Of a DNA stretch of 35,300 nt, positions 1 to 35,300 are shown one piece after another (the first letter of the stretch is position 1; the number at the start of each line of letters is the position of its first letter). The notes under the pieces were generated by a model. It had not been told where the DNA came from. It did no database searches and saw nothing but the letters and a program-made list of their open reading frames with translations. The position numbers and the translations under genes are program-made. The stretch comes from Bilabrum cf. latius (taxonomy: Eukaryota): assembly GCA_965178125.1 (NCBI GenBank), contig CBCXTV010000012.1, forward strand, positions 1 to 35,300, written 5' to 3'.

Positions 1-160
1 CCGCGAGCCTTCGCGCGCAAAGTGTCCCGGTCCAGGCGCGGCCCCATGGTAGGCGCCCGCAGCCTCACTCGCCAGCGCCGCCGCCAGCGCAGGATCCATT
101 TCCGCGGCGGCCTCTCAACACGCCCCCCGATGTGGCCGCCGGCCCCAACGGCGGCGGAGG
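1..160 (-). pseudogene. Remnant of transposase exon 1 in the preceding, internally deleted unit copy
   Basis: 1-160 is identical to 19370-19529. The sequence then jumps directly to the equivalent of 21572, so the 5' part of the transposase gene is missing. Confidence 0.9.
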
Positions 161-574
161 TGGACGCTCCGGGCCGGCAACGGTGGATCCTCGCTCAGAG
201 CACGGAGGGCTGGTGCACGGTCCGAAGCGCAGGCGGTCGCATGCCTCATCTTCCAATAAGAAACGCGGGCAGGCGGAAGGTGGCGTTCACTCCTGGGGAA
301 TGCTTGTGTGACTGTGAGAGTGTGTGCAAACCGGAGGAAAAAAAAAACTTCAGACTATCACAGCGTCCGAGGACGCAACCTCGAAAGAGGCATCTATGAC
401 GATTATGATCTCGTTGGGAAACTCTCAAATGGAAGCCCAAGAAAATACGACCGCCAAGTCATAAGGCGACAGTGCCAAACAGAAGACGGGCACACACATG
501 AAACACCGAGCACTGTCCCATTGGAGGCCAAGCGCTCTCCGGCAAAATGCGACATGTGAGTACGTCGTGTCATA

Positions 575-1030
575 GCATCCCCTTACCTGTCAATGTGCAA
601 GGCGAGTCCCCCTCTGATGTCCCTCAGCCTACCATTCGACCGTCAAAGATCCGCCTCGGAGCTGGGCTGGGCCTTCACTTCAACATAGGGACAAGCACTG
701 ACTTGAGACACGCTGCAAACACATGTTGTTCATGCCAGGAGGCTGTGCCATGTCAACACCTTGCTGCCAGTGAGGATGCCCATCCTCTTTCGTTCTACAA
801 GCCCCTGCGCATACCACTCGACCGTCAAAGATCGGCCTCGAAGCCGGGCCCGGCCTTCACAGCAACATAGAGACATCCACGGAAATGAGACACCCCGGAA
901 ACACACATTATTCATGCGAGCGGCCTGTGCCATGTCCACCCTTAGCCGGTCAAGGTGCCATGCCGAGTCACTTGTTCAAGCCTGCGCGCCTGCCACTCGA
1001 CCGTCAGAGATCGCCCTGGAAGCTGGGCAA
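575..1030. repeat. Three degenerate ~180-bp tandem repeats
   Basis: Core CCA(C/T)TCGACCGTCA(A/G)AGATC at 632, 814 and 993 (spacing 182 and 179). A related core lies at 20580, and the block is repeated at about 21990-22445. Confidence 0.8.
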
Positions 1031-1038
1031 AACTGTCC

Positions 1039-1124
1039 CGCGCCCGGGCCTGGCCATGGCCCGGGCCCGAGGCCCGGGCGCCAGGCCCGGGCCAGAGGCC
1101 GGCCCGGGCACCGGGCCCGGGCCC
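1039..1124. repeat. GC-rich palindromic GCCCGGGC tract
   Basis: Clustered GCCCGGGC/GGCC palindromes; also present at about 22453-22538. Confidence 0.7.
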
Positions 1125-1345
1125 AAAGTTTGACGGCACGAGCAAAGATGTCGGACCTTACTTCTGCGGGCGGGACGTCCGCCCTGTCGGCCCGCATGGG
1201 CAGTTGAGTCCGCCGCCCGGGCGCTTCCCGGGCAGAGGGCGCGCGCTCCCGCGACGGGAGGCGAAGCGCTCACCCTTCGGCGCGGCAAAGCGCTCGCGCG
1301 GGCGAGGCGAAGCGGCCTCGGGCGGCCAAGCACCGGCCGCCGCAC

Positions 1346-4083
1346 TCATCCGGAGGAGAGCTCCTCGTCGGACTCGAGGCCCTCCTGCGCCCAGTCGGGG
1401 CCCAAGAAGTAGTCCCACAAGTGCCGGTTGTAGAGCTGCTTGTAGAGCAAGGCCTCGTGAGGCGCCGCCGTCCGGGCGTCGTCGAGCTCGAGCGCCACCG
1501 GCTTGTACCAGGTAGTGTCCGCCTTGGTGTTGGTGGGGGGGGGGGGGGGGGGAAGAGGGGGAAATGGGTGGGTGGGCTTTGTGGTCGCGGGTGGGGCTGA
1601 GCGGGGGGTTTCTGGGGAGGCAAAGCGCTCTCCCGGTGAGAGCAAAAATCAGAACGCCAATGACCGCAACCGCCTCGGCCAACTCAGCGAAGACCCGGCG
1701 CTGGTAGACCGAAATGGCCTGCCGGCGCTTCCGCGCTTGCTCCTTCGTGAGGCGATGGACCACCTCGTCGAGCGCTCGCTCGTCACACACAAGCTGCTCC
1801 GCCAATCGGGTGATAGGGCTGGGTCTCCCCCCCGGGGTGGTGCCGTAGCCCTCGGGATCCTCTCTGAGCATCGCCGGACCGCGGTCCTGGCTCTGGAGCG
1901 GACGAGCTCTCCTCCCCGCGCGGCCAAGCGCTCGCGGACCCGCATGCTGCTCGGACCTTTCCTTCCATGCCCGGCGGGCGGCCTGCTCTTGCTGGTTCGG
2001 GCTCACAGGCGGGCCGATCCATTGACCATGCCAGTCAACCCACCATCTCCGCCACAGCCTCTCCGACCAGGCCGGGTCGGAGACTGCCGTCGGGGGGAGC
2101 TGCGTCTTCCAGTGCAGCCCCGGAGCGCTCAAGTTGAGCTTTTCAAGCCACAGCGGTGGCCCTTTGTCCGTCCACCCGCAGAGGTGCCGCTCGCCCTTTG
2201 CGCAACGGAACCCCTCCCCGACCCAGCTATTCTTCCAGCTGGAGTTGCGGACCCATCGGCCTTTCTCGCACCCGCTCACATGGGCTTCGTACGACCCGGC
2301 GCTCGGCCATAAATAGCAGGCACCTACGGTGTTCTGCGCCCCGCCGGCGAGCCACTGGGCCAGGATAATGTCCAGGTGATTGGGCGTGGACCTTTCGAGC
2401 ACCTCAAGAAAGGCCGCCGCGAAAGTTTTCGTGAAGGCGACGAGGGTCGTGGCATGGCCCGGCTGCCACTTCCTATGGGATTGGCCCTCCCAACAAAGCC
2501 ACACGAAGTTCCCACGACCTTGGCGCGCCGCTGCGGTCGCGATGTGGATCAGATCCACGAGCTCCTGCGACGGTTTCGCCTTCGGAGGCTTGTGCTTCCA
2601 TCCCAGGAAGCACCTTTGCTGCGCCTTTTTGGACGCTTGGGACACCCGGAACTTTTTCGCCTGCCGCTCGTGCCCGTCTGTGCCCGGCGCGGCCGGCGGG
2701 TCTCTCCCCTCGGTTTTGGCGGAGGTCCCAACGGTCTGGGGCGAAGCGCTCCCAGCTGAGCCCGGCAAAGCGCTCGGGGCGGAGGGCGTCACTTGGCCGA
2801 CGTCGTTTTCCTGTTTTTCCTCCTTCGTCGTGGGTGCTGTCGGTCCCGCAGCAGCGGGTGGGGAGGAGGCGGGAGGCGAAGCGCTCTCCCCGGTTCGCTC
2901 CGGCGCGCTCGGTTGCGCGCTCTGGGTTCCCGAGGGGGCGCCCCGAGGTTCCGACCCCGCCCCTGTCGCCGGCTCTTCCCTCGTCGACACGAAGAGGGCG
3001 CGGACGTCCTCGTGGAGCTGCTGCGAGATCGTCTTGCCAGCGAAGCTGCCCCAGTGTCGGTTTCTGTCCGCCCAGCAATCCTTCTCGTACATGCGGTAGT
3101 CGCCTTCGGCCAGGATGAACAACGTGTCTTCCGCATAAGAGACAGCCGGGGGTCGACGCAATGCCGAAGGAGTATGTCCTTGGATGGAAATGGTTATCAA
3201 AACAGGCCTGCAGGCCCCCCTCCCCCCCCCCCCCCCCCAAAAAAAAAAAGGCCTCGAGGCCCCAAGATTTTTCTCTGGTCTAATCGTCCTTCCAGAAGTG
3301 GAAGACGGCGTGCCTCCTCTCGCAAGCGGGCTCTCTTGACGCCGCCCGTCCCACCATTTCCACACACTGGCAGGGGCGGAATCTCATCATGTACGGGAGG
3401 GTCGCGACCTCGGCTTCGTCCTCGTGGGTGAGCGTCATCACCTTGAGGCATGGCTCGGGTGTCCAATGGCCCCGGGGCTAAGCGCTCCCGGTTCACCGGG
3501 CCACGCGCTCGCGGCGCTGCCGGGGCCAAGCGCTCCCGGCTTCACTGTCGCCTTCTCGGGCCCCCGCACCCCGCGCCACTTCCCACCCGGCCCGGCGCTC
3601 CCACCCCAAGAAGGCCCTCCGCCCGTCCCGCCCTGTTCCCGGATTCCCCCCCGCCCCACCGCCCGCCCGGCCCGGCCCGAGGGAACGGACCCACCCAAGA
3701 CATATGCACGACAACAACATGAACCTGCACTGGCCGCCCTTCGATGACCTTCAACGTCGACTGCGGGTTGAACCTCGCCGGGGCGCTGTTCAACTGCGTC
3801 CGCGCGTACTCCGCCGCGAAGAACTGCAGGTCATCATGGATCTTCTTCGCCGCCGGGCTCGTCGGGTCCAATGCTTTCCCATCAGCTTCTGCCACTCCTG
3901 CTCAGTGTAGGCCTCGGCGCCGCCGGACTGGTAATTCGTGACTTCGTGCACGAACGCCATCCTCGTCTCCTTCTCCGCCTCCTCCCATCGCTTCTGGCGC
4001 TCGTCCGTCGTGAGGAGGTTCTCCCTCTGGTGCCGGCCTTTCACCTGCTTCAGCCAGTCGTCGCCGGACCCGCCGGACGCCAT
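1346..4083 (-). CDS. Multi-exon, frameshifted gene with GT25-like (GT-A fold) glycosyltransferase motifs
   Basis: Ordered motifs VHVVVVHMS, TLFILAEGDY, NFVWLCW, GHATTLVAFTKTFAAAFL, HLDIILAQWL and YLWPSAGSYEAHVS resemble the GT25 pattern (IyvInL, lIlEDD, gt-aY-is--gA--ll, piD--l, y---P-----S). A predicted last intron 1673-1523 (GC..AG) joins FAELAE to ADTTWYK in frame. The upstream exon structure and the link to the ATG at 4083 are uncertain. Confidence 0.5.
1523..1673 (-). other. Predicted GC-AG intron (151 nt)
   Basis: GAG|GC donor and AAG|G acceptor. Removing it fuses two protein-like frames in phase and skips a low-complexity poly-C tract. Confidence 0.65.
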
Positions 4084-4284
4084 GGCGGGGCGCGCTCGCG
4101 CCCCAAGGGGTCCACTGGCGGCTAAGCGCTCGCCGTGCCGACGCGGCTGAAACGATGGCCACGAGCGCGGGCGGAGGCGACTCACCAGACACCGGACTTT
4201 CCTTGTCATGCAAGATGCCCGGGAAGCCCCCGGCATGGACGGCAAAGCGCTCGCCCTGTGCCGGGGTGATCTCCGTCCCTGAGA

Positions 4285-4644
4285 TCATGGCCAGAGGACA
4301 CCCTTCTGCTTCAAATTCACTTCGCGCAAGCGTGCCCCCCCCCCCGGCATGCCCACACCGAGCAATGCACACCGCTGCTGGAACTCCCAGCAATCCCTCC
4401 CTGCGACGGGCAACTTGGCATTCGGATGCCTCCGGTCCAACCACAGCATGTAACTTCGCAAGCGTTTGTCTTGCGTCTCGAAATTCCATGTCTCCCCGGG
4501 CTGTACCGGCTCCAAAGGCCCCATCATGCCATCGAGCAAACATGGCTGTCCAGGACCCCGCTTTTGCACCCATGCTAGGTACTGCCTCAGGCCCTCCGGG
4601 CCCGCTCGCCCGGAGAGTTCGCCCATGAGCCCTGACTGCGCCAT
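4285..4644 (-). CDS. Hypothetical 119-aa protein (MAQSG...)
   Basis: ATG start, protein-like composition (LRQYLAWVQKR, LRSYMLWLDRRH), and the frame is kept in the internal duplicate. Confidence 0.55.
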   Translation of the reverse strand: MAQSGLMGELSGRAGPEGLRQYLAWVQKRGPGQPCLLDGMMGPLEPVQPGETWNFETQDKRLRSYMLWLDRRHPNAKLPVAGRDCWEFQQRCALLGVGMPGGGARLREVNLKQKGVLWP

Positions 4645-5270
4645 GTTCGAACCGCCGCGTCTGCAGACACCCTTGTTACTCCAAGCGTGACGACCTCATG
4701 CGTCGACAAGCTCGAATGCGAAAAGAACATGACGCACACGGAGACCCACAAAAAAAAAACACATGCAACTACCTGAGGTCGATGGGAGAGGTTTGCCCTG
4801 AACGCCACAGCCACCAAGGGGTCGCACCCAGCCAACAACGCGTTGCCACCCAGGTGTCGGGACAGTCCCGGCGCTGGTCTTCCTCCGCACCGCGGCCAAG
4901 CGCTCGCGCCTCCGGGTGCGCGGCGAAGCGCTCGCGCTATCCATGTACTTTCTCCGGTTGCACCGTCGCCGGCGCGGGGCCGGCAACAGCAGCGCGCCCG
5001 CATGGGACGACCTTTCCGGCACGCAGGCGGCCCCGATTTTGGGGCTGGATTTTGGCCCCGAAATCTGCGGGCCAAAGGGTGTCCCCCAACTGTTGGCGAT
5101 CCCCTCTTTCGAGCACACCTTTCGGGACCAAAATCCGGCCCCGAAAACAAGCCCGCCCAAGGGCGCTTTGCGTCACGCTACTGTGGGGTCCTCGAGGGGC
5201 CCAAAAAAACGAACCGGGGACGGGACCCGAAAAGGGTCGCGACCGGGGCCCCTTTTCAGGGGCCGTGGTC
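4645..5270. promoter_or_regulatory. Shared upstream non-coding module, copy A
   Basis: Diverged homology to about 13172-13780. Both copies lie directly 5' of a minus-strand ATG (4644 and 13141). Confidence 0.45.
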
Positions 5271-5400
5271 TCATGAGAGCTAGACTGATGTTCACCTGGA
5301 GGTGAGGCCCTGCCTCGGCCCGACAAGCGAAGCGCTCCGTCTCCCCGCTCCACCCGGGTCGGCCCATGCGGAATCCGGCGGCCGTGGCAGTTGGCGGTAG

Positions 5401-5990
5401 TCAGTGACCCAGGATGGGCCTCGAGATGGGGCCGGCGAAGCGCTCGCCCTGTGGTCCCTGCGATAGGAAGAGCTGGGAATGGCGCCTCTTCTTTCCCTGC
5501 GTCTGCTGAGAACCGGCGGCTGCAGCAGCGTCGCGGGCTGCGGGGCTGCTTGACGCAGCCCCTGTCGCGCTGCTGGGGCCCAGCGTCCGGGACTCAGAGC
5601 CGGCGCCTGCGGCTGGGGCTGGTGCTGCGGTGCTGCTGCACGCAGCCTCTGTGGCCCTGCCATGGCCCAACGCCAGCGGCTCAGTCGGCTGAGGCTGCTT
5701 CTGTGGCGCATCGACCTTCTTCGGCAAGCCCCATTTCTTCACATAGCTCCAAGCCCGAAAGTCCGCGTCCGTCCACAAGCCCTCCTTCCAAGTCCGCCAA
5801 TCATTGCCGTCCCACTTCTGGGCGCGGCGCCAAGCTGCCTCCCACTCCTCCTTCTCTTGTGGGGTCCAGTCGCGCTCAGCCGCTGCAACGCCCTCGCCGC
5901 GGTGGCCTTCATCGACGCGGCCCGTCGTGCTCCCCTCGAGCCGAGTGACGCGGAGGCCCATCCTCGCCAAGTGAGCGCCCAAGTCGTCAT
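5401..5990 (-). pseudogene. 5'-truncated copy of the Trp-rich ORF
   Basis: About 5484-5988 matches about 7714-8220, but its start is replaced by the duplicated 3434-type block. Also present at about 26779-27366 and 33864-34450. Confidence 0.65.
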
Positions 5991-7261
5991 CACCTTGAGG
6001 CATGGCTCGGGTGTCCAATGGCCCCGGGGCTAAGCGCTCCCGGTTCACCGGGCCACGCGCTCGCGGCGCTGCCGGGGCCAAGCGCTCCCGGCTTCACTGT
6101 CGCCTTCTCGGGCCCCCGCACCCCGCGCCACTTCCCACCCGGCCCGGCGCTCCCACCCCAAGAAGGCCCTCCGCCCGTCCCGCCCTGTTCCCGGATTCCC
6201 CCCCGCTCCACCGCCCGCCCGGCCCGGCCCGAGGGAACGGACCCACCCAAGACATATGGACGACAACAACATGAACCTGCACTGGCCGCCCCTAGTCGAT
6301 GACCTTCAACGTCGACTGCGGGTTGAACCTCGCCGGGGCGCTGTTCAACTGCGTCCGCGCGTACTCCGCCGCGAAGAACTGCAGGTCATCATGGATCTTC
6401 TTCGCCGCCGGGCTCGTCGGGTCCAATGCTTCCCCCATCAGCTTCTGCCACTCCTGCTCAGTGTAGGCCTCGGCGCCGCCGGACTGGTAGTTCGTGACTT
6501 CGTGCACGAACGCCATCCTCGTCTCCTTCTCCGCCTCCTCCCATCGCTTCTGGCGCTCGTCCGTCGTGAGGAGGTTCTCCTTCTGGTGCCGGCCTTTCAC
6601 CAGCTTCAGCCAGTCGTCGCCGGACCCGCCGGACGCCATGGCGGGGCGCGCTCGCGCCCCAAGGGGTCGACTGGCGGCTAAGCGCTCGCCGTGCCGACTT
6701 TCCTTGTCATGCAAGATGCCCGGGAAGCCCCCGGCATGGACGGCAAAGCGCTCGCCCTGTGCCGGGGTGATCTCCGTCCCTGAGATCATGGCCAGAGGAC
6801 ACCCTTCTGCTTCAAATTCACTTCGCGCAAGCGTGCCCCCCCTGGCATGCCCACACCAAGCCATGCACACCGCTGCTGGAACTCCCAGCAATCCCTCCCT
6901 GCGACGGGCAACTTGGCATTCGGATGCCTCCGGTCCAACCACAGCATGTAACTTCGCAAGCGTTTGTCTTGCGTCTCGAAATTCCATGTCTCCCCGGGCT
7001 GTACCGGCTCCAAAGGCCCCATCATGCCATCGAGCAACCATGGCTGTCCAGGACCCCGCTTTTGCACCCATGCCAGGTACTGCCTCAGGCCCTCCGGGCC
7101 CGCTCGCCCGGAGAGTTCGCCCATGAGCCCTGACTGCGCCATGTTCGAACCGCCGCGTCTGCAGACACCCTTGTTACTCCAAGCGTGACGACCTCATGCG
7201 TCGACAAGCTCGAATGCGAAAAGAACATGACGCACACGGAGACCCACAAAAAAACACATGC
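5986..7261 (-). repeat. Internal ~1.3 kb duplication of 3434-4766 (5' part of the GT25-like gene plus the MAQSG ORF)
   Basis: Near-identical sequence that lacks about 57 nt (equivalent to 4140-4196). It contains ORFs 6639-6292 and 7142-6786. Confidence 0.9.
6786..7142 (-). CDS. Second copy of the MAQSG hypothetical protein (118 aa)
   Basis: Near-identical to 4285-4644. Confidence 0.55.
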   Translation of the reverse strand: MAQSGLMGELSGRAGPEGLRQYLAWVQKRGPGQPWLLDGMMGPLEPVQPGETWNFETQDKRLRSYMLWLDRRHPNAKLPVAGRDCWEFQQRCAWLGVGMPGGARLREVNLKQKGVLWP

Positions 7262-7423
7262 GGTCCCAGAAAGGATGCGGTGCCACCTGGCCCAACACGA
7301 GCTGGTGTACTAGGCGTGCGCGGCGCTACGCCGAGTTTAAGGTGCCGATCAGCTTCCTCTGCAACCGCTACGCCACCTGGACCCCTGCCACACAGAGAGA
7401 CGCCCGGTCCCTGCCACACAGAG

Positions 7424-7532
7424 CCACGCGGGCGGGCGAGCGGCCGCCCGCGCGGCCGGGCGGCCGGGCGGCCGGGCGGCCGGGCGGCCGGGCAGGCGGG
7501 CGGACGGCCGGGCGGGCGGGAGGGCGGGCGGC
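7424..7532. repeat. (GGGC/GGCC)n low-complexity tract
   Basis: Direct reading; also present at about 28803-28910. Confidence 0.8.
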
Positions 7533-7661
7533 TCGCGTTACGAAGGTGGGCTCCAAATCCACACTCAATTGACCTAGGCCTTCTTTTGCCGATCTCTAAA
7601 GCGATCGCACCGCGGAGTGAGCGCCTCGCGTCGCGGGGCGATGGGCTCCCGCCGTCGCCGA

Positions 7662-8286
7662 CTACTCCAGGGGCATGCGCGTCACGTCTCCTGGGGCGTC
7701 AGTTTCGCCTAGCCGCCTCTTCTTTCCCTGCGTCTGCTGAGAACCTGCGGCTGCAGCAGCGTCGCGGGCTGCGGGGCTGCTTGACGCAGCCCCTGTCGCG
7801 CTGCTGGGGCCCAGCGTCCGGGACTCAGAGCCGGCGCCCTGCGGCTGGGGCTGGTGCTGCGGTGCTGCTGCACGCAGCCTCTGTGGCCCTGCCATGGCCC
7901 AACGCCAGCGGCTCAGTCGGCTGAGGCTGCTTCTGTGGCGCATCGACCTTCTTCGGCAAGCCCCATTTCTTCACATAGCTCCAAGCCCGAAAGTCCGCGT
8001 CCGTCCACCAGCCTTCCTTCCAAGTCCGCCAATCATTGCCGTCCCACTTCTGGGCGCGGCGCCAAGCTGCCTCCCACTCCTCCTTCTCTTGTGGGGTCCA
8101 GTCGCGCTCAGCCGCTGCAACGCCCTCGCCGCGGTGGCCTTCATCGACGCGGCCCGTCGTGCTCGCCTCGAGCCGAGTGACGCGGAGGCCCATCCTCGCC
8201 AAGTGAGCGCCCAAGTCGTCGAGGTCCGTCAGCTCCCGCAATCCAATGAACAGACCGCGCGTGGCCGAGGGCTCCTCCGCCGCCAT
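7662..8286 (-). CDS. Trp-rich hypothetical protein (~207 aa), 1-nt frameshift in this copy
   Basis: MAAEEPSATRGLFIGLRELTDL...WTPQEKEEWEAAWRRAQKWDGNDWRTWKEGWW. There is an extra C near 7837 relative to the intact copy at 29662-29039. Confidence 0.6.
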
Positions 8287-8700
8287 CTGCTCGCCGCGCC
8301 GGGAGCACAAGACGCAACAACAACAACAACAAAAGGTGTCCATATGTTTGCGAGCACACGAAACATTGGCATGCTGCCGGACCGCGGTCCAGGCTCTGGC
8401 GCGGACCAGCACTCCTCCCCCCGCGGCCAAGCGCTCGCGGACCCGCATCCAATGAACAGACCGCGCGTGGCCGAGGGCTCCTCCGCCGCCATCAGCTCGC
8501 CGCGCCGGGAGCACAAGACGCAACAACAACAACTTGCTCGAGAACAAAAAATACGGAGCCCGTCCGATGAAGGTGTCCATATGTTTGCGAGCACACGAAC
8601 ATTGGCATGCTGCCGGACCGCGGTCCAGGCTCTGCGCGGACCAGCACCCCCCCCCCCCCCCCCCCCCCCCCCCCGCGGCCAAGCGCTCGCGGACCCGCAT
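8241..8700. repeat. Two-copy tandem duplication spanning the start of the Trp-rich ORF
   Basis: ATCCAATGAACAGACCGCGCG at 8241 and 8447 (period 206). In the next unit it occurs at 29617 and 29855 (period 238). Confidence 0.85.
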
Positions 8701-9500
8701 GCTGCTCGGACCTTTCCTTCCATGCCCGGCGGGTGGAAAAACACGCACTGGTGAATGGTAGGTCCCCACGACCTGTTGGCGTTCCCCCTTTCGAGCACAC
8801 CTTTCGGGGCCAAAACCCGGCCCGCGAAGCGTCCCCACGAACTGTTGGATATCCCCTCTTTCGAGCACACCTTTCGGGACCAAAATCCGGCCCCGAAAAC
8901 AAGCCCGCCCAAGGGCGCTTTGCGTCACGCTACTGTGGGGTCCTCGAGGGGCCCATAAAACGAACCGGGGACGGGGCCCGCAAAGGGTCGCGACCGGGGC
9001 CCCTGTCAGGGGGCCGTGGGCAAGACTGATGTACACCTGGAGGTGAGGCCTTGCCTCGGCCCGACAAGCGAAGCGCTCCGTCTCCCCGCTCCACCCGGGT
9101 CGGCCCATGCGGAAATCCGGCGGTCGTGGCAGTTGGCGGTAGTCAGTGACCCAGGATGGGCCTCGAGATGGGGCCGGCGAAGCGCTCGCCCTGTGGTCCC
9201 TGCGATAGGAAGAGCTGGGAATGGCGGCCCGCGGGCCTGCTGCGACTAGAGCGTCAAAGTCGACAAGGTCCCCAGAAAGGATGCGGTGCCACCTGGCCCA
9301 ACAAGAGCTGGTGTACTAGGCGTGCGCGGCGCTACGCGGAGCTTAAGGTGCCGATCAGCTTCCTCTGCAACCGCTACGACACCTGGACCCCTGCCACACA
9401 GAGAGACGCCCGGCCCCTGCCACACTGAGAGATGCCGACGGCGCGCTGCCAGCGGAAGCACATTGGGCGAAGCGGACCCGGACATCCTCGAGACCCTGGA

Positions 9501-9692
9501 GAAATCCATGCCGGCGCCATCGAAATCCATGCCGCCGCCGCCATCGAAATCCATGCCGCCGCCATCGAAATCCATGCCGCCGCCACCGAAATCCATGCCG
9601 CCGCCGCCATCGAAATCCATCCCGCCGCCAGCACCGAAATCCATGCCGCCGCCACCGAAATCCATGCCGCCGCCGCCATCGAAATCCGTGCC
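9501..9692. repeat. Minisatellite GAAATCCATGCC(GCC)nA(T/C)C, 9 units of 21/24 nt
   Basis: Units start at 9501, 9522, 9546, 9567, 9588, 9612, 9636, 9657 and 9681. One minus frame reads MDF(D/G)GGG(G). Confidence 0.95.
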
Positions 9693-9876
9693 GGGCGTGC
9701 GCGGCGCGACGAGAGGCTGAAGATGCCGATCAGCTTCCTCTGCAACCGCTACGCCACCTGGACCCCTGCCACACGGAGAGACACCCGACCCCTGCCACAC
9801 AGAAACATGCCGACGGCGCGCTGCCAACGGAAGCACATGCCGCTAGTGTAGAAGGCCCGACGCCGCCGCCGCCACC

Positions 9877-10018
9877 GAAATGCATGCCGCCGCCACCGAA
9901 ATCCATGCCGCCGCAGCCATCGAAATCCATGCCGCCGCCACCGAAATCCATGCCGCCGCCGCCACCGAAATCCATGCCGCCGCCATCGAAATCCATGCCG
10001 CCGCAGCCACCGAAATCC
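9877..10018. repeat. Same minisatellite, 7 units
   Basis: Direct reading. Confidence 0.95.
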
Positions 10019-10739
10019 GGGCCGCGATCTCCCTGCGAGGCCCGGCCTCCTGATCGAGGCTGAGCGCGGACGATAGGAAGAGCTGGGAATGGCGCGCGGT
10101 CCGCGAAGGTGTGACGCGGGCACTTTCCACGGAGCAAGGCGCATTCGGTGTCCATGCCCCGGAGCGAAACCTTTTCGGGGATACGTGCGGATGAGGCTGG
10201 CCGATGCAGAATGAATGATATCATCGAGCGCACGACCTCGCTTGCCGCACCCGTTCTTCTACGCCGCGGCGTTAGATTCGGCGAGAGCGAGCTGCAACCG
10301 CCGAGAGCGGTACTACAGCTCCGTCTCGCCAGACACGACACTCAATCAATTTGCCCACCGTCACTTTCAATCAAATCCGCTAGAATTTCCAGCGCTGTGC
10401 GGGAAACGCGAGATTCAGAACGCGCACCTCCGAGGAATTCCTGTTCGAGACTTTCCCCTGGCTTTGACCCAGCACTGGTGGTTGAGGCCACAGCGGCGGC
10501 CGAGCGGGTGGCTGCAGCAGCGGCGGCCGAGTCCGCAACGGCGGCGGTTACGGCAGGGGACCCCGCAAACCTCTCTACAGGAACAGGAAACCGAACGCCA
10601 GGTTTGCTGGGTGGAGACCCCAGAACCCTTGGCCATGAAACCTCGCCATAGAAGGAAGGAGAGGCTCTTCGGCTTTATGACTCTGGGATAGGAAGAGCTG
10701 GGAATAGCGGGCGGGCAGAAGTCCGGCCAGCCGGCCACC

Positions 10740-10846
10740 GAAATCCACGCCGCCGCCGCCGCCATCGAAATCCATGCCGCCGCCACCGAAATCCATGCCG
10801 CCGTCGCCACCGAAATCCATGCCGCCGCCACCACCGAAATCCATGC
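10740..10846. repeat. Same minisatellite, 5 units
   Basis: Direct reading; units of 21, 24 and 27 nt. Confidence 0.95.
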
Positions 10847-11694
10847 TCGCGCCACACATGCCGCTGGTGTAGCAGGCATGCGCGTTGGACACATGCCTCC
10901 GGCGCCGCACGGCTTGATCTGGGAGCGGTTGCTCGAGGCCACCATGCCGGCTCCAGTGGAGGAGGACTCGCGCGGCTGCTCTCCCCCACGTTTCGCGCCG
11001 CCTTCGCCGCAGCGCTGGGCGCCGAAACCGCTGGCGCCACATCTACGCGACGACGCTGGCCATGGAACCTCTGCAAGGAAAGAAGGAACGGCGTTTTCGG
11101 CACTTGGACTCTGCGAGCCAGGCGCCGTTCACAGTTACGGCCCCGGTGCATGAAACGAGGCTGGAGCTCTTGGCCACTTTGGGCCAAGGATTGGCTATGA
11201 GGGTTGGGTGCAAGGGTCCTCGTGCCGCTCTGGCTTTCGTTGCCGCGAAGTGGTCGAAAAGCGGCCGTTTTCGGGAGCGGACTGGCGCCTCGCGACCTGT
11301 GGGACCTATGGCTCCGGTACGAGAAACGGACGGGAAGCGAACGACAGCACCTGGGCAGGGTGGCGGGGCACGGACTGCAAACGGACGGGAAACGAGCGGC
11401 AGGACCAGCAAGGCGGAGAGGGGCAGGATGCGGACTGGCCATGGAACCTCTGCAAGGAAAGAAGGAACGGCGCTTTCGCCACTAGGACCCCCCTGCCCAC
11501 CGGAAGGAATTGGTCTTCTTCGCCACCCACCGATGCTAGCCTCCCAAGCATTCCCGCAGCTGGCCCATATAATACAACGTCATCGCCGAGCTGGGGAAGA
11601 CCAAGCAGAAAGTGTTCTGCGAAAGGTTCTAGTTCAGCCGGCGGCCGCCGAGGGCAGTGAGTGAGCCACGCCGGCCGGCATGCTCGCGGCGATT

Positions 11695-11930
11695 CTACTT
11701 CTGTACGACTTTCCGCGGCTCGTCTAGAGGCGGACGGACCACTTGAGCTCTCAAGGCGGACTCCGAAAGCTCTTTCGAACAGCGATCCAGGAATACCTCG
11801 CACAGCGGGCTCACTTGGATCGCCCTGCCGCAGGTCACACACGGTTTGACGCTTGACCGGCGAGCTCTACGGCGCCTTCCGACGAGTCGGAATTCCTCCT
11901 CGTTTAGGTAGTATACGAGAGCCGAGTGAC
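11695..11930 (-). other. Possible short coding segment with a basic patch and CxxC
   Basis: YYLNEEEFRLVGRRRRARRSSVKPCVTCGRAIQVSPLCEVFLDRC; no clear ATG. Repeated at about 33089-33325. Confidence 0.3.
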
Positions 11931-12339
11931 GCGGAGAGCAGGTGGAAAAAAAAACGCACTGGTGAATGGTAGGTCTGGGGCTGGGCATCGCCGGACCGCG
12001 GTCCGGGCTCTGGCGCGGACCAGCACTCCTCCCCCCGCGGCCAAGCGCTCGCGGACCCGCATGCTGCTCGGACCTTTCCTTCCATGCCTGTTGGCGTCCC
12101 CCCTTTCGAGCACACCTTTCGGGGCGAAAACGCGGCCGGCGAAGCGTCCCCACGAACTGTTGGGGGACACCCTTTGGCCCGCAGATTTCTGGGCCAAATT
12201 CCGGACCCCAAAACAGGTCCGCCCAAAGCGTTTGTGGGCCGGGCTCTCATGCGGTTCTGTCGGGACCCAGAAAAGGCCCGCGACTGGTCCCAGTACCGGG
12301 GCCGCGTTCGGGCCCCCTTTCAGGGGCCATAGGCGCCTG

Positions 12340-12870
12340 AGGGAAATCCTGATGAAACGAAACTGGACGGGAAACTGGACTGAAAATTCATGCGACCAAG
12401 GCAGCGAGTGACGGGAAACTGCCGCGCGAAGATGCTGAAGCTTCGCACATGAAGGGAAAACCCGTATGGGGTTCCGGCACTGGGGACTCTCCCTGGTGCA
12501 AGCCGACGACGATATGTCGGAGATGACTGAGGGTGGACGCATGGCCGCTGTACTGCACAGGTAACTGACACGAACACTCTGCATGACACATGAGTTCGCA
12601 CACTTTGTCCTCGCGAGGCCCGCTCAGCCGCCGCACCCCATGCTGTCCGGCGATGCCGCCTCGCCCCCAGGCCCAGCGGACTGCCTCGGGCGGTCGCTCA
12701 TGTCCTACGCCGAGCGCGCCCCGCGCCCGACCGGAAAAGCTCTCGGCCTCAGCTTGCGACGAGTCGACGCCCATGCGGAGAGCGACTGTGCAGCAAGTGG
12801 GGGCACTCTGAGACCCAGGACGGGCCTCGAGAGAAGGCCGGCAAAGCGCTCGGCCGTTGCATCCTGCCGG
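12340..12870. repeat. Diverged direct repeat of about 13790-14330
   Basis: Shared anchors GGAAACTGGACTGAAAAT, GCGCGAAGATGCTGAA, GCTGTC.GGCGATGCCGCC and GGGCCTCGAGA...AAGCGCTCGGCC. Confidence 0.8.
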
Positions 12871-12907
12871 GGCCTCGGCTCATGGGCCGAAGCCCCACTG
12901 GCGCGGC

Positions 12908-13141
12908 TCAGCCGAGCGGAGCGACGTCGCGGGGGTCGACGGCGATCGCTTGCGAGACGCTGAGGATTTTCAGCTCCAGGACTTTGTGCCTCTCCGGACC
13001 GCTCCCTTCCGGCTTCACGAGCAATTGCATGAACCATTCCCCATCTTCGAAGTTCACCGAGAGCACCTGGACCTCGCTGTTGACGAAAAAGCGGCTGTGC
13101 TCCAAGACATCCGCGCGCGAGGACGGCGCCGGGAGCGACAT
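12908..13141 (-). CDS. Hypothetical 77-aa protein
   Basis: MSLPAPSSRADVLEHSRFFVNSEVQVLSVNFEDGEWFMQLLVK... has a composition free of GC bias and is framed by the shared upstream and downstream modules. Confidence 0.55.
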   Translation of the reverse strand: MSLPAPSSRADVLEHSRFFVNSEVQVLSVNFEDGEWFMQLLVKPEGSGPERHKVLELKILSVSQAIAVDPRDVAPLG

Positions 13142-14380
13142 GACTTCGCCTGGCGCGAGCCCACGCCGCGTGTTCGAACCACCGGGACAGCTGACACCCG
13201 GGTTACTCCACGAAAGACACACTTATGTATCGAGAAGCTGAAATGCGAGAAGAACATGACTCGCACAGAAGCCGACAAGATATGCTCAAACCTGAGGTCG
13301 ATGGGAGAGGCTTGCTGTGAACGCCGCGGCCACCAAGGGGCCGCAGCCAGCCAGCAACGCTTATCCACCCAGGTCTCCGGACACACCCGGCGCCGGTCCT
13401 CCTCCGTTTCGTTGCCAAGCCCTTGCGCTCGCGGTGCGCGGCGAAGCGCTCGCGCTGTCCATGCAGCCCCCTCGGGTTGCACCCTCGCCGGCGCGGGGCC
13501 GGCCACAGAAGGCGCCCGCATGGGACGACCTTTCGGCGCGCAGGCGGCCCCGACAATGGGGCCGGAATTTGGCCCCTGAGTGTGCGCGCCAAAGGGGCAA
13601 CGCCAGTTGTTGGCGTTCACCCTTTCGCCGGCACACTTCGGGGCCAATTTCCGGCACCCAAAAAAAATCCGCGCAAAGCCATTGTGGGGCGAGCTGGTAT
13701 GCGGTTCCGGAGGGGCGCAAGAAGCCCCCCCGACAGGTCCCGGTACGGGGGGCGCGTTCTGCCCCGCTTGCAGGGGCCATGAGCGCCTGAAGAAAAACTG
13801 ACGTAAGAAAGCACGAAAGGAAACTGGACTGAAAATCCATGCAACGACATCCGCGACTGATGGGAAACAGCTGCGCGAAGATGCTGAACCTTCGCGCATG
13901 TGGACAAAAACGCGCATGGGTCTCCTGTAGTCGGCACCCTACCTGGCGCAAGCCCACGACGCTATGTTGGACAAGGCTGAAGAAGGACGCATGTCCGCTG
14001 TACTTGTATGCTCACTCTCACGAACAATCTGCATGAGCACATGACATCGCACAATTTGTCTCTCGCATCGCGCCCTCAGCCCCCGCATCCCAAGCTGTCG
14101 GGCGATGCCGCCGCGTCCCCAGCCCCCGGCCGAGTGCCTCGGGCGGTGGCGAATTTCCTACGCCCGGCGAACCCCGCGGCCGACGGGAAAAGCTCACCGT
14201 CTCAGCTTGCGCCTTGTGGACGTGCATGCGCAGTGCGGCTGTCAAAGAATTGGAGGGAATAAGAGACCCACGACGGGCCTCGAGAAAAGGCCGGCGAAGC
14301 GCTCGGCCTGTGCATCCTGCTTTCGGGATGCCGCCGGCAAGACGCTCGGCTCCCCACCCCGGCGGCCAAGCGCGCGCCCC

Positions 14381-16180
14381 TCAGGGTTGGGTCACGGGGA
14401 GGCACTGCTCGACATCCTCCACCCACATCGGCCTCCTGACACGCTGAAGGTACGAGTTCTCTGTCAACCACTCCGCGTCCGTTTCGCTCATCTTCGACAC
14501 CTCCTGTCTCCAGTTGTTTGTGGAGATGACGAGTTTCTTGCCTCCCACGAACACGCGCCGCGCGTGACAATTGGTGGCGCTTTGGTTGATGCCGATTGGG
14601 ACCGACTGGGCCTGAAATAATTTTTTGTTCGCTATGACTTGCGCGGGGCACGCTTCGTCAAATAGCAAGAGCTCATGTGTCATTTCGCAATACCCCTCAA
14701 AGTTCAACGGAACATTGCCGCTGCAGGTCATTTCGAAGACCTGGCCCTTGGGCACTAACGCCCGGCAGTACGCTGTTTTCCCGCGCTGCGATGGGCCGTC
14801 TAATACTAAAAAGTAATATCTGTCGCGCACAAATCCGTATTGGGACACCCACTCTTCGATCAAAGGGTACCGTCTCCACGGTTTTTTCACCTCGGACGAG
14901 TTCGCGGCGCGATATTCCAGGTAGCGTTCCATTGCCTCTTCTTGCCGGGCTTTCGCGTACTCCGTCAGCCATAGCAGATTCCGAGTGATGCCGTTAGGCA
15001 CTTTCCTCAGTTCCGCTCTCGCGTCAGCTATGGTTATTTTCCCGCTTTCTAGATGGCCTAAAATCCAGGTCCCAGTCACCTGGAAATCCTTATGGGGCTC
15101 ATGGGACCCTGCGGCCATGAGCGAGGTCACCTTCGGCATCAACAGGTAATACATGCCCGCGAAGTGGTTCCGACCAGAGCGTATGAGACGCGTGCAGTCC
15201 CCACTGTGGAATGGGGCTCCCCCTCGGAAAAGCGTGTCGTCGACTTTCACTCTCATTTGCCTGCCGCCGTAGGCGGCCACAAACGCATGGGCATGTACCC
15301 TCGTCGCCTCCGCCCCGCTCCGGTCGCAGAGCTCAAGACACCAAGCCATAAAACACTGCGGGTATTTCTCCCGGAATGCACTGGCCCAGGCCTCGAGGTC
15401 CGACCACAGAGCGAGGACGCGCGGATCCTGCCGCAGCCGTGCCGTCTCCGCCTGTCTCTCCTTTGCCACCTTCTCGAAACAGAAATCAGCAAGGGTCAAA
15501 ACCGCCGGGGCTTCCCCGGCCACCCGCATCGGGTCCGGCAAAGCGCTCGGATGAGACCCACCTTCCTGTTCCTCTTGTACACTGAGAGGCGAAGCGCTCT
15601 CTCCTGGAACCGCTGGCCGTTGCTCCTGGCCTGCCGCATGCGCCCCGGAGAGAAGCCCCCAACCCCCTTGCCAAGTCCAGACCGCACTGCGCATGCGGTG
15701 TATCCCCTCTTCGCCCCGGGACCTACCGGCGCTCAGCAACCGCGCAGCGATCTCGGCGAGGTCTGGGTACGCCCGGACGAATTTCGTCAACCGGTCCTTC
15801 CGCTGCGCGTAGTCCAGGTCCTTCAAGCACCAGTATTTCGTCATCGCGCTTTGCCGTTTGAATGTGGCTCTCCGATACCCCGTCTTCCTCTGCCACCAGT
15901 AGACGTACTTGTTGTGGGCCCGCTTGCGGTCCGCGCTGTTCAAAGGCTCGTCGGGGTCCTCGAGCTCCGCCAAAATGGCTTCGAGGTCGATGTCCACTTC
16001 TGCTTCCGCCTCAACATTTCCAGGCGCGTCCGGCTCGACCGCGGGCTCCGGCGCAGACGCGGGCACCTCCACAAGCTCCATCGCCTCGATGGCCGTCACG
16101 CGCCGGCGCTTTGGCGGCCGGGGATCCGAGGGCGTGCCATGCAAGGCTCCCGCGCGCGCCGACGTCGCGGGTTCCGCCAT
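14381..16180 (-). CDS. rep: CRESS-type replication initiator Rep (HUH endonuclease + SF3 helicase), 599 aa
   Basis: Motif I-like AVWTW, motif II VHAHAFV, motif III-like MYYLLMPK, Walker A LVLDGPSQRGKT, Walker B LLLFDE, motif C LVISTN, and C-terminal EWLTENSYLQRVRRPMW resembling gemini/genomovirus Reps. Start placed at ATG 16180 (MAEPAT); the ORF is open to 16492. Confidence 0.92.
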   Translation of the reverse strand: MAEPATSARAGALHGTPSDPRPPKRRRVTAIEAMELVEVPASAPEPAVEPDAPGNVEAEAEVDIDLEAILAELEDPDEPLNSADRKRAHNKYVYWWQRKTGYRRATFKRQSAMTKYWCLKDLDYAQRKDRLTKFVRAYPDLAEIAARLLSAGRSRGEEGIHRMRSAVWTWQGGWGLLSGAHAAGQEQRPAVPGESASPLSVQEEQEGGSHPSALPDPMRVAGEAPAVLTLADFCFEKVAKERQAETARLRQDPRVLALWSDLEAWASAFREKYPQCFMAWCLELCDRSGAEATRVHAHAFVAAYGGRQMRVKVDDTLFRGGAPFHSGDCTRLIRSGRNHFAGMYYLLMPKVTSLMAAGSHEPHKDFQVTGTWILGHLESGKITIADARAELRKVPNGITRNLLWLTEYAKARQEEAMERYLEYRAANSSEVKKPWRRYPLIEEWVSQYGFVRDRYYFLVLDGPSQRGKTAYCRALVPKGQVFEMTCSGNVPLNFEGYCEMTHELLLFDEACPAQVIANKKLFQAQSVPIGINQSATNCHARRVFVGGKKLVISTNNWRQEVSKMSETDAEWLTENSYLQRVRRPMWVEDVEQCLPVTQP

Positions 16181-16407
16181 GGCCCGCGCAGGCCCCGGGC
16201 GGGCCCGTCGCGCGCCTGGGGCGAGGGGCTCCGCATCGCGCCTGGACCGGGCGGCTATGCATGCGAAACAAGGCGCGTCTTGCGAAAAACCTCGATTTCC
16301 CCCACAATACCAGCCTTTGGCGGCGCGGGACCCTGGAAATTGCGGCACGTCCCGGAGAAGGCAGATGGGAAAGTGCATTTTTCGCAAGCCCTCTAGGCGA
16401 AACGGCA

Positions 16408-16690
16408 GGCTGAATCGGAGGCTGACACTTCCCGAATCCTTCCCCCCATATTGTTGCGCGATTTCCAGCCAATTCAGCCTCGGATGACTCAAATCCTTTT
16501 AAATATTAACACGCGAGGTGAGTCAACCAAGGCTGAAACTCACGACATTATGGGGGAAAGGAGTCAGCCTCGAAACGGGCACATCCGGCTGAATCCTTCC
16601 CCCCATATTGTCGTGCACATTTCCGCCCCGGGCGATTCAGCCAATCGCGAAACACCATAAGATCATGGCTCCAGCACCCCCTGAATCGGA
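16408..16690. promoter_or_regulatory. Putative rolling-circle origin: stem-loop plus iterons
   Basis: Arms 16473-16491 and 16519-16537 are complementary at 17/19 nt around a 27-nt loop containing TTTAAATATTAAC. Repeats of 25-29 nt lie at 16434 (direct), 16541-16569 (inverted) and 16587-16615 (direct). Confidence 0.65.
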
Positions 16691-16799
16691 CAAATGCCCA
16701 CCACATCCGGCTTCTCCGCTCGTTCCCCCGGCTAGGAGCCTCATTTTGGCGCGGTTTCCACATGGCTGCCGGCTCCTGCCCGCCCTGCCGTCGCGCACT

Positions 16800-17205
16800 T
16801 TCCGGGCCCGCCCCGGCCGCGGACCCCGTCCCCGCATTGGCCGCGGCCCACATGGCTGGCGACGGCCCACATGGCTGGCGGCGGCCCCGCGCCCCGCCGT
16901 CGCGCGCCGTCTGGGCCGGCTCTCCGGCCCGGCGTGCCCGGCCGGGTCCCGCCCGGGACGCGGGCCGCGTCCCGGCCGAGGCCGGGCCCGGCCGGGACGC
17001 GGCCCGCGCCTCCTCCCCCCCCCCCCCCCGCCCGGCCGGGACGCGGGCCGCGTCCCGGCCAGGGCCCGGGCCGCGGCCCGGGCCCAGAGCGGGTATCTGC
17101 CCGCGCCCGGCTTCGGCGCCGGGCTCGGGCGACGCGCCCGGGCCCGGCGCAGAAGCCGGGCCCTGCGGCCCGGGCCTCAGCCCGGGCCGCCGGCACGCGC
17201 CCCGC
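16800..17205. repeat. Extremely GC-rich tract of nested palindromes and short direct repeats
   Basis: CCGGGACGCGG(G)CC x3, CCACATGGCTG x3 (first copy just left of the tract, at about 16758) and many CCGGGCCCGG. Confidence 0.7.
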
Positions 17206-17653
17206 CCCATCTTTGGCGATGCCGTCCAATCACTCAAATCCAAAACAGCCAAGGGCACGATCCCCGCATGCCGCCCACCGTGGCCTTTCCCACCTCGCTG
17301 TCGCTTCTGCCCGCAATGTCACGACGACCGCAAAACAAGTCGCTTCACAGGCGGACCTCTCAGGTCCCACAGCCGCACTCACGAGCGTGGCAACCCGCAT
17401 TCAGCCACGAAAATGCAACGAAAGCGAAGGCAAAAATGCAAGCAACGCGAACGGCCTGTTCCACAACGGCGCATGCGAGAACTCCATGGGCACTGCCGGG
17501 CCACTGCACATCCCTTGGGACCCGCTTTTCGGGGCGCACCGGAAAAAAATAGAGGGCCGGACCGGTCCGCGGCGTTTTGCCACGGGCGGCTTTGGCGCCG
17601 TCGCGGGACAGACGTCGGCGCCAGGCGCCAGGGGGGGGAAAGGCGTAAGCGCC

Positions 17654-18073
17654 TCACTCGTCGCAGGCCCTCGGCGGCACTTCGCCGCCCACCAATCCGG
17701 CGGCCAGGCGCGCGCCCTCGGCGGGCTCCGTCGCGCCCGTCGCCGCGGCAGGTGGAGGCGAAGCGCTCTCCCCGGCGGCGGCGCTGCCCGCGCTTGAAGA
17801 ACTCGGCGCGGCCTCCCGTTGGTCCTTCCGCATGAGAAGCACGCTGACGAGGTCGTCGTCGCTCATCAAGCGCGCGCGCTTCTTCAGGCGGCTCTGGCGT
17901 TTCCTCGCGTTCTTCACCTGGCGGGTCAAGTCCTTCTTCACCTTGTTCGCCGCGATCTGCTCCTGCTTCAACCTCTCAATCTCCGCCCGGGCCGGATCCG
18001 CCGGCAGCGCCTCGAAGACGCTTGCCATCGCCGCGGTCACGACCGCGGAGTCTCCGGAGCCCGCGGACGCCAT
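17654..18073 (-). CDS. Small basic coiled-coil protein (139 aa)
   Basis: RAEIERLKQEQIAANKVKKDLTRQVKNARKRQSRLKKRARLMSDDDLVSVLLMRK. The ATG at 18073 overlaps the transposase 3' end by 37 nt. Confidence 0.7.
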   Translation of the reverse strand: MASAGSGDSAVVTAAMASVFEALPADPARAEIERLKQEQIAANKVKKDLTRQVKNARKRQSRLKKRARLMSDDDLVSVLLMRKDQREAAPSSSSAGSAAAGESASPPPAAATGATEPAEGARLAAGLVGGEVPPRACDE

Positions 18074-20037
18074 GGCAACAAGCGGCGCCCGATGGGCAAG
18101 CGGCGGCGGCCAAGGGCAAGGGAGTCGTCCTCTCCGACGGCTGCGGCGACTGGGGACGCGGCCACTCTCTCGGGCGCCACCACATGCGAGCTGCTCCGCA
18201 GGCGGCCCACCCAGGGATTGGACCCTCCCGCTCGTTCTGCGGCGGCGTAGGGCGCGGCAAGCGCTCGCGCTTCTTCGCCCGCCCTGGCACGAGGATATCC
18301 GAGTACAAGGGGAAACAAGCGATCCACAGGGATCATGCGCCCGCGAGGGAAGATAGACTCGAAGCCGGCCAGCGCGGGGAGGCAGCCGCCGTCGAGGAAG
18401 CCCTCGGGCGCCGGGCCGAGCTCCTCTAGGAATCGGTTCGACGTCGGCCACGCCCCATGCAAGCCGCAGAGGGCGAAGGCGTTTCGCCAGTCCCGGCCAC
18501 TGACCACCCCGGTCACCGCGTCCGCGAGGACCGCCAGGAGATCCTCGATGGGGAGCTCGGCGTCGCGGCGACCCAACTGCTGCCCTTCCATGAGGACCCG
18601 GATGCGGTGCTTTAGGGGAGCGAAGACGGCCACATCGCATGGTTGGAGCCACCGCGTCGCGAGCGCCGGCAAGAGGTGGTAGTGGCATCCGGCGCGCGCC
18701 ACCGCGGCGGCGACTTCCTTCGTCGTGTGGACCGGGCAGGCGTCCATAGAGAGGATAATGCAGCGATCCAGTGCGACGGGCCTGAGGCTGGCCTTCAAGA
18801 CGTCCATAATCTTCGCGAACCCGGCACCGTCCAGCCAGGAGCTCTTCTGTCGCAGCAGGACGACCCGGTCGGTGCGGCCAGCGTTGAAGGTGGCCGCGGC
18901 AGCAGCAGGGACGAGGCGATCGTTGACGACGAAGATTTGCGGCAGCAGGGGTTGCACTGCCGCATCGTCGCACACGAAGCAGATGTAGGAAAGCGCGCTC
19001 CGTCGAGCGCGCAGGGACGCTCTCTGTTCCGGCGGCTGCCGGCGGCCGGGAAAGCGCTCGGTCGCAATGGCGCCGGGCCTCGGCGGCGGGAAGAACTTGA
19101 CGGAGCTCTCGTCCATGTTAATGCGCAGAACAGGGCGGCCCCCGGCGCAGCGGCGGGCGAGGAAGCGGTCCCACTGGAATGTCGCCAGGGCCTGTGCGAG
19201 AGCCGGGTCCCCGGCGGGCCCGCCGGAAAAAAAAAGGGGCCGTTTTTTTGGCCCCGAAATCGGGGCCGCCTATTAAAATCACAACACAGGGGGGGCCAGA
19301 AAACGGCCCCTGTTTTTTCAGGCCGGCCCGCCGGGGGACCCGCTTTTTGGCCGCCTCGGGGCCCGGTTCCCGCGAGCCTTCGCGCGCAAAGTGTCCCGGT
19401 CCAGGCGCGGCCCCATGGTAGGCGCCCGCAGCCTCACTCGCCAGCGCCGCCGCCAGCGCAGGATCCATTTCCGCGGCGGCCTCTCAACACGCCCCCCGAT
19501 GTGGCCGCCGGCCCCAACGGCGGCGGAGGGCCCGCCGGGGAGCGCTCCGCGCCATTGCCGCCAGAGGTATGTGTAGGTCGGCGCGAGGCCGGCGTCCATG
19601 TTCAATCGGGCCACCCACTCGCACAAGCTGCGCTCCCGGAGGAAGCGTTGCGCCGCCACCGCTGTGCGCTCGTCGGGAGGCCCGGCCACCGGCGCCGCCT
19701 GGGGCACCGCGCCGGGCGCCTCCGGATCCCGCGCAGGCAGGGCCGCGGCATGCGGCTGGGGCGAAGCGCTCCCAGCGTCGCCGGACCGCCTCCGCTTGCA
19801 GTCACGCTGCCGGAGGTACTCCGCTCGGGCCTCGGGCCCACCGGGGCCCGGCAGGGACGCCGCAATGTAATCCGCGACGGCCTGTGTGCGACTATCTCGC
19901 TTCGGCCGCGGCCGGGCGGCGCTGCGCTTCTGCTCCTTCGCGCGGCGGAGCGCGGCCGCGACCGCGCGGGCCTCCGTCGCAGCCCGCTCCCGCTCCGCGA
20001 CCAGGTCCTTCAGGGAGGCTCGAGGCACCGCCGGCAT
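18037..20037 (-). CDS. pogo/Tc5-like (DDE_1) transposase, two exons (20037-19378, 19191-18037), ~604 aa
   Basis: Exon 1 has a CENP-B-like HTH (ERSLCEWVARLNMDAGLAPT...KWILRWRRR). Exon 2 has catalytic INMDES, ILSMDACPVH and WLQPCDVAVFAPLK, with 35 residues between the second and third Asp. The splice is in frame. Confidence 0.88.
19192..19377 (-). other. Predicted GC-AG intron (186 nt) in the transposase
   Basis: AAG|GC donor and CAG|G acceptor give DTLRAK-ALATFQWDRFL...RINMDES in phase 0. Confidence 0.8.
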
Positions 20038-20439
20038 CGGCGAGGACTGTATTGCGGGGCAGGGCGCCGACAAAAGTCACGACGGTGGAACTGCCATCGT
20101 TGCGCTCGCGCAATGCCCCTGCAACATATGAGCAAAAAGGACGCGGATTCCTCCTCCGGACACTCGCGCGTGCGGCCAAGTGCTTTGGGCCCCACCCCGA
20201 ACCCGGGGGGGGGGGGGGGGGGCGGGAGAGCACAATGCCAATGAGCTTGCGGGCCAAGCGCTCCGCGACACGGTCTCTTACTGAAACACCGACGGCGACC
20301 TGTCTGTGGAGGTCAAGCGCTCTCCTCGAAACGCGCCGCAAAGCAGCGCGCCGGAACTCTGGGCGATCCAGCGCCTAATTCCCGGGATGCTCAGCCCAGT
20401 ATCCTCATGATCGCCCTCGCATCAACAAGGCGACGGGCG

Positions 20440-20935
20440 CTGAAGTGAAACACCCTGCACTGTCTCGGTGGAGGCGAAGCACTCTGCGGGCAAATGCGAC
20501 ATGTGACGAGGCAGTGTCATGACAACCTGTTGCCTGTCAAGATGCCATGCCGAATCCCTCTTTGATGCCCCTGCGCATACCACTCGACGGTCAAATATCG
20601 GCCTCGAAACTGGCCTGGGCCATGACGAAAACAAAGCGACAAGCACTCAATTGAGACATAATGCAAACACACATTTTCATGCGAGGGGATGTTCCATTTC
20701 AACCCCTTGCCTGTCAAGGTGCCACATCTAGTCCCTTTTGCAAGCCCCTTCACATGCCAGAAAACGACCCTGATCGTGCTCCCGCGACGGGAGGCGAAGC
20801 GCTCACTCTTCGGCGCGGCAAAGCGCTCGCGCGGGCGAGGCGAAGCGGCCTCGGGCGGCCAAGCAGCGGCCGCCGCACTCATCCGGAGGAGAGCTCCTCG
20901 TCGGAGTCGAGGCCCCCCTGCGCCCAGTCGACGCC
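20440..20935. repeat. Diverged direct repeat of the unit's left end (about 495-770 and 1243-1400)
   Basis: Shared AAATGCGACATGTGA and GACAAGCACT...TTGAGACA...TGCAAACAC anchors, plus a near-identical DWAQ(E/G)GL(E/D)SDEELSSG* gene end. Confidence 0.85.
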
Positions 20936-21650
20936 CAAGAAGGTGGCAGATCTCTCTTGGGGAAATGCCATGATCAGACTGGAAAACCATGAATGAAAAG
21001 AACACGGAAATGTCGAACTCTGCAGAAATGACGAGACCCTCAAAGAAATACAGTGGTGTGTCTGAAGCCCAACAGTTCCACTGAATGGTTTCCGGACGAG
21101 ATCATACACATTGCATATGGCATCACAGTTAACTTCGCGTTTAAAAAAAAACCAACCAAAGACCACCCGTCCACCCAGGGGATGTGTGACAATTGTGCGT
21201 GTGACAAAAGGCTGCGGCTCCTACAGCATGCTCACCTCCCGGCGAGCGTTGTTGGATACGACGCATACCGGCGAACTTTGTCTCGCTGGGGCCTCACCCG
21301 GCAGACACGCCTGGTCGGCTTGCGCCCAAGCGCAACGCACACGCGCAACTCGGTGCACGCGGGAAACAGGTTCGTGCAGGCGTTGGAGACGCTCTGTGGT
21401 AGCGCGATCCAATACATGACGCGCTTGGGACCCCCTCCTCATTCTTACGCCGCCGTTACGACAGAGCGGCTGGCAGCACATCCTTTCCTTGTGCGCTGCA
21501 AGGCAACGCGGCATCCGGACACCGTTGAGAAGCCCCCGCACATACTTGCTGCCCTGGGCCGACAGAGCTTGTGGACGCTCCGGGCCGGCAACGGTGGATC
21601 CTCGCTCAGAGCACGGAGGGCTGGTGCACGGTCCGAAGCGCAGGCGGTCG

Positions 21651-21765
<115 letters not shown>

Positions 21766-22759
21766 TCAGACTATCAGCGTCCGAGGACGCAACCTCGAAA
21801 GAGGCATCTATGATGATTATGATCTCGTTGGGAAACTCTCAAATGGAAGCCCAAGAAAATACGACCGCCAAGTCATAAGGCGACAGTGCCAAACAGAAGA
21901 CGGGCACACACATGAAACACCGAGCACTGTCACATTGGAGGCCAAGCGCTCTCCGGCCAAATGCGACATGTGAGTACGTCGTGTCATAGCATCCCCTTAC
22001 CTGTCAATGTGCAAGGCGAGTCCCCCTCTGGTGTCCCTCAGCCTACCATTCGACCGTCAAAGAACCGCCTCGGAGCTGGGCTGGGCCTTCACTTCAACAT
22101 AGGGACAAGCACTGACTTGAGACACGCTGCAAACACATGTTGTTCATGCCAGTAGGCTGTGCCATGTCAACACCTTGCTGCCAGTGAGGATGCCCATCCT
22201 CTTTCGTTCTACAAGCCCCTGCGCATACCACTCGACCGTCAAAGATCGGCCTCGAAGCCGGGCCCGGCCTTCACAGCAACATAGAGACATCCACGGAAAT
22301 GAGACACCCCGGAAACACACATTATTCATGCGAGCGGCCTGCGCAATGTCCACCCTTAGCCGGTCAAGGTGCCATGCCGAGTCACTTGTTCAAGCCTGCG
22401 CGCCTGCCACTCGACCGTCAGAGATCGCCCTGGAAGCTGGGCAAAACTGTCCCGCGCCCGGGCCTGGCCATGGCCCGGGCCCGAGGGCCCGGGCGCCAGG
22501 CCCGGGCCAGAGGCCGGCCCGGGCACCGGCCCGGGCCCAAAGTTTGACGGCACGAGCAAAGATGTCGGACCTTACTTCTGCGGGCGGGACGTCCGCCCTG
22601 TCGGCCCGCATGGGCAGTTCAGTCCGCCGCCCGGGCGCTTCCCGGGCAGAGGGCGCGCGCTCCCGCGACGGGAGGCGAAGCGCTCACCCTTCGGCGCGGC
22701 AAAGCGCTCGCGCGGGCGAGGCGAAGCGGCCTCGGGCGGCCAAGCACCGGCCGCCGCAC

Positions 22760-25478
22760 TCATCCGGAGGAGAGCTCCTCGTCGGACTCGAGGCCCTCCT
22801 GCGCCCAGTCGGGGCCCAAGAAGTAGTCCCACAAGTGCCGGTTGTAGAGCTGCTTGTAGAGCAAGGCCTCGTGAGGCGCCGCCGTCCGGGCGTCGTCGAC
22901 CTCGAGCGCCACCGGCTTGTACCAGGTAGTGTCCGCCTTGGTGTTGGTGGGGGGGGGGAAGAGGGGGGAAATGGGTGGGTGGGCTTTGTGGTCGCGGGTG
23001 GGGCTGAGCGGGGGGTTTCTGGGGAGGCAAAGCGCTCTCCCGGTGAGAGCAAAAATCAGAACGCCAATGACCGCAACCGCCTCGGCCAACTCAGCGAAGA
23101 CCCGGCGCTGGTAGACCGAAATGGCCTGCCGGCGCTTCCGCGCTTGCTCCTTCGTGAGGCGATGGACCACCTCGTCGAGCGCTCGCTCGTCACACACAAG
23201 CTGCTCCGCCAATCGGGTGATAGGGCTGGGTCTCCCCCCCGGGGTGGTGCCGTAGCCCTCGGGATCCTCTCTGAGCATCGCCGGACCGCGGTCCTGGCTC
23301 TGGAGCGGACGAGCTCTCCTCCCGCGCGGCCAAGCGCTCGCGGACCCGCATGCTGCTCGGACCTTTCCTTCCATGCCCGGCGGGCGGCCTGCTCTTGCTG
23401 GTCCGGGCTCACAGGCGGGCCGATCCATTGACCATGCCAGTCAACCCACCATCTCCGCCACAGCCTCTCCGACCAGGCCGGGTCGGAGACTGCCGTCGGG
23501 GGGAGCTGCGTCTTCCAGTGCAGCCCCGGAGCGCTCAAGTTGAGCTTTTCAAGCCACAGCGGTGGCCCTTTGTCCGTCCACCCGCAGAGGTGCCGCTCGC
23601 CCTTTGCGCAACGGAACCCCTCCCCGACCCAGCTATTCTTCCAGCTGGAGTTGCGGACCCATCGGCCTTTCTCGCACCCGCTCACATGGGCTTCGTACGA
23701 CCCGGCGCTCGGCCATAAATAGCAGGCACCTACGGTGTTCTGCGCCCCGCCGGCGAGCCACTGGGCCAGGATAATGTCCAGGTGATTGGGCGTGGACCTT
23801 TCGAGCACCTCAAGAAAGGCCGCCGCGAAAGTTTTCGTGAAGGCGACGAGGGTCGTGGCATGGCCCGGCTGCCACTTCCTATGGGATTGGCCCTCCCAAC
23901 AAAGCCACACGAAGTTCCCACGACCTTGGCGCGCCGCTGCGGTCGCGATGTGGATCAGATCCACGAGCTCCTGCGACGGTTTCGCCTTCGGAGGCTTGTG
24001 CTTCCATCCCAGGAAGCACCTTTGCTGCGCCTTTTTGGACGCTTGGGACACCCGGAACTTTTTCGCCTGCCGCTCGTGCCCGTCTGTGCCCGGCGCGGCC
24101 GGCGGGTCTCTCCCCTCGGTTTTTTTCGGAGGTCCCAACGGTCTGGGGCGAAGCGCTCCCAGCTGAGCCCGGCAAAGCGCTCGGGGCGGAGGGCGTCACT
24201 TGGCCGACGTCGTTTTCCTGTTTTTCCTCCTTCGTCGTGGGTGCTGTCGGCCCCGCAGCAGCGGGTGGGGAGGAGGCGGGAGGCGAAGCGCTCTCCCCGG
24301 TTCGCTCCGGCGCGCTCGGTTGCGCGCTCTGGGTTCCCGAGGGGGCGCCCCGAGGTTCCGACCCCGCCCCTGTCGCCGGCTCTTCCCTCGTCGACACGAA
24401 GAGGGCGCGGACGTCCTCGTGGAGCTGCTGCGAGATCGTCTTGCCAGCGAAGCTGCCCCAGTGTCGGTTACTGTCCGCCCAGCAATCCTTCTCGTACATG
24501 CGGTAGTCGCCTTCGGCCAGGATGAACAACGTGTCTTCCGGCAGCCGGGGGTCGACGCAATGCCGAAGGAGTATGTCCTTGGATGGAAATGGTTATCAAA
24601 ACAGGCCTGCAGGCCCCCCTCCCCCCCCCCAAAAAAAAAAGGCCTCGAGGCCCCAAGATTTTTCTCTGGTCTAATCGTCCTTCCAGAAGTGGAAGACGGC
24701 GTGCCTCCTCTCGCAAAGCGGGCTCTCTTGACGCCGCCCGTCCCACCATTTCCACACACTGGCAGGGGCGGAATCTCATCGACATGTACGGGAGGGTCGC
24801 GACCTCGGCTTCGTCCTCGTGGGTGAGCGTCATCACCTTGAGGCATGGCTCGGGTGTCCAATGGCCCCGGGGCTAAGCGCTCCCGGTTCACCGGGCCACG
24901 CGCTCGCGGCGCTGCCGGGGCCAAGCGCTCCCGGCTTCACTGTCGCCTTCTCGGGCCCCCGCACCCCGCGCCACTTCCCACCCGGCCCGGCGCTCCCACC
25001 CCAAGAAGGCCCTCCGCCCGTCCCGCCCTGTTCCCGGATTCCCCCCCGCCCCACCGCCCGCCCGGCCCGGCCCGAGGGAACGGACCCACCCAAGACATAT
25101 GCACGACAACAACATGAACCTGCACTGGCCGCCCTTCGATGACCTTCAACGTCGACTGCGGGTTGAACCTCGCCGGGGCGCTGTTCAACTGCGTCCGCGC
25201 GTACTCCGCCGCGAAGAACTGCAGGTCATCATGGATCTTCTTCGCCGCCGGGCTCGTCGGGTCCAATGCTTTCCCCATCAGCTTCTGCCACTCCTGCTCA
25301 GTGTAGGCCTCGGCGCCGCCGGACTGGTAATTCGTGACTTCGCGCACGAACGCCATCCTCGTCTCCTTCTCCGCCTCCTCCCATCGCTTCTGGCGCTCGT
25401 CCGTCGTGAGGAGGTTCTCCCTCTGGTGCCGGCCTTTCACCTGCTTCAGCAGTCGTCGCCGGACCCGCCGGACGCCAT
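22760..25478 (-). pseudogene. Second copy of the GT25-like gene, with different frameshifts
   Basis: Near-identical to 1346-4083, with indels near 23320, 24125, 24540 and 25450. Confidence 0.5.
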
Positions 25479-25678
25479 GGCGGGGCGCGCTCGCGCCCCA
25501 AGGGGTCCACTGGCGGCTAAGCGCTCGCCGTGCCGACGCGGCTGAACGATGGCCACGAGCGCGGGCGGAGGCGACTCACCAGACACCGGACTTTCCTTGT
25601 CATGCAAGATGCCCGGGAAGCCCCCGGCATGGACGGCAAAGCGCTCGCCCTGTGCCGGGGTGATCTCCGTCCCTGAGA

Positions 25679-26037
25679 TCATGGCCAGAGGACACCCTTC
25701 TGCTTCAAATTCACTTCGCGCAAGCGTGCCCCCCCCCCCGGCATGCCCACACCAAGCCATGCACACCGCTGCTGGAACTCCCAGCAATCCCTCCCTGCGA
25801 CGGGCAACTTGGCATTCGGATGCCTCCGGTCCAACCACAGCATGTAACTTCGCAAGCGTTTGTCTTGCGTCTCGAAATTCCATGTCTCCCCGGCTGTACC
25901 GGCTCCAAAGGCCCCATCATGCCATCGAGCAACCATGGCTGTCCAGGACCCCGCTTTTGCACCCATGCTAGGTACTGCCTCAGGCCCTCCGGGCCCGCTC
26001 GCCCGGAGAGTTCGCCCATGAGCCCTGACTGCGCCAT
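25679..26037 (-). pseudogene. MAQSG ORF copy with a frameshift
   Basis: 1-nt deletion near 25890 relative to 4285-4644. Confidence 0.55.
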
Positions 26038-28161
26038 GTTCGAACCGCCGCGTCTGCAGACACCCTTGTTACTCCAAGCGTGACGACCTCATGCGTCGAC
26101 AAGCTCGAATGCGAAAAGAACATGACGCACACGGAGACCCACAAAAAAAACACATGCAACTACCTGAGGTCGATGGAGAGGTTTGCCCTGAACGCCACAG
26201 CCACCAAGGGGTCGCACCCAGCCAACAACGCGTTGCCACCCAGGTGTCGGGACAGTCCCGGCGCTGGTCTTCCTCCGCACCGCGGCCAAGCGCTCGCGCC
26301 TCCGGGTGCGCGGCGAAGCGCTCGCGCTATCCATGTACTTTCTCGGTTGCACCATCGCCGGCGCGGGGCCGGCAACAGCAGCGCGCCCGCATGGGACGAC
26401 CTTTCCGGCACGCAGGCGGCCCCGATTTTGGGGCTGGATTTTGGCCCCGAAATCTGCGGGCCAAAGGGTGTCCCCCAACTGTTGGCGATCCCCTCTTTCG
26501 AGCACACCTTTCGGGACCAAAATCCGGCCCCGAAAACAAGCCCGCCCAAGGGCGCTTTGCGTCACGCTACTGTGGGGTCCTCGAGGGGCCCAAAAAACGA
26601 ACCGGGGACGGGACCCGAAAAGGGTCGCGACCGGGGCCCCTTTTCAGGGGCCGTGGTCTCATGAGAGCTAGACTGATGTTCACCTGGAGGTGAGGCCCTG
26701 CCTCGGCCCGACAAGCGTCTCCCCGCTCCACCCGGGTCGGCCCATGCGGAATCCGGCGGCCGTGGCAGTTGGCGGTAGTCAGTGACCCAGGATGGGCCTC
26801 GAGATGGGGCCGGCGAAGCGCTCGCCCTGTGGTCCCTGCGATAGGAAGAGCTGGGAATGGCGCCTCTTCTTTCCCTGCGTCTGCTGAGAACCGGCGGCTG
26901 CAGCAAGCGTCGCGGGCTGCGGGGCTGCTTGACGCAGCCCCTGTCGCGCTGCTGGGGCCCAGCGTCCGGGACTCAGAGCCGGCGCCTGCGGCTGGGGGCT
27001 GGTGCTGCGGTGCTGCTGCACGCAGCCTCTGTGGCCCTGCCATGGCCCAACGCCAGCGGCTCAGTCGGCTGAGGCTGCTTCTGTGGCGCATCGACCTTCT
27101 TCGGCAAGCCCCATTTCTTCACATAGCTCCAAGCCCGAAAGTCCGCGTCCGTCCACAAGCCCTCCTTCCAAGTCCGCCAATCATTGCCGTCCCACTTCTG
27201 GGCGCGGCGCCAAGCTGCCTCCCACTCCTCCTTCTCTTGTGGGGTCCAGTCGCGCTCAGCCGCTGCAAACGCCCTCGCCGCGGTGGCCTTCATCGACGCG
27301 GCCCGTCGTGCTCCCTCGAGCCGAGTGACGCGGAGGCCCATCCTCGCCAAGTGAGCGCCAAGTCGTCATCACCTTGAGGCATGGCTCGGGTGTCCAATGG
27401 CCCCGGGGCTAAGCGCTCCCGGTTCACCGGGCCACGCGCTCGCGGCGCTGCCGGGGCCAAGCGCTCCCGGCTTCACTGTCGCCTTCTCGGGCCCCCGCAC
27501 CCCGCGCCACTTCCCACCCGGCCCGGCGCTCCCACCCCAAGAAGGCCCTCCGCCCGTCCCGCCCTGTTCCCGGATTCCCCCCCGCTCCACCGCCCGCCCG
27601 GCCCGGCCCGAGGGAACGGACCCACCCAAGACATATGGACGACAACAACATGAACCTGCACTGGCCGCCCTTCGATGACCTTCAACGTCGACTGCGGGTT
27701 GAACCTCGCCGGGGCGCTGTTCAACTGCGTCCGCGCGTACTCCGCCGCGAAGAACTGCAGGTCATCATGGATCTTCTTCGCCGCCGGGCTCGTCGGGTCC
27801 AATGCTTCCCCCATCAGCTTCTGCCACTCCTGCTCAGTGTAGGCCTCGGCGCCGCCGGACTGGTAGTTCGTGACTTCGTGCACGAACGCCATCCTCGTCT
27901 CCTTCTCCGCCTCCTCCCATCGCTTCTGGCGCTCGTCCGTCGTGAGGAGGTTCTCCTTCTGGTGCCGGCCTTTCACCAGCTTCAGCCAGTCGTCGCCGGA
28001 CCCGCCGGACGCCATGGCGGGGCGCGCTCGCGCCCCAAGGGGTCGACTGGCGGCTAAGCGCTCGCCGTGCCGACTTTCCTTGTCATGCAAGATGCCCGGG
28101 AAGCCCCCGGCATGGACGGCAAAGCGCTCGCCCTGTGCCGGGGTGATCTCCGTCCCTGAGA

Positions 28162-28518
28162 TCATGGCCAGAGGACACCCTTCTGCTTCAAATTCACTTC
28201 GCGCAAGCGTGCCCCCCCTGGCATGCCCACACCAAGCCATGCACACCGCTGCTGGAACTCCCAGCAATCCCTCCCTGCGACGGGCAACTTGGCATTCGGA
28301 TGCCTCCGGTCCAACCACAGCATGTAACTTCGCAAGCGTTTGTCTTGCGTCTCGAAATTCATGTCTCCCCGGGCTGTACCGGCTCCAAAGGCCCCATCAT
28401 GCCATCGAGCAACCATGGCTGTCCAGGACCCCCGCTTTTGCACCCATGCCAAGTACTGCCTCAGGCCCTCCGGGCCCGCTCGCCCGGAGAGTTCGCCCAT
28501 GAGCCCTGACTGCGCCAT
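28162..28518 (-). CDS. MAQSG ORF copy with two compensating indels
   Basis: Same N- and C-termini; the internal segment is in a shifted frame. Confidence 0.45.
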   Translation of the reverse strand: MAQSGLMGELSGRAGPEGLRQYLAWVQKRGSWTAMVARWHDGAFGAGTARGDMNFETQDKRLRSYMLWLDRRHPNAKLPVAGRDCWEFQQRCAWLGVGMPGGARLREVNLKQKGVLWP

Positions 28519-29038
28519 GTTCGAACCGCCGCGTCTGCAGACACCCTTGTTACTCCAAGCGTGACGACCTCATGCGTCGACAAGCTCGAATGCGAAAAGA
28601 ACATGACGCACACGGAGACCCACAAAAAAAACACATGCGGTCCCAGAAAGGATGCGGTGCCACCTGGCCCAACACGAGCTGGTGTACTAGGCGTGCGCGG
28701 CGCTACGCCGAGTTTAAGGTGCCGATCAGCTTCCTCTGCAACCGCTACGCCACCTGGACCCCTGCCACACAGAGAGACGCCCGGTCCCTGCCACACAGAG
28801 CCACGCGGGCGGGCGAGCGGCCGCCCGCGCGGCCGGGCGGCCGGGCGGCCGGGCGGCCGGGCGGCCGGGCAGGCGGGCGGACGGCCGGGCGGGCGGGAGG
28901 GCGGGCGGCTCGCGTTACGAAGGTGGGCTCCAAATCCACACTCAATTGACCTAGGCCTTCTTTTGCCGATCTCTAAAGCGATCGCACCGCGGAGTGAGCG
29001 CCTCGCGTCGCGGGGCGATGGGCTCCCGCCGTCGCCGA

Positions 29039-29662
29039 CTACTCCAGGGGCATGCGCGTCACGTCTCCTGGGGCGTCAGTTTCGCCTAGCCGCCTCTTCT
29101 TTCCCTGCGTCTGCTGAGAACCTGCGGCTGCAGCAGCGTCGCGGGCTGCGGGGCTGCTTGACGCAGCCCCTGTCGCGCTGCTGGGGCCCAGCGTCCGGGA
29201 CTCAGAGCCGGCGCCTGCGGCTGGGGCTGGTGCTGCGGTGCTGCTGCACGCAGCCTCTGTGGCCCTGCCATGGCCCAACGCCAGCGGCTCAGTCGGCTGA
29301 GGCTGCTTCTGTGGCGCATCGACCTTCTGCGGCAAGCCCCATTTCTTCACATAGCTCCAAGCCCGAAAGTCCGCGTCCGTCCACCAGCCTTCCTTCCAAG
29401 TCCGCCAATCATTGCCGTCCCACTTCTGGGCGCGGCGCCAAGCTGCCTCCCACTCCTCCTTCTCTTGTGGGGTCCAGTCGCGCTCAGCCGCTGCAACGCC
29501 CTCGCCGCGGTGGCCTTCATCGACGCGGCCCGTCGTGCTCGCCTCGAGCCGAGTGACGCGGAGGCCCATCCTCGCCAAGTGAGCGCCCAAGTCGTCGAGG
29601 TCCGTCAGCTCCCGCAATCCAATGAACAGACCGCGCGTGGCCGAGGGCTCCTCCGCCGCCAT
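29039..29662 (-). CDS. Trp-rich hypothetical protein, intact 207-aa copy
   Basis: Uninterrupted MAAEEP...GDVTRMPLE*. Confidence 0.65.
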   Translation of the reverse strand: MAAEEPSATRGLFIGLRELTDLDDLGAHLARMGLRVTRLEASTTGRVDEGHRGEGVAAAERDWTPQEKEEWEAAWRRAQKWDGNDWRTWKEGWWTDADFRAWSYVKKWGLPQKVDAPQKQPQPTEPLALGHGRATEAACSSTAAPAPAAGAGSESRTLGPSSATGAASSSPAARDAAAAAGSQQTQGKKRRLGETDAPGDVTRMPLE

Positions 29663-30055
29663 CTGCTCGCCGCGCCGGGAGCACAAGACGCAACAACAAC
29701 AACAACTTGCTCGAGAACAAAAATACGGAGCCCGTCCGATGAAGGTGTCCATATGTTTGCGAGCACACGAACATTGGCATGCTGCCGGACCGCGGTCCAG
29801 GCTCTGGCGCGGACCAGCACTCCTCCCCCCGCGGCCAAGCGCTCGCGGACCCGCATCCAATGAACAGACCGCGCGTGGCCGAGGGCTCCTCCGCCGCCAT
29901 CTGCTCGCCGCGCCGGGAGCACAAGACGCAACAACAACAACTTGCTCGAGAACAAAAATACGGAGCCCGTCCGATGAAGGTGTCCATATGTTTGCGAGCA
30001 CACGAACATTGGCATGCTGCCGGACCGCGGTCCAGGCTCTGGCGCGGACCAGCAC

Positions 30056-30093
<38 letters not shown>

Positions 30094-30916
30094 CGGCCAA
30101 GCGCTCGCGGACCCGCATGCTGCTCGGACCTTTCCTTCCATGCCCGGCGGGTGGAAAAACACGCACTGGTGAATGGTAGGTCCCCACGACCTGTTGGCGT
30201 TCCCCCTTTCGAGCACACCTTTCGGGGCCAAAACCCGGCCCGCGAAGCGTCCCCACGAACTGTTGGATATCCCCTCTTTCGAGCACACCTTTCGGGACCA
30301 AAATCCGGCCCCGAAAACAAGCCCGCCCAAGGGCGCTTTGCGTCACGCTACTGTGGGGTCCTCGAGGGGCCCATAAAACGAACCGGGGACGGGGCCCGCA
30401 AAGGGTCGCGACCGGGGCCCCTGTCAAGGGGCCGTGGGCAAGACTGATGTACACCTGGAGGTGAGGCCTTGCCTCGGCCCGACAAGCGAAGCGCTCCGTC
30501 TCCCCGCTCCACCCGGGTCGGCCCATGCGGAATCCGGCGGTCGTGGCAGTTGGCGGTAGTCAGTGACCCAGGATGGGCCTCGAGATGGGGCCGGCGAAGC
30601 GCTCGCCCTGTGGTCCCTGCGATAGGAAGAGCTGGGAATGGCGGCCCGCGGCCTGCTGCGACTAGAGCGTCAAAGTCGACAAGGTCCCAGAAAGGATGCG
30701 GTGCCACCTGGCCCAACAAGAGCTGGTGTACTAGGCGTGCGCGGCGCTACGCGGAGCTTAAGGTGCCGATCAGCTTCCTCTGCAACCGCTACGACACCTG
30801 GACCCCTGCCACACAGAGAGACGCCCGGCCCCTGCCACACTGAGAGATGCCGACGGCGCGCTGCCAGCGGAAGCACATTGGGCGAAGCGGACCCGGACAT
30901 CCTCGAGACCCTGGAA

Positions 30917-32236
30917 GAAATCCATGCCGGCGCCATCGAAATCCATGCCGCCGCCGCCATCGAAATCCATTGCCGCCGCCATCGAAATCCATGCCGCCGC
31001 CACCGAAATCCATGCCGCCGCCGCCATCGAAATCCATCCCGCCGCCAGCACCGAAATCCATGCCGCCGCCACCGAAATCCATGCCGCCGCCGCCATCGAA
31101 ATCCGTGCCGGGCGTGCGCGGCGCGACGAGAGGCTGAAGATGCCGATCAGCTTCCTCTGCAACCGCTACGCCACCTGGACCCCTGCCACACGGAGAGACA
31201 CCCGACCCCTGCCACACAGAAACATGCCGACGGCGCGCTGCCAACGGAAGCACATGCCGCTAGTGTAGAAGGCCCGACGCCGCCGCCGCCACCGAAATGC
31301 ATTGCCGCCGCCACCGAAATCCATGCCGCCGCAGCCATCGAAATCCATGCCGCCGCCACCGAAATCCATGCCGCCGCCGCCACCGAAATCCATGCCGCCG
31401 CCATCGAAATCCATGCCGCCGCAGCCACCGAAATCCGGCCGCGATCTCCCTGCGAGGCCCGGCCTCCTGATCGAGGCTGAGCGCGGACGATAGGAAGAGC
31501 TGGGAATGGCGCGCGGTCCCGCGAAGGTGTGACGCGGGCACTTTCCACGGAGCAAGGCGCATTCGGTGTCCATTGCCCCGGAGCGAAACCTTTTCGGGGA
31601 TTACGTGCGGATGAGGCTGGCCGATGCAGAATGAATGATATCATCGAGCGCACGACCTCGCTTGCCGCACCCGTTCTTCTACGCCGCGGCGTTAGATTCG
31701 GCGAGAGCGAGCTGCAACCGCCGAGAGCGGTACTACAGCTCCGTCTCGCCAGCCCACCGTCACTTTCAATCAAATCCGCTAGAATTTCCAGCGCTGTGCG
31801 GGAACGCGAGATTCAGAACGCGCACCTCCGAGGAATTCCTGTTCGAGACTTTCCCCTGGCTTTGACCCAGCACTGGTGATTGAGGCCACAGCGGCGGCCG
31901 AGCGGGTGGCTGCAGCAGCGGCGGCCGAGTCCGCAACGGCGGCGGTTACGGCAGGGACCCCGCAAACTCTCTACAGGAAACCGAACGCCAGGTTTGCTGG
32001 GTGGAGACCCCAGAACCCTTGGCCATGAAACCTCGCCATAGAAGGAAGGAGAGGCTCTTCGGCTTTATGACTCTGGGATAGGAAGAGCTGGGAATAGCGG
32101 GCGGGCAGAAGTCCGGCCAGCCGGCCACCGAAATCCACGCCGCCGCCGCCGCCATCGAAATCCATGCCGCCGCCACCGAAATCCATGCCGCCGTCGCCAC
32201 CGAAATCCATGCCGCCGCCACCACCGAAATCCATGC
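30917..32236. repeat. Three minisatellite arrays of the second unit (30917-31110, 31294-31436, 32130-32236)
   Basis: Same GAAATCCATGCC(GCC)n units as 9501-10846. Confidence 0.95.
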
Positions 32237-35200
32237 TCGCGCCACACATGCCGCTGGTGTAGCAGGCATGCGCGTTGGACACATGCCTCCGGCGCCGCAC
32301 GGCTTGATCTGGGAGCGGTTGCTCGAGGCCACCATGCCGGCTCCAGTGGAGGAGGACTCGCGCGGCTGCTCTCCCCCACGTTTCGCGCCGCCTTCGCCGC
32401 AGCGCTGGGCGCCGAAACCGCTGGCGCCACATCTACGCGACGACGCTGGCCATGGAACCTCTGCAAGGAAAGAAGGAAACGGCGTTTTCGGCACTTGGAC
32501 TCTGCGAGCCAGGCGCCGTTCACAGTTACGGCCCCGGTGCATGAAACGAGGCTGGAGCTCTTGGCCACTTTGGGCCAAGGATTGGCTATGAGGGTTGGGT
32601 GCAAGGGTCCTCGTGCCGCTCTGGCTTTCGTTGCCGCGAAGTGGTCGAAAAGCGGCCGTTTTCGGGAGCGGACTGGCGCCTCGCGACCTGTGGGACCTAT
32701 GGCTCCGGTACGAGAAAACGGACGGGAAGCGAACGACAGCACCTGGGCAGGGTGGCGGGGCACGGACTGCAAACGGACCGGGAAACGAGCGGCAGGACCA
32801 GCAAGGCGGAGAGGGGCAGGATGCGGACTGGCCATGGAACCTCTGCAAGGAAAGAAGGAACGGCGCTTTCGCCACTAGGACCCCCCCTGCCCACCGGAAG
32901 GAATTGGTCTTCTTCGCCACCCACCGATGCTAGCCTCCCAAGCATTCCCGCAGCTGGCCCATATAATACAACGTCATCGCCGAGCTGGGGAAGACCAAGC
33001 AGAAAGTGTTCTGCGAAAGGTTCTAGTTCAGCCGGCGGCCGCCGAGGGCAGTGAGTGAGCCACGCCGGCCGGCATGCTCGCGGCGATTCTACTTCTGTAC
33101 GACTTTCCGCGGCTCGTCTAGAGGCGGACGGACCACTTGAGCTCTCAAGGCGGACTCCGAAAGCTCTTTCGAACAGCGATCCAGGAATACCTCGCACAGC
33201 GGGCTCACTTGGATCGCCCTGCCGCAGGTCACACACGGTTTGACGCTTGACCGGCGAGCTCTACGGCGCCTTCCGACGAGTCGGAATTCCTCCTCGTTTA
33301 GGTAGTATACGAGAGCCGAGTGACGCGGAGAGCAGGTGGAAAAAAAAAAAACGCACTGGTGAATGGTAGGTCTGGGGCTGGGCATCGCCGGACCGCGGTC
33401 CGGGCTCTGGCGCGGACCAGCACTCCTCCCCCCGCGGCCAAGCGCTCGCGGACCCGCATGCTGCTCGGACCTTTCCTTCCATGCCTGTTGGCGTCCCCCC
33501 TTTCGAGCACACCTTTCGGGGCGAAAACGCGGCCGGCGAAGCGTCCCCACGAACTGTTGGCGATCCCCTCTTTCGAGCACACCTTTCGGGACCAAAATCC
33601 GGCCCCGAAAACAAGCCCGCCCAAGGGCGCTTTGCGTCACGCTACTGTGGGGTCCTCGAGGGGCCCAAAAAACGAACCGGGGACGGGACCCGAAAAGGGT
33701 CGCGACCGGGGCCCCTTTTCAGGGGCCGTGGTCTCATGAGAGCTAGACTGATGTTCACCTGGAGGTGAGGCCCTGCCTCGGCCCGACAAGCGAAGCGCTC
33801 CGTCTCCCCGCTCCACCCGGGTCGGCCCATGCGGAATCCGGCGGCCGTGGCAGTTGGCGGTAGTCAGTGACCCAGGATGGGCCTCGAGATGGGGCCGGCG
33901 AAGCGCTCGCCCTGTGGTCCCTGCGATAGGAAGAGCTGGGAATGGCGCCTCTTCTTTCCCTGCGTCTGCTGAGAACCTGCGGCTGCAAGCAGCGTCGCGG
34001 GCTGCGGGGCTGCTTGACGCAGCCCCTGTCGCGCTGCTGGGGCCCAGCGTCCGGGACTCAGAGCCGGCGCCTGCGGCTGGGGCTGGTGCTGCGGTGCTGC
34101 TGCACGCAGCCTCTGTGGCCCTGCCATGGCCCAACGCCAGCGGCTCAGTCGGCTGAGGCTGCTTCTGTGGCGCATCGACCTTCTTCGGCAAGCCCCATTT
34201 CTTCACATAGCTCCAAGCCCGAAAGTCCGCGTCCGTCCACAAGCCCTCCTTCCAAGTCCGCCAATCATTGCCGTCCCACTTCTGGGCGCGGCGCCAAGCT
34301 GCCTCCCACTCCTCCTTCTCTTGTGGGGTCCAGTCGCGCTCAGCCGCTGCAACGCCCTCGCCGCGGTGGCCTTCATCGACGCGGCCCGTCGTGCTCCCCT
34401 CGAGCCGAGTGACGCGGAGGCCCATCCTCGCCAAGTGAGCGCCCAAGTCGTCATCACCTTGAGGCATGGCTCGGGTGTCCAATGGCCCCGGGGCTAAGCG
34501 CTCCCGGTTCACCGGGCCACGCGCTCGCGGCGCTGCCGGGGCCAAGCGCTCCCGGCTTCACTGTCGCCTTCTCGGGCCCCCGCACCCCCGCGCCACTTCC
34601 CACCCGCCCCAGCGCTCCCACCCCAAGAAGGCCCTCCGCCCGTCCCGCCCTGTTCCCGGATTCCCCCCCGCTCCACCGCCCGCCCGGCCCGGCCCGAGGG
34701 AACGGACCCACCCAAGACATATGGACGACAACAACATGAACCTGCACTGGCCGCCCTTCGATGACCTTCAACGTCGACTGCGGGTTGAACCTCGCCGGGG
34801 CGCTGTTCAACTGCGTCCGCGCGTACTCCGCCGCGAAGAACTGCAGGTCATCATGGATCTTCTTCGCCGCCGGGCTCGTCGGGTCCAATGCTTCCCCCAT
34901 CAGCTTCTGCCACTCCTGCTCAGTGTAGGCCTCGGCGCCGCCGGACTGGTAGTTCGTGACTTCGTGCACGAACGCCATCCTCGTCTCCTTCTCCGCCTCC
35001 TCCCATCGCTTCTGGCGCTCGTCCGTCGTGAGGAGGTTCTCCTTCTGGTGCCGGCCTTTCACCAGCTTCAGCCAGTCGTCGCCGGACCCGCCGGACGCCA
35101 TGGCGGGGCGCGCTCGCGCCCCAAGGGGTCGACTGGCGGCTAAGCGCTCGCCGTGCCGACTTTCCTTGTCATGCAAGATGCCCGGGAAGCCCCCGGCATG

Positions 35201-35300
35201 GACGGCAAAGCGCTCGCCCTGTGCCGGGGTGATCTCCGTCCCTGAGATCATGGCCAGAGGACACCCTTCTGCTTCAAATTCACTTCGCGCAAGCGTGCCC

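Follow-up and report, generated by a model that had tools for sequence, protein, structure and literature searches.

A strand-polarised octamer as the invariant part of a dispersed hairpin cassette with covarying stems

Organization of the Element

The window, meaning the whole 35,300-nt stretch of DNA analysed here, contains about 1.65 copies of a unit of ∼21.4 kb with internal modules of ∼2.5 kb. Public runs contain this very high-copy mobile element in extreme abundance, and its source organism is marine. Three genes are supported by homology:

1158..3365, − strand: ORF P0001, a conserved protein; six relatives, 41–49% identity; conserved part about residues 76–575
14384..16498, − strand: Rep-like ORF P0008; HUH (HAHAF), YYLLMPK, Walker A GPSQRGKT, LLLFDE, ISTNN
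18040..19269, − strand: ORF P0010; DDE_1 (pogo/Tigger-type) transposase domain

Comparison with Pfam gave no family for P0001 and no match for the P0008 Rep. The latter joins HUH to helicase motifs (Walker A/B, motif C); in a feature search, which serves as a lead only, it is similar to CRESS Rep clusters. No capsid family or RNA-binding domain was recognised among 30 ORF translations, some overlapping, compared with Pfam. Most bins are rich in C and A on the + strand, and the sense (−) strand is G+T-rich across the window.

Abundance, Polarity, and Placement

A sequence-only reading had described AAGCGCTC as an oriented cis signal that saturates the element. Exact matches in the window number 68 on the + strand and 0 on the − strand (equivalently, GAGCGCTT has no match on +, as that reading had remarked), whereas 100 dinucleotide shuffles of the window average 2.5 and never exceed 7. 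The 38 copies it had counted by hand in the first unit are exactly those present between 530 and 20828, all 23 positions that it listed recur in the exact-match table, and the gap that it placed near 20830–21940 is real, with no copy between 20829 and 21943. Its assertion that the copies go beyond internal duplication also withstands a per-strand check. When every later copy identified by self-blastn is masked, the 15,630 non-redundant bases retain 24 matches on + and 0 on −, whereas Markov models of orders 1–3 for the same bases predict 0.69–1.20 and 0.46–0.61, respectively. AAGCGCTC is an over-represented oligomer with strand polarity, and in the ranking of non-redundant 8-mers (24 occurrences) only the A8 homopolymer (33) stands above it. 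The conserved word exceeds 8 nt and reads GGCNAAGCGCTC. Decayed copies of the octamer are scarce, as 38 exact copies on + compare with 18 that carry one mismatch, against a − strand background of 13. Close pairs, reported by the earlier reading as 24–60 nt apart, have start-to-start spacings in unit 1 of 24, 24, 24, 28, 48, 48, 51, and 59 nt.

Every copy is antisense to the three homology-supported genes. Copies sit in intergenic DNA, in ORF extensions, and in linkers, including those of P0001, Rep, and DDE, and open frames read the motif as SA[SL]P, ERF, or RAL, in agreement with the suggestion that different reading frames are used. The claim that the motif extends into coding regions holds for these linkers and extensions but fails for homology-supported protein cores (2,712 nt), which overlap 0 of the 24 non-redundant copies where 4.2 are expected (P ∼0.01). 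Such exclusion is expected under any model and so does not discriminate among models. A metagenome scan for the motif returned solely unrelated bacterial or tandem-repeat matches.

Hairpin Architecture and Covariation

AAGCGCTC is what stays invariant in a ∼20–26-nt hairpin cassette that reads 5′-[4–6 nt arm]-GCNA-AGCGCT-[complementary arm]-3′ on the + strand, where N is G in 10, A in 7, C in 7, and T in 2 of 26 contexts. About 24 independent cassettes occupy 15.6 kb of non-redundant sequence, on a single strand throughout. The predicted fold consists of a variable lower stem, a single bulged base (T on +, A on −), and a fixed G-C/C-G upper stem capped by a loop of 3–5 nt. The copies are as follows:

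522..541, +: hairpin, arms GGAG/CTCC, spacer GCCA, four consecutive Watson-Crick pairs
1256..1275, +: hairpin, arms GGGAG/CACCC, one A·A mismatch; paralog at 20797
1280..1299, +: hairpin, arms GCGCG/CGCGC, five pairs; paralog at 20821
1615..1634, +: hairpin, arms GGGAG/CTCCC, immediately beyond the conserved C-terminus of the P0001 protein
1918..1937, +: hairpin, arms GCGCG/CGCGG, within a ∼100-nt module; others at 8429, 8681, 12043
2736..2755, +: hairpin, arms CTGGG/CCCAG; 21-nt identity to copy 19764
2760..2779, +: hairpin, arms CCCG/CGGG; P0001 frame reads PSALP
2871..2890, +: hairpin, arms GGGAG/CTCCC; 22-nt identity to copy 17761; reads GESASP
3472..3491, +: hairpin, arms CCGGG/CCCGG; duplicates 6032, 24875, 27411, 34496
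3520..3539, +: hairpin, arms GCCGGG/CCCGGC; duplicates 6080, 24923, 27459, 34544
4116..4135, +: hairpin, arms GGCG/CGCC; duplicates 6680, 25519, 28056, 35142
4237..4256, +: hairpin, arms GGACG/CGCCC, one A·C mismatch; duplicates 6746, 25639, 28122, 35208
4890..4909, +: hairpin, arms CGCG/CGCG; counterpart in the 78% paralog near 13416 destroyed by substitutions
4918..4937, +: hairpin, arms GCGCG/CGCGC; 22/22 identical in the 78% paralog at 13444
5322..5341, +: outlier without regular stem, 0 consecutive pairs; duplicates 9071, 30489, 33793
5430..5449, +: hairpin, arms GGCCG/CGCCC, one C·C mismatch; duplicates 9180, 26816, 30597, 33901
12836..12855, +: hairpin, arms GGCCG/CGGCC; old paralog of 14297 and 5438
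13436..13455, +: hairpin, arms GCGCG/CGCGC; old paralog of 4926; top model score, 35 bits
14289..14308, +: hairpin, arms AGGCCG/CGGCCT, beyond the Rep ORF end (14384) by 80 nt in the sense direction
14356..14383, +: degenerate copy, core AAGCGCGC, arms GGCG/CGCC; abuts the Rep ORF end
15533..15552, +: hairpin, arms TCCG/CGGA, Rep linker (PSALP)
15584..15603, +: hairpin, arms GAGAG/CTCTC, Rep linker (GESASP)
17753..17772, +: hairpin, arms GGAG/CTCC; follows the DDE ORF in the sense direction
18251..18270, +: variant, 3-nt spacer GCA; GCGCG/CGCGC pair in that register alone (by eye); 20.9 bits
19044..19063, +: hairpin, spacer GGAA, internal G·T within the arms
19756..19775, +: hairpin, arms GCTGGG/CCCAGC
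20248..20267, +: hairpin, arms GCGG/CCGC
20307..20326, +: hairpin, spacer GTCA, arms GGAG/CTCC
21944..35215, +: 30 more exact copies in the second, partial unit, every one duplicating a unit-1 context

Arm sequences vary from copy to copy while complementarity is kept, as evidenced by several measures. At least four consecutive Watson-Crick pairs are found at 21 of 27 unique sites, compared with 8.8% when arms are swapped between sites, and stem pairs 1–4 are 89–93% Watson-Crick, with GC, CG, AT, and TA types all in use. Paired cells amount to 84.7% versus 65.2% in shuffles, cells altered on both sides to 42 versus 18.8, and the covariation score to 0.48 versus 0.148, each reached by none of 500 shuffles; slid registers score at most 0.21. 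Folding predictions for six sites, each as + DNA and as − RNA, returned the stem, bulge, and loop in 12 of 12 cases. A stem of at least 4 bp is present at 49 of the 68 window sites versus 10 of 319 sites in 163 unrelated motif-pair loci. With a covariance model, 72 + strand matches outrank the best − strand match; 68 of these are motif copies, including the 27 training sites of the model. Rfam 15 at gathering score gave no match in the window. Two sites have no pairs in the standard register: 5330 lacks a regular stem, and 18259 pairs only with a 3-nt spacer. Stem mismatches over pairs 1–5 at 25 sites favor G·T on + over A·C by 5 to 1, a count too small to decide the folding strand and one that becomes 7 to 6 over pairs 1–6.

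Comparison with Known Systems

Bacterial REP/BIME elements and their RAYT enzymes resemble the cassette in that short, GC-rich, imperfect palindromes form hairpins, copies are numerous and dispersed, and a neighboring gene encodes an HUH enzyme. Bacterial REPs lie outside genes in either orientation, often as inverted pairs, with the entire palindrome conserved, and RAYTs are Y1 HUH (IS200/IS605-like) enzymes without a helicase. In contrast, the copies described here are all direct, have variable arms, and enter ORF linkers, and the partner is a Rep with helicase motifs that resembles CRESS Rep clusters. Identity with REP/RAYT fails on location, orientation, and partner enzyme, even though the hairpin palindrome is common to both. 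CRESS-DNA virus origins likewise pair a stem-loop with a neighboring Rep that carries HUH and superfamily-3-type helicase motifs, but there the stem-loop is a single intergenic copy with an AT-rich nonanucleotide loop, whereas here there are dozens of copies (24 independent ones per unit) and the nonanucleotide is absent from the hairpins. Matches with one mismatch to a NANTATTAC-like nonanucleotide number 8 versus 6.6 expected, and none falls in a hairpin.

Some single-strand signals offer further parallels. ssi sites and the GCGAAGC-type mini-hairpins of complementary-strand priming sites are orientation-specific, have a conserved loop, and are read on ssDNA in Rep-driven replicons (PMC13037366). 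The sso sites are of this kind as well. PMC13037366 defines the mini-hairpin as GCG(N)AGC with a sheared G·A pair; GCGAAGC occurs in 10 of 26 copies here, and the other 16 lack the needed G. Those replicons carry one or two such sites, whereas the cassette recurs roughly every 650 nt here. Dispersed packaging signals of ssRNA viruses and HBV pgRNA (PMC6281560, PMC5699041, PMC7612645) likewise consist of many stem-loops of one polarity across coding sequence, with variable stems and a common short loop motif; they belong to RNA genomes that are packaged and whose coat protein is known, whereas no capsid gene is recognised here.

Alternative Readings

The hairpin may act in sense (−) transcripts, a possible reading that is nearly as likely as the one favored below. 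The RNA would form 5′-arm-A-GC-GCUUN-GC-arm-3′, a protein-bound stem-loop with a bulged A, and could serve, for example, in 3′-end formation, stability, export, or RNA packaging. Every copy, read as RNA, shares the orientation of all three homology-supported genes, and one lies shortly past each conserved end (P0001, 1623; Rep, 14356 and 14297; DDE, 17761). The RNA structures predicted for the sites are stable, at −10 to −17 kcal/mol, and protein-binding RNA hairpins typically combine a fixed bulge and loop with a stem that varies. The dispersed copies also recall the viral packaging signals above, and the G+T-rich sense strand is consistent with one-way transcription on the customary interpretation of such skew. 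On the other hand, would-be sense-strand G·U mismatches are rarer than + strand G·T (1 versus 5), some copies lie in tandem-repeat or intergenic DNA (e.g. 530), and the Pfam comparison of ORF translations recognised no RNA-binding or capsid domain. A rather unlikely explanation is that the cassette is a selfish or mutational by-product, a functionless quasi-palindromic micro-repeat copied from site to site; the copying, through template switching or short-patch gene conversion, would also perfect the arms. Identical cassettes of 21–22 nt are shared by unrelated contexts, stem classes are few, close direct pairs occur, the motif is included in local tandem arrays of 24–25 nt, and conversion donors are plentiful at very high copy number. 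Gain and loss between paralogs take the form of clustered substitutions without indels, and distant Rep relatives have linkers of equal length that lack the motif peptides. A by-product without function nevertheless fits poorly with the strict 68-to-0 polarity, the near absence of decayed copies, a bulge and loop that are invariant while N is free, and retention in old paralogs (66–78% identity), where 18–22 of 22 hairpin positions are kept in four of six comparisons.

Cutting and pasting of a discrete ∼20-nt piece, as in MITE-like or REP/RAYT-like miniature mobile insertions, is improbable. The cassette-like identity between contexts and the encoded HUH enzyme would suit it, as would a 111-nt module with one copy that is variably present or absent in contigs of all four runs examined. 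However, arms differ among copies, no terminal repeats are shared, inspection of the flanks by eye shows no target-site duplication, site length is unchanged in paralog and homolog comparisons, and all copies are direct, none inverted; identity as a MITE fails on the arms, the target-site duplication, and the lack of indels at paralog sites. Least probable, and very much so, is a plain polar word read on double-stranded DNA, whether of the Chi/KOPS type, a transcription-factor site, or an uptake site. Like Chi, KOPS, uptake sequences, and HIP1, the octamer is highly over-represented in coding and non-coding DNA; its polarity is complete, and Chi and KOPS are polar as well. Its AGCGCT core is palindromic, as in sites of dimeric proteins, but the 4-nt GCNA renders the site asymmetric. 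Complementary flanks are not needed in those systems, and here unrelated arms covary for complementarity, which would be needless to a duplex reader. Cyanobacterial HIP1 is a perfect palindrome and hence lacks polarity, and uptake sequences are found on either strand and are often arranged as inverted pairs, whereas the − strand here carries 0 copies. The proposal of an oriented cis signal thus stands as regards a real, one-strand motif that survives deduplication, but not as regards its analogy to Chi, KOPS, or uptake sequences.

A Proposed Signal Read on a Single Strand

A one-strand word that forms the fixed tip of a hairpin with copy-specific stems points to a signal in single-stranded DNA or RNA. 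The hairpin form also fits the single-strand options raised from the sequence alone, namely ssDNA coating, second-strand priming, and packaging. Tentatively favored is a strand-specific hairpin signal on single-stranded nucleic acid, for which the HUH Rep acting on ssDNA is the prime candidate. HUH enzymes act on single-strand substrates and commonly use hairpins. GCGAAGC-type mini-hairpins are found at phage and plasmid ssDNA priming sites (PMC13037366).

Several observations count against this reading. Only 10 of 26 copies have the G that the GCGAAGC mini-hairpin needs at N, a run of four consecutive pairs is missing at 6 of 27 unique sites, and the composition of the + strand is opposite to the outcome of cytosine deamination on an exposed + strand. 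A CRESS-type Rep normally relies on a single origin marked by a conserved nonanucleotide, which shows no enrichment here, and co-orientation with all three genes suits an RNA signal equally.

Under the favored reading, the cassette would be a structure-dependent cis signal that is read while one strand is single-stranded, by a protein in contact with its invariant loop and bulge. Short-patch copying, not insertion, seems to spread and renew copies. If the reading protein is the element's own HUH-type Rep on ssDNA, single polarity would arise because only one strand is exposed, and the hairpins may be sites where Rep enters or nicks, or else ssi/sso-like starts for the complementary strand.

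Enrichment and strand polarity

The eight-letter word AAGCGCTC occurs 68 times on the + strand of the window and 0 times on the − strand by exact count; 100 dinucleotide shuffles average 2.5 copies, and none exceeds 7. A sequence-only reading had reported 38 + strand copies in the first unit, a gap after them and no reverse-complement copies on that strand; the count returns exactly 38 copies between 530 and 20828, none within 20829-21943 and no reverse complement anywhere in the window. Because the window holds multiple copies rather than simple sequence (~1.65 copies of a ~21.4 kb unit, with internal ~2.5 kb modules and a mosaic second unit), each later copy was masked by self-blastn before recounting. 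The remaining 15,630 non-redundant bases contain 24 copies on + and 0 on −, where Markov models of order 1-3 predict 0.69-1.20 and 0.46-0.61, respectively. Both the enrichment and the polarity thus outlast deduplication, and the excess claimed by eye persists when it is counted per strand against a Markov background. Apart from the A8 homopolymer, AAGCGCTC is the top 8-mer of the non-redundant sequence. One-mismatch variants in unit 1 (18 on +, 13 on −) scarcely exceed background, indicating that decayed copies are rare.

Hairpin structure around the motif

The feature is a polar hairpin whose tip is conserved and whose arms covary. Alignment of unique contexts extends the conserved word to GGCNAAGCGCTC, and the + strand cassette is laid out as arm-GCNA-AGCGCT-arm', with flanks that vary by copy yet are complementary (for example, GGAG/CTCC, GCGCG/CGCGC, CCGGG/CCCGG, CTGGG/CCCAG, GGCCG/CGGCC, TCCG/CGGA, and GCGG/CCGC). 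The innermost lower-stem pair joins the first G of GGCN to the last C of the 8-mer. Of the 27 unique sites, 21 have 4 or more consecutive Watson-Crick pairs, compared with 8.8% when arms are mixed between sites, and mean runs in shifted registers do not exceed 1.5. Watson-Crick pairing holds at stem pairs 1-4 in 89-93% of sites, with the types GC, CG, AT, and TA all represented.

Shuffling of the 27-row alignment supports true covariation by three measures: paired cells (84.7% vs 65.2% shuffled), cells changed on both sides (42 vs 18.8), and covariation (0.48 vs 0.148, with slid registers at 0.21 or less), each reached by 0 of 500 shuffles. Two weaker measures, which count the pairs showing any double change and the different pair types, give no excess over shuffles (477/500 and 109/500, respectively). 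Relatedness is a minor concern, since the rows are mostly unrelated sites without a family tree; the related rows, named by the + strand start of each 8-mer, are the paralog groups 4926/13444, 5438/12844/14297, and 1264 + 1288 with 20797 + 20821.

Folds predicted for six sites, both as + DNA and as − RNA, take one common form throughout: a lower stem, a single bulged base (T in the + DNA, A in the − RNA), an upper stem fixed as G-C/C-G, and a 3-5 nt loop. Their energies are slightly better than those of shuffles (z −0.5 to −2.8 over the six sites, DNA and RNA). Fewer than 4 consecutive pairs are found in 6 of the 27 unique sites; site 5330 has no regular stem, and site 18259, whose spacer is 3 nt long, pairs in that register alone. 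The covarying arms are not accounted for by any of the other identities considered: splice sites, Pol III boxes, an E2F-like site, or a target of restriction or methylation.

A covariance model of the 27 sites, run with filters off, gives 72 + strand matches that outrank the best − strand match (15.9 bits, E 0.13). Motif copies make up 68 of the 72, among which the 27 model-building sites match by construction, and the model adds four degenerate copies, at 14356, 7629/29006, and 12725.

Specificity

Scans for motif pairs returned at least 119 stretches in metagenome contigs and 44 in IMG/VR. Among the matches listed (163 unrelated two-motif loci), a stem of 4 bp or more flanks only 10 of 319 G[CGT]NAAGCGCT sites, against 49 of the 68 motif sites in the window. 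The ten motif-richest loci examined are tandem repeats or scattered copies in GC-rich sequence, and since no locus among the matches listed holds more than one stemmed hairpin, none qualifies as a relative. Prokaryote genomes contain the exact class-I hairpin in 113 stretches and IMG/VR in 1; 113 of these 114 loci have a single scattered copy and the remaining one is a tandem array. Rfam has 0 matches to the window, and protein-based locus searches of IMG/VR with the Rep and with an alignment of P0001, a conserved ORF, yielded no relatives. The listed literature matches to the motif strings appear incidental, in unrelated papers.

Genes and the placement of hairpins

Open reading frames with outside support
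1158-3365, − strand: P0001, conserved ORF with six relatives at 41-49% identity, no Pfam family
14384-16498, − strand: P0008, Rep-like ORF with HAHAF, YYLLMPK, GPSQRGKT, LLLFDE, and ISTNN
18040-19269, − strand: P0010, transposase ORF with a DDE_1 domain at 25 bits (cut-off 22)

All three frames lie on the − strand, so each hairpin is antisense to each recognized gene. DDE_1 alone exceeds the Pfam cut-off over 30 ORF translations. Seven relatives of P0008 all share its residues Y450, Y451, P455, and K456; this protein has no match in Pfam or by sequence in the PDB, and its position adjoining Cressdnaviricota Rep clusters in a protein-feature search is a lead only. The AlphaFold model of P0001 has a mean pLDDT of 36, too low to be of use.

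The sequence-only reading placed the motif in coding regions as well, which holds for the linkers and extensions of ORFs but not for conserved protein cores: 0 of the 24 non-redundant copies overlap the homology-supported cores (2,712 nt), where 4.2 are expected (P ~0.01). Within linkers, the hairpins read GESASP, PSALP, or GSASP in P0001 and Rep, RAL in P0001 and DDE, and ERF in DDE. Other sites fall in ORF extensions beyond conserved C-termini or in intergenic DNA. Each of the three genes has a hairpin shortly past its conserved end, namely 1623 (P0001), 14356 and 14297 (Rep), and 17761 (DDE).

Abundance and architecture of the array

Ten studies contribute runs with the sequence, labelled with six or more organism codes, and marine sediment and mat metagenomes contain it as well. 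In public sequencing run X3, 11,120 contigs align to 10.6 kb at identities from <90% to >99%, and summed word depths reach 10^4-10^5; the contig number, identity spread, and depth together indicate a very high-copy, diverged repeat family. Among the 40 of 221 variable places listed for the aligned contigs, 0 fall within a motif copy, a number too small to speak for conservation. The module breakpoints 4142/6698 and 12867/14320 lie 11-16 nt past a hairpin; they represent too few independent events for a recombination hot spot at hairpins, and that proposal was rejected.

Positions 1-160 are identical to 19370-19529, so the preceding unit appears ~2 kb shorter than this one, a pattern that suggests the array is mosaic and not a clean tandem. 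Unit 2 has a run of 110 A at 21654-21763, in place of which unit 1 (240-350) has unique sequence of ~95 nt and then 10 A. The lengths nearly match, which suggests that the run is either a real expansion accompanied by a deletion or an artefact of assembly or base calling.

Several other repeats occur in the window. Tandem repeats of 21 and 24 nt, on one strand, lie at 9501-10025 and 10734-10846 (also 30917-31442 and 32156-32213); on the − strand they read GGGMDFGG/GGGMDFDG, a glycine-rich sequence with no Pfam family. Between Rep and DDE, 16936-17193 holds a cluster of long GC-rich palindromes with arms of 25-28 nt that are 79-93% complementary, and in runs X5 and X6 the word depth of the bins over it spikes ~20-fold or more. 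This cluster could be the real origin or end of the element, or a separate abundant repeat. A 111-nt segment at 11976-12086 is swapped for 7 letters in contigs from all four compared runs; its conserved ~100-nt core has one hairpin and recurs at 1926 (in a P0001 linker), 8429, and 8681. Repeat units of ~180-190 bp, 76-77% alike, occupy the lower-GC spacer (600-1030, 20440-20760), where one unit has hairpin 530 and its paralog near 20470 has the decayed copy AAGCACTC. Long C or G homopolymers, up to 28 C, are found at 8647-8674, 1540-1555, and 20207-20222; one run is directly 5' of hairpin 8681, where paralogs have CTCCTCCCC.

History of the copies

Evidence for selection comes from a handful of paralog comparisons between segments at 66-78% identity. 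The 22-nt hairpin window is retained in four of them (22/22, 20/22, 20/22, and 18/22), and both differences between 12844 and 14297 are at the free N and the outermost position. Two other comparisons display hairpin loss (15/22 and 18/22) by clustered substitutions with no indel. Recurring arm classes are few, and identical 21-22 nt cassettes appear in unrelated contexts (2879 = 17761; 2744 = 19764). A Rep relative at 64-69% identity keeps GESALP and PSALPDP, compatible with both linker hairpins, and relatives at 33-35% identity have linkers of equal length without those peptides. For the Rep linker, a search of short proteins returned a single match, which leaves the linker itself uncovered. 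Taken together, the paralog retention, indel-free loss, identical cassettes, and Rep linker comparison argue for copies that would arise by short-patch copying or selection in place, not by cut-and-paste insertion. Where P0001 has hairpins, each of its relatives P0002-P0007 has its own iterated linker peptide word (APSPSPAA, RPSPVPE, TEPTAG), and these may be lineage-specific DNA words.

Proposed recognition of the hairpin

The hairpin would be recognized while single-stranded, by a protein touching the invariant loop and bulge; a duplex-binding protein does not need covariation with arbitrary arm sequences. Those same arms weigh against a Chi- or KOPS-type word read simply as duplex DNA, which we regard as the most improbable reading. 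The favoured candidate, held tentatively, is that the HUH Rep encoded by the element acts on hairpins in + strand ssDNA. G.T outnumber A.C mismatches on + by 5 to 1 over pairs 1-5, although wobbles count 7 to 6 over six pairs. The GCGAAGC mini-hairpin is present in 10 of 26 copies; PMC13037366 describes it at the complementary-strand priming sites of ssDNA phages and in ssiA. The other 16 copies lack its G, however, the + strand is C- and A-rich, opposite to deamination of an exposed strand, and no canonical Rep nonanucleotide was found.

An alternative that is nearly as likely makes the hairpin an element of the sense RNA, in keeping with an orientation shared with all genes, with the copies located shortly past gene ends, and with a skew that agrees with one-way transcription. 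That the hairpin is a self-copying quasi-palindrome without function seems improbable, and that it is a discrete mini-insertion very much so. Returning to single-stranded recognition, a broader proposal, speculative and on balance unlikely, is a strand-specific "hairpin code" along the whole of a eukaryotic mobile element that encodes a CRESS-type Rep, its own protein linkers included. Such a code would consist of a fixed loop and bulge on interchangeable stems, its reader on a single-stranded intermediate would be either the HUH Rep or a protein that coats or packages the strand, and related lineages may carry their own words.

Relation to known systems and significance

The nearest kinds are bacterial REP/RAYT repeats, ssi/sso priming hairpins, the CRESS origin stem-loop, and dispersed packaging signals of single-stranded viruses. 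The hairpin departs from REP/RAYT repeats and from the CRESS origin in at least one tested defining feature; as to the other two kinds, 16 of 26 copies lack the G of the priming mini-hairpin, and no capsid family appears among the 30 ORF translations compared with Pfam. The hairpin is therefore not assigned to any of these families and is filed more generally as a "dispersed hairpin cis-repeat". Both bacterial REP elements and packaged RNA virus genomes have scattered hairpins that combine a fixed tip with a free stem; to our knowledge, none belongs to a eukaryotic DNA element with a Rep and a transposase. The papers listed in literature searches on the motif and on Rep/transposons show no such hairpin-bearing element.

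The hairpin lends itself to sharp, inexpensive testing in the form of 22-nt oligonucleotides in which loop, bulge, and compensatory stems are defined. Were the motif instead genome-wide and aligned with the gene strand, the organism would have a new signal at the RNA level. Should the hairpin code hold true, eukaryotes would have their own equivalent of REP/RAYT or of the packaging signals dispersed in viral genomes. Since the element is extremely abundant in several marine runs, such a cis code could bear on the replication, packaging, or recognition of very large repeat families.

Follow-up and report, generated by a model that had tools for sequence, protein, structure and literature searches.

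The window, the whole 35.3 kb stretch of DNA analysed here, carries a set of genes whose order on the minus strand is ORF741′, DDE transposase, coiled-coil ORF, origin, Rep, ORF741 and a truncated DDE copy (Table 1). All four features named in the preliminary description (a Rep-helicase, an origin-like region, a coiled-coil ORF and a DDE transposase gene) were present on this strand at the positions it gave. The gene set belongs to a head-to-tail repeat with a period of about 21.4 kb, as determined by self-blast and blastn.

Table 1. Positions of genes, repeats and other features in the window.
Feature	Position	Strand	Basis or remark
Second DDE copy, part	1..160	-	Identical to 19370-19529 (blastn 100%); left window edge
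Repeat A, 11.9 kb	338..12226	-	ORF741-family gene and internal modules of ~2.2-2.5 kb; downstream of Rep in the unit
ORF741-family main ORF, orphan	1158..3383	-	Conserved in related elements
Short conserved coding stretch, possible upstream exon of ORF741	3725..3802	-	tblastx
Intact 599-aa Rep (HUH Y1 endonuclease plus SF3-type helicase)	14384..16180	-	Motifs, AlphaFold, Foldseek
Origin-like region: iteron hairpin, second hairpin (~16470-16537), third iteron copy	16420..16640	-	Fold z-scores, repeats, loop motif
GC-rich nested palindromes and C-run	16900..17200	.	Inverted repeats I1, I3, I9-I15; between coiled-coil ORF and origin
Small basic coiled-coil ORF, 139 aa	17654..18073	-	Directly after DDE gene
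DDE_1 (pogo/Tigger-type, DD35D) transposase, catalytic ORF	18037..19269	-	Pfam DDE_1, relatives
Transposase gene, N-terminal ORF	19321..20037	-	Same frame as catalytic ORF
Poly(A) run, ~110 nt	21654..21763	+	Between DDE-side spacer and repeat A′
Repeat A′, second copy of A	21754..33624	-	Self-blast

The Rep reading frame is open from stop to stop over 14381-16498, and its first plausible ATG lies at 16180. In an alignment of 45 Rep-family rows, T169 (motif I, LLTxNG), H296 and H298 (HUH), Y345 and K350 are invariant in all 45; among the helicase motifs of the same alignment, the Walker A residues G467-K468-T469 are nearly invariant, and D508-E509 (Walker B) and N555 (motif C) are invariant, giving the order I, HUH, Y, Walker A, Walker B, C. 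Motif III has the spacing YxxxxK instead of the usual YxxK, and about 125 residues, a low-confidence insert among them, separate motif I from HUH. Between two variants pN/pS was 0.19 over 188 codons, with 39 of the 62 differences at third positions. The family is large, with 2021 cluster representatives at E≤0.001 and 529 at E≤1e-30. Searches for Pfam Rep and helicase families (Viral_Rep, Gemini_AL1, RNA_helicase and the like) gave no match up to E 10 for the window Rep, its two halves and 8 relatives, nor any at E≤0.01 across the 45 rows, and no PDB sequence match was found for Rep.

The AlphaFold model of Rep (pLDDT 82.4) had AAV2 Rep68 (423 columns), papillomavirus E1, vientovirus Rep and the PCV2 Rep ATPase as its top PDB matches in Foldseek, and its helicase domain matched SF3/AAA+ folds. 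About half of the 50 best BFVD matches are nameless; most of those with names are Reps of CRESS-DNA or uncultured viruses covering the entire target, for example a 310-aa genomovirus Rep (335 aligned columns, E=1.6e-11), alongside three parvovirus NS1 proteins and one papillomavirus E1. TM-scores of 0.2-0.4 in BFVD are low and rmsd values high (14-27 Å), as is expected for the full model if the orientation of its two domains differs. The Foldseek comparison proposed earlier thus returned CRESS-DNA virus Reps as the best viral structural matches, and the predicted fold and motifs support a CRESS-type Rep. The label "geminivirus-type" is too specific, there being no Pfam Rep family match and a geminivirus Rep ranking only 28th among the structural matches.

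Upstream of Rep, the origin-like region contains the 20-mer CAATATGGGGGGAAGGATTC three times, twice exactly and once inverted with 3 mismatches (expected 0). The 221-nt region folds with a z-score of -6.6 and the 81-nt hairpin with one of -4.4. The origin loop reads GTGTTAATATTTAAAAGG, and TAATATTTA lies in the loop of the second hairpin (~16470-16537). Three lineages have the loop motif TAATATT upstream of Rep, the motif of the window being shared by L011/L004 and by L003. In L011, TAATATTAA occupies the loop of a hairpin with a 71-bp stem (z -19.5 for 420 nt, -9.0 for 71 nt); in L003 it lies between 67-nt inverted repeats that form no tight hairpin (z 0.68). L009/L008 have GATAGTAT in a hairpin loop, so that an origin motif is present in four of the four lineages with sequence upstream of Rep, while the iterons differ, each lineage having its own set. 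PMC1669733 gives the geminivirus nick site as TAATATT/AC. Conservation of this origin-like hairpin motif is established across these lineages, and the putative cognate origin combines, as in CRESS replicons, a stem-loop bearing a nonanucleotide of the TAGTATTAC/TAATATTAC kind with iterons. The adjacent palindromic segment (16900-17200) is very deep in the summed depth of all four sequencing runs and is therefore taken to be low-complexity sequence that also occurs elsewhere.

The catalytic ORF of the transposase matches Pfam DDE_1 at E=2.1e-5 (24.6 bits, cut-off 22), and DDE_1 was recognised in 17 of 18 aligned relatives (best E=1.5e-10). D176 and D212, the second and third catalytic aspartates, are invariant; 35 residues therefore lie between them (DD35D). 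Three in-frame stops and a 139-nt palindrome (19204-19342) separate the N-terminal and catalytic ORFs. Since the stops split two ORFs of the same frame, an intron is required, and splicing of the gene is plausible from its sequence; none of 42 GT/GC..AG candidates stands out. A related protein, P0013, aligns through residues 139-601 to 19653-18280, across both ORFs, and the N-terminal ORF also matches L018 811-1173 (E=1.7e-4) and L015 1630-1860 (E=1e-10). Pfam gave no match of any kind in 19318-20076, a CENP-B/psq-type HTH included; the region is conserved among relatives. The coiled-coil ORF uses a different frame from the DDE gene, with an overlap of 34 nt at the end of the latter. Its Pfam matches are weak coiled-coil ones only (DivIC E=0.074); residues 357-424 of another protein, P0014, match 18025-17822 at 53% identity (E=2e-17), and P0014 joins the coiled-coil relative to a DDE relative.

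The ORF741 family is an orphan gene family of 550-740 aa with no Pfam or PDB sequence match; its relatives include P0211 (E=2e-75) and P0212 (E=8e-73). Since the first Met of the window ORF is residue 98, an upstream exon is likely. A candidate at 3725-3802 shares 13 of 26 residues by tblastx with L004 7855-7932, at the same relative position, but the evidence for it is weak because BLASTP of longer ORFs gives just E=0.013.

Whether these genes form one element was examined in other lineages. In a related element, represented by metagenome contig L004 and overlapping contigs of bin G001, Rep (L004 271-2205) is again followed by an ORF741 relative (8704-10476) and then by a DDE gene, all co-oriented. 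Contig C297 of this bin overlaps L004 10986-12274 over 1289 nt, ungapped and at 99.6% identity, and its DDE relative (C297:2050-3117) falls at ~13.0-14.1 kb on the 15.86 kb L004 contig, on the strand of Rep and ORF741. Because the L004 sequence compared comprises 12,274 of the contig's 15,860 bases and DDE was placed through the C297 overlap, this second full linkage rests on two joined assemblies. Protein identities to the window are 31% for Rep (E=4e-45), 31% over 325 aa for ORF741 (E=5e-27) and 35% for DDE (E=1e-49). The L004 Rep has RVHARAF (HUR) where the window has RVHAHAF, so its nuclease may differ or be inactive. The 6-11 kb stretch from Rep to ORF741 is unconserved between the two elements, nor was a capsid-like gene or any other known one recognised. 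A third lineage, L015, retains an ORF741 relative (138-1453), the DDE N-terminal region (1627-1962) and the start of the DDE core (2149-2250). Rep, ORF741 and DDE are thus complete in two lineages only, and partial in one more. The transposase phylogeny leaves the related element's DDE outside a 13-row group (support 92/98) to which the window's DDE belongs; the two Rep-linked transposases therefore span most of the DDE clade.

At this level of comparison it is established that the genes are real and intact and that their order and orientation are kept across diverged elements. The proposal that Rep and transposase are parts of one large element, not a recent nested insertion, is supported by the recurrence of co-oriented Rep, ORF741 and DDE at 31-35% identity and of ORF741 and DDE in L015, and given these lineages the linkage is not peculiar to this locus. 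The proposed size of 15-21 kb likewise agrees with the repeat period of the window and the length of the L004 contig. A further argument for one element, a shared AAGCGCTC signature, fared less well. This motif occurs 68 times on the plus strand and 0 times on the minus strand (expected 2.5, sd 1.5, largest 7 in 100 shuffles), scattered beyond the two genes through all 35.3 kb, flanking repeats included; since it is window-wide and not enriched in the related element (one match per locus), the argument is weak.

It might instead be supposed that an endogenous CRESS-like Rep and an unrelated pogo transposon became neighbours by chance and were co-amplified by segmental duplication. The contigs carrying the 19 DDE relatives found in the protein collection at E≤0.001 measure 1.5-3.8 kb, roughly what a solo pogo element would occupy, and are too short to reveal linkage to Rep. 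At this single locus, a search around the DDE segment and around the unit as a whole revealed neither terminal inverted repeats nor target duplications. The sole inverted repeat found there, a C-run/G-run pair 3.2 kb apart (17010-17035 and 20203-20228), does flank the DDE and coiled-coil genes; it is, however, low-complexity sequence, and two more diverged lineages, which come from other samples, show the same gene order. Chance adjacency is accordingly disfavoured and appears very improbable.

The repeat structure bears on how such an element might be propagated. Repeats A and A′ match at 98.9% (338-8330 and 21754-29706) and 97.9% (8333-12226 and 29742-33624), and a further internal module after A′ (33543-35300) is a copy of 5081-6838. 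The left DDE copy is 5′-deleted, lacking the equivalent of 19530-21570 and with it the 5′ half of the N-terminal ORF; positions 160-242 then equal 21571-21653 (100%, blastn), and an unrelated 95-nt stretch (243-337) stands in place of the poly(A) run. Repeat units run throughout the window, in which no host flank or host gene is visible. We therefore only infer integration, and an episome assembled as a concatemer could have given such an array. A nuclear plasmid or virus genome that is extrachromosomal, was laid out as a concatemer by the assembler and uses its DDE protein in some other role, such as multimer resolution or domesticated DNA binding, would be in keeping with this and with the fact that metagenomic relatives were binned with a bacterial genome. 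Three other Rep contigs, and the related contig as well, begin ≤28 nt from the outer edge of the palindrome, as would a circle or array broken at the hairpin, but such starts prove nothing, as assemblers break at real internal palindromes too. This alternative seems unlikely: no capsid or partition gene was recognised, and because the units differ structurally (the 2 kb deletion, poly(A) versus 95 nt, module number, 98-99% and not 100% identity), diverged tandem copies are a better fit than a single circle that was read twice.

All 30 bins of 11000-21640 were matched by contigs from the four runs, which carry four organism labels, and many of these contigs are 90-95% variants. The source of the element is a GC-rich microbial eukaryote. 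Variant copies in such numbers, together with a Rep, a hairpin and head-to-tail copies, could be the work of a rolling-circle transposon, a Helitron analogue with an SF3 in place of an SF1B helicase, in which Rep would be the transposase, the hairpin both origin and terminator, terminator read-through the source of arrays, and DDE a long-standing passenger or accessory and not the integrase. HUH transposons make no terminal inverted repeats or target duplications (PMC10288648), and none were found here. Yet the DDE gene, at 35% protein identity, is still intact, co-oriented and in the same position, which is not what one expects of a passenger; no HUH transposon group described in PMC10288648 has an SF3 helicase; and an insertion present as a single copy with defined ends was not observed. 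We regard this explanation as improbable.

Taken together, these data probably describe a single family of multigene elements, 16-21 kb in length and belonging to microbial eukaryotes, with a core of Rep, hairpin origin, ORF741 family, pogo-type DDE transposase and basic coiled-coil gene. From this gene set we infer rolling-circle replication, DDE-mediated integration and the formation of tandem arrays. Rep would bind the iterons and nick the TAATATT hairpin loop, and its own SF3 helicase would drive rolling-circle replication to yield circles or concatemers; the DDE enzyme would insert double-stranded copies into chromosomes, or move them. Head-to-tail arrays would arise from inserted concatemers, or later by unequal exchange between internal modules. 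We found no published account of a conserved gene set that unites a virus-like rolling-circle Rep and its hairpin origin with a transposase of the cut-and-paste type.

The Rep module resembles those of CRESS-DNA viruses (Cressdnaviricota) and plasmids in its single-tyrosine HUH domain with SF3 helicase, its motif order, and its iterons and TAATATT loop hairpin. It differs in lacking Pfam Rep/helicase and PDB sequence matches, in its YxxxxK motif III and in the ~125 residues between motif I and HUH. CRESS replicons measure 2-6 kb, whereas the units here are 16-21 kb, with predicted spliced genes and a DDE transposase in the gene set; a search of 7 large ORFs returned no capsid-like family, and size and gene content set the element apart from the small, capsid-bearing circular ssDNA genomes of CRESS-DNA viruses; no relatives were found in IMG/VR with the patterns searched. 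With pogo/Tigger elements (DDE_1, Tc1/mariner superfamily) the transposase shares a DDE_1 domain with DD35D and a region N-terminal to the catalytic core; at the locus studied here, neither terminal inverted repeats nor a TA duplication came to light, Pfam detects no HTH in the N-terminal ORF, and the gene belongs to a much larger conserved set with Rep.

Like Helitrons and Replitrons, the element would place a Rep-class HUH nuclease in a eukaryotic genome, with hairpins near an end and an increase in copy number; neither group is known to carry a DDE transposase. The Rep of Helitrons has two tyrosines and is accompanied by an SF1B helicase, and Replitrons are without a helicase (PMC10288648). 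The one invariant tyrosine (Y345) and the match of the helicase to SF3/AAA+ folds, as opposed to SF1B (Pif1-like), do not fit a Helitron, nor does the helicase domain in Rep fit a Replitron. Polintons/Mavericks and casposons follow the same logic of a replicon combined with an integrating enzyme. Teratorn, too, as presented in PMC10175614, joins a self-replicating module to an integrating enzyme in one large element. In those systems the replication module is a herpesvirus one or one with a protein-primed or family B polymerase, and the integrase is of the piggyBac, retroviral or Cas1 type, whereas the element described here would pair a rolling-circle Rep with a pogo-type DDE transposase.

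The window has a G+C content of about 65% and is dominated by repeats, with clean open reading frames being sparse. Self-comparison identified a large repeat, A (338-12226), which recurs as A′ (21754-33624) at 98-99% identity and an offset of about 21.4 kb, and which contains modules of 2.2-2.5 kb. The features of the preliminary description were confirmed; all are on the minus strand and lie between the two copies (12227-21753). The first 160 bases of the window are identical to 19370-19529, within the transposase gene, and bases 160-242 are identical to 21571-21653, indicating a second transposase copy to the left of repeat A; this copy has no equivalent of 19530-21570 and its 5′ part is gone. 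Minus-strand features follow one another as ORF741′, DDE, coiled-coil, origin, Rep, ORF741 and truncated DDE, where ORF741 denotes an orphan gene family. The repeat units are arranged head to tail, each with a copy of the transposase. Such an arrangement might also be that of a non-integrated nuclear plasmid or virus assembled as a concatemer, and no element ends, target duplications, host flanks or circular forms were seen; the units are structurally unlike (one has lost 2 kb, about 110 consecutive A residues stand against 95 bases of unrelated sequence, and 33543-35300 is an additional module), and this alternative is considered improbable. For an element resident in chromosomes, the array would be the product of concatemer insertion or unequal exchange. 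Repeats of 21 and 24 nt alternate in arrays inside repeat A (9464-10065 and 10709-10889) and also at 30926-32279, with 28 copies in family D1 and a gene-strand reading of HGFRWRRR-type repeats. No Rfam match was found anywhere in the window.

Features of the window, with coordinates in the direction of reading where an arrow is given
Feature	Coordinates	Strand	Remarks
Transposase N-terminal ORF	20037>19321	-	
DDE catalytic ORF	19269>18037	-	
Basic coiled-coil ORF	18073>17654	-	139 aa
GC-rich palindromic stretch			between coiled-coil ORF and origin-like region
Origin-like region	16640>16420	-	
Origin element 1			long hairpin, two inverted copies of a 20-mer
Origin element 2			second hairpin, loop reads GTGTTAATATTTAAAAGG
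Origin element 3			third copy of the 20-mer
Rep	16180>14384	-	
ORF741-family ORF	1158-3383	-	741 codons, in repeat A

The preliminary description had proposed that the Rep and transposase genes belong to one element, and had named persistence of the linkage across diverged loci as a check, which was carried out here. Translated comparison of the window with ten metagenome loci bearing Rep relatives gave an unexpected second match, between ORF741 and positions 8704-10476 of metagenome contig L004 (31% identity over 325 aa, E=5e-27). In L004 this relative and Rep share a strand, the relative being 6.4 kb downstream; in the window ORF741 is likewise on the strand of Rep, 11 kb downstream of it. 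Two more ORF741 relatives exist; the family had no match in Pfam, PDB sequences or IMG/VR, and its structure model, built from 5 sequences, was unusable for a fold search (pLDDT 32.2). A small ORF upstream of ORF741 matched L004 7510-7998 at E=0.013 only. A tblastn search of the first 11 loci with 19 DDE relatives found nothing. The L004 sequence examined comprised the first 12,274 of the record's 15,860 bases, and the DDE gene of this related element lies past that point and was found only through genome bin G001. Contig L011 of this bin, which is labelled planctomycete, is 99% identical to L004 2-3801. Searching the bin identified two Rep contigs, two contigs with ORF741 relatives and, on contig C297, a DDE relative (E=2.4e-49). 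Positions 7-1295 of C297 correspond to L004 10986-12274 at 99.6% identity without gaps, and the DDE gene follows this overlap at 2050-3117 on the same strand, which places it at about 13.0-14.1 kb of the L004 record. The overlap thus gives the related element the order hairpin, Rep, ORF741 relative and DDE, all co-oriented. No further overlapping contig was found when the bin was searched with the ends of contigs C297 and C254.

Contig C352 carries, in the same order, an ORF741 relative, the N-terminal region of the DDE and the beginning of its core; the contig belongs to a more distant lineage, its ORF741 relative being 40-48% identical to that of L004. Protein identities between the related element and the window are 31% for Rep, 31% for ORF741 and 35% for DDE. 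A tree of 18 DDE proteins has a supported group of 13, the window's among them, and places the enzyme of the related element outside it, so that linkage to Rep is found on both sides of most of the depth of the clade. The evidence for linkage comprises two full lineages and one partial one, with one join across two assemblies; the other members of the DDE clade are all on contigs of 1.5-3.8 kb, too short to tell solo from Rep-linked copies. Chance juxtaposition of two elements is unlikely given that Rep, ORF741 and DDE are co-oriented in the related element as well. The sequences thus favor one predicted composite element, supported by conserved synteny.

A second argument for a single element had been the octamer AAGCGCTC, taken as a signature shared by its genes. 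This octamer occurs 68 times on the plus strand and never on the minus strand, versus 2.5 expected (for example at 530, 1264, 15541, 15592 and 35208), in coding and non-coding parts, flanking repeats and the 73-nt repeat family D12 (members include 1873, 8376, 11990, 29784 and 33387). Its wider gene-strand consensus, GAGCGCTTnGCC, is found in many unrelated contexts. Because it covers the whole window the octamer is unable to tie Rep to DDE, and since the related element (L004/L018) shows no enrichment of it, it belongs to this lineage or to the host genome rather than to the element family; as an argument for one element it was set aside. Candidate explanations are a polar motif spread across the genome, membership of small inserted repeats, and a signal linked to introns. 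Contigs of all four public sequencing runs examined join 11975 to 12087, with 7 other letters replacing 111 nt, and the skipped stretch contains one D12 copy bearing the octamer. The skipped stretch has the look of a small mobile insertion that only some copies carry. One D12 copy lies within the ORF741 reading frame, at a place where the related protein is shorter.

Rep is 599 aa long from its ATG. No Pfam family matched it, nor did any PDB chain by sequence or any of 72,556 plasmid and 50,697 phage records by tblastn. PHROGs likewise gave no match, the sole hit being to a clamp loader in 3 of the 45 rows of the family alignment, and none of 23 stretches found in IMG/VR with two peptide patterns was confirmed. 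The protein nonetheless has a family: four relatives were recovered by word-based search, and in a profile search of 1.84 billion representatives 2021 passed E<=0.001, 529 of them with E<=1e-30. Columns invariant in an alignment of 45 relatives (T169 in LLTxNG, H296, H298, Y345, K350, GKT, DE and N555) are exactly those expected of a predicted HUH-Y1 nuclease fused to an SF3 helicase. A re-check of the helicase confined to residues 432-588 (VIA) did not separate SF3 from AAA+. The AlphaFold model was confident (pLDDT 82.4, pTM 0.69) except at the N-terminus and at residues 185-222 (15515-15628), an insert of about 35 residues with pLDDT <50 which is absent in distant relatives, is kept in a 69% identical relative (P0002), and contains both in-gene octamer copies; either a disordered loop or a short intron that keeps the frame could account for it. 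In its predicted working and modeled fold Rep is like a CRESS-type Rep; curated sequence profiles do not recognize it as one. The original label of geminivirus-type was more specific than the data allow, as no curated profile matched. Motif II of the L004 Rep (L004:271-2202) reads RVHARAF versus RVHAHAF in the window, the second His of HUH being replaced by Arg. The gene is still under purifying selection: two variants in one metagenome, L004 and L013, differ mainly in the third base of codons (pN/pS 0.19 over 188 codons). A strict regular-expression scan for Rep motifs caught 3 of 12 sources and is silent on the remainder.

Three consecutive elements make up the origin-like region, which precedes the Rep ATG by about 250-450 nt. 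The region folds with a z-score of -6.6 and the second hairpin with one of -4.4, and the wild-type sequence of the window's hairpin loop is TAATATTTA. Distant Rep genes (29-33% identity) are preceded by the same arrangement. L011 adds 192 nt to L004 and begins with a perfect 71-bp stem whose loop contains GTTTAATATTAAAC (z -19.5 over 420 nt and -9.0 over 71 nt). L009 and L008, two other Rep-bearing loci, have palindrome arms of 160-177 nt and a central loop containing GATAGTAT, and L003 has TAATATTAA between 67-nt inverted repeats with no tight hairpin. The upstream motif was thus present in all four lineages with sequence upstream of Rep, and beside the hairpin each of the four has repeated words of its own. 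The geminivirus nick site is given as TAATATT/AC in PMC1669733, TAATATT being its first part. A reading of the palindrome as two transposon ends set back to back around a central TA was also considered; it does not fit L003, where the motif is off-centre, and may hold for the other lineages. Four Rep-bearing contigs of different assemblies begin no more than 28 nt from the outer edge of the palindrome (L011 1-167, L003 1-346, L009 5-345, L008 28-389), as is expected from assembler breaks and also from terminal hairpins of a linear molecule. At the GC-rich palindromes of 16680-17034, summed contig depth was hundreds to thousands of times that of neighboring sequence in three of four runs (38296 versus about 3-14 in run X8); this segment is simple sequence common to much other DNA of those samples.

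The catalytic ORF matched Pfam DDE_1 above the curated cut-off, as did 17 of 18 aligned relatives, and the second and third Asp of the triad are invariant and 35 residues apart. By sequence the window transposase is a predicted DDE_1 enzyme of the pogo/Tigger kind. Its C-terminus has the same conserved motif as the end of four relatives, which makes the coiled-coil ORF a separate downstream gene; a gene call in P0014 fuses relatives of both, so that the two travel together elsewhere too. The N-terminal ORF is conserved in relatives and shares the frame of the catalytic ORF, a layout also found in the related element. Three stops and a 139-nt palindrome (19204-19342; 52-nt arms, 77% complementary) lie exactly between the two ORFs, and P0006 has the arms, in translation (KKRPLFF.. 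/ ..FFFRPGPPG), at the corresponding position. A predicted intron is needed between 19321 and 19269, and it seems to carry a conserved hairpin; a splice-site scan gave 42 equally possible introns. A search for terminal inverted repeats or TA duplications around the DDE segment and the entire unit found none, returning low-complexity pairs only.

The 9.5 kb stretch was present, in part or mostly, in 20 public runs from 10 studies, which carry several organism labels and include marine sediment and microbial mat metagenomes. In the four runs examined 11000-21640 was fully covered by contigs, with many variants of 90-95%. These runs (X3, X5, X6 and X8), under four organism labels, had this interval at about 98-99% identity with many shared differences from the window; either one microbe is in all samples or the element is common to several hosts. 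Rep and DDE had comparable contig depths and repeat A was about 2-3 times deeper; such depths rank nothing and were not taken as evidence. One joint, from 14675 to 19700, was disregarded as having one contig with 28 nt on the shorter side. With the patterns used, IMG/VR yielded no relative. A dinoflagellate spliced-leader motif was absent from the 10 loci searched.

In the most economical reading, Rep would drive rolling-circle replication from the hairpin origin and so amplify the element, and the DDE enzyme would take it into chromosomes or move it within them, a mechanism of replication and integration that could reasonably be inferred. It is possible, and tentatively proposed, that the window represents a new class of mobile element in eukaryotes, either a transposon that replicates itself or an episome that integrates. 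A CRESS-like Rep and hairpin origin would serve rolling-circle amplification, a captured pogo-type DDE enzyme would take the element into and out of chromosomes, and an orphan gene would be the third member of the core. If true, a CRESS-type replication module and a DDE enzyme kept together over deep divergence would constitute a new architecture and a living example bridging CRESS-type replicons and cut-and-paste transposons, showing small replicons growing to 16-21 kb and becoming residents of nuclear genomes. The 2021 cluster representatives of the Rep family would then be replicases of widespread, overlooked elements of aquatic protists, giving function and genomic context to a protein family of >2000 sequence clusters unnamed in curated libraries. 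The nick site, iterons and two enzymes are all defined in sequence, making the question directly testable.

No description of a DDE transposase combined with an HUH+SF3 Rep in one element was found in the literature, supplements and subscription journals being outside the scope of the search; on this basis the element is rated as falling outside described classes. Classes of eukaryotic transposons are few. Polintons and casposons are composite replicon-transposons, like the proposed element, but are built of modules other than a rolling-circle Rep and a pogo-type DDE. The same applies to Teratorn, a composite replicon-transposon of other modules (PMC10175614). Mriyaviruses combine a helicase with a separate HUH nuclease in virus genomes of 35-45 kb (PMC11253617). 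In another reading, which is doubtful, Rep would itself transpose a rolling-circle element and DDE would play an accessory part: the HUH nuclease would be shared with known rolling-circle transposons, whereas the four groups of HUH transposons treated in PMC10288648 include none with an SF3 helicase. As described there, Helitrons have an SF1B helicase and Replitrons none, and the SF3-type helicase predicted for the window Rep sets it apart from both.

Follow-up and report, generated by a model that had tools for sequence, protein, structure and literature searches.

A candidate replication origin with extended hairpins upstream of a CRESS-type Rep gene in GC-rich repetitive DNA

In the origins of CRESS-DNA viruses the loop is conserved, and stems and repeats are specific to the element. 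Canonical loop motifs are TAATATT^AC in the Geminiviridae and NAGTATT^AC in the Circoviridae and Nanoviridae, and in geminiviruses the origin overlaps the promoter of Rep. Among eukaryotic transposons, Helitrons encode a two-tyrosine (Y2) Rep that is fused to an SF1 helicase. One further source describes the origins of pCRESS and pE194/pMV158-type plasmids as a nick hairpin combined with Rep-bound direct repeats, presents Replitron transposases as lacking a helicase domain and having short direct terminal repeats, and implicates a hairpin near one end in both Replitrons and Helitrons (PMC10288648).

Here, a candidate origin was analyzed that lies upstream of a Rep gene in a window of 35,300 nucleotides (the whole stretch of DNA that was studied). 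The original prediction had described an AT-rich loop in a 19-bp stem, accompanied by direct and inverted repeats and situated upstream of rep, and every element that it listed was found at its place (Table 1).

Table 1. Coordinates of the candidate origin region, its repeats and the Rep gene (positions in the window)
Feature	Position	Strand	Remarks
Candidate origin region	16408-16690		two adjoining hairpins (A and B) and flanking repeats
Box CTCTAGGCGAAA	16391..16402	+	first GGCTGA repeat follows 5 nt later
Two direct GGCTGA repeats	16408..16425	+	at 16408 and 16420
Long repeat, copy 1	16434..16479	+	the 21-mer core (16434-16454) is extended through 16470 and from there to CCAGCCAATTCAGCC
Hairpin A	arms 16473-16491 / 16519-16537; loop 16492-16518		proposed nick hairpin; from inverted-repeat search
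Candidate nick motif TAATATTTA	16500..16508	- (Rep-sense)	AAATATTAA on the + strand at 16501-16509
Hairpin B	arms 16541-16569 / 16587-16615		arms of 29 nt, 90% complementary; 17-nt GC-rich loop
Long repeat, copy 3	16591..16642	+	direct partner of 16434-16479; ends in ATTCAGCC
Repeat CTGAATCGGA	16681..16690	+	exact repeat of 16410-16419; outermost repeat of the cluster
Rep gene	14381..16180	-	599 codons + stop (14384-16180 without stop)
Rep motif I AVWTWQGGWG	15656..15685	-	residues 166-175; T169 (T20 in the alignment) invariant in 70 relatives
HUH motif RVHAHAF	15281..15301	-	residues 294-300; H296 and H298 (H147 and H149 in the alignment) invariant in 70/70
Motif III AGMYYLLMPK	15131..15160	-	catalytic Y345 and K350 (Y196 and K201 in fragment numbering) invariant in 70/70
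SF3 helicase core	14513..14797	-	Walker A GPSQRGKT 14774-14797; Walker B LLLFDEA 14651-14671; motif C VISTNN 14513-14530

The Rep gene and the hairpins are surrounded by GC-rich repetitive DNA and lie in the interior of the linear window, where no sign of a circle was seen. The window has a GC content of 65%, is crowded with duplications and palindromes, shows no GC3 bias and holds almost no recognisable genes in 35 kb. Pfam searches of two sets of ORFs, 15 and 68 in number, that lie around the locus and over the left two-thirds of the sequence gave a single match, a pogo-type DDE_1 ORF at 18040-19269. On these grounds, and because of a poly(A) tract of 110 nt, a bacterial source of the window was rejected. 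Neither among the ORFs as scanned in the window nor in the related locus L001 (see below) did Pfam recognise a capsid-like ORF, and scans of the window for Rfam families and tRNAs gave no match. The locus is thus not found as a small circular genome with a capsid gene; its linear, repeat-rich setting, with no capsid gene found and no sign of a circle, counts against the reading of the region as an origin.

To describe the hairpins, inverted-repeat searches and ssDNA folding were combined. The arms of hairpin A do have the predicted length of 19 nt, although they are not perfect: 17 of the 19 positions pair (89% complementary), with 27 nt between them. Each arm carries TCAGCC/GGCTGA at the base of the stem and a TGACTCA/TGAGTCA site. 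Folded as ssDNA, the 301-nt region reached z = -5.0 on the plus and -4.8 on the minus strand, and none of 100 shuffles folded equally well; hairpins A and B also fold individually, hairpin A with -14.8/-15.8 kcal/mol (z = -6.3) and hairpin B with -26.3/-27.1 kcal/mol (z = -8.7/-7.6). Two copies of a long repeat make up hairpin B, namely the inverted copy 2, whose core is 16545-16565, and the direct copy 3 with its core at 16591-16611. Among the 25 longest of the 58 short-range inverted-repeat pairs in the window, hairpin B is the only entry that is not CCGGGC-type low-complexity sequence, and hairpin A is absent from this list because it is too short. The alternative hairpins that had been anticipated were both recovered, one being hairpin B itself and the other a pairing of 16434-16463 with 16536-16565 (30 nt, 77%); a nested long hairpin at 16428-16570 folds with -27/-32.5 kcal/mol (z = -4.6/-6.1).

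In agreement with the three long copies that were expected, the 21-mer GAATCCTTCCCCCCATATTGT occurs three times at up to 3 mismatches (16434 on the plus, 16545-16565 on the minus and 16591 on the plus strand), with 0 occurrences expected and no match of any kind in 100 shuffles. Copies 1 and 3 form a direct repeat with 81% identity over 37 nt. An estimate of about eight short GGCTGA/TCAGCC-like repeats came close, as seven exact ones lie within 16400-16700, out of 41 window-wide (0.35 would be expected there if they were evenly spread), and all three sites of GGCTGAATC in the window fall into the same interval. The statistics of hairpins and repeats are far above chance, and the seven GGCTGA sites and three 21-mer copies, packed within 250 nt as iterons of a CRESS origin would be, are candidate binding sites for Rep.

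The loop of hairpin A reads AATCCTTTTAAATATTAACACGCGAGG. It contains the only AATATT in 35,300 bases, and all-A/T 11-mers start at only six places in the window, one of which is a poly(A) tract of 110 nt; the loop is an unusually AT-rich spot, as had been claimed. The minus-strand sequence at 16508-16500 was also read correctly, and in the minus-strand fold this candidate nick motif sits in an open loop of 18 nt. With regard to a NANTATTAC-type nonanucleotide in a stem-loop, the hairpin is there and its loop includes TAATATT when the Rep-sense strand is read, but the 9-mer matches TAATATTAC at 7 of 9 positions on either strand (TAATATTTA or AAATATTAA).

The likely start codon of Rep is the ATG at 16180 (MAEPATS...), 325 nt downstream of the apex of hairpin A, and the stop-to-stop frame is open up to 16498. 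The frame is unbroken over its 599 codons, keeps all catalytic residues, and has a codon-position GC of 0.62/0.49/0.71, which is among the few coding-like signatures of the window. Motifs I, II (HUH) and III (Y..K) follow each other in order and are succeeded by Walker A, Walker B and motif C of an SF3 helicase, of which the Walker K, the D/E and the motif C N are invariant among the 70 aligned relatives. In the protein, a helical linker separates the single-tyrosine HUH nuclease from the SF3 helicase, and the nuclease is preceded by an N-terminal extension of roughly 150 residues with an NLS-like PPKRRRV. Structure prediction required an alignment of 70 sequences, with which AlphaFold reached a pLDDT of 85.9 (a 4-sequence alignment gave 38.7 and was useless). 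In this model the HUH histidines are placed on a beta strand, and Y345 and K350 on a helix.

Fold comparisons of the predicted structure pointed in the same direction. BFVD yielded at least 500 matches at E <= 0.001; among the best 50, which were considered here, the named ones were mostly CRESS Reps, plus parvovirus NS1 and one papillomavirus E1. Full-length CRESS Reps were best (E 2.5e-12 to 1e-9, 333-372 aligned columns) and outscored parvovirus NS1. The best PDB fold matches of the model were AAV2 Rep68 (437 columns), papillomavirus E1, Vientovirus Rep and the PCV2 Rep ATPase, the SF3 part being matched to E1, AAV Rep40/68 and the PCV2 Rep ATPase. Feature matches in a protein atlas were to Cressdnaviricota Rep clusters at 0.96-0.97. 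Curated sequence models behaved differently: with Pfam, the Rep of the window matched no family at E <= 0.01, and relaxing the threshold to E <= 10 added nothing but a weak P-loop match, its Rep models (Gemini_AL1, Viral_Rep, Rep_OBD, RNA_helicase, Parvo_NS1) were matched by none of the 70 relatives nor by the Rep of the window, and PDB sequence searches with Rep and with the 70-sequence profile found P-loops only. By its motifs, confident model and fold matches the product of 14384-16180 is a real HUH and SF3 CRESS-type Rep, and the candidate origin does lie upstream of a rep gene.

In a library of 1.84 billion proteins, 2025 representative proteins belong to the family of this Rep at E <= 0.001, and the sources checked annotate them as 'hypothetical protein' only. 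By tblastn, neither 72,556 plasmid records nor 50,697 phage records gave a match to Rep. In the literature covered, which leaves out most subscription journals and is thus weak evidence of absence, no description of this Rep family or of a long hairpin with a TAATATT loop was found.

Conservation upstream of distant Rep relatives was assessed at one locus, L001, the single locus obtained from 16 pattern matches with the 4-sequence Rep alignment in genome contigs. Its Rep is 31% identical to that of the window, has HAR in place of HUH and ends shortly past motif C, and may be a decayed copy. In tblastn of all L001 ORFs of at least 50 aa against the window, Rep alone was common to both. The hairpin upstream of the L001 Rep is the strongest of its contig (71-nt arms, 99% complementary, -96 kcal/mol), and its apex lies 387 nt upstream of the Rep ATG, a distance similar to that in the window. 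Its loop of 25 nt contains the sole AATATT of that contig (1 in 3984 nt) within the same TAATATT core as loop A. Thus the loop motif recurs in the one relative locus that was compared, as the original prediction would have it. In Rep-sense orientation the two loops align with a score of 10, versus 2.9 +/- 1.5 in shuffles, and 6 of 5000 shuffles reach this score; in the opposite orientation the alignment is weak and is reached by 271 of 5000.

The stems of hairpin A and of the L001 hairpin have nothing in common, and the local repeats beside the apex differ, being GGCTGA in the window and GGGTCAAC (four copies) in L001. A shared 12-mer box, CTCTAGGCGAAA, recurs in the arm of the L001 hairpin, likewise 5 nt before GG, a resemblance that is suggestive only. 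Local alignment of the upstream regions gave a score of 24, which is within shuffles (mean 19.9, sd 2.1, maximum 28). The L001 hairpin starts at base 1 of its contig, so that an assembly effect cannot be fully excluded, while a pure fold-back artefact is disfavoured because the stem holds one mismatch. With regard to the origin reading, the HAR motif of the L001 Rep, the position of its hairpin at a contig end, the restriction to a single relative locus, the upstream alignment not above shuffles and the weak likeness of the loops in the opposite orientation are counted on the negative side.

Set beside described systems, the locus resembles origins of CRESS-DNA viruses in several respects. Like them it has an AT-rich hairpin loop with a TAATATT core and repeats beside the stem, located directly upstream of a single-tyrosine HUH and SF3 Rep, and between the window and L001 the loop is kept while stems and repeats differ. 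Unlike them, it has a nonamer that matches at 7 of 9 positions, a loop of 27 nt (18 nt open on the minus strand), stems of 19 bp in the window and 71 bp in L001, repeats of 21-29 nt, a Rep of about 600 aa that carries a long extension at its N terminus and is missed by Pfam Rep models, no capsid gene found, and a position in repetitive DNA rather than on a circle. This geometry of loop, stems and repeats is atypical of CRESS origins and counts against the origin reading. The analogy to geminiviruses drawn in the original prediction holds for the general CRESS/HUH origin plan and fails in the particulars of nonamer, loop length, repeat length (geminivirus iterons have 5-8 nt) and Rep family. 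A geminivirus origin proper was rejected, as there is no exact TAATATTAC in a loop of 11-13 nt and no match to Gemini_AL1.

Among the plasmid origins, those of the pCRESS and pE194/pMV158 types resemble the window in joining a nick hairpin (here a candidate one) with sets of direct repeats, whereas the context of the window looks eukaryotic, with its 110-nt poly(A), the pogo-type DDE_1 ORF and the NLS-like motif. Replitrons and Helitrons are similar as Rep-encoding elements that reside in eukaryotic chromosomes; in contrast to them, the window Rep has one invariant tyrosine and an SF3 helicase, and the presence of this helicase sets it apart from the helicase-free Replitron transposases.

On the basis of these features, we put at about 60% the probability that an integrated Rep-encoding element, with Rep as its only recognisable gene, has its cognate origin of replication at 16408-16690. 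Rep oligomers would bind the GGCTGA-containing repeats that flank and form the hairpins, namely the short GGCTGA sites and the units of 21-29 nt located at 16434, at 16591 and, in inverted orientation, at 16545. Hairpin A would then be extruded or melted, and Tyr345 would cut the single-stranded AT-rich loop at or beside TAATATT, becoming covalently linked to the 5' end, while the free 3'-OH would prime rolling-circle synthesis. Of the two strands, the Rep-sense (minus) strand is the better candidate for the cut, since it is in this orientation that the loop is most like that of L001. The hairpins and repeats, the identity of Rep and the recurrence of a similar loop upstream of the L001 Rep are shown here, whereas binding by Rep, the position and strand of the nick and any continuing activity of this copy are inferred.

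The region could instead be a promoter or regulatory region of Rep, in which TATTTAAA on the Rep-sense strand would be a TATA-like motif, the repeats would be transcription-factor or Rep autoregulation sites, and the hairpins would have no role in replication. That TATTTAAA could equally be a TATA-like promoter element counts against the origin reading. For a promoter the cluster is on the right side of Rep, as it precedes the likely start codon by 250-500 nt, and the motif is one of very few AT-rich spots in a GC-rich window. Moreover, both TGACTCA/TGAGTCA sites of the window (2/2) are confined to the hairpin region, a pair which resembles bZIP (AP-1/GCN4-type) sites. However, a TATA-like motif needs no hairpin apex, and L001 keeps the motif at the apex of a 71-bp stem despite its distant Rep; the arrangement of the repeats in inverted pairs and ssDNA folds at z of -6 to -9 also argue against a purely regulatory role, which we regard as unlikely. 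The two functions are not exclusive, because origin and Rep promoter overlap in geminiviruses.

It is rather improbable that the region serves a eukaryotic rolling-circle transposon (Helitron/IS91-like) as its recognition end, with Rep as transposase and the hairpin marking not an episomal origin but the site where strand transfer is initiated or terminated. The repetitive surroundings look chromosomal, and another contig carries at least one further copy, P0003, whose upstream region is nearly identical (3 amino-acid differences, besides the start codon, over about 103 translated upstream codons) and whose gene has frameshifts; P0004 is a 69%-identical paralogue or orthologue. The 3' flank of Rep resembles a local repeat module and this likeness ends at 14320, 64 nt beyond the stop codon, which would fit an insertion boundary. 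Yet neither a second terminus nor a target-site signature nor non-autonomous copies can be defined in the window, the architectures of the known eukaryotic HUH transposons (Helitron, Replitron) differ, and relatives lie mostly on contigs of 1.2-6.6 kb, a length that small replicons or transcripts have as well.

The match to AAV2 Rep68, the best among solved structures and bound to its DNA site, extends over the whole length of Rep (9bc5, E 1.2e-6, 437 columns) and raises the question of a terminal hairpin (telomere) of an integrated, linear, parvovirus-like rolling-hairpin element, in which Rep would nick the stem beside its binding repeats, as at the AAV terminal resolution site, and not the loop. 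AAV and parvoviruses also have long hairpins with Rep-binding repeats, for which the window holds candidates; hairpin A can nest in a 132-nt hairpin at 16434-16565, and the 71-bp-stem hairpin of L001 begins at contig base 1. Such an element should have a second terminal copy, but the window has no pair of inverted terminal repeats, as the 21-mer, GGCTGAATC and AATATT are absent from it outside 16408-16690, and L001 shows a mere 12-nt echo of its hairpin at 3842-3853. In addition, it is the loop and not a stem site that is conserved between the window and L001, and CRESS Reps gave stronger BFVD matches than parvovirus NS1, which together make a rolling-hairpin terminus quite doubtful. Finally, functionless structures arising by chance (a small foldback or MITE insertion, or a local duplication, beside a fossil Rep) are very improbable even in a window rich in duplications and palindromes and with a Rep copy that may be the fossil of an old integration, given that the other listed palindromes are low-complexity GC repeats and the hairpin region is complex sequence, that the repeat motifs are absent elsewhere in the window, that the loop recurs in L001 and that the Rep frame is intact with all catalytic residues.

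Going beyond the origin reading, the locus might be a live member of a very large, undescribed eukaryotic lineage of Rep elements, defined by a CRESS-type Rep (Y1 HUH and SF3, with a long N-terminal extension) and an extended hairpin origin, which, lacking a capsid, would persist and multiply in chromosomes either as integrative replicons or as rolling-circle transposons and would join Helitrons and Replitrons as a third type of HUH mobile element in eukaryotes. We advance this as a speculative proposal with a small chance of being correct.

Taken together, Rep and the candidate origin are a testable pair of enzyme and substrate from a branch of rolling-circle initiators that is large and uncharacterised. 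Should the origin prove functional, the CRESS origin plan would tolerate far longer stems, loops and repeats than in textbook cases, such elements could sit intact in GC-rich, probably eukaryotic, chromosomes, and research would gain a new HUH nuclease that is sequence-specific, together with its target. If the copy is a fossil, it would still date and document the integration of this Rep lineage.

At about 60%, we consider the hairpin region at 16408-16690 to be the putative cognate origin of the element that encodes Rep, by motifs and fold an initiator of the HUH and SF3 type. The original prediction had placed a geminivirus-like origin here, upstream of rep, and the elements it described are present in the sequence. 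The sole correction concerns the 19-bp stem of hairpin A, the proposed nick hairpin, whose arms have this length but contain two mismatches. They enclose a 27-nt loop, AATCCTTTTAAATATTAACACGCGAGG (loop A). Directly to the right lies hairpin B, whose two arms correspond to the second and third copies of a repeat; copy 1 precedes hairpin A. All three predicted copies were recovered, and none of 100 shuffles contained any match to their 21-mer core. The proposed alternative hairpins were likewise found: copies 2 and 3 pair over 29 nt at 90%, and copies 1 and 2 over 30 nt at 77%, by which hairpin A becomes nested in a 132-nt hairpin. Folding as single-stranded DNA, suggested as a check, gave energies for hairpin A, hairpin B, the nested form and the whole 301 nt that were equalled by no shuffle. 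In the minus-strand fold 18 nt stayed unpaired, TAATATTTA among them. Across the window, the best 25 by length of 58 short-range inverted repeats were all CCGGGC-type low-complexity sequences except hairpin B.

Features of the hairpin region and its surroundings (energies in kcal/mol)
Feature	Position	Strand	Details
Hairpin A	arms 16473-16491 / 16519-16537		inverted-repeat search; 19-nt arms, 17/19 paired
Hairpin B	arms 16541-16569 / 16587-16615		inverted-repeat search; 29 nt, 90% complementary, 17-nt loop
21-mer core, copy 1	16434	+	
21-mer core, copy 2	16545-16565	-	3 mismatches
21-mer core, copy 3	16591	+	
ssDNA fold, hairpin A		+ / -	-14.8 / -15.8; z = -6.3
ssDNA fold, hairpin B		+ / -	-26.3 / -27.1; z = -8.7 / -7.6
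ssDNA fold, nested form	16428-16570	+ / -	-27 / -32.5; z = -4.6 / -6.1
ssDNA fold, whole 301 nt		+ / -	-56 / -60.8; z = -5.0 / -4.8
PPKRRRV	16097-16117	-	near Rep N-terminus
Pogo/Tigger-type DDE_1 transposase remnant	18040-19269	-	Pfam E 2e-5, partial domain
Satellites, 24 and 45 nt (GAAATCCATGCCGCCGCCGCCATC)	9501-10025, 10734-10846, 30917-31436, 32124-32236		

Short motifs are concentrated in the same region. GGCTGA/TCAGCC occurs at 7 sites in the 301 nt, where 0.35 are expected, and at 41 sites in the window. The region also holds all three window sites of GGCTGAATC, both sites of TGACTCA and AATATT, which occurs only once in the 35.3-kb window. A promoter with a TATA-like element is an unlikely reading of this region, and one that would not exclude an origin. 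At 16754-17190, adjoining the hairpins on their right, three CCACATGGCTG repeats (16758, 16848, 16867) are followed by a dense GC-rich palindrome cluster of CGCGGGCCGCGTCCCGGCC units with a 44-nt period and arms of up to 82 nt.

The longest frame of the area (14384-16498, minus strand) encodes 599 residues from the ATG at 16180, and its codon-position GC (0.62/0.49/0.71) is one of the few coding-like patterns in the window. Rep had no match in Pfam and none in a sequence search of the PDB. It carries, in this order, motif I (AVWTWQGGWG), the HUH motif (RVHAHAF), a Tyr...Lys motif (AGMYYLLMPK), Walker A (GPSQRGKT), Walker B (LLLFDEA) and motif C (VISTNN). A word-based search returned four relatives, none of them named; among 1.84 billion representative proteins, a profile search returned 2025 at E <= 0.001, 526 of these at E <= 1e-30. 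In an alignment of 70 sequences, of which none matched a Pfam Rep model, the Thr of motif I, both His, the Tyr, the Lys, the Walker residues and the Asn of motif C were invariant. The AlphaFold model built on this alignment was confident (pLDDT 85.9, pTM 0.74), whereas a 4-sequence alignment gave a pLDDT of only 38.7. The best Foldseek matches in BFVD were full-length Reps of CRESS-DNA viruses (E 2.5e-12 to about 1e-9, 333-372 columns), including Genomoviridae, Cruciviridae, Kirkovirus and many uncultured viruses. In the PDB, AAV2 Rep68 was the top match (E 1.2e-6, 437 columns), and papillomavirus E1, Vientovirus Rep and the PCV2 Rep ATPase were among the other best ones. The neighbours in a feature-based atlas were Cressdnaviricota Rep clusters (0.96-0.97). 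Motifs, domains and fold are thus those of a CRESS-type Rep, while every curated sequence model failed to match. Given the motifs, the invariant residues, the model and the fold matches, the adjoining gene was correctly called rep. Its family is large, divergent and apparently unnamed; no description was found in the literature searched, which consisted mostly of listings and abstracts with incomplete coverage. Members have an N-terminal extension of ~150-250 residues, which in the window Rep contains PPKRRRV, a motif resembling a classical nuclear localisation signal; the family consensus likewise has an RRRL..K stretch near the N-terminus. The database relatives lie on contigs of 1.2-6.6 kb and are annotated at most as 'hypothetical protein'; this size range fits small replicons, transcripts and fragmented assemblies equally well.

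The window has a GC content of 65% and hardly any coding signal or recognisable domain. It contains several satellites, of which the GAAATCCATGCCGCCGCCGCCATC type would encode Gly-rich repeats on the minus strand, and a 12-kb direct repeat (338-12354 and 21754-33753, 97.9% identical) preceded by leader segments that are 100% identical (1-160 and 19370-19529, 160-242 and 21571-21653). From these coordinates it follows that Rep and the hairpins lie within a ~7-kb stretch (12355-19369) flanked by two large repeat copies. Only the second copy holds the 2041-bp segment 19530-21570 (first-copy junction at 160), which has a lower GC content (45-58%), pieces ~75% similar to 485-1028 and 21899-22442, and no clear target duplication; a different repeat element probably inserted here. 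Past 33753 the second copy takes a different course, matching 5075-6838 at 99%. The 110 nt at 21654-21763 are pure poly(A), apparently the tail of a retroposition event or else an unstable homopolymer; the first-copy counterpart (243-350) consists of ~95 nt of unique sequence and then A11. The DDE_1 remnant lies upstream of Rep on the same strand and is overlapped by a minus-strand frame (17657-19117) ending in a coiled-coil, basic segment (17654-18000); this gene is probably frameshifted. Just ahead of the start of the second large copy, 19201-19344 forms an imperfect hairpin (45-52-nt arms, 77-78%) whose GC-rich arms contain A/T runs. tRNA and Rfam scans of the window gave no match. These window features and the NLS-like motif point to a eukaryotic chromosome. 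The window was not returned by the genome-contig scan described below and is therefore absent from that bacterial and archaeal collection.

The Rep element may have its left boundary where the second copy of a ~710-nt repeat (12158-12867 and 13608-14320, 77% identity) ends, 64 nt past the Rep stop. The relative P0003, on a 13.9-kb contig, has translated upstream sequence that closely matches 16181-16489, first repeat copy included, with 3 amino-acid differences in about 103 codons, start codon aside. Its gene carries frameshifts. With this second copy the element is at least duplicated, but a copy as recent as that of P0003 is uninformative on constraint. For another relative, P0004, different alignments put the identity to the window Rep at 64-71%. 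That the hairpins are instead the end of a Rep-driven rolling-circle transposon seems quite unlikely.

Conservation upstream of a homologous rep was assessed in one relative with DNA, L001, the single locus obtained from 16 pattern matches in a scan of genome contigs. Although catalogued with a Planctomycetia MAG, this 3984-nt contig has an AT-rich upstream region that looks unlike bacterial DNA. Encoded by ORF 471-2387, the L001 Rep shares 31% identity with the window Rep, and codon-position GC follows the same signature (0.62/0.50/0.70). The protein carries HAR at the family's HUH position and ends soon after motif C; no other protein is common to L001 and the window. The top structure of L001 is a hairpin at 1-167 with 71-nt arms, one mismatch and a 25-nt loop (-96 kcal/mol, z = -23). 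From its apex to the ATG downstream the distance is 387 nt, compared with 325 nt for hairpin A. The L001 loop, CTCCGTGTTTAATATTAAACATCAA, holds the sole AATATT of the contig. Aligned in Rep-sense (minus-strand) orientation, the two loops scored 10 (shuffles 2.9 ± 1.5; reached by 6 of 5000) and share CTC.CGTG.TTAATATT.AA; in the opposite orientation the score was 7 (3.7 ± 1.6; 271 of 5000). The stems show no similarity, and the motif repeated around the apex is specific to each element, GGCTGA in the window and GGGTCAAC (4 copies) in L001. A 12-mer, CTCTAGGCGAAA, occurs in both (16391 in the window, position 33 in L001) and is followed by 5 nt, GG and a local repeat. This match is suggestive only, because the local alignment score of the upstream regions, 24, falls inside the shuffle range (mean 19.9, sd 2.1, maximum 28) and the 12-mer, counted across the window with up to 2 mismatches allowed, shows no enrichment.

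The L001 contig starts exactly at the base of its hairpin. Near the other end are a 12-nt stem echo, CCAAAGTTGTCC (3842-3853), and a 26-nt direct repeat pair (3923-3984); such ends would fit either a circle opened at the hairpin or a linear element. Together with the Rep68 match, the terminal position would suit an integrated parvovirus-like terminal hairpin nicked in its stem, which we nevertheless regard as improbable: the conserved part is the loop, no second terminus was seen, and the lack of a second cluster of the repeat motifs elsewhere in the window argues against a terminal hairpin pair. Chance or an unrelated foldback is highly improbable: HUH-Rep origins, unlike chance palindromes, are expected to keep the loop while stems and repeats differ from element to element.

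The structures, the Rep identity and the one case of loop conservation were seen directly; for the putative origin we infer Rep binding, the strand and position of the cut, and that it is active today. The GGCTGA-containing repeats would be bound by Rep, either in duplex form or folded as hairpin B. Once hairpin A is extruded, Tyr345 would cleave its exposed loop at TAATATT or next to it, probably in the Rep-sense strand, which would start rolling-circle synthesis.

As a predicted origin, the region would work like that of a CRESS-DNA virus. The core of the original interpretation, a putative origin-type nick hairpin of the adjacent Rep, is supported, but its geminivirus framing is not, and a geminivirus origin was rejected: compared with the canonical origin, the nonamer matches at 7/9 positions, the loop has 27 nt, the stem 19 bp (71 bp in L001) and the repeats 21-29 nt, and neither a circle nor a capsid gene was seen, with no capsid-like ORF recognised on either side of the hairpins. 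Helitrons, which combine a Y2 Rep with an SF1 helicase, were rejected as well. So were Replitrons, whose transposases, as far as portrayed in parts of PMC10288648, are without helicase, whereas Rep carries helicase motifs. In the boldest reading, which we hold to be unlikely, the element may belong to a live, capsid-less, chromosome-resident lineage of eukaryotic Rep replicons or transposons distinct from both Helitrons and Replitrons.
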